Source: Methanobacteriota archaeon (GTDB taxonomy: Archaea > JAADCQ01 > Methanopyri > Methanopyrales > Methanopyraceae). Taken from it: a DNA stretch of 64,000 nt. The stretch covers positions 365,959 to 429,958 of the forward strand of contig JAMOPO010000015.1 of the NCBI GenBank assembly GCA_027064425.1. The letters run 5' to 3'. Below the pieces are notes generated by a model. That model saw only the letters and a program-made list of their open reading frames with translations, was not told the origin of the DNA and did no database searches. Positions 1-64,000 of the stretch are shown here, piece after piece (position 1 is the first letter of the stretch; each line of letters opens with the position of its first letter). A program made the position numbers and the translations under genes.

Positions 1-189
1 AAGCACACCGGACGCAAGGCGGTGATCGCCAAGCTGAAGGAGCTGGGCGTGGAGCCGGAGGAGGAGATAGTCGAAGAGGTCCTGCGCGAGATCAAGGCGC
101 TCGGCGACCGGAAGGTGAGGATCACCGACTCGAAGCTCCGGAAGATCGTGAAGCGCGCGGTGGAATCGCGAGGAGATCGTGGCTCATGA
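1..189 (+). CDS. 3' end of homocitrate synthase / LeuA-family enzyme (partial)
   Basis: Frame 1 reads KHTGRKAVIAKLKELG...KALGDRKVRITD, the LeuA-family GKH(S/T)G motif. Ends without a regulatory domain; lies near homoaconitase genes. Confidence 0.75.
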   Translation, partial: KHTGRKAVIAKLKELGVEPEEEIVEEVLREIKALGDRKVRITDSKLRKIVKRAVESRGDRGS

Positions 190-691
190 GGAACTCGACC
201 AGGTCGCTCGCCCTCCGAGAGAACTCGCGGAAGGCCTCTTCCTCGCCCCACCACTCACCCTCCACGCTCGCAAGGCCCTTGGAGACGAGCCTCCGGAGCG
301 CCAGCTCCACCAGCCCGTCCCGACGGGGATCGCCCGTCCGGCCCAGCCGCACCGTCACCGCCCGCCTCCCCCGCCACTTCACCACCCTGAGAGGTAGCGA
401 GCGGCCCCCGACCGGGCCCAACAGGTCACACACGAGGCAGGTCACGTACAGGTCCTCGTCCTTGAGGTACCTACGCCCGGACTCCAGCACCCTGCCCGCG
501 GCCTCCAGCTCCCACATCGGCACGAACCCGCGCGGCCGGTACCGGCCCACGTCCCGCGGGTGACAGTACGGTGGACCGCCCACCGGGCAGGCGAACGCCC
601 GGTGCTCGATCTCGCCCAGGACCACCTCGCACAGGCTCCTCTTGAGCAGCTTCCGACAGTCTTCGCCCGAGAGCGACCGGACCAGGACCAA
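122..691 (-). CDS. Hypothetical protein
   Basis: 189-aa ORF with native E/R/L/V-rich composition filling the gap; no recognisable family. Confidence 0.55.
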   Translation of the reverse strand: MVLVRSLSGEDCRKLLKRSLCEVVLGEIEHRAFACPVGGPPYCHPRDVGRYRPRGFVPMWELEAAGRVLESGRRYLKDEDLYVTCLVCDLLGPVGGRSLPLRVVKWRGRRAVTVRLGRTGDPRRDGLVELALRRLVSKGLASVEGEWWGEEEAFREFSRRASDLVEFLMSHDLLAIPPRASRSSGASSR

Positions 692-717
692 CCGGGAGAC
701 ACCCCGGGGGGCCCGGG

Positions 718-1950
718 TTGGCCAGCGTAGCCGAGCGTATCCTGTCTGAAAAATGTGGCGAGCGCGTCGAGGCCGGAGACGTCGTGGCCATCGAGCCGGA
801 CGTGATCATGCTGCACGACGGGTCCGGGGCCACGGCCCTCCGGACCCTCCGGGAGCTAGGGACGGAGCGCGTGAGGCGGCCGGAGAAGGTCGTCCTAATC
901 TTCGACCACTCCGTCCCACCCAGCTCGGTGGAGGCGGCCAACCGGCAGAACGAGCTCCTCGAGTTCGCCCGGCGGCACGGGATCGAGCGCGTCCACGTGG
1001 ACGAGGGAATCTGCCACCAAATCCTCGTGGAGGAGGGGTACGCCCAACCGGGCCGCGTCGTCTTCGGCGGGGACTCGCACACCCCGACCGTTGGAGCCGT
1101 TTCCGCCCTCGGGTTCGGCTTCGGCGGCACCGACATGGCCTTCACGCTGCTGTACGGTGAGCTCTGGATCCGCGTACCCCGGACCATCCGAGTACACGTG
1201 ACCGGGGAGCTCGAGGCGGGGGTCACGGCGAAGGACCTGGCCCTAACCATCGTCGGCGAGCTGGGGGCCGGGTACGCGGACTACGCCGTTCTCGAGTACA
1301 CCGGCCTGCCGGAGCGCCTGCCCACGGGCGACCGAATGTGCCTGTGTAACCTGGCCACGGAGGCGGGGGCCAAGTCCGCCTACGTACCGCCCAAGGACGG
1401 TCCCGAGGACCTGCGGCCCGGGGACGCCGACGAGGTCGTCGAGGTCGACGCCTCAGAGGTCGAGCCGGTCGTCTCCGTCCCGGACGCCGTGGACGACGTG
1501 AGGCCGGTCGGAGACGTGCAGGGCACCGAGATCACCCGGGTGTTCGTCGGCTCGTGCACCAACGGTCGGTACCGGGACGTTAGGGCGTTCACGGAGGCGC
1601 TGGACGCGCTCGGCGGCCCCGACTCGGACGTCCGAGTCGTGGTCGTGCCGGCCTCCCGACGCGTTCTGCTCAAGCTGACCCGGGACGGGACCCTGGAGCG
1701 CCTCCTCGAGCTCGATGTGACCGTGGCCCCGCCCGGGTGCGGTCCCTGTCTGGGCGAGCACATGGGCGTGCTGGGCGACGACGACGTGTGCGTCTCCACC
1801 GCCAACCGCAACTTCCCGGGCCGAATGGGGTCGACCGAGGCCGACATCTACCTGGCCAGCCCGCTCACCGCGGCCGTGGCCGCCGCCCTGGGGGAGCTCG
1901 CGGACCCGCGCGAGGAGCTCCCCGACAGCGTGCTGGAACGGGTGGGATGA
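718..1950 (+). CDS. hacA: Homoaconitase / 3-isopropylmalate dehydratase large subunit
   Basis: FDH, GICHQ, DSHT, GSCTNGR, GCGPC and STANRNFPGRMG aconitase motifs. Confidence 0.9.
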   Translation: MASVAERILSEKCGERVEAGDVVAIEPDVIMLHDGSGATALRTLRELGTERVRRPEKVVLIFDHSVPPSSVEAANRQNELLEFARRHGIERVHVDEGICHQILVEEGYAQPGRVVFGGDSHTPTVGAVSALGFGFGGTDMAFTLLYGELWIRVPRTIRVHVTGELEAGVTAKDLALTIVGELGAGYADYAVLEYTGLPERLPTGDRMCLCNLATEAGAKSAYVPPKDGPEDLRPGDADEVVEVDASEVEPVVSVPDAVDDVRPVGDVQGTEITRVFVGSCTNGRYRDVRAFTEALDALGGPDSDVRVVVVPASRRVLLKLTRDGTLERLLELDVTVAPPGCGPCLGEHMGVLGDDDVCVSTANRNFPGRMGSTEADIYLASPLTAAVAAALGELADPREELPDSVLERVG

Positions 1951-1953
1951 GCC

Positions 1954-2457
1954 GTGAGGTGGGAGGGACGCGCCTGGGTGTTCGGCGACGACGTTGACAC
2001 GGACCAGATCATCCCGGGCCGCTACCTCCGGCGGGTCTCCTACGACGAGCTGGGCAGGTACGCGATGACGGGGGCGGACCCGGAGTTCCCGGAGAAGGTC
2101 CGGGAGGGTGACATCATCGTCGCGGGCCGGAACTTCGGGTGCGGCTCCTCCCGGGAGCAGGCGGTCATGGCGCTGCAGCAGGCCGGGGTCGCGTGCGTCG
2201 TCGCACGCTCCTTCGCTCGGATCTTTTACCGGAACGCTCTGAACCGGGGTCTGCCGACGATCGAGGCGCGCGGGGATCCCACGGAGGTCGTTGAGGACCG
2301 TGAGAGGGTCGTCGTCGACCTGGACGAGCTCGTTCTGAGGACAGGGTCGGGCGAGGTGCCCCTCCGCGAGCCACCCGAGTTCGCCCTGAGGGCCTGGCGA
2401 GAGGGCGGTCTGCTGGAGCTTGCCAGGGAGGACCCGGAGCGGCCGCCGTGGCGATGA
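1954..2457 (+). CDS. hacB: Homoaconitase small subunit
   Basis: DDVDTDQIIPGRYLR and NFGCGSSRE; the YLR loop is typical of homoaconitase-type small subunits. Confidence 0.88.
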   Translation: MRWEGRAWVFGDDVDTDQIIPGRYLRRVSYDELGRYAMTGADPEFPEKVREGDIIVAGRNFGCGSSREQAVMALQQAGVACVVARSFARIFYRNALNRGLPTIEARGDPTEVVEDRERVVVDLDELVLRTGSGEVPLREPPEFALRAWREGGLLELAREDPERPPWR

Positions 2458-2842
2458 CGCCGAGCTGCGCCTCCTCCTGCGGGCCGTCAGGGAGTTGGGC
2501 GCGAGCCGGGTCGTGGAGGTGGGCCACGGGAGGAACCTACGGTACCTCTCGTTCCTGCGAGAGCACGGGGTGGACGCGGTCGGGGTCGAGACGCGAACCG
2601 AGCACGTCCGGAGGGCGCTGGCTCGGGGCCTACCCTCGGTGAACGTGGACGCGGTCGGGGAATCGGGCTGGGTCAGGCGGGTGCTGAGGCCCGACCTGGT
2701 CTACTCGGCGCGGCCCCCGGTGGAGCTGGCTCTGGGCCTCTTGAGGGAGTATTCCCCGGTGCTGCTGAGAATGAGGGAGGAAGAGCGGTGGGAGCTGCCG
2801 GAGCCGACCCGCCGGTTGGGACCCTGGGACCTCTACGCCTAG
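2420..2842 (+). CDS. UPF0146 family protein (start uncertain)
   Basis: VVEVGHG and DLVYSARPP motifs. Confidence 0.7.
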   Translation: MPGRTRSGRRGDDAELRLLLRAVRELGASRVVEVGHGRNLRYLSFLREHGVDAVGVETRTEHVRRALARGLPSVNVDAVGESGWVRRVLRPDLVYSARPPVELALGLLREYSPVLLRMREEERWELPEPTRRLGPWDLYA

Positions 2843-3951
2843 AGGTACTCCCGGACACGGTCGTACAGGACCGAGCCCGCGGCCAGGAAGCCCAGCGTAA
2901 AGCCCAGCAGGATGAGCAGGTCCACGGGGTCCAGGTAGCCCAGCAGCGCGGCCTTCCGGGCCGCGTCACCCATGTAGTACATCGGGTTGATGAGGGCGAA
3001 CGCCCGGGCCCAGCCCGGCATGACGCTGATCGGCATGAAAATGCCGGAGAGGAACATCATCGGGATGGTCACCGCGCCCGTGGCCATCTCCGCGACCTCG
3101 GAGCGGCCGGCGAGCGACGCCATGAGGAGGCCGAGCCCGACCATCGTGGCGGCGGATAGCGCCCCCACCAGGAACAGCAGGACGGGGTGGAGGATCTTCG
3201 CGCCCAGGGCCAGCGCGACGAGCACGACGATCGCGCACCTGACGCATCCCCAGATGGTCATGTTCACGAACCGGCCGATGACGACGTCCCGCGCCCGGAT
3301 GGGGGCCGCGAAGAGGGCGTAGGCCACGCCCAGCTCGATCTCCTCCATCATGAGGCGCCCGAGCCCGAAGATGGAGCCCATCGCCGCGGTCATGACGGCC
3401 AGTCCCGGGACCAGGTAGTCGAAGTACTTCATTCCCTTCACCGGCGTTTGCACGCGAAACGGGTTGAACTGCGGCACGTGGACGGGCCGCTCGGGCGCCG
3501 CTTTCAGCACCGGGGCCAGCCGCCTCACGGAGGACTTGACGGTGCCCGCCACGTGCCTCGCCCAGGACCGCTGGATCTTGTTCAGGACGTACCGGGAGCC
3601 CATCGGATCGGTTGGATCGTAATAGACCGTGGCCTTGCGGTCCGGGAACCCGGACGGCAGGTACAGAAAGACCGAGGCCGAGCCCCGCCGAACCAGGTCG
3701 CGTCCCTCTCGAACGCTCTTCACGTGGATCAGGTGGATCCGATGATCGCACCTCAGCTGGTCAACGATCGGGTCCCCGGCGCCCGAGTCGTGCCGGAGGA
3801 TCGCGACGTTGACGCTGGTTGGCTTCACGTCGTGGAAGGCCCCGTACATCACGATCATCATGACGATGGGCGTGACGATGGTGACCGTCACCCGCCTCCG
3901 GTCCTTCACCCAGGCCTTGAAGTCCCGGGCGGCGATCGTGCGCCAGCTCAC
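2839..3951 (-). CDS. ABC-2 type transporter permease
   Basis: N-terminal TM helix, extracellular loop, YFDYLVPG, FLSGIFMPISVMPGW...INPMYY. Confidence 0.9.
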   Translation of the reverse strand: MSWRTIAARDFKAWVKDRRRVTVTIVTPIVMMIVMYGAFHDVKPTSVNVAILRHDSGAGDPIVDQLRCDHRIHLIHVKSVREGRDLVRRGSASVFLYLPSGFPDRKATVYYDPTDPMGSRYVLNKIQRSWARHVAGTVKSSVRRLAPVLKAAPERPVHVPQFNPFRVQTPVKGMKYFDYLVPGLAVMTAAMGSIFGLGRLMMEEIELGVAYALFAAPIRARDVVIGRFVNMTIWGCVRCAIVVLVALALGAKILHPVLLFLVGALSAATMVGLGLLMASLAGRSEVAEMATGAVTIPMMFLSGIFMPISVMPGWARAFALINPMYYMGDAARKAALLGYLDPVDLLILLGFTLGFLAAGSVLYDRVREYL

Positions 3952-3955
3952 GCCC

Positions 3956-4663
3956 TCACTCCCCCGCCACCTGCGCCGCGACGGACCGGTACGCGTCCAG
4001 CACGGACCCGTGCTCGCTCATCAGCCGGTCGAACGGCTCGTCCAGGGCCTTGCGGCCCTCCAGGAAGATCAGGACGCGGTCCGGCTCCAGCTGCTCCACC
4101 TCGTGAACGTCGTGGGAGACGTAGAGGACCGTCGTCCCCGACTCGTTGTACTCGCGCACGGCCTCTATCACGTCCTGCCGGGCCGTCGGGTCCAGCTCGT
4201 TGGTCGGTTCGTCGAGCACCAGGATCTCGGGCCGGAGGGCGAGGGCCAGGGCGACGGCGGCGCGCTTCCGCATGCCGCCGGAGAGGTGCTCCACGCGCCG
4301 GTCCATGTACTCGTGCACCTCCAGGAGCTCGAACGGCTCCTCGTCCGGCTCGACACCGTACAGCTCGGCGTAGAACCGGACGTTCTCCCGAACGGTCTGC
4401 TCGAGGTACAGCCCTCCCTGCTGAGGCACGATGGAGACGCGGCGCTTGATGTCCGGGTCGGACGGGTCGCCCCCCAGGACGCGGATCTCGCCCCTGGTGG
4501 GCCTGGTGACGCCGCACACGATCTTGATGAACGTGGACTTGCCGGCACCGTTGGGGCCGAGGATGGCCACGAGCTCTCCCCGGTCTATGTCGACGTTCAC
4601 GGAGCGGAGGGCGACGACCCGCCCGTACTCCTTCCACAGGTTCGTGGCCTGGACGGCGGACAA
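3956..4663 (-). CDS. ABC transporter ATP-binding protein
   Basis: GPNGAGKST, LSGGM, LDEPT, VSHD; TTG start chosen. Confidence 0.92.
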   Translation of the reverse strand: MSAVQATNLWKEYGRVVALRSVNVDIDRGELVAILGPNGAGKSTFIKIVCGVTRPTRGEIRVLGGDPSDPDIKRRVSIVPQQGGLYLEQTVRENVRFYAELYGVEPDEEPFELLEVHEYMDRRVEHLSGGMRKRAAVALALALRPEILVLDEPTNELDPTARQDVIEAVREYNESGTTVLYVSHDVHEVEQLEPDRVLIFLEGRKALDEPFDRLMSEHGSVLDAYRSVAAQVAGE

Positions 4664-4736
4664 GGTGACCCCCCGCGGCGTCGCCCGGCCGCCCACGCCT
4701 TTGGTCATTCACCCGGGGACCGCGGTTGGAGGAGGG

Positions 4737-4759
4737 TCGTTTCGAACATCGTAACGATT
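4737..4759. repeat. Intergenic palindrome, copy 1
   Basis: TCGTTTCGA-ACA-TCGTAACGATT. Confidence 0.75.
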
Positions 4760-4775
4760 CGTCCGGCGGGAGGGC

Positions 4776-5315
4776 TCAGCGCAGGGCCTCAGCGAACGCC
4801 TCCGCCAGCTCCTCCTCGTACCCCACCAGGAAGACCCTGCGAACCCGCTCGAGCTCCGGAGCCAGCTCCCGGATAACGCCGACCATGGTCTCCGCGGCGT
4901 CCTCGTAGGGGACGCCGCCGACCCCGGTTCCCATCCCCGGGAACGCGACGGACTCCACGCCCAGCTCCTCCGCCTTTTCCAGCGCCGCCCGGGTGGCCTT
5001 CTCGACGTTCTCCACGCCGATCCGCTGGGCCGGCCGCTCCATGGTGGGTGCGTGGATGACGTACTCCGCGCTCAGCCGGCCCGCGGTCGTGGCGACGGCT
5101 TCACCCACGGGGATCGGCGCCTTCTCGCGCGCCTCGCGCTCGATCTCCTCCCCTCCCTTCTCCTTGATCGCGGCCGCCACGCCGCCTCCCATCACGCCCT
5201 GGCTGTTGGCCGGGTTCACGATCGCGTCCGCGTCCTCCAGCTCGGTGATGTCGCCCTGGAGGACGATCACCTCAACCCCTTCCACTTCGGTGCGGAACAC
5301 CTCCTTCAGGGGCAA
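4776..5315 (-). CDS. Macro domain ADP-ribose-binding/hydrolase protein
   Basis: GDIT, AIVNPAN, MGGGVAAAI, FPGMGTGVGG. Confidence 0.92.
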   Translation of the reverse strand: MPLKEVFRTEVEGVEVIVLQGDITELEDADAIVNPANSQGVMGGGVAAAIKEKGGEEIEREAREKAPIPVGEAVATTAGRLSAEYVIHAPTMERPAQRIGVENVEKATRAALEKAEELGVESVAFPGMGTGVGGVPYEDAAETMVGVIRELAPELERVRRVFLVGYEEELAEAFAEALR

Positions 5316-5330
5316 GCGCCGGCACCCCCA

Positions 5331-5400
5331 GCCTCGGGAACCCCGTCGTATCTTCATCACTACGCCCGGGACTCCGCTGGCGCGGTGCTCCTCATCGGCC
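5331..5400 (-). ncRNA. Box C/D sRNA
   Basis: Minus strand: CGATGA-guide-CGGA...TGATGA-guide-CCGA. Confidence 0.65.
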
Positions 5401-5421
5401 TACGGGGGCGCCGGGCGGGCC

Positions 5422-5481
5422 GGTTTCGGCCCCCGTCATACTCATCACCGCTCAGAGGGGACAATGGTTCCTCATCAACCA
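5422..5481 (-). ncRNA. Box C/D sRNA
   Basis: TGATGA-GGAACCATTGTCCCCT-CTGA-gcgg-TGATGA-GTATGACGGGGG-CCGA, closed by a GGTT/AACC stem. Confidence 0.85.
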
Positions 5482-5502
5482 GCGTGATCGGGGTCAGCGT
5501 GA

Positions 5503-5585
5503 GCGTGTGCCCGGCGGCTTGCCCGCCCCCTCATCCCGACCCGCGAAGGGAGCGTCAGGGACGGCCTCCGGGCTTTACCGGGCTG
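5503..5585 (-). ncRNA. Box H/ACA sRNA
   Basis: GCCCGG/CCGGGC basal stem followed by ACA; upper stem with CTGA/GGATGA K-turn; 14 nt from upper stem to ACA. Confidence 0.7.
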
Positions 5586-5711
5586 CCGACCGGTCGGGGC
5601 ATCCCCGGCGGTCGGGGAGACCGCCCGGTTCCCGACCGGGCGCCCTCGGACTGCCAGGATCTATAATCGTTTCCGCCAAGAACCAGCGCGGTCGGCGGGG
5701 CGTGGGGAGGC

Positions 5712-6470
5712 GTGACGCTTGAGGACTACCTGGCCCGACTGAAGGAGTCCAGCGCCGTCCACGAGCCGGACCTGAGGATCCCCGTGAAGCGGGCCCTACT
5801 GCCCTGGGTGCTGACCTACGCGTCGTGGGTCGGGATGGCGCTGCTACCGGGGCCCGAGCGACTCCACGCGCCGCACCCGGGACACTTTGCGCTGCTGGGA
5901 GCGGCCGCGCTCGCGGTCCTGGGCACGCTGCTGGTGGGCGAGGCCCTCTACCTGTATTACCTTTACCTGCTGATCCGGCGCCGCAACGAGCACTTCGAGC
6001 GCTCGCACCGGTTCTTCCTGGCCCTGGTAAGGCTGCTCCGAGAGGCCGGGTACGAGGACGTATCGGCGCTCGAGCTGAAGGTGGAGGAGCTGAGGAGGGA
6101 GCCCAAGAACCCGGTCCTCTGGGTGATCCTCTCGCTGGTCCCGGTGCTGGGGCTCCTGGCCGTCCTTTACGTGTACCACTCGCTGAATCGAGACTTCCAC
6201 GAGCACTCCGTCGTGGAACGCAGCCTGGTGGAGGGCGTGGCCCGGGCCCTGGGAATGAGCCCGTACGAGCCCCCGTTCGAGGTGGAGGAGCTGGAACCGG
6301 TGCCGCGGCGGAGCACCGGCCTGTACCTGCTGCTGACGCTGCTAACGCTCGGGGTCTTCTCCGCGTACTGGTGGTACACCCTGGTACGGGACCCGAACGG
6401 GCACTTCCGGGCACACGAGCGGTTCGAACGGCGGCTGATTAGGGCGATAGAGGAGGGGATGGGAGGGTGA
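5712..6470 (+). CDS. Membrane protein (DUF4234-like)
   Basis: Multiple TM helices; LTLLTLGVFSAYWWY...DPNGHF. Confidence 0.7.
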   Translation: MTLEDYLARLKESSAVHEPDLRIPVKRALLPWVLTYASWVGMALLPGPERLHAPHPGHFALLGAAALAVLGTLLVGEALYLYYLYLLIRRRNEHFERSHRFFLALVRLLREAGYEDVSALELKVEELRREPKNPVLWVILSLVPVLGLLAVLYVYHSLNRDFHEHSVVERSLVEGVARALGMSPYEPPFEVEELEPVPRRSTGLYLLLTLLTLGVFSAYWWYTLVRDPNGHFRAHERFERRLIRAIEEGMGG

Positions 6471-6471
6471 C

Positions 6472-9400
6472 TCAGCCCCCTACCTCCTTCAGCAGCTCGG
6501 CCAGCAGGCCGATGAGGCCGCGCTCGTTGAGCAGCTCCCGCGCGCGGTCCGAGAGTCGGTACGCGTCTCCAACGGGTTCGAACAGGTCCGTCTGGGCCAG
6601 TCGTCCAAGCTCCTTCTCGGAGAAGGTCGCGTCCGCGCCCTCCCGGGCCACTCGCCGCAGCACGTCGATGGCGGCGTCGCTTAGCCGCTCCGCCAGCTCG
6701 GGCGGTAGGCGCAGCTCCTCGATGAGGGCGGTCGTCTCCTCCTCGCCATCGCCGGGCAGCTGGGCCCGGCAGGCGTAGAACTCGGTTTCCTCGTACTCCC
6801 GGGCCCTGTCGATGACCCAGCCGAGCACGGGCGTCTGGACGCGGCCGGCGCTGAGCCAGGTCATGGCCTCCAGCTCGACGTCCGGCTCGACCTCCTCGCC
6901 GTTGACCACCGCCCGGACCTCCACGGCGTCCTCCCGGACCGACTCGGCGTCGCCGAGCTCCCGGTTCTCGTCCATGAGGGTGGCGACATAGGTGACCTGG
7001 CCACCCCGGGAGATGCGCGTCCGAACGACGTACTCATCGCCCTCTCGGCGCACGCGGACGGGCCGGGACGGGACGTCCTCGTCCTCGAACCGGCGGCGGA
7101 AGTCAATGATCTTCACGCCCTCGGGCAGGCGGATACGGAGCTCGATGAACGTGCCGCGGTCACGCTCGCCCAGGTCGATGGTGAGGAGCTTGAACACCTC
7201 CCACAGGTCCTGGGACAGTGCGAAGCCGATCCACCGGTCGGCGACCCGGCGGAGGATCTGGGCGGACACGCGCCCGGCGTCCACGTCCTTCCAGTTCTCC
7301 TCCTCCAGCGCCTCGGAGATGCCGCGCCGGGTGACCTCGTGGAACTCGGTCCGGTGAACCTCCGCGGTGACCCAGCCGAGGTAGTTGAACACGTCCCACC
7401 CGATCTTCTCTCCCTCGGTGTCCGGGTCCGTGCCGATCAGGATGACGTCGGCCTCGGCGGCGAGGTCCCGGATGGATTCCAGGAGTGGCGTCTTCAGCTC
7501 AACCTCGCCACCGCAGTTCGGGCACTCCTCGCGGCCCACGACCTGCTCACCGCACTCCCGGCACCGGCCCAGCACGTCGTACACCGGCACCCACCGATCA
7601 CCCACCTGCTCCACACCGAAGACGCCCTCGTCCTCCACGAGGTCCGCGACGTGGCCCTGCGTGGCGACAACGGTCAGGTGCAGGCCCTCGGCCGCGGCCT
7701 CGTAGGCCACGCCACCGTCCAGCCGGCGCCGGGAGGGCCGGCGCGAGAACAGGGAGGCGATCATCCGGGCCTTGTTCGGCGATTCGACGATCATCAGGGC
7801 CGAGCGGGCGAGCTTGCCGGCCTCCTCCGGCTCGAGCTCGCCCCGGAGGATCTTGCGCACGCGCTCCCGGTCGTCGTCCACCTTCTCCACCAGCTCGTCC
7901 AGCTCCTCCTCGGACACGCCCTCCAGGTTCAGGCCGATGTCGTCCGCCGTGAGCTCCTCCGGGTAGGACTTCCACTCGAACTCGGTCCCGTACGTGTACG
8001 ACATTCGCCGGATCAGGCCGTTGAGCAGCCGGAGCTCCCGGTCGTCGTCCGGATCGCAGAGGACGAAGGACAGGCCGAAGGTCACGCCGCCGGCGAAGAG
8101 CCGGCTCACGCGCCCGCTGGCCTGTACGTACGTTCTCAGGTCCGGCACCTCGAGGAACGAGTCACCATCCTCCTCTCGCACGGCCACCGTGGTCGCCTCG
8201 CGCGCGAGCCGCTCCACCCGCTCCCGATCACCGAGCAGGTTCAGCAGCTCCCTCACGCCCTCGGCCAGCGTGCGGACGTTCCGGGCCAGCCAGGGCTCCA
8301 CGTCCAGCTCGTCGGCGATCTCGTCCGCGTTCCGGTCGGCCAGGTCCTGGAGCTCCTCGATGGAGAGGTCCTCCACGGCCTCCTCGACCCGCTCCCGGTA
8401 CCAGGCGCCGCGCCGGACGATCCGCCAGAGCCGGCCGGCGACGCCCTCGAGCCGGCTCCGCAGCTGGGTGTCGTCGATTAGGCGCGCAAGGTTGGACAGG
8501 GCGGAGGCGACGTAGGTCACGTCCTTCAGATCCTCCTCCTCGGGCGTCAGCCGGATGCGCTGGCGCGGGACCCCGTAGAAGACGGCGTACCGGGCCGCCT
8601 GGGGTAAGTCGAGCCCGCGCACGATAACGCCGTACGGGCTGGCGACGGCGACGAGGACGTCCACCTCACCCTCCGCGAACGCGTCGATGGCCTCCTCGCG
8701 CTCCTCGGCCGACGTGCCGGCGTGGACCGCCCGCGCCTCTATCCCGTGCTCTCGCAGGTGCTCGGCGATCTCCTCCGCCACCTCGCGCGCCCGCTCACCG
8801 CCGGGCAGACGCTGCGGTACGAAGACGAGGCCGCCCTCCGGACCCACGCGCTCGACGACCTCGCGCACGGCCTCCGGGGACGGCTCTTTCGGCACGACCA
8901 GGTCCTGGATGTTCCGGAGCCCCTCGCCGCCGGCGCCCACCTCGAAGTCGAAGAGCTCCCGAACGACCGCGAGCCTCCGGGATGGAGCGGCGGCTCCGGT
9001 CGCGCTCATGAAGACGATCTGAGCGAGATCCCGCCCTTTAGCCTCCTCAACCTCCTCCTCCAGCTCCTCGAGCTCCTTCTCGAGCTCCTCCAGGTCGCGC
9101 CGGACGCGCTCGGCCCGCTCCTCTTCGCCGCGCTCCTCCAGTGACTCGAGCCAGTCGCGCAGCGAGTAGTACCGGCGCCGGAGGTTCGCGAGACGGTACG
9201 CGGCGTCGATCTCGTCCTGCTCCAGGCCCGCCACCCGGAGGACGCGGTCGACGTTCCGGCCGGTACCGCGGATGATCGCGTCCACGTCGTCGACGAAGAT
9301 CACGTCGAAGTCGAGCCGCTCGAGCTCCTCCACGCGGTGGACCAGGAACTGGGCGGTGGTGATCAGGACGTCGAAGTCGCCCTCGCGGATGCGCTCCTGG

Positions 9401-10158
9401 GCCCTTCGCCGGCGCTCGTCGGGCATGGCCGCGTGGTAGCTGACGACCTCGACGTCGAGGCCGGCCCGCTCGGCGAGATCGCGGATGCGCTCCTCGACCT
9501 GGCGGACGAGGGTGGTCGTGGGCACGATATAGTACACGCGCCGGCCCGCGTGGGCCAGGAGGGCGCTCATCAGCGAGGCCCAGGAGGTCTTACCCGTGCC
9601 GGTCGGGGCCAGGATCGAGAAGCTGCAGCCACGGATCAGGCGCCGCGTCCACACGGCTTGGGCGGAGTACAGCCGGAACCCGGTCGCCTCCTCGAACGCG
9701 CGGTTCGCGATCTCGGTGAAGAGCTCGGGCCAAACGTGCTCGCGGAAGAACTCCTCGACGCGCTCGCGGTCGACCTCGCCCCGCTCGGCCCGGTCGCGGA
9801 GGAGCTTGAGCACCAGGAGAACCTCGCCCACGGTCCCGTGCTCCTTCCGGGCGGTCTTGAGCGCGTCCAGGAGCCGATCCGTCTCGTAGGGGAGGCAGCG
9901 CTCGCAGATGCCGATGCGAGAGGTGAGCCGGATCGAGGAGCAGTCGCCACCGCAGATCACGCACGCGGAGCCGAAGATGGCGACGGGCTCGTTCGGGTCC
10001 GTCCCGGAGATGTCCTTCTCGCGGACCCGGTCCGGGTCCTCCAGGTGCTCCTCCAGCCGCTCGGACAGCCGCTCGATGGTCTCAGAACACTCCTGAAGGA
10101 TCGGCTCGGCGAGGTCCTGGAAGCCCTCTGGGACGAGCTCCAGCACGTCATCCAGCAT
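6472..10158 (-). CDS. rgyB: Reverse gyrase subunit B (helicase domain plus N-terminal part of topoisomerase IA)
   Basis: N-terminal Zn finger, APTGTGKT, DDVD, SAT, QASGRVSR, VESPNKA, DPDTEGE, SAGRVQTP; ends before the active-site Tyr region. Confidence 0.93.
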   Translation of the reverse strand: MLDDVLELVPEGFQDLAEPILQECSETIERLSERLEEHLEDPDRVREKDISGTDPNEPVAIFGSACVICGGDCSSIRLTSRIGICERCLPYETDRLLDALKTARKEHGTVGEVLLVLKLLRDRAERGEVDRERVEEFFREHVWPELFTEIANRAFEEATGFRLYSAQAVWTRRLIRGCSFSILAPTGTGKTSWASLMSALLAHAGRRVYYIVPTTTLVRQVEERIRDLAERAGLDVEVVSYHAAMPDERRRRAQERIREGDFDVLITTAQFLVHRVEELERLDFDVIFVDDVDAIIRGTGRNVDRVLRVAGLEQDEIDAAYRLANLRRRYYSLRDWLESLEERGEEERAERVRRDLEELEKELEELEEEVEEAKGRDLAQIVFMSATGAAAPSRRLAVVRELFDFEVGAGGEGLRNIQDLVVPKEPSPEAVREVVERVGPEGGLVFVPQRLPGGERAREVAEEIAEHLREHGIEARAVHAGTSAEEREEAIDAFAEGEVDVLVAVASPYGVIVRGLDLPQAARYAVFYGVPRQRIRLTPEEEDLKDVTYVASALSNLARLIDDTQLRSRLEGVAGRLWRIVRRGAWYRERVEEAVEDLSIEELQDLADRNADEIADELDVEPWLARNVRTLAEGVRELLNLLGDRERVERLAREATTVAVREEDGDSFLEVPDLRTYVQASGRVSRLFAGGVTFGLSFVLCDPDDDRELRLLNGLIRRMSYTYGTEFEWKSYPEELTADDIGLNLEGVSEEELDELVEKVDDDRERVRKILRGELEPEEAGKLARSALMIVESPNKARMIASLFSRRPSRRRLDGGVAYEAAAEGLHLTVVATQGHVADLVEDEGVFGVEQVGDRWVPVYDVLGRCRECGEQVVGREECPNCGGEVELKTPLLESIRDLAAEADVILIGTDPDTEGEKIGWDVFNYLGWVTAEVHRTEFHEVTRRGISEALEEENWKDVDAGRVSAQILRRVADRWIGFALSQDLWEVFKLLTIDLGERDRGTFIELRIRLPEGVKIIDFRRRFEDEDVPSRPVRVRREGDEYVVRTRISRGGQVTYVATLMDENRELGDAESVREDAVEVRAVVNGEEVEPDVELEAMTWLSAGRVQTPVLGWVIDRAREYEETEFYACRAQLPGDGEEETTALIEELRLPPELAERLSDAAIDVLRRVAREGADATFSEKELGRLAQTDLFEPVGDAYRLSDRARELLNERGLIGLLAELLKEVGG

Positions 10159-10738
10159 CGTCTTTCAGCCCCTCGACGGCGCGAACGAGTCGTTCTAGTC
10201 GGGCGTGGCCCCTGGCCAGCAGCCGGTTGCACATCTCGACCAGGTGAGGCCAGGCCTCCCTCCTGATCGTCTCGCGCCCGTCGATCTTGACGGGCACTTC
10301 CATGCGCTCGGAGCCGAGGATCTCCACCACCACTTTTGAATCTTTGATCGAGCGGATGGAGGAGGCCTTGAACCCGGCCTCGGAGGCGGCGGAGCGCAGG
10401 CGCCGGGCCGCCTCCAGGTCGCGGCACAGGACGTGGAAGAGCGGCGGCTGGGCCTTCAGCCACGTGAGACCCTCGTCCGGGGCGCGCCGGACGGCCTCGC
10501 GCACCTCCTCCACCTCGACCGGCTCGTGCCACTTCGCGACGAACTCGGAGCCGCGCTTGTCCCCCACCTCGGGCTCGTGGAGCACGATGATGCGGCCCGA
10601 GCAGCTGCTCGTCGTGCAGTAGTCCGGGAGCGAGTTGATCGCCTCGAGGACGGGGATCGCCGGCTCGTCCACCTCGCCCCGCTCGATCGCCTCCTCGAGC
10701 TGGCGGAGGCGGCGCCGCTTCTCGCCCTCCCAGTGCAA
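10148..10738 (-). CDS. taw3: tRNA wyosine-pathway methyltransferase Taw3/TYW3
   Basis: TTSSCSGRI, KWH, PPLFHV, AGFKAS. Confidence 0.88.
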   Translation of the reverse strand: MHWEGEKRRRLRQLEEAIERGEVDEPAIPVLEAINSLPDYCTTSSCSGRIIVLHEPEVGDKRGSEFVAKWHEPVEVEEVREAVRRAPDEGLTWLKAQPPLFHVLCRDLEAARRLRSAASEAGFKASSIRSIKDSKVVVEILGSERMEVPVKIDGRETIRREAWPHLVEMCNRLLARGHARLERLVRAVEGLKDDAG

Positions 10739-10795
10739 GGTCAGTGCCGCCTGAGCTCCTCATTTATCCTCGGCGTTCGGTCGCCTCATCATCCG
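10738..10795 (-). ncRNA. Box C/D sRNA
   Basis: ATGATGA-GGCGACCGAACG-CCGA...AAATGA-GGAGCTCAGGCGGCA-CTGA, directly upstream of taw3. Confidence 0.75.
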
Positions 10796-10806
10796 GGGGC
10801 TCGGGG

Positions 10807-11826
10807 TTGAAGGATCTCCGGAACTGTAAACTCTGCGCCTGGGAGTGCGGAGTAGACCGGCTCGAAGGCGAGCGCGGGGTCTGCCGGGTTACGGAGCCCG
10901 TCGTGGCCTCGAAACAGCTGCACCCGGCCCCGCCCGCGAGCTACACGGTGTTTATGGCCGGGTGCAACTACCGCTGCCTGAACTGCCAGAACTGGGACAT
11001 CGCGCACTTCCCGGACAACCCGGAGGGGCGCGTGCTCGGGTACCAGGACCCGAAGGAGCTGGCCGTCGAGGCCGTGAACATGATCGAAACGCCGCAGGGT
11101 CGCGCGATCGGCGCCGACCGAATCTTCTTCTCCGGGGGCGAGCCGACCGTTCACCTCCCCTACGTTGAGAAAGTCGTCGAGCACTTCCGCGAGACGACGG
11201 ACATCTGGAAGGTCAACTTCGACACGAACGGGTTCGCCACGCGGAAGAGCATGCGGCGGATCATCCGGCTCGCGGACTCGATCACGTTCGACTTCAAGGC
11301 GTACTCGGACGAGCTGCACCGCGCGATCACCGGCGCGCCCGTGGAACCCGTTCTCCGGAACCTGGAGCTGCTGATCCCCTCCCACCTGGACCTGATCTGG
11401 GAGGTCCGGATCCTGCTGATCCCGGAGGCGCACGACGAGGAGGAGATCCGGAGTATGTGCGAGTTCCTGGCGGACCTGGACGAGTCCGTTCCCGTCTGCT
11501 TCCTGGCCTTCCGGCCGAACTTCGTCCTGGAGCGGCACCCGGGCGCGCCGCGGAAGCTCATGCAGCGGGCCGTGGAGATCGCGCGGGAGTGCGGGCTGGA
11601 GAACGCCTCCTGGTCGGGGCTGCCGGACCTCGAGGGCGAGGTCCCGCCCAGGGTCCGGGAGCGTCGGGAGAGGCTGCGGGAGCGGTACGACGGGCACGAG
11701 GGCGCCGCCCTGATGGCCGGTTACGCCCGCGAGGCTGGGTGCCCGTGCCACCCGCGGGACTGCCTGAGCTGCTCGAAGATGAGCGAGTGCCCGGTGAAGC
11801 GGTACCGGGCGGCGCGCCGGACGTAG
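10807..11826 (+). CDS. Radical SAM protein (PFL-activase-like)
   Basis: CNYRCLNC, SGGEP, DTNG; extra Cys clusters at both termini. Confidence 0.85.
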   Translation: MKDLRNCKLCAWECGVDRLEGERGVCRVTEPVVASKQLHPAPPASYTVFMAGCNYRCLNCQNWDIAHFPDNPEGRVLGYQDPKELAVEAVNMIETPQGRAIGADRIFFSGGEPTVHLPYVEKVVEHFRETTDIWKVNFDTNGFATRKSMRRIIRLADSITFDFKAYSDELHRAITGAPVEPVLRNLELLIPSHLDLIWEVRILLIPEAHDEEEIRSMCEFLADLDESVPVCFLAFRPNFVLERHPGAPRKLMQRAVEIARECGLENASWSGLPDLEGEVPPRVRERRERLRERYDGHEGAALMAGYAREAGCPCHPRDCLSCSKMSECPVKRYRAARRT

Positions 11827-12375
11827 CTACTCACGCCAGCGCTGGAACTCCTTGAACCGGCGCTTGATTCGGCCCGGGACGCCGGGAGGGCTGAGCTCGC
11901 CCAGGTACCCGCGACCGTCCTCCTCCGAGATCCTGACCTCCTCCCGCAGCTCGGCCCGAAGGAGGAACTCGCACAGGCCCGCGTTCCGGATCACCGCGTC
12001 CCGTGGACGGAGCGTGACGGACCAGACGTAGTACACCTTGAAGGCCGTGTCCGGGAACATCCCGCCCCCGAGGTCGACCGCGAGCACGTCGCACGAGGGC
12101 TCGCCGAGGGCCTCAAGCACCCGCTCGAGCGTCTCATACTCCCGGGCGTCGCCCGGGACGAACGTCAGCTCCTCATGCTCCCGCTCCAGCTCGGCCATGG
12201 CCTCGCGCGCCTCCTCCCCGTAGTCCACGGCCACGACTCGCTCCGGACCGCGGCTTAGGATCCTCCGCGTGGCCGCGCCCTTGTGGCAGCCGAGCTCCAC
12301 GACGGTGTCGCCCTCCCGCACGACTTCCCCGAGAAGCTCCCGGTAGCGGTCCACGGATCGCACGAGCGCGATCAA
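11827..12375 (-). CDS. Class I SAM-dependent methyltransferase
   Basis: VVELGCHKG motif I, VAVD, GDA. Confidence 0.75.
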   Translation of the reverse strand: MIALVRSVDRYRELLGEVVREGDTVVELGCHKGAATRRILSRGPERVVAVDYGEEAREAMAELEREHEELTFVPGDAREYETLERVLEALGEPSCDVLAVDLGGGMFPDTAFKVYYVWSVTLRPRDAVIRNAGLCEFLLRAELREEVRISEEDGRGYLGELSPPGVPGRIKRRFKEFQRWRE

Positions 12376-12420
12376 GCTCGGGCCCCGCTAGGCTTTTGTT
12401 CGGGCGGTGCGCGGATCCCG

Positions 12421-12488
12421 CCGGATGATGACGGTTTCAGGCGCCGAGTTCGGCCGGGGATGCGGATATCTCCCCGCACTGACCCCGG
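12421..12488 (+). ncRNA. Box C/D sRNA
   Basis: ATGATGA-CGGTTTCAGGCG-CCGA...GGATGC-guide-CTGA, with CCGG terminal stem. Confidence 0.8.
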
Positions 12489-12551
12489 AGGGTGACGAGG
12501 GCCTTCCGGGGACCGAAGGGGGTGACGAGACCGGCCCGCGCTACCGACTCC
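12487..12551 (+). ncRNA. Box C/D sRNA (tandem)
   Basis: GTGACGA-guide-CCGA-GTGACGA-guide-CCGA, with GGAG/CTCC terminal stem. Confidence 0.75.
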
Positions 12552-13644
12552 GGGTGACCACCACCACCGCCTTCCTGTTGTTCACCCCCACCCGGAACCG
12601 CTCCTCCGCGATCACCTCGCCGCCCAGCTCCCTCCTCAAGCGCCGGATCATCCGACCATAGTAACGGTCGCCGATGGACAGGCCGACCCCGTACTCGCCG
12701 AGGTCCAGGGTGGCGTGGCCGGCCCCGTCGATGTTCTTCCCGTGCGCCAGCCGGGTTAGGATGCTCCTGATCATGGCCGCGCTCGGCGGCGCGTCACCCG
12801 TCACGATCTCCCTGACCTCCTCCAGCGCCTCCTCCACCAGCTCCTGCGCCATCCCGCCGATCTCGAGGCCCCGAAGCTCCGTCAGGTCCGCCCGCGTGGT
12901 GCGGTGGCCCTCGATCAACGAGCCGTCGACCCACTCCCGCAGCACCAGCTTGGCCGCCCCCTCCAGGTCCCGGCCGAGCCGGTCGGCGATGTCCCGGAGG
13001 ACCTCCTCCGGATCGTCCCTCTCCTCGACGTCGAAGCGCTCCTCGATCGCGCCGGGGTACTCGCGCAGCACCCGGTCGATCACGCGGGTCGCCGGGGTGA
13101 CCGGGTCCTCAAGCACGTCCGGGTCGAGGGCACCGGCCTCCTCCCCGACCTCCTCCGTCGGCACGACTCCCGGCGAGTCGATGACGAGGAGCTTCCGGCT
13201 CCCGCGCACCCACATCTTGCCCCTCGTGTAGCCGGCCTCCCGTGACGTCTCGGTGGCCGACCGCCGGACGAGCGCGTTGATGAGCATGGACTTGCCGACG
13301 TTCTGCACGCCCACGACGCCCACGCGCACGGTCTCCACGTCCTCCGGCGCAACCTCGAAGATCGCGCGCCGCAGGTAGCGGATGCCCATACGCTCTCGGG
13401 CACTCACGTAAACCGTGGGCACTCCCTCCTCCGCCTCGATGCGCTCCTTGATCTCCTCCGCCCGGACCCGCGGGACCAGGTCCGCCTTGTTGAGCACGAC
13501 CACCCGGGTGTAGTCGAACACGTCCTCGAGCCGCTCGAGCCGGTCCCACCGGGTCTCCTCCGGGTACCGGATGTCCCGGACGTCGAGGACCACGTGCGCC
13601 TCGGAGAGGACGCGCATCACGTGCCGGTACCAGCGCGGCGGCAG
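12541..13644 (-). CDS. Circularly permuted GTPase (YlqF/RbgA family) with C-terminal extension
   Basis: NKAD precedes GVQNVGKS and DSPG; probable CTG start at 13644 (alternative GTG at 13620). Confidence 0.85.
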   Translation of the reverse strand: MPPRWYRHVMRVLSEAHVVLDVRDIRYPEETRWDRLERLEDVFDYTRVVVLNKADLVPRVRAEEIKERIEAEEGVPTVYVSARERMGIRYLRRAIFEVAPEDVETVRVGVVGVQNVGKSMLINALVRRSATETSREAGYTRGKMWVRGSRKLLVIDSPGVVPTEEVGEEAGALDPDVLEDPVTPATRVIDRVLREYPGAIEERFDVEERDDPEEVLRDIADRLGRDLEGAAKLVLREWVDGSLIEGHRTTRADLTELRGLEIGGMAQELVEEALEEVREIVTGDAPPSAAMIRSILTRLAHGKNIDGAGHATLDLGEYGVGLSIGDRYYGRMIRRLRRELGGEVIAEERFRVGVNNRKAVVVVTRSR

Positions 13645-13700
13645 GGTCGCGCCCCCCTTAGCCTTTTTATCCCGGTGTTAACTCTCGGTCGGCACCGGGG

Positions 13701-14819
13701 GTGGTCGGCATTAAATCTGACCTCGAGGTTCTGGAGACGCTGCAGCGGGACGTAGAGCCGGCCCAGGACGGAGCACTCCCGCGGCTGGTCGACGAGAAGA
13801 TCGTCAAGGAGCTGTACGAGCAGGGTGAGCTGTTCGCCTCCTTCGGCGCCTACTACCGGCGGGAGAAGGGCTGCAAGGTGATGAAGGCGGCCGTGGACGG
13901 GGGCTTCGTTTGCCCGAACAAGGACGGTAGGATCTCGAAGGTGGGGTGCCTGTTCTGCCCGAAGATGGGCCGTACGATCATCACGCCCAACGTGGACCCG
14001 AAGAAGAAGATCGAGGAGCAGGCTAAGAAGCAGATGGAGGTCTTCCGGGAGCGGTACGGGGCGGAGAAGTTCCTCGTCTACTTCTACCCGGCGACGAACA
14101 CGTACGCGCCGCCGGACGTGCTGGAGGAGCTGTACAACCGGGCGCTGGAGATGGAGGACGTGGTCGGCCTGTCCATCGGCACGCGGCCCGACTGCCTGCC
14201 GGACGAGGTCCTGGACCTGCTGGAGGATTACGTGAAGGAGGGCTACGACGTCTGGCTGGAGATCGGCGTTCAGTCGTACCACCACCGGACGCTGATGCGG
14301 GTGCGCCGGGGTCACGGCCTGGCCGAGGTCGTGGACGCGATCATCCGGGCCAAGGAGCGGGGCATTCGGGTGGTCAACCACATCATCTTCGGCCTGCCGG
14401 GCGAGACGCGGGCTGAGATGCTGGAGACCGTGCGGATGCTCTCGGTGCTGGGCGTTGAGGCGGTGAAGCTGTACCCGCTGGTCGTCCTGGAGCGGACGGA
14501 CCTGGAGTGCCTGTACAAGAAGCGGCGGTACAAGCCGCTGAGCTACCGGGAGTACATCCGGCTGCTCGCGGACGCGCTGGAACGGATGGCGCCGACCGTG
14601 CTCATCCAGCGGCTGTCGAAGGACCGGGCGCCGGACGAGGAGGTGATCGAGCCGGAGTGGGACCTGTACCGGATGAGGGTGATCTCCGACGTGCGGAAGG
14701 AGCTGGCGCGGCGCGAGTCGCGGCAGGGTGCCAAGTACAAGGTGGGGCTGGACGCGGACGAGCTGGTGCCGCTGGTCAAGGGGGCCACGGGCGCGGAGGG
14801 CTCGGAGGTCCCGACCTAG
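13701..14819 (+). CDS. YhcC-type radical SAM protein
   Basis: GFVCPNKDG...GCLFC, TNTYAP, GLSIGTRPDCL. Confidence 0.88.
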   Translation: MVGIKSDLEVLETLQRDVEPAQDGALPRLVDEKIVKELYEQGELFASFGAYYRREKGCKVMKAAVDGGFVCPNKDGRISKVGCLFCPKMGRTIITPNVDPKKKIEEQAKKQMEVFRERYGAEKFLVYFYPATNTYAPPDVLEELYNRALEMEDVVGLSIGTRPDCLPDEVLDLLEDYVKEGYDVWLEIGVQSYHHRTLMRVRRGHGLAEVVDAIIRAKERGIRVVNHIIFGLPGETRAEMLETVRMLSVLGVEAVKLYPLVVLERTDLECLYKKRRYKPLSYREYIRLLADALERMAPTVLIQRLSKDRAPDEEVIEPEWDLYRMRVISDVRKELARRESRQGAKYKVGLDADELVPLVKGATGAEGSEVPT

Positions 14820-14840
14820 CCTCCCCACGCCCGGACGCGT

Positions 14841-14863
14841 TCGTTACGAACCTCGAAACGATT
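14841..14863. repeat. Intergenic palindrome, copy 2
   Basis: TCGTTACGA-ACC-TCGAAACGATT. Confidence 0.78.
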
Positions 14864-14868
14864 CGGCG

Positions 14869-15331
14869 CGGCGGCGGCCGTGGGTGGGCTATAGCCCGCC
14901 TTCTGTAGTCTTAGCTGGCGGCATTCACCTCAGCGGCCCACCATCCCCCTCCGGCCCGGTGTTCATCGGGGGCATCACCCTCGTATCATCGGGCTCATTC
15001 GGCCTCGCCCGCCGCCGGGCGGCCCGTTTCACCGATCCCGTCGGCGTCCTCTGCGGGTTAGCTCGGGCCCCGTCGCCGGGGCCCTTCTCGGCCCGCCGAC
15101 GGCGGGCCTCAGCCGCGTCATCGCCATCCGCCGACGGACGTGTCGTTTCTGTGGCCGGACCCCGGCCTCTCGGCCGGCCCCGTCTCGGGGCGGCGGCCCG
15201 GGCCCGGGGGCGGAGCTTCCTCCCCTTAGCGGCCTTCCGGCCGCACCCCGACGGGCCCGCCCTCATTGCCGTGCTCCGGCGGGCCCTTCCTCGGGGCGGG
15301 GGAGCCGCCAGCCCACCCACGGCCGCCGCCG
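14869..15331 (-). ncRNA. rnpB: RNase P RNA
   Basis: Minus strand carries CR-I GAGGAAGCTCCG, CR-II ACAGAAA, CR-III TGAAAC, CR-IV TGAATGC and CR-V ACAGAAGGCGGGCTA; perfect 22-bp P1 (14869-14890 with 15310-15331). Confidence 0.95.
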
Positions 15332-15420
15332 AGCGCCCCGGGACGCCGGCGGCTAATAGCCGTTTCCCCGCCCGGCTCCTAAACCTTATTTTACCCTCAG
15401 CGAGGCTCGCCCGCCGAGGG

Positions 15421-16764
15421 ATGCCCATGAAGGTCCGAGAGGTAGTCTCCTTACTCACGGACGTGCTCACGGAGCACTACCGCTCCGGAGTCTCACTGAA
15501 AGAGTCATTCTACCGAGTGTTCGACGACCCAATGTCCGTTCCCAGCTCCAAGGCGCGCATGATACACCGCCGACTGATGGAGCTGGGCAAGCGGATCGGC
15601 CTCTGCGAGGAGGTCATCGACGACATCATCGAGTCCTCCAGCTTCGAGGACCTACGACCCGAGCTCAAGGGCGTCCTCGTCGCGGCCGCCGACGAGATCC
15701 TCTTCGAGGGCACCAACCCCGCCCTCGTCACCGACGCGGCCACCCGGAAGGCCCGAAAAATGCTCCACGAGCGCGCCGCCGACTTCGTCCACGCCATCTG
15801 CTTCGACCTCGAGGAGTACGACCTGAGCCGGCTCAAGGAGCGCGGCTACGACGAGCTGTCCCTGGAGTACCACTTCCCGCCCGAGTTCATCGAGCACGCC
15901 CGGCGCGTGCTCCCGGAGGACGAGGTCGAGGAGTTCCTCAAGGCCTGCAACCGGCCGGCCACCAAGTACGTTCGGGTGAACACGCTCCACGCCGACTTGG
16001 AGGAAGTGGCCCAGCGCCTCAACGACGAGGGGGTGAAGGTCGAGCCCGATCCGCACGTGCCCGACCTGCTCAGGGTGGTCGAGGAGCAGGTACCCATCGT
16101 GCGCACCGAAGCGTGGCGGGAGGGCCTCGTGTTCACCCAGGACAAGGCCTCCGCCCTCGTCGGTCACGTGCTCAACCCGCAGCCCGGTGAGTTCGTGGTC
16201 GACCTGTGCGCGGCCCCCGGCGGCAAGACGCTCCACGCCCTGTGCCTCATGGAGGGTGAGGGCGAGATCCTCGCCGTGGACAAGTCGGACTGGCGCCTGG
16301 AGGCGATGAAGGAGAAGCTCGAGTGGCAGCGGGTTCCGGACGGCGTGATCGAGCTGAAGCACGCGGACGCGCGCGACCTGCCGGAGGAGCTCGAGGACGA
16401 GGCGGACCGGGTCATCGTCGACCCACCGTGCTCCGGCATGGGTTCGGTGCAGAAGCGGCCGGAGACGCGGTGGAACCTCAGTCGGAAGAGGGTCCGGCGG
16501 TACGCCAAGCTGCAGGCGGAGCTCCTGGAGGCGGGCGTCCGGGTGGCGCGGCCCGGCGGGGTGATCGTGTACTCCACCTGCACGCTCACGCTGGACGAGA
16601 ACGAGGGCGTCGTCCGACGGGTGATGCGCCGGCACGACGTGGAGCTGGAGGAGGTCAAGGCGGGCTTCGGCAGGGAGGGTCAGCTGAAGGGGACGCGGCG
16701 CTTCTACCCGCACTCCGACGACTGCCAGGGCTTTTTCATTGCCCGGCTAAGAAAACGCTCGTAG
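15421..16764 (+). CDS. RsmB/NOL1/NOP2 family RNA m5C methyltransferase
   Basis: RVNTL, QDKAS, DLCAAPGGKT, DPPCSG, YSTCT. Confidence 0.93.
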   Translation: MPMKVREVVSLLTDVLTEHYRSGVSLKESFYRVFDDPMSVPSSKARMIHRRLMELGKRIGLCEEVIDDIIESSSFEDLRPELKGVLVAAADEILFEGTNPALVTDAATRKARKMLHERAADFVHAICFDLEEYDLSRLKERGYDELSLEYHFPPEFIEHARRVLPEDEVEEFLKACNRPATKYVRVNTLHADLEEVAQRLNDEGVKVEPDPHVPDLLRVVEEQVPIVRTEAWREGLVFTQDKASALVGHVLNPQPGEFVVDLCAAPGGKTLHALCLMEGEGEILAVDKSDWRLEAMKEKLEWQRVPDGVIELKHADARDLPEELEDEADRVIVDPPCSGMGSVQKRPETRWNLSRKRVRRYAKLQAELLEAGVRVARPGGVIVYSTCTLTLDENEGVVRRVMRRHDVELEEVKAGFGREGQLKGTRRFYPHSDDCQGFFIARLRKRS

Positions 16765-16837
16765 GGTTCCGGAAACGTCGAAAAGAAAAACTCAAAGCCG
16801 ACCACCCGATTCGGTCCGCCTGGGGGTGCCGGGGCGC

Positions 16838-17995
16838 ATGCGAGCGCTGCCGGTCGTCGTGCTGGCCCTGCTGGCGACGCTGAGCGGGGCGGCGGTGGCG
16901 GAGGAGTCTCCCCTGGCCGGAGTGATGGTCCACCCATGGTCGCTGCAGCTGAGCGCCAGCCGACCAAAGGAGGTCCCGAAGGAGTACCTGGTGATCGTAG
17001 AGGCGCCGGCGGGCGCGAACCTGCCGCTGGGTAAGGCGTACTACGGCGTGTTCGTGTCGGACCCGAGGCACGCGGCGCTGATCGTGGACCTGACGCCAGC
17101 GGTGGTCGTTGAGTCCGATGACAAGGTGATCATCGACCCGAACGCGATCCCGGGCCGGAGGTACGCCAAGGTTCGGTTCAAGAAAGTGAAGCCGGGCAAG
17201 TTCGCGCTGCTGGCGCTGTCGCTGGAGACGAAGCCGCTGCCACTCAGCCTGCCGGTGAAGATGGTCAAGCCGGAGGGGCTGGAGCTGAAGGTTGGCCGAG
17301 TGAACGTCAAGCTGACGCGAGAGGTCGCTGAGGACCTGGCGCGGGTGCTGGCCACCTACGAGTACGGACTGCACCGGCGAGTGGACGTCGGCTACCTACA
17401 GGCGCTGGTGTTCAAGGTGCTGATCCGAGAGCAGCTGGTCAGCAGCGTCCCGTCGGAGCCGGAGAAGCTTGAGACCCGGCCGGGGACGAAGGAAACGGAG
17501 CGGAAGGAAACGGAGCAGAAGGAGGCGAAGCGGACGGAGACAGCCGAGACAGCCACGTCGACGACAGCCGAGGCGACAGCCGAGGCCACGACGAGGAAGG
17601 CCACGACGAAGACGACGAGGACAGAGGCCAAGAAGACTGAGACCGAGACTGCTACGACCGAAAAGACTGCTACTACGGCCAAGACCGCTGCCGAAACCAA
17701 GGCTGAAACCGAGGAGAAGAAGGTGAACGAGGAGACGGGCTACGCGCTGCGGGCCTTCCTGGAGGTCAACGGCGGTCGGAGCACCGACGTCCGAGCGGAA
17801 TTCGAGGCGACCAACCTGGAGCGGTTGATCGGTGAGGCCGCCAGCCTGGTCGAGGACTTCCTGAAGTCGCCAGAGGGCCAGAAGCTCGTGGGCGCCGCTG
17901 AGCGGACGGCGCGGGCAGGGGCCGCCGCCGCGCCGGTGGCCGCGGCAGCGGTCCTAGCGGGCCTGCTGGCGCCGGCGCGGGTCCGCCGGCACTAA
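16838..17995 (+). CDS. Secreted/cell-surface protein with T/A/K/E-rich linker and C-terminal anchor
   Basis: Signal peptide; low-complexity linker at ~17470-17720; hydrophobic tail ending RVRRH. Confidence 0.75.
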   Translation: MRALPVVVLALLATLSGAAVAEESPLAGVMVHPWSLQLSASRPKEVPKEYLVIVEAPAGANLPLGKAYYGVFVSDPRHAALIVDLTPAVVVESDDKVIIDPNAIPGRRYAKVRFKKVKPGKFALLALSLETKPLPLSLPVKMVKPEGLELKVGRVNVKLTREVAEDLARVLATYEYGLHRRVDVGYLQALVFKVLIREQLVSSVPSEPEKLETRPGTKETERKETEQKEAKRTETAETATSTTAEATAEATTRKATTKTTRTEAKKTETETATTEKTATTAKTAAETKAETEEKKVNEETGYALRAFLEVNGGRSTDVRAEFEATNLERLIGEAASLVEDFLKSPEGQKLVGAAERTARAGAAAAPVAAAAVLAGLLAPARVRRH

Positions 17996-18015
17996 CCTCC
18001 GCCGGCCCCCACAAC

Positions 18016-18025
18016 GTTTTTATAG
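18016..18025 (+). promoter_or_regulatory. TATA box for tRNA-Gly
   Basis: TTTTTATA about 30 nt upstream of the tRNA 5' end. Confidence 0.6.
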
Positions 18026-18054
18026 CGGCTGTGGGTCGGATCACGATGGGAGGC

Positions 18055-18130
18055 GCGGCCGCAGTCTAGTCTGGTAGGACGCGGGCCTTCCGAGCCCGTG
18101 GCCCGGGTTCAAATCCCGGCGGCCGCACCA
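18055..18130 (+). tRNA. tRNA-Gly(TCC), CCA encoded, C at position 8
   Basis: Acceptor GCGGCCG/CGGCCGC; anticodon arm CGGGC-CTTCCGA-GCCCG; T arm CCGGG-TTCAAAT-CCCGG; ends ACCA. Confidence 0.97.
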
Positions 18131-18133
18131 CCC

Positions 18134-18162
18134 GGAATCGTTACGAGGTTCGTAACGATTCC
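18134..18162. repeat. Intergenic palindrome, copy 3 (perfect)
   Basis: GGAATCGTTACGA-GGT-TCGTAACGATTCC. Confidence 0.85.
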
Positions 18163-18181
18163 CCCGGCGGGGAGGATGGCG

Positions 18182-19996
18182 TTAGGAGGCGGCGCGGCGT
18201 CGGATGCTTCCCGCGTCCCTCAGGACTCGTAGCGCCTCGAGGAGCTCCTCGCCCGCCCGAGTGATCTTCCACCCGCTCATCATCTTCGTCCGCCGGAGCA
18301 GCGTCACCACCTTCTTCGCCTGGTCCAGCGTCACGTCCGCCTCCTTCAGCAGCGACTTCGGGAACTTCGAGAGCTTCTTCGCCCCGAACCCCCGCCCCCT
18401 CAGCTTCGACACGGCCTCCAGGAACCGGGCCGAGACCGGCGTGATCGGATGCCTCAGCTTGAGGATCTCCATCGTCTGGCCCCGATGGATCGCCCGTCGG
18501 AGGTGCCGGCCGGCGCGGGTCAGCGAGACGTAGCCCGTCAGGAGCTCGTCCACGATCCCCCTCGACTCGAGGCGGTCCAGGTGCTCGAGCACCTCGTGCT
18601 CGAGGAGCCCGTACCGGTTCTCGAGGTCCTCGATCAGATCCTCCCGGGCCACCGCCTCCGGCGGGATCCGGTACACGATCTTCGCCTCATCACCGGTCAA
18701 GAACGGGGCCCGTTTCACTCTCCTCGCCACCTTGGCGACCAGGAGCCCGCGCGTGGTAATCGCCGACTTCGAGACCAACCCCTGCCGGTGAGCCTCCTCC
18801 AGCCACTCCGGCGAGGGCGCCTCATGGCCCAGCGACACCGTGACGGCCTTGACGGCGACGGCGCGGACGGGGTCACCGAGCTGGTGCAGCACTTGCTCGC
18901 CTTCCTCGGTCAGCACCCAGATGGGCTTGCCCTTCTCCCTCCCGTAGTCGCAGACGGTCTTCTCGACGAGCCCGTGCGCCTCGAGCTCCTTGAGCTCCGT
19001 GGACGGGTCGGGGTCGCGCTCTCCGTACTCCTCCTCCAGGACGCGCTTGATGCGGGCGAGCGTGGGGGCGACGTTGGGGTTCTCTCCCGGTCGGTGCAGC
19101 CGGTCGATGATCTCTAGGAGTCGGAGCTCTTCCGGCCGGATGCTGACCGGCGGTACGCCCGGAACGTCCTCGCCGAGCATCTCGTAGGCGCGGAGGACGT
19201 GCTCGCCCGCCCGGGTCAGCGAGCCCTCCCACACGTAGCCCAGCCGCTCGAGCCGCTTCATGTCCTCCGGCTCCTCGCCCTCGTCCACGGCCTTGATGTC
19301 CTCCATGATGTCCGGCGAGAGGACGACGTGCATGGCCGGCACGGCCTTCTCCAGCGCGTACTTGACCTCGCGACCCAGGGCGGTCAGCGTGTAGGTCCTG
19401 GCGCCGTCGATGGGCGGCGAGATCACGAGCAGCCGCATCGCCTCGAGCGCGTGCAGGACGCTGTCCGGGATCCCGAGCGTCTCCCGGTACTTGATGAAGG
19501 CCTTGAGCGTGCCCGGGCCGGGTGGGAGCCGGGCGATCACGCCCGAGACGTCCTGGGTCACGTAGAGCCGCGGGGTCGCCCTCAGGTAGGCCTCGAGAAT
19601 GAGCTCGCCCGCCTCCGTGAGCTCACCGTCCTCGGCCAGGCCGCGCTCCCGGAGCAGCTCATCCCAACCGTCGGGCACGGCGGACAGCGAGGCGTGCTTC
19701 AGCGCGAGGATTGTGTCCGAGCCCACCCAGCGCTCGTGCGTCCACTCGTGCGGGTCGCAGCCCAGGATCTCCGCGGCCCGCTCGGCGGCCTCGGCGGCGA
19801 GTCGGCCCGCCTTCGTGAGCTTCCACTCGTTGGAGCCGACCCGGACGGCCAGTCCCTGCAGCTCGAGCTCGAGAAGTCGCCGTGGGACGATCTCCGTGGT
19901 CGTCTCCGCCTCCTCCGCGATCTCGCGCGCTTCCTCCCTCTTACCCGCCTCCTGGACCGTGAGCAGCACGTCCGCGTGGTCGCGCAGGAGGAGCAA
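18182..19996 (-). CDS. DUF505-like protein with repeated winged-helix units
   Basis: 604 aa; repeated LTxxG wing motifs. Confidence 0.7.
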   Translation of the reverse strand: MLLLRDHADVLLTVQEAGKREEAREIAEEAETTTEIVPRRLLELELQGLAVRVGSNEWKLTKAGRLAAEAAERAAEILGCDPHEWTHERWVGSDTILALKHASLSAVPDGWDELLRERGLAEDGELTEAGELILEAYLRATPRLYVTQDVSGVIARLPPGPGTLKAFIKYRETLGIPDSVLHALEAMRLLVISPPIDGARTYTLTALGREVKYALEKAVPAMHVVLSPDIMEDIKAVDEGEEPEDMKRLERLGYVWEGSLTRAGEHVLRAYEMLGEDVPGVPPVSIRPEELRLLEIIDRLHRPGENPNVAPTLARIKRVLEEEYGERDPDPSTELKELEAHGLVEKTVCDYGREKGKPIWVLTEEGEQVLHQLGDPVRAVAVKAVTVSLGHEAPSPEWLEEAHRQGLVSKSAITTRGLLVAKVARRVKRAPFLTGDEAKIVYRIPPEAVAREDLIEDLENRYGLLEHEVLEHLDRLESRGIVDELLTGYVSLTRAGRHLRRAIHRGQTMEILKLRHPITPVSARFLEAVSKLRGRGFGAKKLSKFPKSLLKEADVTLDQAKKVVTLLRRTKMMSGWKITRAGEELLEALRVLRDAGSIRRRAAS

Positions 19997-20026
19997 CCGC
20001 GGGCCCCACGGGCCGGTTGAGGGCGC

Positions 20027-21181
20027 TCATAAAAACGTGTCGAGAGTGCCCTGCCGGTCGCGCCTAAGTGCCTTCAGTGCCGCCCTTGCGGTGTCGTCCA
20101 TGCGTTTTTCCAGCGCCTCAAGCAGCTCCCCGAAGTCGTCGGTGCGCAGCACTTCCTCGGCCCTCCTGACGGCCTCTCGGATCACCCAGGCACCGAGGGG
20201 GGCGGAGTACTCTCGGCGGACGACCCGGACGACCGTGATCCCGAACTGGCGACCGAGGTCCAGGCACGCCTCCAGGGCGCCGACGCGGGCGGCGTAGTAC
20301 GCCCCGCCCGTCTCCTCGGGCTCCTCCTCCCGGCTCACCTCGGAGTCGCGAAGCACCGTGACACGCTCCCGGTCCGACCACGGGGCGCCGGGCTCGTACA
20401 CCTCGATGAGCTCGTAGGATAGGGGCTCCGGGCGGAGGATCACCCACATCTCGTTGCCGAAGAGCTCGCCCCGGAGCAGCCGGTACTCGTCGCCTGGGGG
20501 CAGCTCTCGAGCGGCGCGCTTCAGGTGGTCGGAGATGATCGCGTCAACGGCCGCGACGCTCCACCGGGTGGGCACGAGCCGGCGGTTTGCGGTCCGGCCG
20601 AGGAGGCCCAGGGAGAAGGCTCGGGCGATGTGCGACTCGTCGAGACCGCGCTCGTAGAGCTCGATCACCGCCTCCTCAGCCTTCAGCTCGTCCTCGTGGA
20701 CGCGCTCGAGCGGTCGGGGTACGCGCGGGGTCCCGTCCAGCTCGAGCCGTCCCTCGACGAGCGGGCCGATGAACGGTGCCGTGCGGGAGGGCTCGCCGAC
20801 CCGGCGTTCCACGTGGAGCGTGCTCTCGACGGGGCGCGAGGAGACGGCCGCCTCCACCTCCTCGTCGGATAGGCTCGGGGTCTCCCGCACGTGCCTCCGC
20901 TCGTTACGCTTCCTGAAGGTGAGAGCCCGGAGCTCGATGACCTCCTCGTAGGGCAGGCGCGCCAGCTCCCTGCCCTCGTCCGGGACGTCCCGTTCGCCGA
21001 CGCCCGGGGTCAGCCGAACTCGCGGGTACCCGCGCCAGGAGACGTGGGCGGTGAGGGTGTACCCGTCTAGGTCGCGGTGACGGCGGAGGCGGCGGCTGAT
21101 CTCGCGCAGCGTGGCCAGGTACACGCACTCGTCTCGACCGCACCAGCCGCGACCTCGACACCGTGGACAGAGTCCTCCCAT
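20027..21181 (-). CDS. nreA: Nre DNA repair protein
   Basis: CxxCRGRGWCG Zn motif, RRLVPTRWS, GAYYAAR, C-terminal PIP box QGTLDTFL. Confidence 0.88.
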   Translation of the reverse strand: MGGLCPRCRGRGWCGRDECVYLATLREISRRLRRHRDLDGYTLTAHVSWRGYPRVRLTPGVGERDVPDEGRELARLPYEEVIELRALTFRKRNERRHVRETPSLSDEEVEAAVSSRPVESTLHVERRVGEPSRTAPFIGPLVEGRLELDGTPRVPRPLERVHEDELKAEEAVIELYERGLDESHIARAFSLGLLGRTANRRLVPTRWSVAAVDAIISDHLKRAARELPPGDEYRLLRGELFGNEMWVILRPEPLSYELIEVYEPGAPWSDRERVTVLRDSEVSREEEPEETGGAYYAARVGALEACLDLGRQFGITVVRVVRREYSAPLGAWVIREAVRRAEEVLRTDDFGELLEALEKRMDDTARAALKALRRDRQGTLDTFL

Positions 21182-21247
21182 GGGGTTCCCCCGCCTCGTC
21201 GTAATGGTTTAATTCGAGATGAAGCGTAGTCCGGAGGGGGATTGAAC

Positions 21248-22009
21248 ATGGCGGTGGAGAAGGTCTCGACTGGTGTGCCGGGAATGGATGACGTGTTGGA
21301 CGGCGGGATCCCGGAGCGGAACGCGGTGCTGCTGACCGGCGGTCCGGGTACGGGCAAGACGATCTTCTCGCAGCAGTTCATCTGGTCCGGCCTGGAGGAG
21401 GGCGAGCCGGGCGTCTTCGTGACCCTGGAGGAGCACCCGGTGCAGGTGCGGAAGAACGCGGAGGGGTTCGGCTGGAACTTCAAGGAGTACGAGGAGGAGG
21501 GGATGCTGGCGGTCGTCGACGCGTTCACGGGTGGTATTGGTAAGGCCAGCGAGTACGAGAAGTACGTGGTCAAGGACCCGACGGACATTAGCGAGCTGAC
21601 GAGCGTGATCCGGAAGGCCGTGGAGGACGTGGACGCGAAGCGCGTGGCGATCGACTCGGTCACGCCGCTGTACATCGACAAGCCGAGCGTGGCGCGGCGG
21701 ATCATGTTCCGGCTGAAGCGGATGCTGGCGGGCCTGGGCTGCACGACGATCCTGGTGAACCAGATCGCGGCGCACGAGCGGGGCTTCGGTGGCCCGGGCG
21801 TCGAGCACGCGGTGGACGGGATCATCCGGCTGGACCTGGACGAGGTGGGCGGACGGCTCTGGAGGTCGCTGATCGTATGGAAGATGCGAGGCACCTCGCA
21901 CAGCATGTACCGGCATCCGTTCGAGATCAGCGACGACGGGATCAAGGTGGACCCGGAGAAGGTGTTCGACAAGAGCAGCGGCAGCGTGAAGGAGATCTCG
22001 GAGGAGTAG
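21248..22009 (+). CDS. KaiC/RecA-superfamily ATPase
   Basis: [21 protein letters not shown]. Confidence 0.9.
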
Positions 22010-22013
22010 GCGG

Positions 22014-23072
22014 TCATCCGGGCAGCCCGAAGCGAAGCAGCGCCGCGACCCCTCCCAGCTCCTCCAACCGCTCCCCCCACTCGTGCTCGGTGCTCACGAT
22101 GAGCACGTCACCGCCCGTGCGCTCCACGTACTCCACCAGCTCTCGAATGTCCTCGTCCTCCTCCACCATCGCTCTCCGGAAGACCTCGTCGGCGATCAGC
22201 AGCGTCTCGACGGCCCCGAACTCCGCCGCCCGCTTGCAGTCCTCCAGCCCGTAGGCGACCGTGTCGTCCCCACGGCCGATCCGCTTGAATACCTCCTCCA
22301 CGTGCTTGGCCTCCTCCGCCACGCGTGACTCCTCAACCACCCGCTCCACCGCGCCGCGCCGGATCATCTCGATGAGCCCCGACTCGCCCGCCGAGCCCGT
22401 GTCCTCCACCGCGGGGTTGAGGTCACGCTCCTCTCGGAGGAACTCAGCGAATTCCTCCTTCACGAAGCCCGGACCACCGACGACCAGGTGCTCGATGTCC
22501 TCCTCCTCCATCACCCGCTCCACCTCGTCCGCGAGCCGGTGGAAGAACTCGCGGAGCTCGGAGCGACGGTCCCCACCCCGCTTCCCGGGCACGTTGTGCC
22601 GGACCCGGGCCACCACGTCGAGCCCGTAGTCCCGGACGATCCCCAGCGTGCCCTCGCCCGCGTCGACGGCGACCAGGAGCACGGGCGGCCGGGACATCTC
22701 CGCCTCCTCCAGGCGCTCCAAATCCTTGTCGTCCCACTCCTCCTTGACGACCTTGATCTTCTTGCCCGTGGTAACGTTGATCGTGTGGTAGGACCCGGAC
22801 TCCGGCCCGTGCTCGATGATCCCCTTGATCCGGAGCCGGTTAGAGTACTTGTCGAACTCCGTGTCCTCGACGCGAACGCCCAGGTACACGGGCCGTCGCT
22901 CGCCCTTGTCCCGGCGGATGGTCTCGGCGCGCTCGTCCTTCACCCGGCGCCGCTCCAGCGCGAAGACGAGGTCGCCCTTCCGGACGATATGGTACAGGTG
23001 CCAGAGATCGTCCAGGGTCTCCGGAAGGAGCTCGACGTACCCCTTATCCAGGTCCTTCTCCAGTATCTTCAT
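22014..23072 (-). CDS. pelA: Pelota (ribosome rescue)
   Basis: PETLDDLWHLY, GPGFVK, GGVAALLRF. Confidence 0.93.
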   Translation of the reverse strand: MKILEKDLDKGYVELLPETLDDLWHLYHIVRKGDLVFALERRRVKDERAETIRRDKGERRPVYLGVRVEDTEFDKYSNRLRIKGIIEHGPESGSYHTINVTTGKKIKVVKEEWDDKDLERLEEAEMSRPPVLLVAVDAGEGTLGIVRDYGLDVVARVRHNVPGKRGGDRRSELREFFHRLADEVERVMEEEDIEHLVVGGPGFVKEEFAEFLREERDLNPAVEDTGSAGESGLIEMIRRGAVERVVEESRVAEEAKHVEEVFKRIGRGDDTVAYGLEDCKRAAEFGAVETLLIADEVFRRAMVEEDEDIRELVEYVERTGGDVLIVSTEHEWGERLEELGGVAALLRFGLPG

Positions 23073-23604
23073 CGCCACCACCCCGGGACAGGAGCTCCTC
23101 GAACACCTCCAAGTACTCGGGACCCAGCTCCTCCGCCGTCTCCCGGGCCGACTGAACGAACTCCCGGTACCCCTTGAACCCGATCTTGGCGTACTCGAGG
23201 GCCTGCAGCGCCATGTCCAGCACGTCCGCGAGCTTCGCAGCCTTGGCCTCCTCAGTCTCCAGCCGCTCGAACTCCCGCCAGAGCTCCAGGAGCTCCCCGT
23301 CCAGAACCTCCCGAGCGGCCGCCTCCTCCGCCTTCCGCTTGGCCTCCCCGTAGACCCGACTGGCCTCAGCGTCGAGGTCGAGCGCCACCGCCTCCGGCAG
23401 ATCGTGCACGAGCGCGATGAGGGCGGCCCGCTGCGGGTCCACGTTCACCCCGCGCTCTCGGAGCCTCCTCGCCACCTCCCAGGCCAGCACCGCCGCCCCG
23501 AAGGAGTGCTCCGCGACGCTCTCGACCGACCCACGTGGGATTCCTCGCACCAGCCAGCCGGTTCTCAGCACCCGCTTCAGCCGGTAGATCGCCCTCAGGT
23601 CCAA
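23044..23604 (-). CDS. HD-domain hydrolase (YfbR-like 5'-deoxynucleotidase)
   Basis: RTGW, ESVAEHSF, HDLPE, ADVLD; TTG start. Confidence 0.88.
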   Translation of the reverse strand: MDLRAIYRLKRVLRTGWLVRGIPRGSVESVAEHSFGAAVLAWEVARRLRERGVNVDPQRAALIALVHDLPEAVALDLDAEASRVYGEAKRKAEEAAAREVLDGELLELWREFERLETEEAKAAKLADVLDMALQALEYAKIGFKGYREFVQSARETAEELGPEYLEVFEELLSRGGGDEDTGEGPG

Positions 23605-23620
23605 CGTCGCAGACCCCGGG

Positions 23621-23830
23621 GTGGTCCGGTTGAAGCGGGAGTACCTCGGGGCCGTCGAGCTGTCCACCTCCGTCGTGTTCGGGGTGGTGGCCGGCTGGGT
23701 CATCGCCAAGCACGTCCAATCGCGGGCGTTAAAGGCGCTCCTGCCCGCCCTGGGCGCGGTTATAGGCTTTTTCGCGGGGTTAGCCAGGCTCGCCAGGGGG
23801 GCGGCGGAGGGTGAAGAGGGCCAAGGTTGA
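23621..23830 (+). CDS. Small two-TM protein (AtpZ/AtpI-like)
   Basis: Two hydrophobic helices; overlaps the start of the downstream GTPase. Confidence 0.45.
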   Translation: MVRLKREYLGAVELSTSVVFGVVAGWVIAKHVQSRALKALLPALGAVIGFFAGLARLARGAAEGEEGQG

Positions 23831-24395
23831 GGAGGTCCCGCGGCTGGAGAAGGGCCGGTTCAAGATCGCCGTGGTGGGCCCGGAGAACGCGGGCAAGTCG
23901 ACGCTCGTGAACGCGCTCATGGGCCGAGCCGTCGCCGAGGTCTCGGAGGTGCCCGGCACGACGAAGTCGGTCTCCGGATACCACTGGTCGGACCGGGACA
24001 TCCCGCTCTACGTGTTCGACACGGTCGGGCTCGCGGACGAGCGCGGGCGGCGGAGCAAGCGCGGTGTCACGGCGGAGGACGTGGTGGAGCGGCTCGGGAG
24101 CTACGACCTGGCCCTGTTCGTCGTGGACGTCACGCGCCCCATCGGACCGGAGGCGCTCCGGGCCCTGCACGTGATCAAGCACGCGGCCGACCTTGAGACG
24201 CTGCTCGTCGCGAACAAGATCGACCTGCTGGACGAGGAAGAGCTGGAGGAGCGGCTGGAGGAGATCCGCCGGCGGACGGGGCACAGACCCATCCCGGTCT
24301 CGGCGCTGAAGGGGGACGGGGTCGAGCGCCTGCTGCGAGAGATCGAGGAGCGGGTTCGGCGAAAGCGGCGGGTGGTCGCGTCGGCGCCACGGTGA
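23811..24395 (+). CDS. Era/MMR_HSR1-like small GTPase
   Basis: GPENAGKST, PGTT, DTVG, NKID, SAL. Confidence 0.88.
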   Translation: MKRAKVEEVPRLEKGRFKIAVVGPENAGKSTLVNALMGRAVAEVSEVPGTTKSVSGYHWSDRDIPLYVFDTVGLADERGRRSKRGVTAEDVVERLGSYDLALFVVDVTRPIGPEALRALHVIKHAADLETLLVANKIDLLDEEELEERLEEIRRRTGHRPIPVSALKGDGVERLLREIEERVRRKRRVVASAPR

Positions 24396-24457
24396 GGCGG
24401 TAATACTATCATCTCGGGCCGGCGGCGGCCCACGACCACACGCTGGGGGAGGTCACG

Positions 24458-25540
24458 GTGACCGTGCTCCGATCGATCGAGGAGCTGCGAGAGCTCAACC
24501 CGTTCGCGATCGTGGGGGCGGGAGGAGGCGGCGAGAAGTTCGCCTCGCTGCCCACCGTGGAGGTCGTGGGCATCCTCGATGACGACCCGGAGAAGGCCGG
24601 GATGAAGATCGCCGGGGTGGAGGTTACGAACGACTTCGATGAGGCCGTCGAGGGCGCCCGCTCCGTGGCGATCATGCTCCCGAAGGGGGCGGAGCACCGG
24701 GCGCTAGAGCTGGCGGTGGAGTCGATCCGGCGCGGGCTGAACGTGGTGACCTCGTTCCGATCACTCCCGCTGGACGAGTACCCCGCGCTGGTTAAGTTGG
24801 CCCGGGAGCGGGGTGTCAAGGTCCTCGAGCTGAGCCCCCGGCTGGACGTGGTCCGCGAGGTGGCGGGGGACGCTCCGGAGCGGTGCACGGAGTGCGTGCC
24901 GAAGAAGGACGCCCCTGAGACGGACGTGCCCACGGTCTTCGTGGGCGGGACCTCGCAGGAGTGCGGGAAGAGGACGACGACGCTGAAGCTGGCCGAGGGC
25001 CTGGAGTCGCTGGGTTACACGGCGGCCACGGTCGGGACGGGGGAGTTCGCGGCGCTGGAGGCGGACGTGGGGTTCCGCGCGGGCTCTCTCTCCGTGATGG
25101 ACGTGGCCTCCGCCGTCGCACACGCCGTGGACTACGTGGCAGAGGAGAAGGACCCGGACGTGGTCATCGTGGAGGGACAGTCCTCCTTGACCGAGCGGCG
25201 GAACCCGCACCCGCGCCCGCTTTACTTCGGGATCATGCTCGGATGCAACCCGGACGCCGTTGTCGTGTGCCACCGACCGAACCACCCCTTCCGACGGCCG
25301 AGGGGAGTGGTGGACGAGATTCGAGCCATTCAGGCCCTGCTACCGAACGTCAAGATTGCAGCCGTAAGCTTGAACCCGAGGAACCTCAGGGAGCCACTCG
25401 AGGACTACGCGCGGAGGTTGAGGGCGAAGGTCTGGCGGGAGCTGGGATCGCGGGTCCCGGTGAGGGATCCGGTGCGGGAGGCGGAGGAGCTGGCGCGGGA
25501 CGTCCTGGACGCCCTGGGACTGGAGGAGCGGGGGACGTGA
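24458..25540 (+). CDS. DUF1611 family protein (Rossmann plus P-loop)
   Basis: GAGGGG, GTSQECGKRTT, VEGQSSL. Confidence 0.75.
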   Translation: MTVLRSIEELRELNPFAIVGAGGGGEKFASLPTVEVVGILDDDPEKAGMKIAGVEVTNDFDEAVEGARSVAIMLPKGAEHRALELAVESIRRGLNVVTSFRSLPLDEYPALVKLARERGVKVLELSPRLDVVREVAGDAPERCTECVPKKDAPETDVPTVFVGGTSQECGKRTTTLKLAEGLESLGYTAATVGTGEFAALEADVGFRAGSLSVMDVASAVAHAVDYVAEEKDPDVVIVEGQSSLTERRNPHPRPLYFGIMLGCNPDAVVVCHRPNHPFRRPRGVVDEIRAIQALLPNVKIAAVSLNPRNLREPLEDYARRLRAKVWRELGSRVPVRDPVREAEELARDVLDALGLEERGT

Positions 25541-25541
25541 G

Positions 25542-25883
25542 TTGCGCCGCCTCCTCAAGCGCTTTCTCTCCGCCGTCCTCGGGACGAGCGACGGGGAGTC
25601 CGAGTCCATCCCGCCGGGGGACATAGAGGACCAGGAGCCGAGCCTCAAGATCGTCGTCTCCCGGATCACCGAGGCCTCGGAGCTGGAGGAGCTGCTCGAG
25701 GAGCTCTACGACGGCAACGTCCTGATCCTGGACCTGGCCCCGCTGATGGAGCGTGGAGACCACGAGGACGTGGTCCGGGAGCTCAAGCGCACGGCGATCG
25801 GGCTGGGCGGGTTCATAGGTGTTATCAGGGACACGGTCGTCCTGGTCACGGCCGATAACGTGGACATCGAGAAGAGGGGATGA
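25542..25883 (+). CDS. sepF: Cell division protein SepF
   Basis: LYDGNVLILDL...GG...VLVT. Confidence 0.82.
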   Translation: MRRLLKRFLSAVLGTSDGESESIPPGDIEDQEPSLKIVVSRITEASELEELLEELYDGNVLILDLAPLMERGDHEDVVRELKRTAIGLGGFIGVIRDTVVLVTADNVDIEKRG

Positions 25884-26866
25884 GCTTGGCCAAGCCCACG
25901 ATCGTGCTGATAGGCGGCGCGTCCGGCGTGGGCACGTCCACCATCGCCCGCGAGGTCGCGCGCCGGCTGGACATCACCCACCTCATCGAAACGGATCATC
26001 TCCGAGAGGTCCTCCGCGGGGCGATCGACGAGGAGTACGCGCCGACCCTCCACATGTCCTCCTACAACGCGTACCGGGCCCTCAGGATCCCCGATCATAT
26101 GATCCCGGAGAAGTTCGAGGACCGCGTGATCGCGGGGTTCGTCGATCACGCGTCCATGGTTAAGCCCGCCATCGACATGGTGATCAAACGGGCGGCGGAG
26201 GACGCGAGCGACCTCGTCATCGAGGGCGTGCACATCGTCCCCGGGCTCGTGTCCCCAGACGACTACCCGTTCGCGGACGTGCACATGGTCATCCTGTGCG
26301 CGGACGAGGAGGAGCACCGGGAGCGCTTCGTCAAGCGGGCCATGGAGAAGGGTCGCGGCGGCCGGCACCTGGAGTACTTCAAGCAAATTCGCGTCATTCA
26401 TGACTTCCTCGTGGAGGCGGCCGAGGAGCACGGAATCCCGGTGATCAAGAACGACGAGATTGAGCGAACGGTCCAGGAGGTCCTGGCCGTCGTCCGCAAG
26501 GTCACCTTGACCGTCAAGTCCGTGCACCCACTCAAGGAGTCGATCAAGGAGGCGAAGATTCTCCGGGAGCACAACTGCCGGATGATGGACGTCGGCTTCC
26601 CCATCCCGGGCAAAGAGGACGTGATTAAGGTGACGTTCCACCGGGATCCCGTGGACGAGTGGCGCGAGATCCTCGGGCAGGAGGAGAGTCGGGACTACTT
26701 CAAGCACCTGTACTCAGCGTCGAACAACGTGCACTATCACCAGATCACGGCGCCGAACGAGGAGTCCCTCGAGCGCGCGCTGGAGGCGCTGGAGGAGGCC
26801 GGAATCGAGGTGGAGCCCGTCGAGCCGGGGGAGGAGCCCGAGGTTGAAGAAGGGCAAGGAGAGTGA
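25880..26866 (+). CDS. 2-phosphoglycerate kinase-like protein with C-terminal 3H-like domain
   Basis: GGASGVGTS, ETDHLRE, IEGVHIVP; C-terminal SNNVHYH. Confidence 0.82.
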   Translation: MSLAKPTIVLIGGASGVGTSTIAREVARRLDITHLIETDHLREVLRGAIDEEYAPTLHMSSYNAYRALRIPDHMIPEKFEDRVIAGFVDHASMVKPAIDMVIKRAAEDASDLVIEGVHIVPGLVSPDDYPFADVHMVILCADEEEHRERFVKRAMEKGRGGRHLEYFKQIRVIHDFLVEAAEEHGIPVIKNDEIERTVQEVLAVVRKVTLTVKSVHPLKESIKEAKILREHNCRMMDVGFPIPGKEDVIKVTFHRDPVDEWREILGQEESRDYFKHLYSASNNVHYHQITAPNEESLERALEALEEAGIEVEPVEPGEEPEVEEGQGE

Positions 26867-27488
26867 CGGCGGCGACGAGGAGGAGTTTCGATACCAGATG
26901 GAGATCGCCGACCAGGAGTGTCCGGCGTGCGGTCGGAAGGCACTGCGGGTCTACGGCCGGGTGGACGAGATCCCGCACTTCGGTAAGGTCCTGGAGCAGT
27001 TCATCCAGTGCGAGGCCTGCGGGTACCGGATCTCCGACGTGATGTGCCTCGACGAGCGTGACCCGGCGGAGTACCGCTACCGAGTGAACTCGCCGGACGA
27101 CGTCAAGGTTCGGGTGATCCGCTCCCCCTCCGGCTTCCTGGAGATACCGGAGATCGGTGTCGAGGTCCGGCCGGGACCCGCCGCCGAGGGCTTCGTATCG
27201 AACGTGGAGGGCGTCCTGCGCCGGGTCAAGCGGCACGTCAAGCTGGCCGCCAAGTGGTCCGACCGGGAGGAGGCCCGCGAGCGGGCGGAGAAGATCCTGG
27301 AGCGGATCGAGGCCGCGCTGTCCGGGGAGGATGAGATCACGATCGTGCTGAAGGACCCGTACGGTCACTCGGCCATCATCCCGGAGGACGAGGAGAAGCT
27401 CGAGGTGCGGAAGCTGGACGAGCGTGAGGTAAAAAAGCTCCGGAGCATGATCCTTCGCGGCGCCCTTTCGGGCCGGGAAACTTTCTAA
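26844..27488 (+). CDS. ZPR1 zinc-finger protein
   Basis: CPAC, IPHFG, CEACGY, EGFVSNVEG, DPYGHS. Confidence 0.9.
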   Translation: MKKGKESDGGDEEEFRYQMEIADQECPACGRKALRVYGRVDEIPHFGKVLEQFIQCEACGYRISDVMCLDERDPAEYRYRVNSPDDVKVRVIRSPSGFLEIPEIGVEVRPGPAAEGFVSNVEGVLRRVKRHVKLAAKWSDREEARERAEKILERIEAALSGEDEITIVLKDPYGHSAIIPEDEEKLEVRKLDEREVKKLRSMILRGALSGRETF

Positions 27489-27542
27489 TTCCACTCCCGG
27501 GGCGGCCGCGTCCTCCGGGACCCGCGGCCGGGGGGTCGCGAG

Positions 27543-27992
27543 TTGAACCTCAGGCCCCAGCGGAGGATGGCGGCGGAGATCCTGAAGTGCGGCGTCCACC
27601 GCATCTGGATCGACCCGGACCGACTGGACGAGGTGGCTCAGGCGCAGACGCGCGAGGACATTCGCAGGCTGATCAAGGAGGGTGTGATCAGGAAGAAGCC
27701 GATCAAGGGACAGTCCCGCGTCCGCGCGCGGAAGCGGCACGAGCAGCGGAAGAAGGGCCGGAGGCGCGGTCCCGGTCGCCGGAAGGGAGCGAAGGGCGCC
27801 CGGATGCCGAAGAAGCGGCGCTGGATCCAGCGCATCCGTCCGATCCGCCGCAAGCTGCGCGAGCTGCGAGACTCCGGCAAGATCGACCGCAGCACGTACC
27901 GGAAGCTGTACATGATGGCCAAGGGCGGTTACTTCCGCGACACGTCCCACCTGCTGCAGTACATCGAGGAGAACGACCTCTGGAAGAAGTGA
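27543..27992 (+). CDS. rpl19e: 50S ribosomal protein L19e
   Basis: [26 protein letters not shown]. Confidence 0.97.
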
Positions 27993-28009
27993 AACAAGGG
28001 TGATTCCCC

Positions 28010-28612
28010 ATGGCGACCGGGCCCCGCTACCGCGTACCGTTCCGTAGGCGCCGGGAGGGCAAGACCAATTACTACAAGCGGAAGGAGCTGCTGAAGGCCG
28101 ACGCTCCGCGCCTGGTGGCACGGAAGACGCTGAACCACAACATCGCCCAGGTGATCGACTACGCCCCGCAGGGCGACGTGACGCTGGCCTCGGCGCACTC
28201 CATCGAGCTCCGGAACAAGTTCGGCTGGAAGGGGCACTGCGGCAACACGCCGGCCGCCTACCTGACCGGGTACCTCTGCGGGCTCCGGGCCCTGAAGAAG
28301 GGAATCGAGAAGGCGATCATCGACATCGGCCTGCACCGACCCGTCCGGGGCGCCCGGGTCTTCGCGATCATGAAGGGTGCCATCGACGCGGGCATGGAGA
28401 TCCCGCACAGCAAGAAGATCCTGCCGCCGGAGGACCGGATCCGGGGCGAGCACATCGCCAACCTGGCCCGGCAGATCAAGGAGGAGGACCCGGAGGAGTA
28501 CGAGCGGCGGTTCTCGAAGTACCTGGAGCGCGGCCTGAAGCCCGAGGAGCTGCCCGAGCACTTCGAGGAGGTGAAGGCTAAAATCGAGGAGGAGGTCGGC
28601 GCGGAGTCGTGA
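28010..28612 (+). CDS. rpl18: 50S ribosomal protein L18
   Basis: [27 protein letters not shown]. Confidence 0.97.
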
Positions 28613-28640
28613 CCCCGGAATCCGGAGGGGGTGCGAGGCG

Positions 28641-29324
28641 TTGGGCGCGCCGAGGAGCCTGGAGGAGTGGGAGCCGAAGACGAAGCTGGGTCGGATGGTG
28701 AAGGAGGGCGAGATCAAGTCCATCGATGAGGTGCTCGCGCAGGGCTGGCGGATCCTGGAACCGGAGATCGTCGACTGGCTGCTGCCGGACCTGGAGGAGG
28801 AGGTCCTGGACGTCAACATGGTCCAGAAGATGCACAAGTCCGGTCGGCGAGTCCGGTTCCGCGTGACCGTCGTGGTCGGCAACCGCGACGGCTACGTCGG
28901 CGTGGGTCAGGGTAAGGCCCGGGAGGTGGGTCCGGCGATCCGGGCCGCGATCGACCGGGCCAAGCTGAACATCATCAAGGTGCGGCGCGGTTGCGGCAGC
29001 TGGGAGTGCGGCTGCGGCCGACCGCACTCCGTGCCGTTCGAGGTTACGGGCAAGTGCGGCAGCGTCCGGATCACGCTGAAGCCGGCCCCGCGGGGCACGG
29101 GCCTGGTGGCGGGTGAGGCGGCGCAGAAGGTGCTCGAGATGGCGGGCATTGAGGACGTCTGGACGAAGACCACGGGCGGCAAGGGCAAGGGTGAGACGCG
29201 GACGACGATCAACTTCGCGAAGGCCACGTTCGACGCGCTGCGGAACCTGATCTACATGCGGATGCGGCCCGAGGAGGCGGAGCGGCTGGGCATCGTGAGC
29301 GGCCGCGCCGAGGAGGGGGCGTAG
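28641..29324 (+). CDS. rps5: 30S ribosomal protein S5
   Basis: [22 protein letters not shown]. Confidence 0.97.
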
Positions 29325-29327
29325 GCC

Positions 29328-29921
29328 TTGGTCGCCACCGGCAAGCTCGACCTGAAGCACGAGACCGCGAGCGAGGCGGCGAAGAAGCGCGCGAAGACGG
29401 GAGAGGGCGTCAAGGTCAGCCCGGACGCCCGGGAGTACGAGCGTGCCACCAAGCGCCTCGCGGTGGTCCGGGTGCGCGGCCGGGTCGGCGTCCGGTACGA
29501 CATCGAGGACACCATGAAGATGCTCAAGCTGCTGCGGCGGAACTGGTGCGTGCTCATCGACGACCGGCCCAGCTACCTGGGCATGCTGCAGAAGATCAAG
29601 GACTACGTGACCTGGGGCGAGGTCAAGCCGGAGGTCGTGGCCGAGCTGCTCCGGAAGCGGGGTGAGCTGGAGGGCGGCAAGCCCGTGACCGACGAGTACA
29701 TCGCCGAGCACACGGACTACGACAGCATCGACGAGTTCGCGGAGGCGTACTGCAACTTCGAGGCGGAGCTGGACGACATCCCGAAGCTGAAGCCGTTCTT
29801 CCGCCTGCACCCACCGCGCGGCGGCTACGAGCGCGGCGGGATCAAGAAGCCGTTCGTGCTGGGCGGTGCACTGGGCTACCGCGGCGAGCACATCAACGAC
29901 CTGCTGATGAGGATGATCTGA
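29328..29921 (+). CDS. rpl30: 50S ribosomal protein L30 (N-terminally extended)
   Basis: [23 protein letters not shown]. Confidence 0.95.
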
Positions 29922-29934
29922 GGGGGTCCCGGTC

Positions 29935-30447
29935 TTGGTCGTCCGCCGGAAGAAGAAGTCGCCGAAGAAGTACCGCGGGTCGCGCACGCACGGTGGCGGT
30001 CACCACCGGAAGCGGAGCGGTGCCGGTAACCGCGGCGGCCGCGGAATGGCGGGCTCACACAAGCACAAGTGGTTCCACGTGATCAAGTACATGCCCGACC
30101 ACTTCGGCAAGCGTGGCTTCAACCGGCCGCAGAAGGTCGTCGAGGAGCCCAACCCGATCAACGTCGGCGACCTGGACGCCCTGGCGGACAAGCTGCTCGA
30201 GGAGGGCATCGCCGAGAAGGAGGACGACAAGATCGTCATCGACGTCACCGACGAGCGGTTGAAGAAGTTCGGCGGCCCGTTCGACAAGGTGCTCGGCGGA
30301 GGGCAGGTCAAGCGGCCCCTGGTCGTGAAGGCACCGCAGTTCACGGACCGGGCCGTGGAGAAGCTGGAAGAGGCCGGCGGTGAAGCGGTGGAGATCGAGG
30401 CCGAGGAAGCGAGCGGTGAGGAGGAGGCTGAGGCCGCCGAGGCGTAG
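29935..30447 (+). CDS. rpl15: 50S ribosomal protein L15
   Basis: [22 protein letters not shown]. Confidence 0.96.
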
Positions 30448-30538
30448 GCCCGGGACCTCTTCAGGCCGCCGCATCATTTTTTCAGCAAAACCGTTCCGCG
30501 CGCTCACCACCTTAAAACCCGGGTCAGGGTGGTGAGCG

Positions 30539-31915
30539 TTGGCGGAGGAGTGGCTGGAGCGGCTCAAGCCGATCCTGGAGCGGCTACCGGAGGTCAAGAC
30601 CCCGGACCGGCACGTTCCGTTCAACGAGAAGCTGTTCAAGTACACCGGACTCCCGCTCCTGGCCTACTTCATCCTGTGCGAGATCCCGCTCTACGGCATG
30701 TCCCCGCAGGCCGTGGACTACTTCGCGAACCTGCGCGCCGTCCTGGCGGGCAGCTTCGGGTCCATCCTCACGCTCGGAATCGGTCCGATCGTGACCGCGT
30801 CCATTCTCCTGCAGCTCCTCGTCGGAGGAGACATCATCAAGCTCGACCTCACGGACCCCGAGGATCGGCGCACGTTCCAGGCCCTGCAGAAGTTCCTGGC
30901 CATCCTGCTCTGCTTCTTTGAGGGTGCCATGATGGTGTTCAGCGGCGCCGTGCCACCGGCCGAGCCCAGCCTGCTGCTCGAGATTCTGCTCGTCCTGCAG
31001 CTCGCGCTCGGCGGCATCCTGGTGATCTACCTGGATGAGGTCGTGAGCAAGTGGGGCATCGGCTCCGGAGTCGGCCTGTTCATCGTTGCGGGCGTGGCCT
31101 CACAGATCATCATCGGAGCGTTCAACCCGCTGCCCAGTCCCGAGCAGCCGGGGCGGCCCGCGGGCGCCGTGTGGGCCTTCCTCACGACCGCGCTGCAGGG
31201 AACGCCCGACTGGACGCTCCTGGCCCCCGTGCTGGGAGCGCTAATCACGTTCCTCGTCGTGCTGTACGTCGAGGGGATGAGGGTCGAGATCCCCATCGCC
31301 TTCTCCGGCATCCGAGGCGCGCGGGGTCGATTTCCGGTCCGGCTGCTCTACACGTCCAACATCCCGGTGATCCTGGCGACGGCGCTGTTCATGAACGTCC
31401 GGCTCTGGGCGCTCGCCTTCCAGCGGATGGGCGTCCCCATCCTCGGCAAGCTGGACCCGCGCGGTCAGCCGATCTCCGGGCTGGTTTACTACCTCTCACC
31501 ACCCAACAGCATAGTCAAGACGCTCTCCGACCCGCTGCAGGCGCTGGGCTACACGATCGCGATGGTCGTCACCTCCGTGTTCTTCGCCATCCTGTGGGTC
31601 GAGCTGACGGGCATGGGCCCGAAGGACGTCGCGCGGCAGCTGCACCGGGCCGGGCTGCACATCCCGGGCTTCCGGCGGGACGTTAGGGTGCTGGAGAGGC
31701 GGCTCCGGCGGTACATTTACCCCGTGACGGTGCTGGGCGGCGCCTTCGTCGGCCTCCTGGCGGCGGGCGCGGACCTGTTGGGCGCGCTGGGCGGCGGCAC
31801 GGGCGTCCTGCTGACGGTCTCAATACTTTACAACATGTACGAGGAGATCAAGCAGGAGCGGCTGATGGAGGCCCACCCGGTGGTGAGGAAGTTCCTAGAG
31901 CGGGCGCTGCGGTAG
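30539..31915 (+). CDS. secY: Protein translocase SecY
   Basis: LGIGPIVTASI, WGIGSGVGLFI, YTSNIP. Confidence 0.97.
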   Translation: MAEEWLERLKPILERLPEVKTPDRHVPFNEKLFKYTGLPLLAYFILCEIPLYGMSPQAVDYFANLRAVLAGSFGSILTLGIGPIVTASILLQLLVGGDIIKLDLTDPEDRRTFQALQKFLAILLCFFEGAMMVFSGAVPPAEPSLLLEILLVLQLALGGILVIYLDEVVSKWGIGSGVGLFIVAGVASQIIIGAFNPLPSPEQPGRPAGAVWAFLTTALQGTPDWTLLAPVLGALITFLVVLYVEGMRVEIPIAFSGIRGARGRFPVRLLYTSNIPVILATALFMNVRLWALAFQRMGVPILGKLDPRGQPISGLVYYLSPPNSIVKTLSDPLQALGYTIAMVVTSVFFAILWVELTGMGPKDVARQLHRAGLHIPGFRRDVRVLERRLRRYIYPVTVLGGAFVGLLAAGADLLGALGGGTGVLLTVSILYNMYEEIKQERLMEAHPVVRKFLERALR

Positions 31916-32503
<588 letters not shown>

Positions 32504-32506
32504 GGA

Positions 32507-33049
32507 GTGGTCACCGTGGACTGGGGGCACCTCGCCCGCTACTTCTACCCACTCGTGGACCCCTTCATCCGGTGCTTCGGGCCCGCTCTGGGCATGCTCG
32601 TCGCGGCCGCCATCGTCGTGTTCTTCATCGACATGGTGTACGAGCTCATCATTGGTAGGGAGGAGCTGGAGCGCATCCAGTCCACCTTCAACAAGGTTAA
32701 AGAGTACCAAAAGGAGCTCGAGAAGGCCAAGATCCTGGGTGACTTCGAGCGGGTCCGCGAGCTGGAGGAGAAGATCCGGGACCACGCGCAGGAGACGTTC
32801 GAGATCCAGTCCAAGGTCATGATGAAGCACCTTAAGGCCATGCTCATCACGTTCCCGCCGATTATCGTGATCATCTACACGCTCGAGTATCGACTGGCCC
32901 ACTGGACGCTCAAGCTGCCCTTCCACGCCCCGCTCGTGGGGAACGAGATCGGGCCCGTGGGCTGGTACATCCTGTGCGCCACCGCCGTCTCCGTCCCCCT
33001 CAAGCCTTTAGCCGAGCTGCTGGCGACCAAGGTGCGCGGGGGTGAGTAG
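32507..33049 (+). CDS. EMC3/TMCO1 (DUF106) Oxa1-superfamily membrane protein
   Basis: TM-coiled coil-TM topology, GWYIL, conserved position after adk. Confidence 0.85.
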   Translation: MVTVDWGHLARYFYPLVDPFIRCFGPALGMLVAAAIVVFFIDMVYELIIGREELERIQSTFNKVKEYQKELEKAKILGDFERVRELEEKIRDHAQETFEIQSKVMMKHLKAMLITFPPIIVIIYTLEYRLAHWTLKLPFHAPLVGNEIGPVGWYILCATAVSVPLKPLAELLATKVRGGE

Positions 33050-33052
33050 CGC

Positions 33053-33418
33053 ATGCCCGAGCCACGCTATCGGTCCCGATCCCGTCGGCGCGTGTACAAG
33101 CGGACGCCGGGCGGCCGGACGGTGATCCACTTCGAGAAGAAGATCCCGAACTGGCCCAAGTGCGGCGCCTGCGGTCGGCGGCTGAACGGCGTGATCCGGG
33201 GCCGCAACATCGACTTCAGGAAGACGCCGAAGACGCAGAAGCGGCCCAACAGGCCCTACGGCGGCGTGCTCTGCCCGGAGTGCATGCGGAAGTTGATCAA
33301 GGACAAGGTCCGGTACAAGTTCTGGAAGCAGAAGCGCGAGCAGCCGTGGCTGCCGCCACTGCCCGGTGAGGAACCGCCCGAGCCGGCCGAAGAGTCGGGA
33401 GAGGAGGAGTCCGAGTAA
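33053..33418 (+). CDS. rpl34e: 50S ribosomal protein L34e
   Basis: [19 protein letters not shown]. Confidence 0.96.
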
Positions 33419-33434
33419 GCCGGGGTGTTTCCCG

Positions 33435-34007
33435 ATCGGCGTCGTCATCACCATCGGCGGTCCGCCGGGCTCCGGCACCACCACCATGGCCCGCCGCCTC
33501 TCCAAGCACTTCGGCCTCAAGCACGTCTACGCCGGCAAGATCTTCCGCGAGATGGCCGAAGAGCGCGGGATGACGCTCGAGGAGTTCTCCAAGCTCGCCG
33601 AGGAGAACCACGAGATCGACCTGGAGGTCGACCGGAGGCAGCGCGAAGCCGCCGAGGAGGGCGGCGTCGTCCTCGAGGGGCGCCTCGCCGCCTTCGTCGC
33701 CGCCGGCGAGCTCGAGCACGTTAAGGGACCGGACCTCGCCGACCTCAAGATCTGGCTGAAGGCACCGCTGGACGTCCGGGCGGAACGCATCGCGCGCCGG
33801 GAGAACATCCCGGTGGAGGAGGCCAAGCGCCGGATCAGCGAGCGCGAGAGGAGCGAGCTCAAGCGGTACCGGGAGATCTACGGCGTCGACCCCACGGACC
33901 TCTCGATCTACGACATCGTCGTGGATACGTCCCGCTGGGACGAGGACGAGACGTTCGAGATACTCAAGGCGGCCGTGGAACCAGTGGTGGAGCGGGATCG
34001 ATCATGA
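33435..34007 (+). CDS. cmk: Cytidylate kinase (probable ATC start)
   Basis: ITIGGPPGSGTTT, LEGRLA. Confidence 0.92.
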   Translation: MGVVITIGGPPGSGTTTMARRLSKHFGLKHVYAGKIFREMAEERGMTLEEFSKLAEENHEIDLEVDRRQREAAEEGGVVLEGRLAAFVAAGELEHVKGPDLADLKIWLKAPLDVRAERIARRENIPVEEAKRRISERERSELKRYREIYGVDPTDLSIYDIVVDTSRWDEDETFEILKAAVEPVVERDRS

Positions 34008-34771
34008 AGGTGGGCGTGATCGGAGGGACCGGGTTCCGTCCCGGCCATCCCGAGGGCACCCGCACGGTCAACACCCCTTACGGCCGCGTCCGGGTCGAGA
34101 TCACCCGGCTGGGCGATCGCCGAATCTACTTCATCAACAGGCACGGCCGCGGCCACACCCAGCCACCGCACCGCATCGAGTACCGGGCCATTATCTGGGC
34201 GATGAGGGAGGTCGGCGTCGAGCGAATCCTCGCCACCAACTCGGTCGGCGTGATCAACGCGGACGAGTATGAGCCCGGCGATTTAGTCCTCCCCGTCGAC
34301 TTCTTGGACTTCACCAAGAACCGCCCCACGACCTTCTACGACGATAAGGTCGTGCACGTGGACGTGACCGAGCCCTACTGCCCGGAGCTCCGGCGGGCGA
34401 TCAAGGAGGCGGCCGACGAGCTCGGGATCGAGGTCAAGGAGGGAGCGGTGTACGTAGCGACCGAGGGCCCCCGGTTCGAGACGCCCGCCGAGATCCGCGC
34501 CTTCGCCAAGCTCGGCGGCGATATAGTGGGGATGACGGGATTCCCGGAGGTCGTGCTCGCCCGGGAGCTCGAGCTGTGCTACGCGACCGTCTGCATCTGC
34601 ACCAACTACGCTGCCGGGGTGGACGAGCGGCGCAGGACCGTGGACGAGGTGTTCGAGCTGGTCGAGCGCGTGCGGCCTAAGGTGGTGGAGCTGATCGAGA
34701 CCGCGATCGACCACGTCCCCGACGAGCGGAACTGTCCCTGCGCCCGCGCGCTGGAGGGTGCCGAGGTATGA
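34004..34771 (+). CDS. Methylthioadenosine/methylthioinosine phosphorylase
   Basis: GVIGGTG, RHG, EGPRFETPAE, VGMT, TNYAAG. Confidence 0.92.
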   Translation: MKVGVIGGTGFRPGHPEGTRTVNTPYGRVRVEITRLGDRRIYFINRHGRGHTQPPHRIEYRAIIWAMREVGVERILATNSVGVINADEYEPGDLVLPVDFLDFTKNRPTTFYDDKVVHVDVTEPYCPELRRAIKEAADELGIEVKEGAVYVATEGPRFETPAEIRAFAKLGGDIVGMTGFPEVVLARELELCYATVCICTNYAAGVDERRRTVDEVFELVERVRPKVVELIETAIDHVPDERNCPCARALEGAEV

Positions 34772-35040
34772 GCGAGGAGAGGCCCGAGGAGCAGCTCGAG
34801 TCGCTGAAGCTGATCCCGGAGGACTACAAGGTCCGCCCACTGGCGCTCCGATACCTGAAGCGGCTGGAGGACGACTACCCCGACATCCTGGAGGACGTCG
34901 TCAAGGAGGCGCTGAGGATCGCCAAGGAAGAGGGACACCACGAGGTCAGGGCCGAGACGTTGAGGAAGGCGTACGCCAAGGTGAAAGGGATTAGCCTGAA
35001 GGAGGCCAAGCGGGAGTTCTTCCCGAAAGCGCTTAAGTAG
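34768..35040 (+). CDS. Small helical protein (histone-fold/AAA-lid-like)
   Basis: 90 aa, overlapping ATGA start; A..IA..EG...V..E.L..A pattern. Confidence 0.7.
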   Translation: MSEERPEEQLESLKLIPEDYKVRPLALRYLKRLEDDYPDILEDVVKEALRIAKEEGHHEVRAETLRKAYAKVKGISLKEAKREFFPKALK

Positions 35041-35058
35041 GCGGGCGCCGGGCCGTCC

Positions 35059-35212
35059 ACCGGCCCGGGATTCGGCGGCCCGCCGGAGAACGATGACGGC
35101 GGGCGGAACCCGCCCGGTACATCCAGCCGGCGGGGCGGAGGCGGCCGGTCATACCGGCCGACCGTGACCGCCCCGTCCTTTGGGCCGGGCACAGCCCGGT
35201 CCTCACGCTGAT
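35059..35212 (+). ncRNA. H/ACA sRNA with two motifs and a trailing CTGA
   Basis: GCCCGCCG/CGGCGGGC stem with GA..GATGA K-loop and ACA at 35119; second stem CGGGGCGG/CCGCCCCG with ACA at 35191; both have 14-15 nt spacing. Confidence 0.72.
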
Positions 35213-35224
35213 TCTGCCGGATCC

Positions 35225-35551
35225 TCAAAACGTGAGCAGGTCCGCCGCGTCCTCTAGCTCCTCTCGGCACTCATCGCACGCCACCCGGCCGGTCACGCTC
35301 ACCACGTCGTACCCAGACGGTGCCAGCCGGGCGTAGTACACGTTCGGCTTGTCCTCCAGGATCCTCCTGGCGGCCGACCTCACCAGCTCCTTGATCTTAG
35401 GCCCGAACACTTCCACGTCCTCCTTGACCAGGTTCCTGGTCTCCAGCGAGACGCCGACGCACCCGCAGGGCATCGCGAAGACCGTCAGCTGGAGCACCCC
35501 GACGGGCTTCCCCAGCAGGCTCGACAGGTTGGACTCGACCTGCTTCCGCAC
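35225..35551 (-). CDS. Small Cys-containing hypothetical protein
   Basis: MPCGCVG and CDEC; translationally coupled to the U32 gene. Confidence 0.7.
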   Translation of the reverse strand: MRKQVESNLSSLLGKPVGVLQLTVFAMPCGCVGVSLETRNLVKEDVEVFGPKIKELVRSAARRILEDKPNVYYARLAPSGYDVVSVTGRVACDECREELEDAADLLTF

Positions 35552-35552
35552 C

Positions 35553-36569
35553 TTAACCAGACTCGACGGACGCAGCCCGGGCGGCATCGGCCAGTCCGCC
35601 CCGGAACCTTACGGCTCGTTCGGCCACCTCCTCGCAGAACCCGCACTCCGAGCACCGCTGGTCGCATCGACCCGCGCGCTCCAGCAGCCCGTCCAGCTCC
35701 CCGTTGTCCAGGTAGATCAGGTGCCGGAGCGTCGTCGGACAGTCCAGGATGTCGAGCAGGTTCCCGTCGTACTCGCGCCGGAGGTACGCCTCCACCGCGC
35801 GCTTGATCCATCGGATCGAGTTCGCCCTGCCCGCGATCTTGAACGTCTCCACGCCCAGCCTCCGGTACTCGTCCAGGTCCTCCGGTCGCACGAAGGGCTG
35901 CTGGACGAGCAGCACCGGGTTGTTCACGCGCTCCGAGACGCACCGGACGTAGTACGAGTCCTCGGTGACGCCCGCCCCGGCCCTGGTCGCGTGGGAGAAC
36001 AGGCAGAAGTGGTACGGCCGGTAGGGGCAGTCCGGCAGGCAGCCCTCGTTCACGATGACTCGAAGCCGGGCGGAGACCTCGCTCGCGATGGCCTCAATCA
36101 CGTCCAGTCGCCGGTTAACGTTCGTGTCCAGGGTGATCTCGTCCACGCCCAGCTCGTCGTAGTACCGGGCCCGCTGGGGTGTGTTCACCTCCGAGATGCA
36201 TGAAACGGACACGCGGAACCCGCGCTCGACGGCGCGCTGGATCAGGAGCGGGTCCGACAGCACGAGACGCTCCACGCCGACGTCGTCGAGCTCGGAGAGC
36301 GTGCGCTCGAACTCCGAGAACCCGTCCCTGCTGGAGATTACCTCGGCCGTGCAGAGCGGGTTCATCACGACCTCCAGGTCGACGTCGTGCGAGTCGCACG
36401 TCTCGGCCACGGTCTCGACCGTGTCCACGTCCACTTGGACGACGGTCGCCCGGCCGGTGCCCAGGCTGGGGAGGCCCATGTAGACTCGGGTGACCTCGGA
36501 CTCGTCGGAGAACCAGCCCAGGAGACGCTCGGTGGCGTCAGGGTCGCCCGGGGTGGGGATCGAGAACAC
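35553..36569 (-). CDS. Peptidase U32 family Fe-S protein
   Basis: NEGCLPDCPYR..H, C, FVRPEDL, FKIAGR. Confidence 0.85.
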   Translation of the reverse strand: MFSIPTPGDPDATERLLGWFSDESEVTRVYMGLPSLGTGRATVVQVDVDTVETVAETCDSHDVDLEVVMNPLCTAEVISSRDGFSEFERTLSELDDVGVERLVLSDPLLIQRAVERGFRVSVSCISEVNTPQRARYYDELGVDEITLDTNVNRRLDVIEAIASEVSARLRVIVNEGCLPDCPYRPYHFCLFSHATRAGAGVTEDSYYVRCVSERVNNPVLLVQQPFVRPEDLDEYRRLGVETFKIAGRANSIRWIKRAVEAYLRREYDGNLLDILDCPTTLRHLIYLDNGELDGLLERAGRCDQRCSECGFCEEVAERAVRFRGGLADAARAASVESG

Positions 36570-36658
36570 GAGGTGCCCCTCGTGCGCCGGTGGGTGGCGA
36601 AACGTTCAAGTGGGCTGTTTGTTTCCGGAAACGGGTCTTGGTATCAACAAGTGAGTCT

Positions 36659-37135
36659 TCACTCCGCTTCCCTCATACCCAGCCGCTCGAGCGCCCGCCG
36701 GACCTCCCGTTTCATCGCCTCGCGGACGGGCAGCCCGTGCAGCACGTGGGGAGGAGAGAGGGCGGCCGTCAGGATCCGGCACCGGTCGTCCACGAAGACG
36801 GTCATCGCTCCGGAGCCCGGGGCGCCGAGGCGGCCCCGCGCGATCACGACGTCGGCGTCCGAGGTTTGGACGCCCAGCAGAGCCTTGAAGAGGGCGGGGC
36901 ATGGGGTCGCGTCCGCCATCTCGGTGGGCACCTTGTGCATCTCCGCCTCCGGGAGCCCGAAGGCGCTCAGGACCTCGTTAACCGCCTCGAGCTTCTCCCG
37001 GTTGGAGGTGACCACGGCGATCCGGGCGGACCGCAGCCGCTCGCGGATGGCTCGGACCTCCTCCTCACGGTCACCCCGCCGGCGGCCCTCGCTCGACTCC
37101 CGGACGGCGCGGAGCAAGAGCTCGCCGAGGCTCAA
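36659..37135 (-). CDS. hcgB: FeGP cofactor guanylyltransferase HcgB
   Basis: RRGDREEE, ARGRLGAPGSG, ALSPPH. Confidence 0.9.
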   Translation of the reverse strand: MSLGELLLRAVRESSEGRRRGDREEEVRAIRERLRSARIAVVTSNREKLEAVNEVLSAFGLPEAEMHKVPTEMADATPCPALFKALLGVQTSDADVVIARGRLGAPGSGAMTVFVDDRCRILTAALSPPHVLHGLPVREAMKREVRRALERLGMREAE

Positions 37136-38667
37136 CAGACCGGCTTGGCCCCCGTCTTCTCCGCGAGCGCCCGCGCCACCCCGGGCATCACCGCGGTCAC
37201 CAGGGCCTCGTCCGCCTCCTCCACGGCCCGCTTGTCGTCACCCATCATCCCGTGCACGGTCGCGTCCAGCTCCTCGTTGAGCAGCCTCACCGTGACTCGC
37301 TCCACCCACGCGTCCGGGTCGCTGATGAGGATCTCCGAGACTCCGGCCTCGTCCAGCGCCTTGGCGAGTCCCCAGGCCGGGAACCGGCCGCCCAGGAGGG
37401 CCACCGTCTCTCCCTCCACCTCCCGGGCGATCTCCTCCACGCTCCTGACCTCGGACTCAAGCTCCCGGGCCCGGCCGGATCGCAGGGCGGCGACCCAGTG
37501 AGCGTCGCCGATGGGGATGCCGGCAACGTCGTTCGGGTAGAGCAGCTCCTCACCGAGCATCAGGGAGGCGCGAACGATGCCGTCAAGCTCCTCCCAGCCG
37601 GCCGGGACGCTGGTCTGACCGTACCGGCGCCCGAAGACGCGCCGCATGATCGCGAAGACCTTGGGCAGGCCGAAGTTACCTCGGCGAGCGGTGCCGGGCT
37701 CGTAACCGACCATGTACCCGTGATGATTCTTCGGGAACCCGGACAGGGCCCCGTTCAGCCCCGCCTGCAGGCCCGCGACGAGCTCGTCCTCGTAGGCCCC
37801 GTTCGTGATCACCACCTTGCCCGGGACGAGGATCCTGGCGGCGACAACGGCCCTCCGGAAGGCCGTCAGACGGTCGTCGGCGCGGTTGAAGGGTCCTCCC
37901 TCGATGGCGAGGTAGTCGACCTCCAGCTCCTCGATCGCCGCGCGGAGCCCGTCCGCCAGGTCGTCCTCGCCGTCGCCCACGTGCAGAATGGCGCCGGTGC
38001 CGGCCCCGACCTCCCGCGCCGTCTCCACCACCTCCCGCATCTCCTCGAGCGGGGCGGCGTGCCCCTCCGCGTCCTGGCCGCCCTCCCCCGTGACGTTGAC
38101 GCACACGGAGGAGGCGACCTCGAGCCACTCACGCAGCTCTTCCTCCTGCTCGCGCTCCTTATCCAGCAGCCGGCGGTGGATCCGGCCGCGGGGGCACTCC
38201 TTGAAGGGCGGTCCCTGAAGGTAGCACGTGCCCTCGCACGCGGTGATGTCCTTGGGGAACCGCATCGGACCGTTCGCGCCGATGTGGTCCACGTCGACGG
38301 GCACTCGGACGCTGTTCACGAGGCGGCGGAAGAGCTCGATCGGCCGCATACCCTCGCGCTCGGCGGCGTCGGCCACGGCGTAGGCGCACACGTGCAGGCA
38401 CATGCCCATGCGGTCGGTCAGCTCGGCGTTCGCCAGAATGGTGTCCGGGCTGTAGTCGGAGGCGCACGGACCCACGGCGATCTCGATCAGGTCGCAGCCG
38501 ATCGGGAAGGTACGGAGGTTGTCCCCGAGCGCCTCCAGCTCGCGGTCCGAGAGCTCGCATAGGTCCGTCACGAGCTCGTCCACGTCGATCTTGCCCTCGT
38601 AGGCCATCCGCTTCAGCTCGAGTGCTGCATCGAGAGACTCGCACGCCTCTCTAAGCAGGTCAAGCAA
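37132..38667 (-). CDS. hcgG: FeGP cofactor biosynthesis protein HcgG
   Basis: RTFPIGCDL, GPMRFP, GFPKNHHGYM. Confidence 0.9.
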   Translation of the reverse strand: MLDLLREACESLDAALELKRMAYEGKIDVDELVTDLCELSDRELEALGDNLRTFPIGCDLIEIAVGPCASDYSPDTILANAELTDRMGMCLHVCAYAVADAAEREGMRPIELFRRLVNSVRVPVDVDHIGANGPMRFPKDITACEGTCYLQGPPFKECPRGRIHRRLLDKEREQEEELREWLEVASSVCVNVTGEGGQDAEGHAAPLEEMREVVETAREVGAGTGAILHVGDGEDDLADGLRAAIEELEVDYLAIEGGPFNRADDRLTAFRRAVVAARILVPGKVVITNGAYEDELVAGLQAGLNGALSGFPKNHHGYMVGYEPGTARRGNFGLPKVFAIMRRVFGRRYGQTSVPAGWEELDGIVRASLMLGEELLYPNDVAGIPIGDAHWVAALRSGRARELESEVRSVEEIAREVEGETVALLGGRFPAWGLAKALDEAGVSEILISDPDAWVERVTVRLLNEELDATVHGMMGDDKRAVEEADEALVTAVMPGVARALAEKTGAKPVC

Positions 38668-39692
38668 GCCTCCCTACCCTCCTCAACGCTTAGTACGGGC
38701 TTGAGACCGGCGTCCTCGATGAGCTCGATTACCCGGTCGAGGTTGCCCGTGCGCGGGCTCCCCACGCCCTTAACCTCGTGCGGATGGTTGTCCGGGATGA
38801 CCGTCGCGAGGTTGTCCGCCCCCGCCATCAGGGCCACCTGCACCTCCTCGGGACCGATCGTCGGGGTCGGTGCGGTGATCATCAGGTCCGGGTACATCAG
38901 CCGGGCCACCGCCATCACCCGAGCCTGCTCCAGGAGCGGGCACCTCGGGTGATCCTCCATCGGGGTCCCGCGGTACGGGTTGAACCCCATGATCGGGATC
39001 TCCATGAGCGTCTCGAACCGGGCCAGGAACCGCAGGTGCCGGGCCCGATCCTCGCGGGACTCCCCGATGCCCACGAGGAGTCCACTCGAGAGGCCGATCC
39101 CGTGCTCGCACACGAGCTCGCAGACCCGGATCCGAGCGTCCAGGTCGTCGCCTGGCTTCAGGCGCTCGAAGAGCTCCCGGTTGATCGTCTCGAGATTGCA
39201 GCAGACGGTCTCCACGCCCAGCTCCCGAAGCTCCCGGACCGTCTCACGGGACAGGTCGTGGCCGAAGTTGATCAGGACGAGGAGGTCCGTGTTCTCTTTC
39301 ACCGCCCTCGCCGCCATGACGGCGAGCCGACCACCGTCACCCCGGTACGCGCCCGAGCAGCTCACGCGCGGGATGCCGGCCTCCTCGATCGCCTGGGCGG
39401 CCTCGGCCACCTCCTCGTAGGATCGTGTGAAGGGTCGGTCGTAGCCCTCCGGCGAGGCGCCGGCCGCGAACCCGCAGAACGCGCATCTAGGGCGGACCTT
39501 GCACTCGTTCGTCACGTGAACGGTGGACGTCAGCATCACCCGCTCGCCTCGGTGCTGTAGCCGCTCCTCGAAGGCGGTACGGAACAGGTCGTGAACGCGC
39601 GGACCCTTCGCGGAGAGCAGCCGCACTATCGCCTCCTCGTCGGCCTGGTGGCGGTCAGTCCGCACCTCGCGCAGGGCCCGCTTGAACCTCAA
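38613..39692 (-). CDS. hcgA: FeGP cofactor radical SAM protein HcgA
   Basis: CX5CX2C motif CKVRPRCAFC; BioB-like. Confidence 0.9.
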   Translation of the reverse strand: MRFKRALREVRTDRHQADEEAIVRLLSAKGPRVHDLFRTAFEERLQHRGERVMLTSTVHVTNECKVRPRCAFCGFAAGASPEGYDRPFTRSYEEVAEAAQAIEEAGIPRVSCSGAYRGDGGRLAVMAARAVKENTDLLVLINFGHDLSRETVRELRELGVETVCCNLETINRELFERLKPGDDLDARIRVCELVCEHGIGLSSGLLVGIGESREDRARHLRFLARFETLMEIPIMGFNPYRGTPMEDHPRCPLLEQARVMAVARLMYPDLMITAPTPTIGPEEVQVALMAGADNLATVIPDNHPHEVKGVGSPRTGNLDRVIELIEDAGLKPVLSVEEGREACLTCLERRASLSMQHSS

Positions 39693-40374
39693 CCTCGGTC
39701 CCCCAGGGGCAGCGTGGGTCGACCAGCTCGACCTCGACCGGGAGCCGCTCGTCCAGCTCGCGTCGCAGCTCCCGGAGCCCGGGCAGCTCGGTGGCGGCGT
39801 GGGTGGCGTCCACGCAGCTCACGCCCAGAAGCCGGGCTCGGAGCGCCACGTGGTGGGTCAGGTCCCCGGACACGACCACGCGGGCGCCGACCTCCGCCGC
39901 CAGCTCCACGAAGTCGGGCTTTGACAGGCCGAAGCCGGGGACGACGAGGACCCGGGACGCGTCGACCGTGGTCCTCACCACGCGCAGCTCCGGCGGTTCG
40001 AGCTCCGCCACCCGGTCCAGCAGCTCGGGCAGGGTGCCGTCGAACGAGCCCACCGCGGCGAGGTCGTGGGGGCGCTCGACGTCCTTCAGGCCGAGGAACT
40101 CGGCCAGGGCGGTGGCCCCGCTGACGGCGTCCCAATTGGAGTGGCAGACGATGATCGGGAAGCGGGCGTCCCGGAGCGGCTCCGGGACGGGGTGGTGGGA
40201 CACGACGAGCGTGGACTCGGGGATCCTGCGGGCGAGGTCGGGGAGGAGGTCCAGGCAGACCAGGACACGCTCGATCTCCTGGGACTCAGACCCGTTAACG
40301 AGGCCCACCTCGTCCCCCTCCACGGCGCGGTCGAAGGGGGCGAGCTCGTCGAGGAGGTCCAGGACTTCGCCCAC
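39655..40374 (-). CDS. hcgD: HcgD (Nif3-like)
   Basis: SHHP, HSNWD, GDLTHH, HAATE. Confidence 0.88.
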   Translation of the reverse strand: MGEVLDLLDELAPFDRAVEGDEVGLVNGSESQEIERVLVCLDLLPDLARRIPESTLVVSHHPVPEPLRDARFPIIVCHSNWDAVSGATALAEFLGLKDVERPHDLAAVGSFDGTLPELLDRVAELEPPELRVVRTTVDASRVLVVPGFGLSKPDFVELAAEVGARVVVSGDLTHHVALRARLLGVSCVDATHAATELPGLRELRRELDERLPVEVELVDPRCPWGTEVEVQAGPARGAD

Positions 40375-40375
40375 G

Positions 40376-41137
40376 CTAACTGCGCTCTCGGACCTCGAAC
40401 ATGAGCTCATCCAGGACTTCCCCGAGCACCTCGTCCGGGTCCACGGCTCCCTGAAGCTGGGAGACGGTCACCGCGGGTCGCTCCTTGGCCCGCTCGACAC
40501 CCTCCTCGGGGCGCTTGTAAACGAAGGTCCAGCGCTCCAGGTTGACGATCCCGGGGATCGCGTACAGGACGCCGTAGTGCCGCTCCAGCCGGTTGGCCGC
40601 CTCCCGCACGACCCGGATGGAGAGGGAGAACGTGCCGGAGGTCTTGACCTCGAACGGGGCGTCCATGAGCCGGAGCTCGTAGGACTCGACGCCGGCCTCC
40701 AGCCGCTCCTCGGTCTCGTTATGCTCCTCCACGCGCGGGTCGTTGAGCGTGCCCTCCGGGTTCTCCACGACGAGGATCTCGGGCTCGAGTCGCCGGAGCG
40801 TGCGCGGATCCACGCCGCCCAGCCCGGTAAAGTCGAGGACCACGTCGTACCGGCCCGGAGGCGGGATGCGGGCGGCCCGGAAGCGGACCTCGTCCGGGAG
40901 CAGATCCTCGACCACGGGCTCGGGATCGAGCACGGTTACGTCGTGGCCTTCCTCAACCAGAAGCTCGGACACGAAGACGCCGGTGAGGTAGCCGCCAAGA
41001 ACGAGCACCCGGGCGTCCTCGGGGACGACCTCGAGGACCTCCTCGGCCTTAAGGTAGCCGATCTCCTTGACGACGTCCCAGAACGGTCGCGAGGCCACGG
41101 TTTCGGTGAGGTCCGTGATACCGCGCTCGCCTCGCAA
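40376..41137 (-). CDS. hcgC: HcgC pyridinol methyltransferase
   Basis: GITD, GGYLTG, DFTGLGG, KTSGT. Confidence 0.88.
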   Translation of the reverse strand: MRGERGITDLTETVASRPFWDVVKEIGYLKAEEVLEVVPEDARVLVLGGYLTGVFVSELLVEEGHDVTVLDPEPVVEDLLPDEVRFRAARIPPPGRYDVVLDFTGLGGVDPRTLRRLEPEILVVENPEGTLNDPRVEEHNETEERLEAGVESYELRLMDAPFEVKTSGTFSLSIRVVREAANRLERHYGVLYAIPGIVNLERWTFVYKRPEEGVERAKERPAVTVSQLQGAVDPDEVLGEVLDELMFEVRERS

Positions 41138-41180
41138 GCGCCGCCCCGGGCGGAGGTAGGGTTGGGGGGATAAAAAGCGG

Positions 41181-42257
41181 TTACTCGGCCTTCTTGGAGT
41201 ACTCCTCGAGGACCTTCAGCGCCTTCGGCAGCAGGTCGGACTCCGCCAGCGGGCCGAAGTTCATGGAGTCGGCGGTGTTCGTCAGCGCGGCCGGGTCCAG
41301 ACCCTCCTCTAGCTTGTCCAGGCCCTGCTCCTCCATGTACTTCGCCATCATCTTCAGCGCCTCGGCGGCCATGTTCTGCGTGAAGTCCACCGGCGCGCCC
41401 AGCTGCTCGGTGCACGCGTCCCGGAACGTCAGCAGCGCGGCGTAGACGATGGCGGTCACCGCGCTCGCCATGTCGCACACCGGGCCCAGCAGGTAGCCCG
41501 GGACCTTGAACGCCAGCCCGCGAGCCTTCTTACCCAGCTCGTAGACCGCGTCCACGACCTCCTCGTCCGCGTAACCCTCCGCCACGAACACCTGACCCTT
41601 GTGCTCCGGCACGGTCGCCGGGTGGTAGGACGTCACCTGCAGGTCGTCGCGGCCCAGGTCCTCGAACATCTCCTTGAACTGCCGCGTCGGGATCGTGCAC
41701 GTGTTGGCGACCACGCACTCCTCCGGGATGTCGTCAACGATCCTCTTGAAGATCTTCGGCTGGACGCCGCCCTTCGGCAGCCACGAGATGATCAGGTCCG
41801 CGTCCTCCACGGCCTCGGAGTCGTCCGTCGTGATCTCGATCTTCAGCTTGTCCTCCATCTCCTCCGGCGTCAGGAAGTGGATCGCGCCCTCGGGCGGCTT
41901 AGGCACGTCGTCGGCGATGTCGTTCACGTAGTCCCGGATCTTCGGCATCACGTCCTCCGGATCGCCCTCCAGGTGCGCCTCGATGAACTCGTCCAGGTCG
42001 ACGCCGCAGTCCTCCTCGATGTCCACGACGGTGAACCCATCCTCCTCGAACACCGGGTCCGAGACGATGACCTCGTCCACGCCGGCCAGGTGCTTGAGCT
42101 CGACCGCGTACGTGATGCTCGAGTGCGTCAGCGCGGCCTCCTTGATGCCCGTCTCGTCCGCGACCTCACACGCGCGCTTGAACGTCGTGATGCCCGTCGC
42201 CGCGTGCGTTCGCCAGCAGCCCGCGCCCAGAATGGCAACCTTCTCGAACTCGACCAT
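41181..42257 (-). CDS. hmd: [Fe]-hydrogenase (H2-forming methylene-H4MPT dehydrogenase)
   Basis: KVAILGAGCWRTHAATGIT, WLPKG, CTIP Fe ligand, ADSMNFG. Confidence 0.96.
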   Translation of the reverse strand: MVEFEKVAILGAGCWRTHAATGITTFKRACEVADETGIKEAALTHSSITYAVELKHLAGVDEVIVSDPVFEEDGFTVVDIEEDCGVDLDEFIEAHLEGDPEDVMPKIRDYVNDIADDVPKPPEGAIHFLTPEEMEDKLKIEITTDDSEAVEDADLIISWLPKGGVQPKIFKRIVDDIPEECVVANTCTIPTRQFKEMFEDLGRDDLQVTSYHPATVPEHKGQVFVAEGYADEEVVDAVYELGKKARGLAFKVPGYLLGPVCDMASAVTAIVYAALLTFRDACTEQLGAPVDFTQNMAAEALKMMAKYMEEQGLDKLEEGLDPAALTNTADSMNFGPLAESDLLPKALKVLEEYSKKAE

Positions 42258-42351
42258 CCTGCCCACCCCGTCCGGGTCCCGACCGGAACTCGCGTTTTAG
42301 CGTATCGACCAGGGTCAAGGCTGAAAAGGCTAAAAGGGGTGGTACGCGCGC

Positions 42352-42909
42352 GTGCTCCGCGTGGCCACAGCCGAGTGCTTCACTCACGGATACGTCGGGC
42401 GGGAGATCCACGCCTCCGCGAGCGGCTACACCGGGGAGCTGGGGTCCGAGATCCTGGGCACGGAGTTGGAGGGACGCGTCTCGGTCGTGGCCGCCTGCTT
42501 CATCCCCACGATCTCCGGGCTCCGCGAGCTGCTCGGGGTCGACCCGCCCGAGCCTGATTACACCACGAAATCCGGTGCGAAGGCCTACTCGGAGGAGAAG
42601 GATCGGGAAGTGGCCAAGCTCATGGCTCGGGCCGTGCGGGAAAGGACCGGCGCCGACGTGGGCATCGGCACGACCGCCGGGGTCGGCCGCGGGGCGATCT
42701 GCCTCGACGACGGCGAGGTGACCGTCGTGGCCCGGACCGACGTGCGCGCGAACCTGCTGAAGCCGGACGAGAGGATTCTGGAGCGGCAGCGACAGGGCAT
42801 CCGCCGCGCGCTGAGGCTGTTCAAGGCGTACGTGGACGGCGAGCTCGAACGAGTGGTAAGAAAGGATTGGGTGGTCGAGGCCGAGGGCGTTACTCCGGAT
42901 CCTCCATGA
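42352..42909 (+). CDS. hcgF: HcgF thioesterase (UPF0254)
   Basis: VATAECFTHG, GTTAGVGRG. Confidence 0.9.
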   Translation: MLRVATAECFTHGYVGREIHASASGYTGELGSEILGTELEGRVSVVAACFIPTISGLRELLGVDPPEPDYTTKSGAKAYSEEKDREVAKLMARAVRERTGADVGIGTTAGVGRGAICLDDGEVTVVARTDVRANLLKPDERILERQRQGIRRALRLFKAYVDGELERVVRKDWVVEAEGVTPDPP

Positions 42910-43747
42910 GCCGCCGCTTGGACAGCACCCGCCCGTCCGGGGCGTGCGGAGTCCGCAGGACGGCGTCGTTGGACTTCTCGATCTCGCGCGCCTCGTCGGC
43001 AAGCTTGGCGGCCTGACGCATCATCTCGTGCGCGGACGCGACGATGGGCACGTACCGGTCCTTCTCCTGCTCCACGAAGCAGCCCTCGACGGTCACGTCC
43101 GCCACGTCCTCGGCGATCTCCAGCGCGGCCATCGCCTTCGCGCGCGCGTACGGGTTCTCGAACTCGTCCTTCAGCTCGTCCAGCAGCGTGTTCCGATCGA
43201 TGACCAGCCGCGGCAGGTCGTCCTCGGTGACCTCGCCCTCCTTCGCCCGCTCGATGAGCTCGTCTAGGGCCCGCTGGACCAGCCTCAGGACGCCCGTGGC
43301 CGCGAGCGTTTTCACCAGGTCGGCGTTGTACACGGCCATCTCGACCGGGTCCAGGAACTCGCGGCGGGCGCCGATCATAGCGTCCGGCTTGACGAGGATG
43401 TACCCCAGCCCCTGCTCCTCCATCTCGTCCTTCACCTTCAACCCCGGCGAGTCGCCGATGATCACGGCGGGGTAATCCGACTCCGAGAGCAGCTCCCGGG
43501 CCTTGGAGGGGCCGGGCGCGCCCGGGTTAGGGCCGCCGTACACGATGAAGTCTGGCTCGAAGTCCTCCGCCAGGTCCAGCGCCGTCTGAACGACGTCCTC
43601 CACGTACTCCGGGTCCATCTTGACCGAGCTGCTCAGAATGCGGAACTCCACGTCCTCCCGGTCGGCGCGCTCGTCCAGGAGCATGTCAACTAGCATGGTC
43701 GTGCCAAGGTTCCCGCACTTGATGAAGATAGCCCGAGCCTCGGACAT
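42890..43747 (-). CDS. mtd: F420-dependent methylene-H4MPT dehydrogenase
   Basis: KCGNLG, DERADRED, MIGARREFLDP, RTPHA. Confidence 0.96.
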   Translation of the reverse strand: MSEARAIFIKCGNLGTTMLVDMLLDERADREDVEFRILSSSVKMDPEYVEDVVQTALDLAEDFEPDFIVYGGPNPGAPGPSKARELLSESDYPAVIIGDSPGLKVKDEMEEQGLGYILVKPDAMIGARREFLDPVEMAVYNADLVKTLAATGVLRLVQRALDELIERAKEGEVTEDDLPRLVIDRNTLLDELKDEFENPYARAKAMAALEIAEDVADVTVEGCFVEQEKDRYVPIVASAHEMMRQAAKLADEAREIEKSNDAVLRTPHAPDGRVLSKRRLMEDPE

Positions 43748-43836
43748 CGCGACGCCCCGAGCGCGTTGAACCATCGGAAACTATCACGGGGTCGGTTCCT
43801 CCGTCATCGAAACGGCTATCACGGGGGTCGGGCGGC

Positions 43837-44496
43837 GTGGCCGGCGACGAGATCGCGGAGCTGGAGCGACGCAAGCGGCCCCGGGGAACCGTGCTGCTGT
43901 GCGGGGTGGGGCGGCTGGGGTTCCGCGTTTTCCTCAAGCTTTTGGAAACACATCGCGGAGGTCCAAAAACAATAGTGTGTGTGGACGGCCAGGAGGTGGA
44001 GCCGGACGACGTGATTCACCTACGGCACGGGGCCCGCGTGGGCGAGAACAAGGCCGAGTTCTGCGCGCGGCTGGGCCGCGCTCACCCGGACAGGGACGTC
44101 GTCGCCGTTCCGGAGTTCGTGCGGGAGGAGACCGCGGAGGGCCTGGTGGAGGAGTGGAAGCCGGACGCTGTGGTGGTCACGATCGCGGGCGGCCGCACCA
44201 CGCCCATCACGGCCAGGCTGGCGCGCGCGGGCCGCGAGGTGGGGGCGACCACGATCAGCACCGGCGGGGTCTTCGGGTACGGGGGCGAGGAGGTGGAGGT
44301 GGTGAGGCTGAGGGAGGCCTCGGGGCCCGTGGCCGAGGAGCTCCGGGAGCTGGGGGCGCCGGATGATCACCTGCTGGTGACCACGGGGCGCTACATCCGG
44401 GACCCCGACCCGATCACCCCTACCGTGCTGGACCGCGTGGCCCGCCGGCTAGTGGAGGTGGCGTTGAGGTCGCTGCCCAGCCCTGAGGAGGAGTAG
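43837..44496 (+). CDS. hcgE: HcgE (ThiF/E1-like adenylyltransferase)
   Basis: GVGRLG, HRGGP, IAGG.T, STGGVFG. Confidence 0.88.
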   Translation: MAGDEIAELERRKRPRGTVLLCGVGRLGFRVFLKLLETHRGGPKTIVCVDGQEVEPDDVIHLRHGARVGENKAEFCARLGRAHPDRDVVAVPEFVREETAEGLVEEWKPDAVVVTIAGGRTTPITARLARAGREVGATTISTGGVFGYGGEEVEVVRLREASGPVAEELRELGAPDDHLLVTTGRYIRDPDPITPTVLDRVARRLVEVALRSLPSPEEE

Positions 44497-45648
44497 CAGC
44501 CCGGCCCAGAGTGCCGCGGAGAGCACCGACAGGCCCGCGGTGACCAGGATCTGGGCGGTGGCGGTGGCGTCGAGGGCCCTGAAGCGCACCTCGTACAGCC
44601 CCGCCTCGCCCGCGGTCAAGGTCAGGGAGACCCGGCCCCTATCGTCCGTCGTCAGCTGGAGCGTCTGCGTCCCGTCCGGGCCGCTGACCTCGACCTGGAC
44701 GGGGAAGTCTGGGATCGGATCGCCCAGCCAGTCCGTGAGCTCGGCGGTGAGGGTGACCCGGCCCCCCGGCTGCGTGACGACGCTCTCCGGCGACAGGTGG
44801 ATTACCCAGTCCGCTGGCAGCCGTTTCGCGGCCCAGAGGATGGCGTACACGAACAGCTTGATCATGTCGGGGTCGCGGTCCCGGCGGCCCATGATCTCCG
44901 GATGCACGCTCATGATGGCGAACCGGCCCTTCTCGACGCCGTCGACAATCCAGCGGCCGACGACGTAGGCCCAGCCCTTGACCTTCTCGAGGTACTTGAT
45001 CACCCCGCGAACGTCGCAGTAGGCGCGGACGGTGTGCCAGCGCCTGTCGATGTAGTACTTGACCGTGTACCAGCCGCGCCTGAAGGCCATTCCGGGCCCG
45101 TTCGCGTAGTACATCCTCGTTTCGTAGGTGCTCCCCGGCTCGCTGGCGAGCGGGTTGGCCGGGTGCGGGAGCAGCAGCACGCGCGGCTCGGCGTGCCCCT
45201 TGAGCCCGTCAACCGCCTTGACGCACGGGAAGGCGCGGATGTACGTGGTTGCACCCGCGCAGATCCCCACGTAGCCCAGCCCCAGGTGGAGCTGCGCCCA
45301 CCGCAGCAGGTCGACCCAGTCTGAGCCCCAGTGATCCTCGGGCCGCCACCCGCCGGGCACGTAGACGACGTCGACGCGGCGGCCCGTCTTGGGATCGACG
45401 CCGGTGTACAGGATGTGTCGCCAGCGGTGCACGTTCTTGACCGGAATCAGCACCACTTTCTCCTTAACTGGGAGCTCCTGCAGGTGGCTGTTCCACCACT
45501 TCACGTCCCAAACGGAGGTGGTCCAGCAGTTGGTTTCCGGGTTGGGGTCGGTGTCTAGGCCCGGCCCGGTCCAGACGGCCACGTGAACCGTGGCGGTGGA
45601 GGGGAGTGGAAGCGTGAGGAGCGTCAAGAACGTTAGGACGTGACGCAT
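44449..45648 (-). CDS. Secreted, membrane-anchored protein with GATase/BPL-N-like and Ig-like domains
   Basis: Signal peptide, VPGG, YVGICAGA, NGP, HPE; beta-rich Ig-like domain; C-terminal TM. Confidence 0.7.
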   Translation of the reverse strand: MRHVLTFLTLLTLPLPSTATVHVAVWTGPGLDTDPNPETNCWTTSVWDVKWWNSHLQELPVKEKVVLIPVKNVHRWRHILYTGVDPKTGRRVDVVYVPGGWRPEDHWGSDWVDLLRWAQLHLGLGYVGICAGATTYIRAFPCVKAVDGLKGHAEPRVLLLPHPANPLASEPGSTYETRMYYANGPGMAFRRGWYTVKYYIDRRWHTVRAYCDVRGVIKYLEKVKGWAYVVGRWIVDGVEKGRFAIMSVHPEIMGRRDRDPDMIKLFVYAILWAAKRLPADWVIHLSPESVVTQPGGRVTLTAELTDWLGDPIPDFPVQVEVSGPDGTQTLQLTTDDRGRVSLTLTAGEAGLYEVRFRALDATATAQILVTAGLSVLSAALWAGLLLLLRAGQRPQRHLH

Positions 45649-45672
45649 GATCCTCCCTCGGCGGGCCAAAGC

Positions 45673-46023
45673 TCAGAAGAAAATAACGTTGTCGGACTCC
45701 TTGACCCAGCTCACCAGGTCGTGCATGGTGGCGATCTCAACGCCGTCGATGAAGTCGTCCTCGGAGAGCCCCCGGGCCTTGGAGCAGGGTCCGCAAGCCT
45801 TGACCTCCGCACCCTGCTCGATGCACTGCTTCAGCAGCTCCAGATGGTTGGGCACCTCGTCGGGGTCCTGGTCCCTCTTGGCCAGGTACACACCGTCCTC
45901 GATCAGGAAGATCTTGACGTCCTCACCCTCGACGAGGGCCGTGAGGGCGAACCTCAGGGCGGTGTAGGCGCGCTCCCGCCCGTACGGCGCTTGGGAGATG
46001 ATGACGGTGATCAACCCGCTCAC
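45673..46023 (-). CDS. DsrE/DsrF family protein
   Basis: APYG, FLIEDGV, CGPCSKARG. Confidence 0.88.
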   Translation of the reverse strand: MSGLITVIISQAPYGRERAYTALRFALTALVEGEDVKIFLIEDGVYLAKRDQDPDEVPNHLELLKQCIEQGAEVKACGPCSKARGLSEDDFIDGVEIATMHDLVSWVKESDNVIFF

Positions 46024-46115
46024 CCCGGCCGCCGGCTCATGGTAACCGGGTTATGGCTTGCCTTCGGGCGGATCGATGGTCATCGAGTTATTTCCGCGGA
46101 GTCTGGTCCGCAAAC

Positions 46116-46126
46116 TTTAAATATAA
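46116..46126 (+). promoter_or_regulatory. TATA box upstream of TIP49
   Basis: TTTAAATATAA about 30 nt before the ATG at 46157. Confidence 0.6.
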
Positions 46127-46156
46127 GTGCATGACAGTCACCGAGGGCTGCGGATT

Positions 46157-47527
46157 ATGGTCGAGATCAAGGAGATTACCGAGACTTCCACCGACGAGGA
46201 GGTGGCGTCCGGAGCGCATTCACACATCGCGGGACTTGGCCTGGATGAGAACCTGAAGGCCAAGCCGGTCGGAGATGGTCTGGTTGGCCAGGAGGAGGCG
46301 CGGGAGGCCGCCGGCATTATCGTAGAGATGGTGAAGGAGGGCCGGCGGGCCGGGCACGGTCTGCTCCTGGTTGGACCGCCCGGAACGGGCAAGACCGCGA
46401 TCGCGTACGGTATGGCCAAGGAGCTGGGTGAGGACGTCCCGTTCGTCTCGATCTCCGGCTCGGAGATTTACGGCACGAACCTGAGCAAGACGGAGTTCCT
46501 GCAGCAGGCGATCCGGCGGGCGATCGGCGTCGAGATCACGGAGACGCGAGAGGTGATCGAGGGTAAGGTGGAGAGCCTGGAGATCGAGCGTACGAAGCAC
46601 CCGCTCTCGCCGTACATGGAGATGCCCAGCGGGGCGATCCTGGAGGTCAGCACGCAGGATGACCGGAGGAAGTTCAAGGTGCCCGAGGAAATCGCCGTGC
46701 AGCTGGTGCAGGCGGGTGTGCGGGAGGGTGACGTGATCCAGATCGACCTGGAGAGTGGTCGGGTCACGAAGCTGGGTCGGGCGGAGGAGGAGCTGGAGAA
46801 GGAAGAGGAGGAGATCCTAGGCGTTCGGGCGGTGGAGGTGCCGGAGGGCCCGGTTCAGAAGAAGAAGGAGATTCGGCGCGTGGTCACGCTGCACGACCTG
46901 GACATGGCCAACGTGAGGGCTGGCCGGCTGCTGGGCTTCCGTGAGGAGGAGATCACGGACGAGATCCGGGAGAAGGTGGACGAGCAGGTGCAGAAGATGG
47001 TGGACGAGGGCGAGGCCAACCTGGTCCCGGGCGTCCTGTTCATTGACGAGGCTCACATGCTGGACATCGAGGCGTTCGCGTTCCTGAACCGATCCCTAGA
47101 GGAGGAGATCGCGCCCATCCTGGTGATGGCCACCAACCGGGCGATGGCGAAGGTCCGAGGCACGGACGAGGAGGCGCCGCACGGCATCCCGGGCGACCTG
47201 CTGGACCGGCTGCTGATCGCGCGGACGCGGCCGTTCAAGCGTGAGGAGATCCGCGAGATCATCGGCATCCGGGCGCGGGTGCAGGACATCGAGCTGACGG
47301 ATGAGGCGCACGAGTACCTGACCGACCTCGGCGAGGAGAAGTCGCTGCGGTACGCGACTCGGCTGCTCGAGCCGGCCCGGATCGTCGCGGAGAAGGAGGG
47401 CGACGACGTCGTCGACAAGAAGCACGTGGAGCGGGTCGAAGAGGTCTTCACCGACGTGTCGGACAGCGTGGAGTACATGGAGAAGATGCGCCGCGAGCTG
47501 CCGACGATGAAATACTTAACCGGGTAG
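46157..47527 (+). CDS. TIP49/RuvB-like AAA+ ATPase
   Basis: HSHIAGLGL, GPPGTGKT, FIDEAHML, PHGIP.DLLDR. Confidence 0.95.
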   Translation: MVEIKEITETSTDEEVASGAHSHIAGLGLDENLKAKPVGDGLVGQEEAREAAGIIVEMVKEGRRAGHGLLLVGPPGTGKTAIAYGMAKELGEDVPFVSISGSEIYGTNLSKTEFLQQAIRRAIGVEITETREVIEGKVESLEIERTKHPLSPYMEMPSGAILEVSTQDDRRKFKVPEEIAVQLVQAGVREGDVIQIDLESGRVTKLGRAEEELEKEEEEILGVRAVEVPEGPVQKKKEIRRVVTLHDLDMANVRAGRLLGFREEEITDEIREKVDEQVQKMVDEGEANLVPGVLFIDEAHMLDIEAFAFLNRSLEEEIAPILVMATNRAMAKVRGTDEEAPHGIPGDLLDRLLIARTRPFKREEIREIIGIRARVQDIELTDEAHEYLTDLGEEKSLRYATRLLEPARIVAEKEGDDVVDKKHVERVEEVFTDVSDSVEYMEKMRRELPTMKYLTG

Positions 47528-47563
47528 CCCCTCCCCCCACGCTTTTTTCAGGGGAGAACGACG

Positions 47564-49357
47564 TTGTCCGAGCACGACGAGGTCGAGGTGCTGGAGGTCC
47601 CGTGGGTCGAGAAGTACCGGCCCAAGAGGCTCGAGGACATCGTGGACCAGGAGCACGTGGTCAAGCGGCTCCAGGAGTACGTTAAGCGGGGCGACATGCC
47701 CAACCTGCTCTTCGCCGGACCGCCCGGCACGGGCAAGACCACGGCCGCGCTGTGCCTGGCCCGCGAGCTCTACGGGGAGCACTGGCGGGACAACTTCCTC
47801 GAGCTGAACGCGTCCGTGTCGCCGGACACACCGCTGCTCGTTCGCGCGGGCGATAGGGTGTTCTTCGCCACCTTCCGCGACCTGGACGAGGCGCTGATCA
47901 GCGTGGAGGGCGACGTCAAGGTTCGCGTCCGGGGCCTTCAGGTCCTCACGGTCGTCGACGGGTGCCGCATCACCTGGGCGCCGGTGAAGTACCTGATCCG
48001 ACACCGCGCCCCGGGTTACCTGCGCGTTCACCTGGAGTCGGGGCACGTGCTCGAGCTCACCGGCGATCACTCCGTCATGGTGCTCCGGGGCGACGGGCTC
48101 GAGGCCGTGCCGGCCTCCGCGCTGCGGGAGGGCGACGTGCTCCTGACCTTCCAGGCCCCGCTGGACCTGATGACGACCGAGCAGCTCGAGAACCTGGCCG
48201 GGATCGTCGGGGACATCGAGCTCAACTGGATGGCCCGGCTGTGCGGCGTGGAGGGCTTCGTCCGGGACGGCTCGTTCGAGGAGCCGGAGCTCCGGCGCGC
48301 GGTCCCGGCCGATCCGGTGCTCGAGCTGGCGCGCCAGGTGAGCCGGGACCTGGCGTGGGAGGTGGAGGCGCTCTCCGTGGACGGGCTGATCGACGCCGGC
48401 CTCGTGCTGGAGCTGCTCCCGGAGCGGCGGGACGTGAGCCCGGAGGCTCGACCGGCGTACGACCGGCTGCTGCGGCTGCTGACCTCGGACCTGCGCGGCC
48501 TCAGGATCCGGAAGATCGAGGTCGTGGAGCGCGAGGGGTACGTGTACGACGTCAGCGTGCCGGGGACGGAGATGTTCTTCGCGGGCGAGGTCCCGATCCT
48601 GCTGCACAACTCGGACGAGCGCGGCATCGACGTCATCCGCACCAAGGTCAAGAACTTCGCCCGGACGCGACCGATGGGCGGTGCGAAGTTCAAGATCATC
48701 TTCCTGGACGAGGCGGACAACCTCACGAGGGACTCGCAGCAGGCCCTGCGCCGGATCATGGAGATGTACTCGGACGCGTGCCGGTTCATCCTGGCGGCCA
48801 ACTACTCGTCCGCGATCATCGACCCGATCCAGAGCCGCTGCGTGGTCTTCAAGTTCACCAAGCTGCCGGAGGATGCGATCAAGGAGCGGCTGCGGGAGAT
48901 CGCGGAGAACGAGGGCGTGGAGGTCACGGACGAGGCCCTGGACGCGATCGTGTACGTGTCCGAGGGTGACATGCGCCGGGCCATCAACGTGCTGCAGGCC
49001 GCGGCCGCGCTGGGCGCGGAGGTTGATGAGGACACCGTGTACCAGATCGCGGCCACGGCCCGGCCCGAGGAGGTCCGGCAGATGATCCACTACGCCTGGA
49101 ACGGCGAGTTCGAGCGGGCCAGGGAGCTGCTGCACGAGCTCCTGTCGCGGTACGGGATGTCCGGCGAGGACGTGGTCCGACAGGTGCATCGCGAGGTGCT
49201 CGAGATGGATGAGATCCCGGACGAGGCGGTGCCAGAGCTGGTGGAGGCCGTGGGTGACTTCGAGTACCGGCTCGTGCGAGGCTCGGACGAGCGGATCCAG
49301 CTGGAGGCCCTCCTGGCCCGCATCCACGCGCTGGGTAGCAAGTACTCCGGCGGGTAG
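47564..49357 (+). CDS. rfcS: Replication factor C small subunit (intein-containing)
   Basis: WVEKYRP, GPPGTGKT, ELNA|intein|SDERG, DEAD, SRC. Confidence 0.96.
   Translation: MSEHDEVEVLEVPWVEKYRPKRLEDIVDQEHVVKRLQEYVKRGDMPNLLFAGPPGTGKTTAALCLARELYGEHWRDNFLELNASVSPDTPLLVRAGDRVFFATFRDLDEALISVEGDVKVRVRGLQVLTVVDGCRITWAPVKYLIRHRAPGYLRVHLESGHVLELTGDHSVMVLRGDGLEAVPASALREGDVLLTFQAPLDLMTTEQLENLAGIVGDIELNWMARLCGVEGFVRDGSFEEPELRRAVPADPVLELARQVSRDLAWEVEALSVDGLIDAGLVLELLPERRDVSPEARPAYDRLLRLLTSDLRGLRIRKIEVVEREGYVYDVSVPGTEMFFAGEVPILLHNSDERGIDVIRTKVKNFARTRPMGGAKFKIIFLDEADNLTRDSQQALRRIMEMYSDACRFILAANYSSAIIDPIQSRCVVFKFTKLPEDAIKERLREIAENEGVEVTDEALDAIVYVSEGDMRRAINVLQAAAALGAEVDEDTVYQIAATARPEEVRQMIHYAWNGEFERARELLHELLSRYGMSGEDVVRQVHREVLEMDEIPDEAVPELVEAVGDFEYRLVRGSDERIQLEALLARIHALGSKYSGG
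47813..48610 (+). mobile_element. Intein in RfcS (266 aa, no intact homing endonuclease)
   Basis: Block A SVSPDTP, block B LTGDHS, block F YVYDVSV, ends LLHN followed by Ser. Confidence 0.93.
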
Positions 49358-49362
49358 CCGCC

Positions 49363-50943
49363 TTGGTGCCATGGGTCGAGAAGTACCGGCCCAAGCGCCT
49401 CAAGGAGCTGGCGAACCAGGAGGAGGCGAAGAAGGAGCTGGTCGCGTGGGCCAACCAGTGGGCGCGCGGTGAGCCTCCCGAGCCCCGCGCCGTCCTCCTC
49501 CACGGTCCTCCAGGCACGGGCAAGACCAGCGCGGCCTACGCCCTCGCGAACGAGTTCGGCTGGGACGTGGTCGAGCTGAACGCCTCTGACAAGCGCACCC
49601 GGGATGTCATCGAGAAGGTCGTGGGCGGCGCCTCCGCCGGCCGCTCCCTCGCCCGACTGATCCAGCGGGCCGGCGGCCGCCACGAGCGGGTGGAAGGGTC
49701 GGATCGGGTCCTAGTTCTCGTGGACGAGGTCGACGGCATCGACCCGCGCGAGGACCGGGGTGGCGTGACCGCGCTGATCCGGGCCGTGAAGCGCGCGCAG
49801 AATCCGCTCGTGCTGGTCGCCAACGACCCGTGGAGCCTGCCCAAGTCGCTGCGCGACGAGGTCCGGATGATCGAGTTCCGGCAGCTGCGGAAGCGGGACA
49901 TCGTGAACGTCCTCCGCCGGATCTGCGAGTCGGAGGGCGTCGAGTACGACGAGCGCGCCCTCGAGATGATCGCCCAGCGGGCCCGGGGCGACCTCCGCGC
50001 GGCCATCAACGACCTCGAGGCGATCGCCCGGTCCACCGGTCGGGTCACGGTCGACGACGTCCAGGACCTCGGCTGGCGGGACAAGGAGATCACGATCTTC
50101 GAGGCGCTCGGCCAGATCTTCAACAAGTCGCCCCGGGAGGCGCGCCGGGCCCTCTGGAACCTGGACGAGGACCCGGAGGATGTTATCCTCTGGATCGCGC
50201 AGAACGTGCCCCGGGCCTACGACGACCCGAGGGAGATCGAGCAGGCGTACGACTATCTCTCGAAGGCCGACATCTTCTCGACCCGAGCGATCGAGACGGG
50301 CAACTGGCGGTTCAAGTACGTGTACGCGACCGACCTAATGACGTCTGGCGTGGCCGGTGCCAGGCGCGGGAAGCCGCCGGGGTTCGTGCGGTTCCAGCCG
50401 CCCCGAATCCTGCGCAGGTTGAGCGCGACGAAGAAGGAGCGGGAGATCCTCAACTCCATCGCCGAGAAGATCGCGGAGCGGATGCACGTGTCAACCCGGG
50501 TGGCGAAGAACGACATCATCCCGGTCCTGCAGGTCGCCTTCCGTAAGTTCGTGGAGGAGGAGTCGGAGCGTGGCCTGGAGATCCTGAGCGGGATCGCCGG
50601 GTACCTGCAGCTGACGAAGCGAGAGATCTCATACCTGTGTGAGGATCCGCGGGTGGCGCAGCGGATCTACAACCGGTCGCTGCAGGTGAGGAAGAAGCTG
50701 AAGGAGGCGCAGCGTGAGGAGCTGAAGGAGCGGGTAGCGGCGATGATGGAAGAGGCCGAGGAAGCCCTGGCCGAAGGGGCGGAGGAGACCGCCGAGACGC
50801 CCGCTGTTGAGGAAGCTGAGGAGGAAACCGCCGAAGAGGAGGCTGCTGAGGAGGAAGAGGAAGAAGAGGAGGAAGCCGCCGAGGAGGAAGAAAAGAAGAA
50901 GGAGAAGCGGGAGGAGCAAAAGACGCTGGACGCGTTCTTCTGA
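49363..50943 (+). CDS. rfcL: Replication factor C large subunit
   Basis: WVEKYRP, GPPGTGKT, ELNASD, DEVD; acidic tail with PIP box QKTLDAFF. Confidence 0.95.
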   Translation: MVPWVEKYRPKRLKELANQEEAKKELVAWANQWARGEPPEPRAVLLHGPPGTGKTSAAYALANEFGWDVVELNASDKRTRDVIEKVVGGASAGRSLARLIQRAGGRHERVEGSDRVLVLVDEVDGIDPREDRGGVTALIRAVKRAQNPLVLVANDPWSLPKSLRDEVRMIEFRQLRKRDIVNVLRRICESEGVEYDERALEMIAQRARGDLRAAINDLEAIARSTGRVTVDDVQDLGWRDKEITIFEALGQIFNKSPREARRALWNLDEDPEDVILWIAQNVPRAYDDPREIEQAYDYLSKADIFSTRAIETGNWRFKYVYATDLMTSGVAGARRGKPPGFVRFQPPRILRRLSATKKEREILNSIAEKIAERMHVSTRVAKNDIIPVLQVAFRKFVEEESERGLEILSGIAGYLQLTKREISYLCEDPRVAQRIYNRSLQVRKKLKEAQREELKERVAAMMEEAEEALAEGAEETAETPAVEEAEEETAEEEAAEEEEEEEEEAAEEEEKKKEKREEQKTLDAFF

Positions 50944-50946
50944 GGC

Positions 50947-51282
50947 TTACCCGAACAGGGCTCCGAGGCCGGCCGCTGCCTCCTCCTCGGCCTCCTCCTC
51001 TTCTTCCTCCTCCTCCTCTTCTTCCTCTTCCTCCTCAGCAGCCTCCTCCTCAGTCTCCTCCTCTTCCTCCTCAGCGCCGGCACCGGCGGCCGGTGCTGCG
51101 GCCGGCACGGCGGCCTCCTCGATGGCCTCGTCGATGTCGACTTCCTCTAGCGCGGCGACCGTGGCCTTCAGCCGGGCCTCGTCCACTTCGACGCCGGCGG
51201 CCTCCAGGACCTTCCGCAGGTTCTCCTCGTTGATCTCTTGACCGGCGGCGTGCAGTAGCAGGCACGCGTAGATGTACTCCAA
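50947..51282 (-). CDS. rpl12: Ribosomal stalk protein P1/L12
   Basis: [10 protein letters not shown], acidic tail, GLGALFG; TTG start. Confidence 0.95.
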
Positions 51283-51359
51283 ACCGAGCACCCCCTCTCC
51301 GAGGACTTTCGCCCCTCGGCGCCCGTAGAGTTCCAAAAAGGTTTACGGGAGGGGACACC

Positions 51360-52460
51360 GTGTCCGGGAACCCGTTTCGGAAGATGCCAGAGGTGCCGGA
51401 TCCGGAGGAGCTCATCGACACCGCGTTCCGGAGGGCAGAGCGAGCGGCCGAGGGAACGCGCAAGTCGTTCCGGGGCACGAGGACTCCGCCGGAGGTGAGG
51501 GCCCGGTCCATCGAGATCGCCCGGGTCAACACCGCCTCTCAGCTGATTCAGGATCGACTCTGGGAGATCGTCCGAAAGACGCCGAACCTGGACAAGATCC
51601 ACCCGTTCTACCGGGAGCTGGCGGACGCTATCGCGGGCGTGGACAAGCTCAAGCAGAGCCTCGCCGACGTGCACACGGTGGCCAAGCTGGCCCGGCTGAT
51701 CCGGGAAGAGTACATCCGGAAGCTCAAGCAGACGGACGACCCGGGCGAGGCCGCGGAGCTGCGCCGGCAGGCGTACGGACGGCTGGCCTCGGCGGTGCGT
51801 CGTAAGGCGGGCGACGCGCTGAGGTTCCTCCGGCAGGTGCAGCCGAAGCTCGTGGACCTGCCCTCCATCGACCCGGAGATGTTCACGGTAACGTTCGCCG
51901 GGCACCCCAACGTGGGCAAGACCACGCTGATGACGGCACTCACCGGCTCGGAGCCGGAGATCGCGCCCTACCCGTTCACGACGAAGGGGATTCAGGTGGG
52001 CTACATGGAGGACCCGTACCCGGTGCAGATTCTGGACACGCCGGGCCTGCTGGACCGGCCGGACGAGGAGCGGAACCCGATCGAGCGCCAGGCGATCGTG
52101 GCGCTGAAGCACGCCACCGACGCCGTCTTTTTCCTCCTGGATCCGACGGGGACGTGCGGGTTCGACGTCGAGGAGCAGCTGGACCTGCTGCGCCGGGTGC
52201 GGGAGGAGTTCGACGTTCCCTTCCACGTGGTCCTCACGAAGGCGGACATGGAGGACCTGTGGGAGCGGCCCGAGGAGCTCGATGAGGTGCTGGAGGAGGA
52301 CGACAAGGTGTTCGAGGTCTCGGCGAAGGACGGTCGGGGGCTCGACAAGTTAAAACGGAGGCTCAACGAGCTGGCCCGGGGGTACTACGGTGAGCGCGAT
52401 CGAAAGGATGTTGGAGGAGGCGGTGAGGACTGGAGCGAAGAGCGCCGAGGAGGGGATTAA
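51360..52460 (+). CDS. NOG1 family GTPase
   Basis: HPFY, GHPNVGKT, YPFTT, DTPGLLDR. Confidence 0.92.
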   Translation: MSGNPFRKMPEVPDPEELIDTAFRRAERAAEGTRKSFRGTRTPPEVRARSIEIARVNTASQLIQDRLWEIVRKTPNLDKIHPFYRELADAIAGVDKLKQSLADVHTVAKLARLIREEYIRKLKQTDDPGEAAELRRQAYGRLASAVRRKAGDALRFLRQVQPKLVDLPSIDPEMFTVTFAGHPNVGKTTLMTALTGSEPEIAPYPFTTKGIQVGYMEDPYPVQILDTPGLLDRPDEERNPIERQAIVALKHATDAVFFLLDPTGTCGFDVEEQLDLLRRVREEFDVPFHVVLTKADMEDLWERPEELDEVLEEDDKVFEVSAKDGRGLDKLKRRLNELARGYYGERDRKDVGGGGEDWSEERRGGD

Positions 52461-52905
52461 GCTCGCGAGCGAGCTGTTCGAGGAGGTCCTGCGAGAGGGC
52501 CTTAGGACGCTGTCGGAGGCGGCCAGGTCGGAGGACCTGCAGGGTCTGGTGGAGGACGCTACCGGCCAGCTCGTCCGGACGCTGCGCTGGGCGAGCACCC
52601 CGGCCGTGGACGTGTATGAGAGGTCGGGCGAGTTCGTGATCGTGGTGGAGGTGCCCGGTGCCAAGCCGGACGACGTGAGCGTGCGCGCCGGGGAGGACTA
52701 CGTGGAGGTCCGGGCCAAGCTGCCCCGGATGCGCGAGGGCAGGCCCAGGTACCGGGAGCGCGTGACGGGCGAGGTCACCCGGCGGATCGACCTGGACGCG
52801 AAGATCGACCCGAAGGGTGTCAAGGCGGAGTGCGGCGACGGCCTGCTGGTGATACGAGCCCCCAAGGTTGAGGAGGCGGAGGTGAAGGTGAGGCCGGCCG
52901 AGTGA
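52390..52905 (+). CDS. Small heat-shock protein Hsp20
   Basis: PAVDVYE, VEVPG, DGLLVIRAPK. Confidence 0.88.
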   Translation: MSAIERMLEEAVRTGAKSAEEGIKLASELFEEVLREGLRTLSEAARSEDLQGLVEDATGQLVRTLRWASTPAVDVYERSGEFVIVVEVPGAKPDDVSVRAGEDYVEVRAKLPRMREGRPRYRERVTGEVTRRIDLDAKIDPKGVKAECGDGLLVIRAPKVEEAEVKVRPAE

Positions 52906-52972
52906 CGGCTCGGTCCCGGGTTCAGTCGTCACCCGGCACGCCGTCAGCCGTTCCGGACCCTCGTCATCGCCG
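52906..52972 (-). ncRNA. Box C/D sRNA (tRNA T-arm guide)
   Basis: ATGACGA-guide-CTGA...GTGACGA-CTGAACCCGGGA-CCGA, with CGGC/GCCG stem. Confidence 0.8.
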
Positions 52973-52984
52973 GAGGTATCGCCC

Positions 52985-54037
52985 ATGATCGAGATCGACG
53001 GGTCCTACGGGGAGGGAGGCGGACAGATCCTCCGCACCGCCGTCGGGATGGCGGCCCTCACGGGGAAGCCGGTGAGGATCTTCAACATCCGCGCCAACCG
53101 GCCCAACCCGGGCATGTCCCATCAGCACTACCATGCGGTTAAAGCTGTGGCGGAGATGTGCGACGCCGAGTGCGAGGGGCTGGAGGTGGGATCCACCGAG
53201 CTGGTGTTCAGGCCCGGCAGGGTGCGAGGAGGCGAGTACGAGATCGATATCGGAACGGCGGGCAGCGTGACCCTGCTCCTGCAGGCCGTCAAGCTCGCCG
53301 CCCTCGCCGCCGACTCCACCGTCGAGGTCGAGGTTCGGGGCGGCACGGACGTCAAGTGGTCGCCACCAGTGGACTACGAGATCCACGTGCACGCGCACTA
53401 CCTCAAGCGGATCGGATGCGAGTACGAGCTCGAGGTAGAGCGGCGCGGGCACTACCCGCGCGGTGGGGGCATCGTTCGGGCCCGGATCGAGCCGGTCGAC
53501 AGGCTCAAGCCCCTCAACGCCGTCGAGTTCGGAGAGCTCGAGGAGGTCCGGGGCATCTCCCACTGCGTCCGACTGCCGCCCCACGTTGCCGAGCGTCAGG
53601 CTAGGGCGGCGGCGGAGGTGATCGAGAGGGAGCTCGGCGTCGAACCGGACATCGAGGTGGAGACGTACCCCAAGCACCGGGACCCGCACAAGGGACCGGG
53701 CAGCGGGATCGTGCTCTGGGCCGAAGACGATCAGGGCAACCGGATCGGCGCCGACGCGCTCGGCGAGAAGGGCAAGCCGGCCGAGCAGGTGGGCCGGGAG
53801 GCCGCCGAGGAGCTGGTCGAGCGCGTGAAGACGGGCATGGCGCTGGACGAGAACATGGGTGATCAGATCCTACCCTTCCTGGCCCTCGCGGACGGCGAGT
53901 CGGAGTACGGAGTGACGAGGGTCGACCCGCACCTGACCACGAACGCCTGGGTGGTTCAGAAGTTCCTGGACGTCGACATCGAAGTGGACGGGGAGGAGGG
54001 TGAGCCCGCGGTGGTCAGGGTCCGGCCTGGGAGTTGA
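52985..54037 (+). CDS. rtcA: RNA 3'-terminal phosphate cyclase
   Basis: DGSYGEGGGQILR, GGTDV, YPRGGG, HLTTN. Confidence 0.95.
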   Translation: MIEIDGSYGEGGGQILRTAVGMAALTGKPVRIFNIRANRPNPGMSHQHYHAVKAVAEMCDAECEGLEVGSTELVFRPGRVRGGEYEIDIGTAGSVTLLLQAVKLAALAADSTVEVEVRGGTDVKWSPPVDYEIHVHAHYLKRIGCEYELEVERRGHYPRGGGIVRARIEPVDRLKPLNAVEFGELEEVRGISHCVRLPPHVAERQARAAAEVIERELGVEPDIEVETYPKHRDPHKGPGSGIVLWAEDDQGNRIGADALGEKGKPAEQVGREAAEELVERVKTGMALDENMGDQILPFLALADGESEYGVTRVDPHLTTNAWVVQKFLDVDIEVDGEEGEPAVVRVRPGS

Positions 54038-54707
54038 GCGCCCGCTCCGCCTCCCGCACGTCGCCCGGCTCGTTAACGTTCAGTAGCTCGCCCTTGTCCC
54101 TGGGCGGCACGACCCTGAACTCCAGCCCGGACTCCCGGAGCACCGGGTTCAGGTTCATCGAGTTGGAACCGCGCTCGGGCGCCAGTCGCTCGACGGTCTC
54201 CAGGAACCGCTCGACCGCGTCCCGGTCCAGCGCCAGCGGCGGCCCGTGCCCCTCCAGCTCGTCCCCACTGATCACGTCGTCCGGGGCGCCCCGATCCAGG
54301 ATCGCGGCCCCGTACTCTCTCGCCGCCCGGACGAGCTCTTCCATCGTCTCCGCGGTCACGGTCGGCTGGTCGCCCGCGAGCACCAGCGAGACGTCCGCTC
54401 GGGAGCGCCGGAGGAGGTTGGCCGCCGTCCGGGCCATGGGCACGTCCGCCGGGTCGTTGAGCACCGGCTTGACCGGGGCCCTCGCGTGCTCGGTCACCGC
54501 CTCCCACACGAGGCCCGCGTCGTAGCCCAGCCCCACCAGGATCACGTCCGCAACCCGTGAGGCGCGCTTGACCACCCAGCCGACCATCGGCTTGCCCGCG
54601 ACCGGGTAGATCAGCTTGTTGACGGGCTCCTCGCCGCGCTCCCGCAGCCCCTCCCGGAATCGGCTGGCCCGGCCGGCCGCCAGCACGCACGCCGCGACCC
54701 GCACCAT
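54015..54707 (-). CDS. MobA/MocA-like nucleotidyltransferase
   Basis: LAAGRASRF, NKL, GDQP, NVN. Confidence 0.82.
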   Translation of the reverse strand: MVRVAACVLAAGRASRFREGLRERGEEPVNKLIYPVAGKPMVGWVVKRASRVADVILVGLGYDAGLVWEAVTEHARAPVKPVLNDPADVPMARTAANLLRRSRADVSLVLAGDQPTVTAETMEELVRAAREYGAAILDRGAPDDVISGDELEGHGPPLALDRDAVERFLETVERLAPERGSNSMNLNPVLRESGLEFRVVPPRDKGELLNVNEPGDVREAERALNSQAGP

Positions 54708-54719
54708 GGGCCTCGCACC

Positions 54720-55892
54720 CTAGCCCGCGTGCAGCTCGACGACGTCCCCGTCCTCCAGGACGTGATCGCGGCCCACCATCATTCCGTCCTTCTTCACGGA
54801 CTTACCCCAGACCCGCGCGTACTTCAGGTTCTTAGCTAGCTCCGAGTGGATCTCCTTGGCCAGATCCTCCACCGTCGCACCCCGCGGCAGGACGACCGGC
54901 GGCTTCTGCGGCTTCCCGCCCGGCTTCTTCGTGTACACCCGGATGATGTTCAGCGTATCGTACAGCCGCTCCTTGAACTCGTCCAGATTCGCCCCCTTCT
55001 TCGCCGAGATCGGTACGACCGGCAGCTCGAACTCCAGCTCCTCCTCGATCCACTCGCGCAGCTCCTCGTAGGACTCCCGCGTCCCGGGCTCGTCACCCTT
55101 GTTCGCCACCACCATCCCACGCTTGTACTCGAGCCTCCGGTCCAGCGCCTCCGCCACGTCCTCCAACGTCACCCCCTCCTCCTCGATCACCACGACCGCG
55201 CTGTGGATGCCCGACTCGCGCAGGAACTCCTTCACGTCCTCCGGGTCACACTCCAGCCGCTCCTCGCCTCGGATCTCGATCCCACCGGACGCTCGCTCCT
55301 CGATGCTGACGCCGGGCGGGGACTGATTCAGCTTGATCGCCGCCGAGTCCAGCTCGCCGAGCACCGTCTTCAGCTGGTCCACGGGATCCTCGGACAGGTC
55401 CACCATGATGCAGACCGCGTCCGCGCTCCGGATCACGCCCACGAACCGGCTGCCCTCCCCGTGCACGAACCCCTCGTGTACCGGCGGAACCTCCACCAGC
55501 TGGATCTGCACGTCCTTGTACTCCATCATCCCGGGGACCGGCTTCCGCGTCGAGTACGGGTACGGTGCCACCTCCGGCTCCGCGTTCGTCAGCTTCCGCA
55601 GCAGCGTCGACTTGCCCACGTTCGGCGGCCCCACCAGCGCGACCTGGGCGGCCCCCTCCTTCTTCACGTGGTAGTCCGGCCCGCCGCCCGACTTCTGCTT
55701 CCGCCGCTTTTCCACCTCCTCCCGCAGCTTCGCCAGCCGACGCTTGAGCAGCGCCCGCAGGTTCTCCGTGCCCTTGTGCTTCGGGACGACCGAGAGCATT
55801 TCCTCCGTGATCTTCAGCTTCTCCTCCGGCGAGCGGGCCTGGCGGTACTTCTCCTCCAGCTTGTGGTACTCCGGCGGCAGGTTCGCCGGCAC
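54720..55892 (-). CDS. DRG/OBG family GTPase with TGS domain
   Basis: MPANLP, HKGTE, GPPNVGKS, NKGD, ARVWG. Confidence 0.92.
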   Translation of the reverse strand: MPANLPPEYHKLEEKYRQARSPEEKLKITEEMLSVVPKHKGTENLRALLKRRLAKLREEVEKRRKQKSGGGPDYHVKKEGAAQVALVGPPNVGKSTLLRKLTNAEPEVAPYPYSTRKPVPGMMEYKDVQIQLVEVPPVHEGFVHGEGSRFVGVIRSADAVCIMVDLSEDPVDQLKTVLGELDSAAIKLNQSPPGVSIEERASGGIEIRGEERLECDPEDVKEFLRESGIHSAVVVIEEEGVTLEDVAEALDRRLEYKRGMVVANKGDEPGTRESYEELREWIEEELEFELPVVPISAKKGANLDEFKERLYDTLNIIRVYTKKPGGKPQKPPVVLPRGATVEDLAKEIHSELAKNLKYARVWGKSVKKDGMMVGRDHVLEDGDVVELHAG

Positions 55893-55898
55893 GCGAAC

Positions 55899-56510
55899 TC
55901 ACCCCCGGACCACCCTCATCACGCCGTCCAAAACCATCTGCACCCCGATCCCCGCCAGCACGACCCCCATCACCCGCGTCAGCACGCGGATGCCGGACCT
56001 CCCCAGCATCCGAGCCAGCGGCTCCGCCGCCAGGAACGTCCCCAGCGTGGCGAGCATCACGAGCACGCAGGCCAGGATCGTCTCCAACCGCCCGTACCGA
56101 TGGAGCATGACTATGACCGTGACGATGGCGCCCGGCCCCGCCAACAGCGGCGTTCCCAGCGGCACGTACGCCACGTCCAGCCGCGACTCCGGCTCGATCC
56201 GGAACCCAGTCGGATCCCCCTCCACCATCCCCAGAGCCGCCCGGAGCAGCAGGATCCCGCCCGCGATCATCAGCGCCTCGACCGAGACCCCCAGGTAATC
56301 CAGCACGAGCTTGCCCGAGATCGCGAACCCCAGGATCAGCACGCCCGCGAAGCCCACCGCCCGGTACACGACCCGCACCCGCTCCCCGGGCCTCAGGTCG
56401 GAGGTTAAGGACAGGAGGACCGGCACGTTCCCCACCGGGTCCACCACCACGAACAGCTCGATGAACCCCTTCAACACGCCGTAGAGGTCCAACGCCCGCG
56501 CCCCCAGCAC
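55899..56510 (-). CDS. MarC family membrane protein
   Basis: VDPVGNVP, AGGILL, PLGTPLLAGPG. Confidence 0.9.
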   Translation of the reverse strand: MLGARALDLYGVLKGFIELFVVVDPVGNVPVLLSLTSDLRPGERVRVVYRAVGFAGVLILGFAISGKLVLDYLGVSVEALMIAGGILLLRAALGMVEGDPTGFRIEPESRLDVAYVPLGTPLLAGPGAIVTVIVMLHRYGRLETILACVLVMLATLGTFLAAEPLARMLGRSGIRVLTRVMGVVLAGIGVQMVLDGVMRVVRG

Positions 56511-56548
56511 TTAAGGCCGACCGGTGCGCCGTCCACCCGGGGAACCGC

Positions 56549-56773
56549 ATGGCCTGGCGCGTGTACAAGAAGAAGGTGATCGTGCACCACTACCACCACC
56601 CGGCGCACGGCCACCACGTCGTCGTGCACAAGAAGTCCGGCCTGCTCGGAGGACTCCTGAAGCTCGGACTGGTCGCCGCCGTCCTGGTCCTGCTGGTGAT
56701 CGCCGTGGCGGTGATCGTCGGGCTGTACCTGCTGTACCGGTTCCTCGGCCGGCGACGCCACCGGACTCACTGA
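56549..56773 (+). CDS. Small His-rich single-pass membrane protein
   Basis: HHYHHPAHGHH...H followed by one TM helix and a basic tail; native codon usage. Confidence 0.65.
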   Translation: MAWRVYKKKVIVHHYHHPAHGHHVVVHKKSGLLGGLLKLGLVAAVLVLLVIAVAVIVGLYLLYRFLGRRRHRTH

Positions 56774-56787
56774 GCCCCCCTCAGCCG

Positions 56788-56811
56788 ATCGTTACGAGCG
56801 TCATAACGATT
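56788..56811. repeat. Intergenic palindrome, copy 4
   Basis: ATCGTTACGA-GCG-TCATAACGATT. Confidence 0.75.
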
Positions 56812-56924
56812 CGGGTCGGGAGATCGGGCGCCGAGGCCGCGCCTCAGGGTCGCAACGTTCTGTGGAACAAAGTATTTCGCCACGCGAGCGCACCACGGGG
56901 GGAGCCCCGGGCGGGGGTCGCTGG

Positions 56925-58186
56925 TTGAGTGAGGCGGTTTTCGAGGCGCTGGACGCCGTGGAGGAGCGTTGGGGTGACAACCTTCGCGCGTCGCAGGTGG
57001 AGATGCTGAGGAACCTGCGGAGGCAGCTCGAGGAGGATCGAGTGGCCATCCTCCGGGACCGGCCCGGCTCGGGTAAGTCGTGGCTGCTGCGCCGAATCGC
57101 ACGCGTGTACGGGGAGGGTGAGGCGAGCACCCACGCGCTGTTCTCGACCCGTCCCCGGACTTGGCGGGGCGGGAGGCTAAGACGTTCCGGGACGACTGGG
57201 GACTGCAGGCGGAGTGGTGGCGGGACGTCAGCGAGTACGAGTGTCGGGTCGGGCTGGACGCGCTCCTGGGAGACAAGCTGAGTGACAAGGACCTGCTCAG
57301 GGTGTACCAGGCCGCATCAAAGGCGAACGATGAGCCGAAGTGTCACCCGGACTTCTACCGGAAGGAGGGCCCGCTCCTGGGCAGCCTGGAGGATGAGGAG
57401 CTCCGGGAGCGGGTTCGGGAGGCGCTCTACGAGGACAACCCGTACGTGCACGGGTTCGCGCCCTGGGACGAGTGCGCGGAGTGCGAGGCGGTCAGGCAGC
57501 TGCGGGAGCCGGCCCGGATCGTCTGCCTGTCGTTCGACAAGCTCCTGGCGGCCCCGTTCCTGTACGTCTCGCATGAGCGGGCCAGAGAGGCGCTAGGCAA
57601 GGAGCCGCTGATGACGCTGGAGGATTGGAAGGAGGTGCTGGACGGCTCCCTCGTGATCCTGGACGACGCGCACATGCTTCCGGGCGCGCTCGTCGTCGAG
57701 GTACCGGCGTACGTGCCCGTGGGGGACTCCACGCTGGGGAAGCGGCTGGAGGGGCTGGCGCTGGGTCAGGAGTACCTGTGGCAGGTGGTGGACTGGGGGA
57801 GGGACGTCAGGAAGGTCAGGGCGGCGCTTCGGGGAGAGATCCTCGGCGACGTGCGCGACGTGCTGGTCAAGGAGCTCGAGGATTGGCTGGAGGAGCTCCG
57901 GGACCGGATCTCGGAGGACCGGAACGCGGGTTACCTACGCGCGAGGAAGGAGCTGTCGCTGCTGAACGAGCTGGTGAACCGGGCGGAGGAGGTGGGCGTG
58001 CGGGAGTGGGTGGTGGTGCGAGGCCCCAGGCGGGGCGGTGGGGCCAAGTTCCTGACGTTCGCCCCGGTAATCGAGAGCCTCGAGCAGCTGTTGGGGCTGC
58101 TCATGGGCCCGGACCTGATGGACCTGCCGGAGGCGTACCTCGTGGCGGAGAACCGGCCGACGCTGTCGGAGCTGCGGCGGGGATGA
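56925..58186 (+). pseudogene. XPD/Rad3/DinG-like helicase N-half, frameshifted near 57150-57175
   Basis: LRASQ and PGSGKS in one frame; Cys cluster and LDDAH in the next frame. Confidence 0.65.
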
Positions 58187-58211
58187 CCGATCCGCGGGAG
58201 GGGAGTGACCG

Positions 58212-58977
58212 ATGGGTGCACGGGCCGTCTTCCACCTGCTCCCAGTGCGCATCAAGGCCAAGGACGCGTGGAGGCTGGGGAGGCTCCTGCGGCGGGGACG
58301 TGCGGAACCACCGGGTGCTGGTCCTCGACCGGGCCAAGAGCTTCGCGGACGGCGTGCACGAGGCCCTCGGGGACGCGGAGCGGGTGGAGAGCGTGGTGGA
58401 CCTGGAGCGGTTCGCGGGTCGGGGTGGCGGGTTCGCGGTCGCGGAGATCACGCGCGGACTCGTGGGTGCGGACGTCCGCGGGATCGAGGGCGTGATCGTC
58501 TGCCGGACCTACCTGTCCAACTATGCCGCCCAGAGGTCCATCGTCATCCCGATCATGCTCAGGCGCGTGCGGCTGGATCCGAAGCCGGTGATGGAGGAGA
58601 ACCCGCTGGACGCGCTCCGGCTGGAGGCGCTGGAGAGCGTGCTCCACGACCTCGCCACGGTGGCCGGTCGGGCGGTGCGGGCGGAGTCCGGGGACGAGCA
58701 CCCGTTCACGGTGCTGGTGGGGGCGGGCACGGTCGTAGAGGTGATCCAGAACCGCCCCGACGAGGCGGGGGAGATTTACCGGGAGTTCCGGGATCGGTTC
58801 AGCGCGATCGACCCGAAGGTGAAGGTTCTCGACCTAGATTCCGGCACGGAGGTGCCGATGGAGGAGCTCCTCGACGGTTCCTTCAGGCTGGACACCCGGG
58901 ACTTCGAGGAGCTGGGAGAGGACGAGCGGGACATGCTGGTGCGTTGGATGGAGCGGAGGTTGTTCATGGTTCGCTGA
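58212..58977 (+). pseudogene. XPD-like helicase C-half, frameshifted near 58295
   Basis: SD plus ATG at 58212; then the +1 frame gives GADVRG and TVAGRAVR (motifs V/VI-like). Confidence 0.55.
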
Positions 58978-59037
58978 GCCTCAGAGGAGCATCTATAGTC
59001 GGGTGACCGCGGCGGTGGTGGGCGTGGGGGTTCGAGC

Positions 59038-60225
59038 GTGCGACTACACATCGCCACCGAGGAGGAGATCAGGCGAGGGGAGACCGCCGACGTCTACTTC
59101 CGGAGGATCCGGAAGGTGCTCGAGGAGGAGGGACTGGACGACGTCAAGGTGGTGGCCGAGGTCTCCACGCGCTCGCTCCCGGAGGGCTGGGAGTGGGGCG
59201 TTCTGTGCGGCGTCGAGGAGGCGCTGTCGCTGCTCGAGGACCGGGACGTGACGGTCTACGCGATGGACGAGGGTGAGATCTTTCGCCCGGGCCAGCCGGT
59301 GATGCGAATCGAGGGCTCCTACACCGAGTTCTGCGAGCTGGAGACGGCGCTGATCGGGTGCCTGGCGAAGGCGACCGGCATCGCGACGAAGGCGGCGAGG
59401 TGCAAGCTGGCGGCTAAGGGCAAGCCGGTGTACAGCTTCGGGATCCGGCGGCAGCACCCCGCGATCGCCCCGATGGTGGACCGGGCCGCGTACATCGGTG
59501 GCTGCGACGGTGTCTCCGGGATCAAGGGGGCGGAGCTGATCGGGGAGAAGCCCGTCGGCACCATGCCGCACGCGTTCATCCTGATCTTCGGCGACCAGCG
59601 CGAGGCCTGGCGGGCCTTCGACGAGCACGTGCCGGAGGACGTGCCCAGGATCGCGCTCGTGGACACGTTTTACGACGAGGTCGAGGAGGCGCTCATGGCG
59701 GCGGAGGAGCTGGGCGACCGGCTGTTCGGCGTGCGACTGGACACGCCCTCTTCGCGGCGGGGGGACATGGTGGAGATCGTGCGCGAGGTCCGCTGGGAGC
59801 TGGACGTGCGCGGCTACGAGGACGTCAAGATCATGGTCTCCGGCGGGCTGGACGAGGAGGAGATTCGAGAGCTCGCGGAGGCCGGTGCGGATGCGTTCGG
59901 TGTCGGTACGGCGATCTCGGACGCGCCGGCCGTGGACTTCGCCCTGGACGTGGTGGAGGTGGACGGAGAGCCGCGGGCGAAGCGGGGCAAGCTCTCGGGA
60001 GCGAAGCAGGTCTGGAGGTGCCCGAAGTGCCTGGAGGATAAGGTGACGCCGGCCGACCGAGAGCCAGGGGAGTGTCCGAGGTGCGGTGAGGAGCGGCGCC
60101 CACTCCTGCGCAAGTTCATCGAGGGTGGCGAGCCGGTTCGGGAGCCGAGGAGCCCAAAGGAGGCGCGGAAGCACGTGCTCAGGACGGTGAAACGCCTGGA
60201 GGGGGTGGACCGTGAGCGAGATTAG
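59038..60225 (+). CDS. pncB: Nicotinate phosphoribosyltransferase
   Basis: DVYF, FGIRR, GTMPH, VRLDTP, SGGL, GVGT. Confidence 0.92.
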   Translation: MRLHIATEEEIRRGETADVYFRRIRKVLEEEGLDDVKVVAEVSTRSLPEGWEWGVLCGVEEALSLLEDRDVTVYAMDEGEIFRPGQPVMRIEGSYTEFCELETALIGCLAKATGIATKAARCKLAAKGKPVYSFGIRRQHPAIAPMVDRAAYIGGCDGVSGIKGAELIGEKPVGTMPHAFILIFGDQREAWRAFDEHVPEDVPRIALVDTFYDEVEEALMAAEELGDRLFGVRLDTPSSRRGDMVEIVREVRWELDVRGYEDVKIMVSGGLDEEEIRELAEAGADAFGVGTAISDAPAVDFALDVVEVDGEPRAKRGKLSGAKQVWRCPKCLEDKVTPADREPGECPRCGEERRPLLRKFIEGGEPVREPRSPKEARKHVLRTVKRLEGVDRERD

Positions 60226-61093
60226 CGAACGGCTCGGCAGGGCCTTGCTGGAAACGGTGGAGAGGGACGATCCCGAGCCGTTCATCGAGGCCGTTCGGGA
60301 GCTCGAGCCCGACCCGGAGGAGCTGGAGCGGTTCCTGGAGGCGCTGAAAATTCAGCGGGAAAAGGGACGCGTCTCGGAGGAGACGGTGAGGGTCGTGGAG
60401 GAGGTCGTCGAGAAGGCGGGTGGAAGGAGGGAGCGCGGGGAGCTCCCGGAGACGGACCCGCTGGCTGAGTACGCGGGCGTGGACCGGGTCCTGGGCACCA
60501 TCATGACGGGGAAGGAGGCGGACGTCCTGCTCGCGGAGAAGAGGGGAAGGAAGGTCGCACTGAAGGTCTACCGAGCGTTCACAGGCCGGGAGGAGAAGCG
60601 CGAGGAGCGGGCCTACAGGACGGAGGACGGTGAGGTCGTCCGCCGCGTGGAGCGGGGTGACGCGGCCCTCCGTGAGTTCTCGCGACTCAAGCGGGCTTAT
60701 GAGGCCGGGGTTCGGGTCCCCGAACCCTACGACGCCCGGCCCGGAGTCATCGTGATGGAGTACATCCCCGGTGAGCCCCTGTACCGGGCCCCGGACTTGG
60801 AGGATCCCGAGGCGGTCCTGGACGATCTGGTGAGGCAGGTGGAGCGGCTGGCGGTCAAGGCGGAGCTGGTCCACGGGGATCTGAGCGCGTTCAACGTGCT
60901 CGTGAGCGACGACGAGGTGCCCTACATCATCGACCTCTCCGAGGCGAAGGGCGTTAAGGAACCCGGGGCGATGGAGCTGCTACGGCGGGATGTGGAGAAC
61001 CTCGTGGACTTCTTCAACCGAAAGTATGACGTCTCCAGGGACGTCGACGAGGTGGTGGAACGGGTGAGGGAACGTGTTTACGGTGATCGGTGA
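60212..61093 (+). CDS. RIO-type atypical Ser/Thr kinase
   Basis: TGKEA, ALKVY, MEYI, HGDLSAFN, IID. Confidence 0.88.
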   Translation: MSEISERLGRALLETVERDDPEPFIEAVRELEPDPEELERFLEALKIQREKGRVSEETVRVVEEVVEKAGGRRERGELPETDPLAEYAGVDRVLGTIMTGKEADVLLAEKRGRKVALKVYRAFTGREEKREERAYRTEDGEVVRRVERGDAALREFSRLKRAYEAGVRVPEPYDARPGVIVMEYIPGEPLYRAPDLEDPEAVLDDLVRQVERLAVKAELVHGDLSAFNVLVSDDEVPYIIDLSEAKGVKEPGAMELLRRDVENLVDFFNRKYDVSRDVDEVVERVRERVYGDR

Positions 61094-61505
61094 GTACGTC
61101 CGCGGGCTCGGCGAGGGACGGAAGTACGTCAGCATGCCTTATTACCGGGAGGAGATCCGCAAGATCACCGGCGAGGACCCGTTCCCGGGCACGTTCAACG
61201 TGCGGGTGGGGAGGGAGGAGTGGCGAGCGCTGCTGGAGGTGGCGGAGTCGAAGGGTTACCGGATCGAGCCCCGAGGTGATCTCGGCGGAGCGTGGCTGTA
61301 CCCGTGCGCCGTGAACGGTGTCCGGGCGTGGATGGTGTTCCCGGACCTAACCGAGCACCGGGATCAGGTCGAGCTGATTTCCGGTCTCGAGCTCCGCAGG
61401 ACGCTGGGAGTGCTCCCGGGAGACCCCGTCAAAATCAGGGTCTGGGGCCCGAAGTCTTGGCGGATCTGGCGGGAGACAAGCTGCGAGAGATCAAGCGGGC
61501 GCTGA
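61074..61505 (+). CDS. ribK: CTP-dependent riboflavin kinase
   Basis: GLGEG..Y, PFPGTFN, ELIS...LR. Confidence 0.88.
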   Translation: MFTVIGEYVRGLGEGRKYVSMPYYREEIRKITGEDPFPGTFNVRVGREEWRALLEVAESKGYRIEPRGDLGGAWLYPCAVNGVRAWMVFPDLTEHRDQVELISGLELRRTLGVLPGDPVKIRVWGPKSWRIWRETSCERSSGR

Positions 61506-62158
61506 AGCGCGGCGAGCCCGTGCTCGTGTTTGACTTCGAGGATCGCGAGGGCGAGACCGACGTGATGCTCTGGGCCCCCAAGGTGGAGCCGGAGCACGTG
61601 GCGTTGCTGCGCGAGCGGGCCGGAGGCCTCATCTGCGCGGTCTTACACCCGGAGCACGCCGAGGAGATCGGGCTCCCTCACCTCGTGGACGTGTACCGGG
61701 CGGCCAGGGACGAGTTCCCGCTCCTGCGTGAGACCTGGCCGGACGACATCCCGTACGACGAGCGGTCCACGTTTTCCATCACGATCAACCACCGCGACAC
61801 GTTCACCGGCGTCACGGACGAGGACCGAGCGCTGACCATCCGGAAGCTCGCGGAGTTCTTCGAGCGGGAGCACGAGGATCCCGTCCGCGAGTTCGGCCGT
61901 GAGTTCCGGTCGCCGGGCCATGTGCACCTGCTGCGACCATTCGACGGGCTCTTGGACGAGCGGCAGGGTCACACCGAGCTCACGGCGGCGCTGCTCGAGA
62001 TGGTCGGGTTGGAGCCTAAGGTGGCCGTCATCTGCGAGATGCTGGAGTCCGGCGGGGGTTCCCTGCCGCCGGATCGGGCCCGGGACGTGGCCGAGGAGCT
62101 CGACGCCCCGTTCGTGACCGGGGATGAGATTCTCCAGGCGTGGAGGAGGCGCCGGTAA
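61457..62158 (+). CDS. ribB: 3,4-dihydroxy-2-butanone-4-phosphate synthase
   Basis: DREGETD, TFTGVTDEDRA, PGHV, RQGHTE, CEM. Confidence 0.93.
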   Translation: MADLAGDKLREIKRALKRGEPVLVFDFEDREGETDVMLWAPKVEPEHVALLRERAGGLICAVLHPEHAEEIGLPHLVDVYRAARDEFPLLRETWPDDIPYDERSTFSITINHRDTFTGVTDEDRALTIRKLAEFFEREHEDPVREFGREFRSPGHVHLLRPFDGLLDERQGHTELTAALLEMVGLEPKVAVICEMLESGGGSLPPDRARDVAEELDAPFVTGDEILQAWRRRR

Positions 62159-62219
62159 TCCCCGACTCGGGAAAATGGAAAATGTGGAACCGTGGCTTCG
62201 GCAGCGGGGGGAGCGCAGC

Positions 62220-62813
62220 GTGAGGGGACCGGTCCTGGTCCTCGGCGTAATGCTCGTGCTCTCCGCCGCGGTTCCCGCGTACGCGCAGACGACCGCCGCG
62301 GCGGGTGGCGGTGGGGGAGCGACTCAGGCGGCACCGACCGTCCAGACCGCACCCGCCGGTGGTGGAGGCGCTGGGACCACCCAAACGGCCGCCCCGGCAC
62401 CGTCCGAGACGGGAGGAGGGAGCGCCTCCGCTCCTCAGGGATCGCAGCAGGGTCAGGGGCAGCAGGGAGGGAAGAAGAAGCCCGAGCCGAAGAAGAAGCA
62501 CGTAGGACAGCAGAAGCGGTCTGCCGGGCCGGGCTTCGGCCGGCTGATCGGAGAGTACAGGTACTACACGATGGCCGCAGCGGTGGGCCTCATGGCGCTG
62601 GCCGGCCTGGTGGGTTACGGAATGGTCAAGTTCGAGCGGGAGGCCGCTCGGCGGGAGTCCGAGGAGGAGTCTCGGGCTCGGAGGTTCGGAAGGAGGTCGG
62701 CAGGGCGCGAGGAATCAGACGAGTCAAGGCCCAAGCGCCCCTCCACGATCGAGAGGTCCGATGAGGAGGTGGAGAAGGTCAAGCGACTCTGGGAGCAGCT
62801 GAGGGAGGAGTAG
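62220..62813 (+). CDS. Signal-peptide, low-complexity single-TM protein
   Basis: Signal peptide, G/T/A/Q-rich segment, TM helix, charged tail. Confidence 0.65.
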   Translation: MRGPVLVLGVMLVLSAAVPAYAQTTAAAGGGGGATQAAPTVQTAPAGGGGAGTTQTAAPAPSETGGGSASAPQGSQQGQGQQGGKKKPEPKKKHVGQQKRSAGPGFGRLIGEYRYYTMAAAVGLMALAGLVGYGMVKFEREAARRESEEESRARRFGRRSAGREESDESRPKRPSTIERSDEEVEKVKRLWEQLREE

Positions 62814-62826
62814 GGGAGTCGTCGCG

Positions 62827-63213
62827 ATGGCCCTCAGGTGCCCTCGGTGCGGCGGCCCGGTGCGTCCGCACATGGAGATCCTCGAGTGTGAGGAGTGTGA
62901 CTGGACGAAGGAACTGGACAGCAAGCCCAAGCGCACCACCAGGCTCAAGTGGATCAAGGAGTACGCCGTCCGCATCCTTCGGGAGGAGTTCGACGACTGC
63001 GGTGTGGTGAAAGCGTTCGTTCGGGGCCCCCGCGGGCCCAAGGGAGCGGAGTACTTGGCGGCGACGGTGTACGTCGAGGACCACCACAAGGCGATCGGGA
63101 AGGAGGGCGAGCGGGTGAAGGAGGTCGAGGAGAAGCTGCGGGAAGTCTGCGAGGAGCTGGACGTGCCTCCCATCCGCATCACCATTCAGCCGGCTTCCCA
63201 AGCCCCGGACTGA
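62827..63213 (+). CDS. Zn-ribbon plus KH-domain protein
   Basis: CPRC...CEEC; KH GxxG loop AIGKEG. Confidence 0.75.
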   Translation: MALRCPRCGGPVRPHMEILECEECDWTKELDSKPKRTTRLKWIKEYAVRILREEFDDCGVVKAFVRGPRGPKGAEYLAATVYVEDHHKAIGKEGERVKEVEEKLREVCEELDVPPIRITIQPASQAPD

Positions 63214-63229
63214 CGTCCGGTGCGGTGGG

Positions 63230-63240
63230 CTTCTTTTTCC
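63230..63240 (+). terminator. Pyrimidine-tract terminator
   Basis: CTTCTTTTTCC after the last gene of the + strand run. Confidence 0.45.
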
Positions 63241-63345
63241 AGTCGAGGCGGTCGCTCCGGCGCCGCGCCCCACCTCCGGCTCACTCATTCTCGCGCCCGG
63301 GGCGCGCGTTGGGGTCGCAGCGCCTTTTTAACGTGCGAGCGCGCA

Positions 63346-63660
63346 CCCGGCGCGGGGCGCTCGCGGATCATCGCCAGGCTCTCGGGCCCGTACACCGCCG
63401 GGAACGACGCGGGAGCGTGGACGGCTCGTGCGCAGGATCGGAGGACGAGCTAACCCGCCGCTGAAGGAGCCCGCGAAACGCGGGAGTGGCCGTTGGGTCT
63501 CCGCCTCCCTGGGGCTCCGAACGGGCTGGTAACGGCATCGCGAGCTCGTTGGGGTGGTGTTGAGGAGCGGGCTCGCCACCCGCCTCGCGTTCCTAGGCTT
63601 CCGAGCCGGGTGGCGCACTAGGTGGCTAGGTCGAACCTCGCCGGGGCGCCGCGCGGGCTC
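63346..63660 (+). ncRNA. Unassigned structured RNA or long leader (candidate)
   Basis: TATA TTTTTAA at ~63325; nested helices; no credible ORF. Confidence 0.5.
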
Positions 63661-63686
63661 CTCACTGCGCTCAGGGGGCGAGCGGC

Positions 63687-64000
63687 TTGTCCTCCGCCGT
63701 GGTAGTGGAGGGACTGAAGAAGGTTTACGAGACGGAAACCCGGGGCAAGGTCGTGGCGCTGGACGGGCTGGACTTGGAGGTTGAGGAGGGTGAGATCCAC
63801 GGGATCTTGGGTCGGAGCGGTGCGGGCAAGAGCACCCTGATTCGGATCTTGCGAGGGGCGGAGCGGTTCGACGAGGGCAGGGTAGAGATCTGCGGGATCG
63901 AGCTGACGCCGGACGCGCCGAAGTCCAGGTTCACCGAGGTGAGGAAGGTCACCGCGATCCACCCGCAGCGAGAGTTCGGTCTGTGGCCTGAAACCGCGGC
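63687..64000 (+). CDS. AtwA-like (MCR component A2 family) ABC ATPase, 5' partial
   Basis: Manual translation from TTG: GILGRSGAGKST..ILRG.E.F, TAIHPQREFGLW.ETA. Confidence 0.8.
   Translation, partial: MSSAVVVEGLKKVYETETRGKVVALDGLDLEVEEGEIHGILGRSGAGKSTLIRILRGAERFDEGRVEICGIELTPDAPKSRFTEVRKVTAIHPQREFGLWPETA

Follow-up and report, generated by a model that had tools for sequence, protein, structure and literature searches.

The 64,000-nt window, that is, the whole stretch of DNA analysed here, carries several copies of a short palindrome directly behind genes, raising the question of what such a sequence does at gene 3' ends in Methanopyri. Copies were taken to be all matches to AATCGTTACGA-N3-TCGTAACGATT at up to three mismatches; exactly four are present, where the mean chance expectation over 100 dinucleotide-preserving shuffles of the window is 0.00, and all four copies reported in an initial annotation are thereby confirmed. 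The core 9-mer TCGTTACGA occurs five times in the window against 0.16 expected, and the 3-nt spacers of the four copies all differ (aca, acc, ggt and gcg). Comparisons were made between the source genome (G000; a 57-contig draft of 1.54 Mb, 99.17% complete) and five genomes of the same genus (G001-G005).

Window Copies and Their Neighbours

All four copies are listed without a strand. The first (4735-4759; three mismatches) lies 16 nt past the stop codon of a Macro-domain gene (4776-5315, minus strand) and 26 nt ahead of the start of an ABC-ATPase gene (3956-4708, minus strand); the element is present at the orthologous place in G000, G003 and G005 only, the best sequences there in G001, G002 and G004 having 9-10 mismatches. 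The second (14839-14863; three mismatches) is found 19 nt past the stop codon of a radical-SAM gene (13701-14819, plus strand) and approximately 23 nt from the Rfam 3' end of the RNase P RNA gene (14887-15238, minus strand; RF00373, scoring 87.1 bits where the gathering threshold is 84), which points toward the element.

The third copy (25-bp consensus 18136-18160; zero mismatches) has arms that are perfect out to 13 bp, at 18134-18162, and is one of only two perfect copies in the genome. It starts 5 nt past the CCA of tRNA-Gly(UCC) (18055-18130, plus strand; called by ARAGORN and Rfam; its CCA is encoded and its position 8 is a C) and also lies 21 nt past the stop codon of a DUF505 gene (18182-19996, minus strand). 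This is the sole tRNA gene of the window, and one of the four window copies follows a tRNA. The fourth copy (56787-56811; two mismatches) is located 13 nt past the stop codon of a conserved 74-aa ORF (56549-56773, plus strand) and is followed by 349 nt without a called gene; its flanks gave no Rfam match at E ≤ 0.01. Relatives of the ORF are present in 6/6 genus genomes, and among these the element follows the ORF only in G000, G003 and G005.

Genome-Wide Placement

Across G000, the element (25-bp consensus AATCGTTAYGA-N3-TCRTAACGATT) has 89 matches at up to five mismatches (2, 11, 15, 17, 17 and 27 with zero to five mismatches, respectively), located on 23 of the draft's 57 contigs. By the analysis's own gene calls, under which 85.6% of the genome is coding, 79 of these are wholly intergenic, seven overlap a gene end and three fall within a gene call. 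When intergenic copies at up to four mismatches with a gene on both sides are considered (47, after exclusion of 10 contig-edge copies of 57), 26 lie 8-45 nt past a stop codon, as compared to 9.8% of random intergenic 25-mers; the surrounding genes are in tandem in 30 cases, convergent in 15 and divergent in only two. The minimum distance to a stop codon among copies with up to four mismatches is 13 nt, and in the 45 nt past stop codons no words are more enriched than the 7-mers of the element itself. The initial annotation's view that the motif is real, non-random, intergenic and placed at 3' ends is upheld.

With respect to protein-coding genes, the element occupies orthologous places downstream of the thermosome gene and mcrB in 6/6 genomes, the copy after mcrB being inside the mcr operon, and two overlapping copies are found 3' of the thermosome gene in G000. 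Copies at stable RNAs, the thermosome gene and mcrB are fixed genus-wide, and some others (Macro-domain gene, 74-aa ORF) are clade-specific. A pyrimidine-rich tract is seen upstream of the element at mRNA copies. The flanked protein genes give the impression of being highly expressed, an impression taken from gene names alone.

Association with Stable-RNA Genes

Stable-RNA genes are the defining association of the element. In G000, 34/34 Rfam-defined tRNAs have it downstream with 0-6 mismatches, and so do 123/123 tRNAs of G001-G005 (ARAGORN calls in Rfam-found loci; up to eight mismatches, at +4 to +12), for a total of 157/157 independently defined tRNAs over six genomes; the background best match across 26 offsets is 10-15 mismatches. 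Its start is near-fixed at 4-8 nt beyond the encoded CCA. The 5S rRNA and the SRP RNA each have the element downstream in 6/6 genus genomes and the RNase P RNA in 5/6, and the 3' ends of 23S and 16S rRNA likewise have copies downstream. The association with all tRNAs, 5S rRNA, SRP RNA and RNase P RNA had been missed by the initial annotation.

This placement bears on whether the palindrome could be a selfish REP- or MITE-like repeat without a function of its own that has spread into permissive gene 3' ends. Approximately 90 intergenic palindromic copies, mostly at 3' ends, would suit such a repeat, as would the lineage-specific copies behind the Macro-domain gene and the 74-aa ORF (G000, G003 and G005 only) and the overlapping pair behind the thermosome gene of G000. 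Bacterial REP/BIME sequences, which are associated with gyrase binding and with protection of mRNA 3' ends from decay, are similarly short intergenic palindromes at operon 3' ends and between operon genes. Unlike these, the element has no accompanying RAYT gene, keeps the sequence of its arms instead of their pairing, and is present strictly once per stable-RNA gene at orthologous places, with a near-fixed offset at each tRNA gene in all six genomes. A search for PF01797 (Y1; RAYT/IS200-like) gave no match in G000 at its 99.17% completeness, where a control search matched 6/14 known genomes, and neither flanking repeats nor conservation is seen outside the 25 bp. A mobile origin, as raised in the initial annotation, is therefore very improbable given the missing Y1/RAYT transposase and the orthologous places shared across the genus.

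Two further readings from the same source, a tyrosine-recombinase site (XerA/dif-like, in an 11-7-11 geometry) and a parS/matS-like organising site, have a single point in their favour, the palindromic layout seen in the best copy. A dif site occurs once per replicon, whereas the element recurs 89 times in 1.54 Mb (roughly 90 copies in each genome) and is bound to gene 3' ends and to all tRNA genes. A parS/matS-like site would be placed without regard to gene ends; the copies are instead strictly 3' of genes, and they are polar with respect to the gene preceding them, which is unexpected for segregation sites. Such roles can hardly be credited.

Lineage Distribution and Earlier Description

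The element is found in 6/6 genus genomes and was not found in the 25 other archaeal genera searched. A tight pattern run across 185,579 species genomes returned eight loci, seven of them in Methanopyri/Methanobacteriota MAGs and one in Pseudomonas. C at tRNA position 8 is present in 32/39 tRNAs, consistent with what PMC3695527 gives as a genus hallmark.

The initial annotation knew of no description of the motif; however, the palindrome is already in print. Tong, Schliekelman and Mrazek (2017; BMC Genomics 18:27, PMC5217627) report CGTTA(N)9TAACG approximately 10 bp behind tRNA genes in M. kandleri AV19, at about half of them, as a lineage-specific motif of unknown function for which a role in tRNA 3' maturation was speculated. 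Both sequences are palindromic and downstream of tRNA genes, and the shared core corresponds to positions 4-8 and 18-22 of the 25-mer; CGTTA-N9-TAACG is exact in the window copies at 18136 and 56787 and one core base off in those at 4735 (CGTTT) and 14839 (AAACG). Where that study covers about half of the tRNAs in a single genome, the association here extends to 157/157 tRNAs in six genomes and, beyond the tRNA set, to 5S rRNA, SRP RNA, RNase P RNA, rRNA operon ends and some mRNA 3' ends. In a further difference from that account, the present tests argue against an RNA hairpin.

Site Anatomy and Possible Recognition at the RNA Level

The proposal of Tong et al. on tRNA 3' maturation (PMC5217627), here extended to every stable RNA and to certain mRNAs, is the basis for the main competing explanation, in which the transcribed trailer acts as an RNA signal whose hairpin or proximal arm would be recognised by an enzyme that processes or protects 3' ends. 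Several observations are consistent with this. The element keeps a nearly constant distance of 4-8 nt to the mature CCA end, A-tailed RNA ends are located at CCA in the RNA contigs, and the proximal arm, which is transcribed first, is the better conserved: tRNA copies have 189 mismatches in the gene-proximal arm and 422 in the distal arm, and mRNA-only copies show the same trend without significance (41 proximal and 57 distal mismatches, n=26). That copies with up to four mismatches keep at least 13 nt away from stop codons could reflect the footprint of the terminating ribosome, and the place behind mcrB within the mcr operon resembles that of intra-operon stabiliser hairpins. The genome encodes aCPSF1 (909 bits) and an RNase Z-like protein whose 187 bits fall short of the 293-bit cut-off, and 3' processing comes first in tRNA maturation according to Su et al. 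(2013; PMC3695527).

Tests of the stem speak against this explanation. Over 162 tRNA trailers, the variable pairs show no covariation (9-17, p=0.26; 10-16, p=0.42; 11-15, p=0.96), although weak covariation is seen at 4-22 and at 8-18 (p=0.024 for either pair). Mismatches of the A.C type outnumber G.U on the tRNA-sense strand (157 vs 80), pair 9-17 is C.A in 16/23 copies of G004, and on average about two of the 11 positions per stem are unpaired; complementarity is not continued into the flanks. For the perfect copy, dG is predicted to rise from -0.8 kcal/mol (80 C) to +3.8 kcal/mol (98 C), and none of the real copies tested is predicted to fold at 85 C (0/39, 0/26 and 0/23; 0/88 in all). For M. 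kandleri, PMC5217627 gives a growth range of 84-110 C. The hairpin is thus predicted to be melted at growth temperature, in agreement with the earlier judgement that it is too weak, and the behaviour of the element is not that of an RNA hairpin, given the lack of pairing constraint, the fixed N3, the 0/88 folding at 85 C and the better conservation of the gene-proximal arm.

The conservation pattern itself also points away from RNA. The anatomy is that of an operator: one consensus is common to both arms, N3 spacing is kept in at least 154/162 copies, and conservation peaks at positions 2-8 and 18-24 with its minimum at the centre. The stem is therefore conserved in sequence and the loop is not, the reverse of what most protein-recognised RNA hairpins show, and single-stranded RNA would offer no reason for a consensus with two-fold symmetry and constant spacing. 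Taken together, recognition at the RNA level is an unlikely explanation. The earlier suggestion that a protein site with two-fold symmetry is the better fit is sustained by the missing covariation and the constant N3, the protein itself being putative. A perfectly symmetric dimer alone does not account for the better-conserved proximal arm.

Possible Role in Transcription Termination

According to PMC7289017, poly-U is the normal basis of archaeal intrinsic termination. Runs of T5+ within 60 nt past the tRNA occur in 0/162 trailers and runs of T4+ in 17/162, and only 17/368 protein-gene 3' flanks have a T5+ run, compared to eight for an A5+ control. An archaeal oligo-T intrinsic terminator was accordingly rejected on the T5+ counts at tRNA trailers and protein-gene flanks, as was a bacterial-type hairpin terminator on a stem without compensatory change, the dG of +3.8 at 98 C and the 0/162 T5+ runs. 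Oligo-T and hairpin-plus-U terminators do resemble the element in lying directly after genes, and a further similarity is the T2-3 with which many distal arms close (ACGTTT in 51/162 trailers); in contrast to hairpin-plus-U terminators, its stem is AT-rich and sequence-conserved, shows no covariation and is predicted to melt below or within the growth range.

RNA contigs were obtained from 2013 libraries of a 1.69-Mb genus genome. They span the element at L197 1965-1989 at a depth of about 22 in four runs, and one contig reaches approximately 255 nt beyond the element of another tRNA; such bridging implies read-through at some rate, or DNA in the libraries. Polymerases stalled by DNA-bound roadblocks halt about 12-15 nt before the site. 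The mRNA copies, at least 13 nt from stop codons, fit this spacing, whereas the 5 nt at the tRNA CCA does not, as a simple roadblock there would truncate the tRNA. A polymerase on the sense strand must therefore enter the site, so the block would have to be polar or leaky, or a different mechanism would apply.

Some transcription through the element would also suit a DNA-level role other than termination, in which a protein or topoisomerase site relieves supercoiling or a fork barrier guards against head-on transcription, analogous to gyrase at E. coli REP/BIME or fork arrest by Fob1, Reb1 and Tus. Here as well, the anatomy favours a site that is recognised as duplex DNA, and the copies sit 3' of stable RNAs and of genes for usually abundant products (thermosome, McrB, ribosomal proteins). 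Topoisomerase V is not known outside Methanopyrus, and the motif is likewise confined. However, no link leads from any topoisomerase or fork barrier to the element sequence, and a purely topological role does not predict polarity relative to the upstream gene. This role is distinctly improbable.

Proposed Function and Implications

The preferred reading, held at a probability of roughly 45%, is that the element is a double-stranded DNA site for a putative dimeric protein and serves as a 3' boundary, terminating or insulating transcription units. From its anatomy and position we infer that it is read as DNA, is bound by a protein and has termination or insulation as its outcome; the bound protein would probably mark the ends of transcription units. 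The better conservation of the gene-proximal arm at tRNAs also speaks for a site that is read in relation to transcription. As a lineage-specific cis-element, it would be the 3' boundary mark of all tRNAs, 5S rRNA, SRP RNA, RNase P RNA and rRNA operon ends, and the same mark would also end a set of protein-coding units. A sequence-specific, two-fold symmetric protein (putative) would recognise the site as duplex, and its likely job would be 3'-end formation or insulation, RNA polymerases being stopped or uncoupled at unit boundaries. Because the element is palindromic, polymerases arriving from either side could be acted on. It may thereby fill a need in a host genome nearly without the oligo-T terminators of other archaea.

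The nearest parallels are Reb1/TTF-I and mTERF1, protein-dependent terminators behind rRNA genes and the mitochondrial 16S rRNA, respectively. Their sites (the 'Sal box' of Reb1/TTF-I in the case of rRNA) similarly lie directly behind heavily transcribed stable-RNA genes and, like the element, are able to face polymerases from both sides, and the pyrimidine-rich tract at mRNA copies occupies the place of the T-rich release element. The element differs in being a near-perfect palindrome with a protein that is putative, and at 5 nt it is too close to the mature tRNA end for a classical roadblock.

A broader and more doubtful proposal is that Methanopyri have replaced the oligo-T terminator, universal in archaea, at stable-RNA and other heavily used genes by a protein-dependent, bidirectional boundary system dedicated to this task, in which a dimeric, sequence-specific DNA-binding factor on the 25-bp palindrome would end or insulate transcription. 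We know of no Reb1/TTF-I/mTERF-type system in archaea. If the proposal is true, this would be the first terminator system of that kind in Archaea, and its targets (tRNA, 5S rRNA, SRP RNA and RNase P RNA) would mirror the eukaryotic RNA polymerase III transcriptome.

Palindromic Element in the Window and the Source Genome

In the window (C15:365959-429958 of the archaeal source genome, 67-70% GC), four matches to the palindrome AATCGTTACGA-N3-TCGTAACGATT are seen at up to 3 mismatches, while none is expected from 100 shuffles, and the core 9-mer occurs five times against 0.16 expected. The initial annotation had described four copies placed 3' of genes, and its numbers, positions and placement were all confirmed. 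The copy at 4735 (3 mismatches) lies 16 nt past the stop of a Macro-domain gene, as defined by codon-usage calls and Pfam. The copy at 14839 (3 mismatches) lies 19 nt past a radical-SAM gene stop and about 23 nt from the 3' end of the RNase P RNA gene (14887-15238, minus strand, Rfam). The best copy, at 18136 (0 mismatches), has 13-bp perfect arms (18134-18162) and lies 5 nt past the CCA of tRNA-Gly(UCC) (18055-18130), the sole tRNA of the window, and 21 nt past a DUF505 gene stop; the copy at 56787 (2 mismatches) lies 13 nt past the stop of a 74-aa ORF. The next same-strand gene, an ABC ATPase, has its start codon just 26 nt downstream of the first copy (spacer 4709-4775), leaving no obvious space for a separate promoter; like a copy between mcrB and the next gene, the element here may sit inside an operon. 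Directly past the fourth copy are 349 nt without a called gene (56812-57160), which returned no Rfam match at E≤0.01.

The source genome (1.54 Mb in 57 contigs) was annotated with our own codon-usage caller, by which 85.6% of it is coding, in 1501 genes. With 5 mismatches or fewer allowed, it holds 89 matches: 79 wholly intergenic, 7 overlapping the end of a gene and 3 within a called gene. By context, 35 come after a tRNA, 7 after other stable RNAs and 31 after a protein-gene stop at most 60 nt away; 14 are otherwise intergenic and 2 are within gene calls. Intergenic copies at up to 4 mismatches are found in 30 tandem, 15 convergent, 2 divergent and 10 contig-edge positions, compared with 334 tandem, 79 convergent and 190 divergent among spacers of at least 25 nt. 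Of the 47 copies flanked by a gene on either side, 26 are 8-45 nt past a stop codon, a placement shared by 9.8% of random intergenic 25-mers; in the 45 nt past stop codons, no words are more enriched than 7-mers of the element (8- to 11-fold). A whole-genome scan had been suggested by the initial annotation; it finds the element to be intergenic and tied to gene 3' ends, not randomly placed.

The downstream flanks of tRNA-His(GUG) on contigs C16 and C18, and of tRNA-Ser(UGA) on C29 and C32, are near-identical, which suggests redundant contigs from strain variants; the copy counts are therefore slightly inflated. Four copies (at 514, 1173, 2999 and 3123) are present on C2, a 4.6-kb contig with few called genes where a cluster of small RNA genes may have gone unannotated; the copy at 2999 has one C/D-box-like pattern and a weak sR10 match alongside. 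Two overlapping copies (4 and 5 mismatches) occupy C3:131777-131818, with the thermosome gene on one side and a convergent DUF131 gene on the other. A second perfect copy is found at C15:42916, and 72 nt later begins an H/ACA-like match to Pab19 spanning C15:43012-43122 (497-607 of locus L049), which at 50.5 bits falls short of the 55-bit gathering score.

Association with tRNA and Other Stable-RNA Genes

The flanks of many copies hold the reverse complement of a tRNA T-arm, and ARAGORN places the element a few bases past the 3' end of plausible tRNAs. Rfam calls were used for counting, as this avoids defining tRNAs by the feature being counted, and ARAGORN candidates with very long "introns" were left out. 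The element is present at 34/34 Rfam tRNAs of the source genome with 0-6 mismatches. In five other genomes of the genus (G001-G005), where tRNAs were located with Rfam and their ends set with ARAGORN, it is present at 123/123, at offsets of +4 to +12 and with 1-8 mismatches; random sequence gives 10-15 mismatches at best. The earlier claim of placement 3' of genes is thus borne out, though the main link, that to tRNA genes, had been missed.

The working set of 39 tRNAs for the source genome adds five ARAGORN-only tRNAs with the element and includes the near-duplicate contigs C16/C18 and C29/C32. C is found at position 8 in 32/39, and CCA is encoded in 37/39; C8 is described as a hallmark of Methanopyrus tRNAs, requiring C-to-U editing in M. 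kandleri (PMC3695527). This agrees with the initial annotation's guess of Methanopyrus. A 101-nt ARAGORN tRNA with an undetermined four-base anticodon, "gggg", occurs at C15:41309-41409 (Rfam 31.8 bits) and at locus L036 of G002. It carries the palindrome as other tRNAs do, and is probably an intron-bearing tRNA that has been mis-parsed.

Rfam analysis of the sequence flanking the 54 non-tRNA copies extends the association, with the element 14 nt past SRP RNA, 11 nt past 5S rRNA and about 23 nt past RNase P RNA, as well as downstream of the 23S and 16S 3' ends. Across the six genomes it follows 5S rRNA and SRP RNA in 6/6 each, and RNase P RNA in 5/6; in G004 it was not found within 80 nt of RNase P RNA. 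A link to C/D-box sRNAs was considered and rejected, with a C/D-like pattern upstream of 1/54 non-tRNA copies and three weak, sub-threshold Rfam C/D matches.

Protein-Coding Genes Followed by the Element

Pfam was run on 34 genes with stops at most 60 nt upstream of a copy, and a family was found for 22. These include thermosome, McrB, A-ATPase subunit A, ribosomal S15, L7Ae, L32e and S10, together with rubrerythrin, an FrhB-like protein, polyferredoxin, NrdD and ordinary enzymes; judging by names, our impression is of a bias to abundant products. All six genomes (6/6) retain the copy that follows thermosome and the one separating mcrB from the next gene, whereas the copies after the Macro gene and the 74-aa ORF are found in G000 (the source genome), G003 and G005 only, indicating that some copies are ancient and some clade-gained. 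The stretch from stop codon to palindrome is C-rich and purine-poor (14820-14838 in the window), often with the box CYCACGCC, which occurs in 22/1472 3' flanks versus 5/1440 5' flanks of the source genome. After thermosome and mcrB this box is kept in several genomes of the genus and is followed by a CTTCTTCCC-like tract; the stretch may belong to a composite signal at mRNA 3' ends.

Lineage Distribution and Previous Description

At up to 2 mismatches, the six genomes hold 28, 3, 2, 20, 20 and 22 copies and 25 other archaeal genera hold none; a reversed-pattern control gave 0 in every genome. Searching 185,579 species genomes with the exact degenerate pattern returned 8 loci, 7 in Methanopyri or Methanobacteriota archaeon MAGs and 1 in Pseudomonas. 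A REP-like origin, among the options of the initial annotation, is unlikely, as a search of the source genome for a Y1 transposase (REP/RAYT) was empty and copies occupy fixed orthologous positions.

The motif had been thought to be without description, and this does not hold, as it is already in print. Tong, Schliekelman and Mrazek (2017), in a paper on methods for finding motifs, listed CGTTA(N)9TAACG for M. kandleri AV19, where about half of the tRNA genes have it some 10 bp downstream; they called it palindromic and specific to M. kandleri and speculated that it is the target of a 3' maturation enzyme (PMC5217627). The present element shares this core, its palindromic form and a placement downstream of tRNA genes, but differs in coverage, which extends to all tRNAs of the set. 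No later literature on the motif was found, and it is unmentioned in the searched passages and supplementary files of Su et al. (2013), those files having no match for "terminator" or "trailer" (PMC3695527). What is new is the universality at all tRNAs in six genomes, the widening of the target set to 5S rRNA, SRP RNA, RNase P RNA, rRNA operon ends and selected mRNAs, the polarity relative to the upstream gene, and the evidence against an RNA hairpin.

RNA Hairpin or Duplex Site

The 162 sequences after tRNA genes in the genus allow the two forms of palindrome to be compared. Positions 5-6 and 20-21 are invariant, positions 2, 3, 7 and 19 nearly so, and the centre is least conserved; the N3 arm spacing is kept in at least 154/162 copies. 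No covariation was found for the variable pairs 9-17 (p=0.26), 10-16 (p=0.42) and 11-15 (p=0.96), and pairs 4-22 and 8-18 covary weakly (p=0.024 each). The 1782 pair cells of the tRNA-sense strand include 157 A.C and 80 G.U, with about 1325 Watson-Crick by our own sum of the pair table, and in G004 pair 9-17 is C.A in 16/23 copies. A wobble test aimed at the folding strand was confounded, since most variation lies in the distal arm, and is used only to state that pairing is not maintained. An extended hairpin was also rejected, the 6 nt on each side showing no complementarity beyond that of shuffled pairings (p between 0.13 and 0.90, six genomes).

M. kandleri is reported to grow at 84-110 °C (PMC5217627). 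For the perfect hairpin, the predicted dG rises from -11.8 (37 °C) through -0.8 (80 °C) to +3.8 (98 °C), and at 85 °C 0/39, 0/26 and 0/23 real copies are predicted to fold in G000, G002 and G004, respectively. This combination of same-consensus arms, constant spacing, variable centre and unconstrained pairing is what a duplex site for a two-fold symmetric protein looks like. The evidence thus opposes an RNA hairpin, and the element is read as a candidate site of this kind, in agreement with the initial annotation, which had favoured a dimeric protein site over a weak hairpin. The element is also polar relative to the upstream gene: at tRNAs, the gene-proximal arm carries 189 mismatches versus 422 in the distal arm, which reads ACGTTT in 51/162 copies. 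The 26 mRNA-only copies follow the same trend weakly (41 proximal versus 57 distal).

Proposed Boundary or Terminator Role

Archaeal transcription termination is understood to rely on oligo-T and the general factors aCPSF1/FttA and Eta, and in archaea we know of no terminator or boundary element that is sequence-specific and served by a factor of its own. Not one of the 162 tRNAs has a T5+ run within 60 nt; in the source genome, such runs occur in 17/368 protein-gene 60-nt 3' flanks versus 8 for an A5+ control, with 296 T5+/A5+ runs in the whole genome. Poly-U is described as the normal archaeal intrinsic terminator, and M. kandleri as being without TFS (PMC7289017). Given this scarcity of oligo-T and the lack of TFS, the element is read, from sequence, as a signal that bounds or terminates stable-RNA genes and some mRNAs at their 3' side, acting via a putative dedicated protein. 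A matching site 5' of tRNA genes, which gene looping would need, was sought and rejected; the best 5' matches have 10-14 mismatches, with three exceptions (4, 5 and 8 mismatches), two of which adjoin a neighbouring copy.

In a classical roadblock, polymerase stalls about 12-15 nt before the site. The least distance of copies from stop codons, 13 nt (up to 4 mismatches, source genome), fits such a roadblock; the 5 nt from tRNA CCA to the element does not, and is the main difficulty of the terminator reading. RNA data were available as assembled contigs from four A-tailed, size-fractionated 2013 runs of one study, placed on L197, a 9.9-kb stretch of G002. These contigs bridge one element at a depth of about 22 and overrun another by about 255 nt, so any block would be leaky or polar, or the mechanism different. 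A-tails mark tRNA 3' ends at CCA (L197 1995, 6580 and 8111-8113). The element after tRNA-Pro (L197 8119-8143) is without cover among the contigs listed, contig gaps carrying no weight on termination, and one contig of the convergent gene ends at 8153, 10 nt from this element. A very abundant small RNA, overlapping an ORF start, is seen at L197 1194-1299 (contig depth 824-2138, A-tailed 3' ends at 1292-1299), with C/D-box-like words (TGATGA, CTGA).

A signal for cleavage at the RNA level stays the main rival to the boundary reading, as aCPSF1 and an RNase Z-like gene are both present in the source genome; set against it is the same lack of pairing constraint that opposes a hairpin. In connection with Cas6, CRISPR arrays of at least 5 repeats were looked for, and none is assembled in the source genome.

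For annotation, the element is a precise marker of stable-RNA gene 3' ends, useful for Methanopyri MAGs. For the lineage itself, it represents one conserved 25-bp signal behind every stable-RNA gene in genomes almost without post-gene oligo-T, and how such genes end in a GC-rich hyperthermophile is now directly testable with a defined bait sequence.
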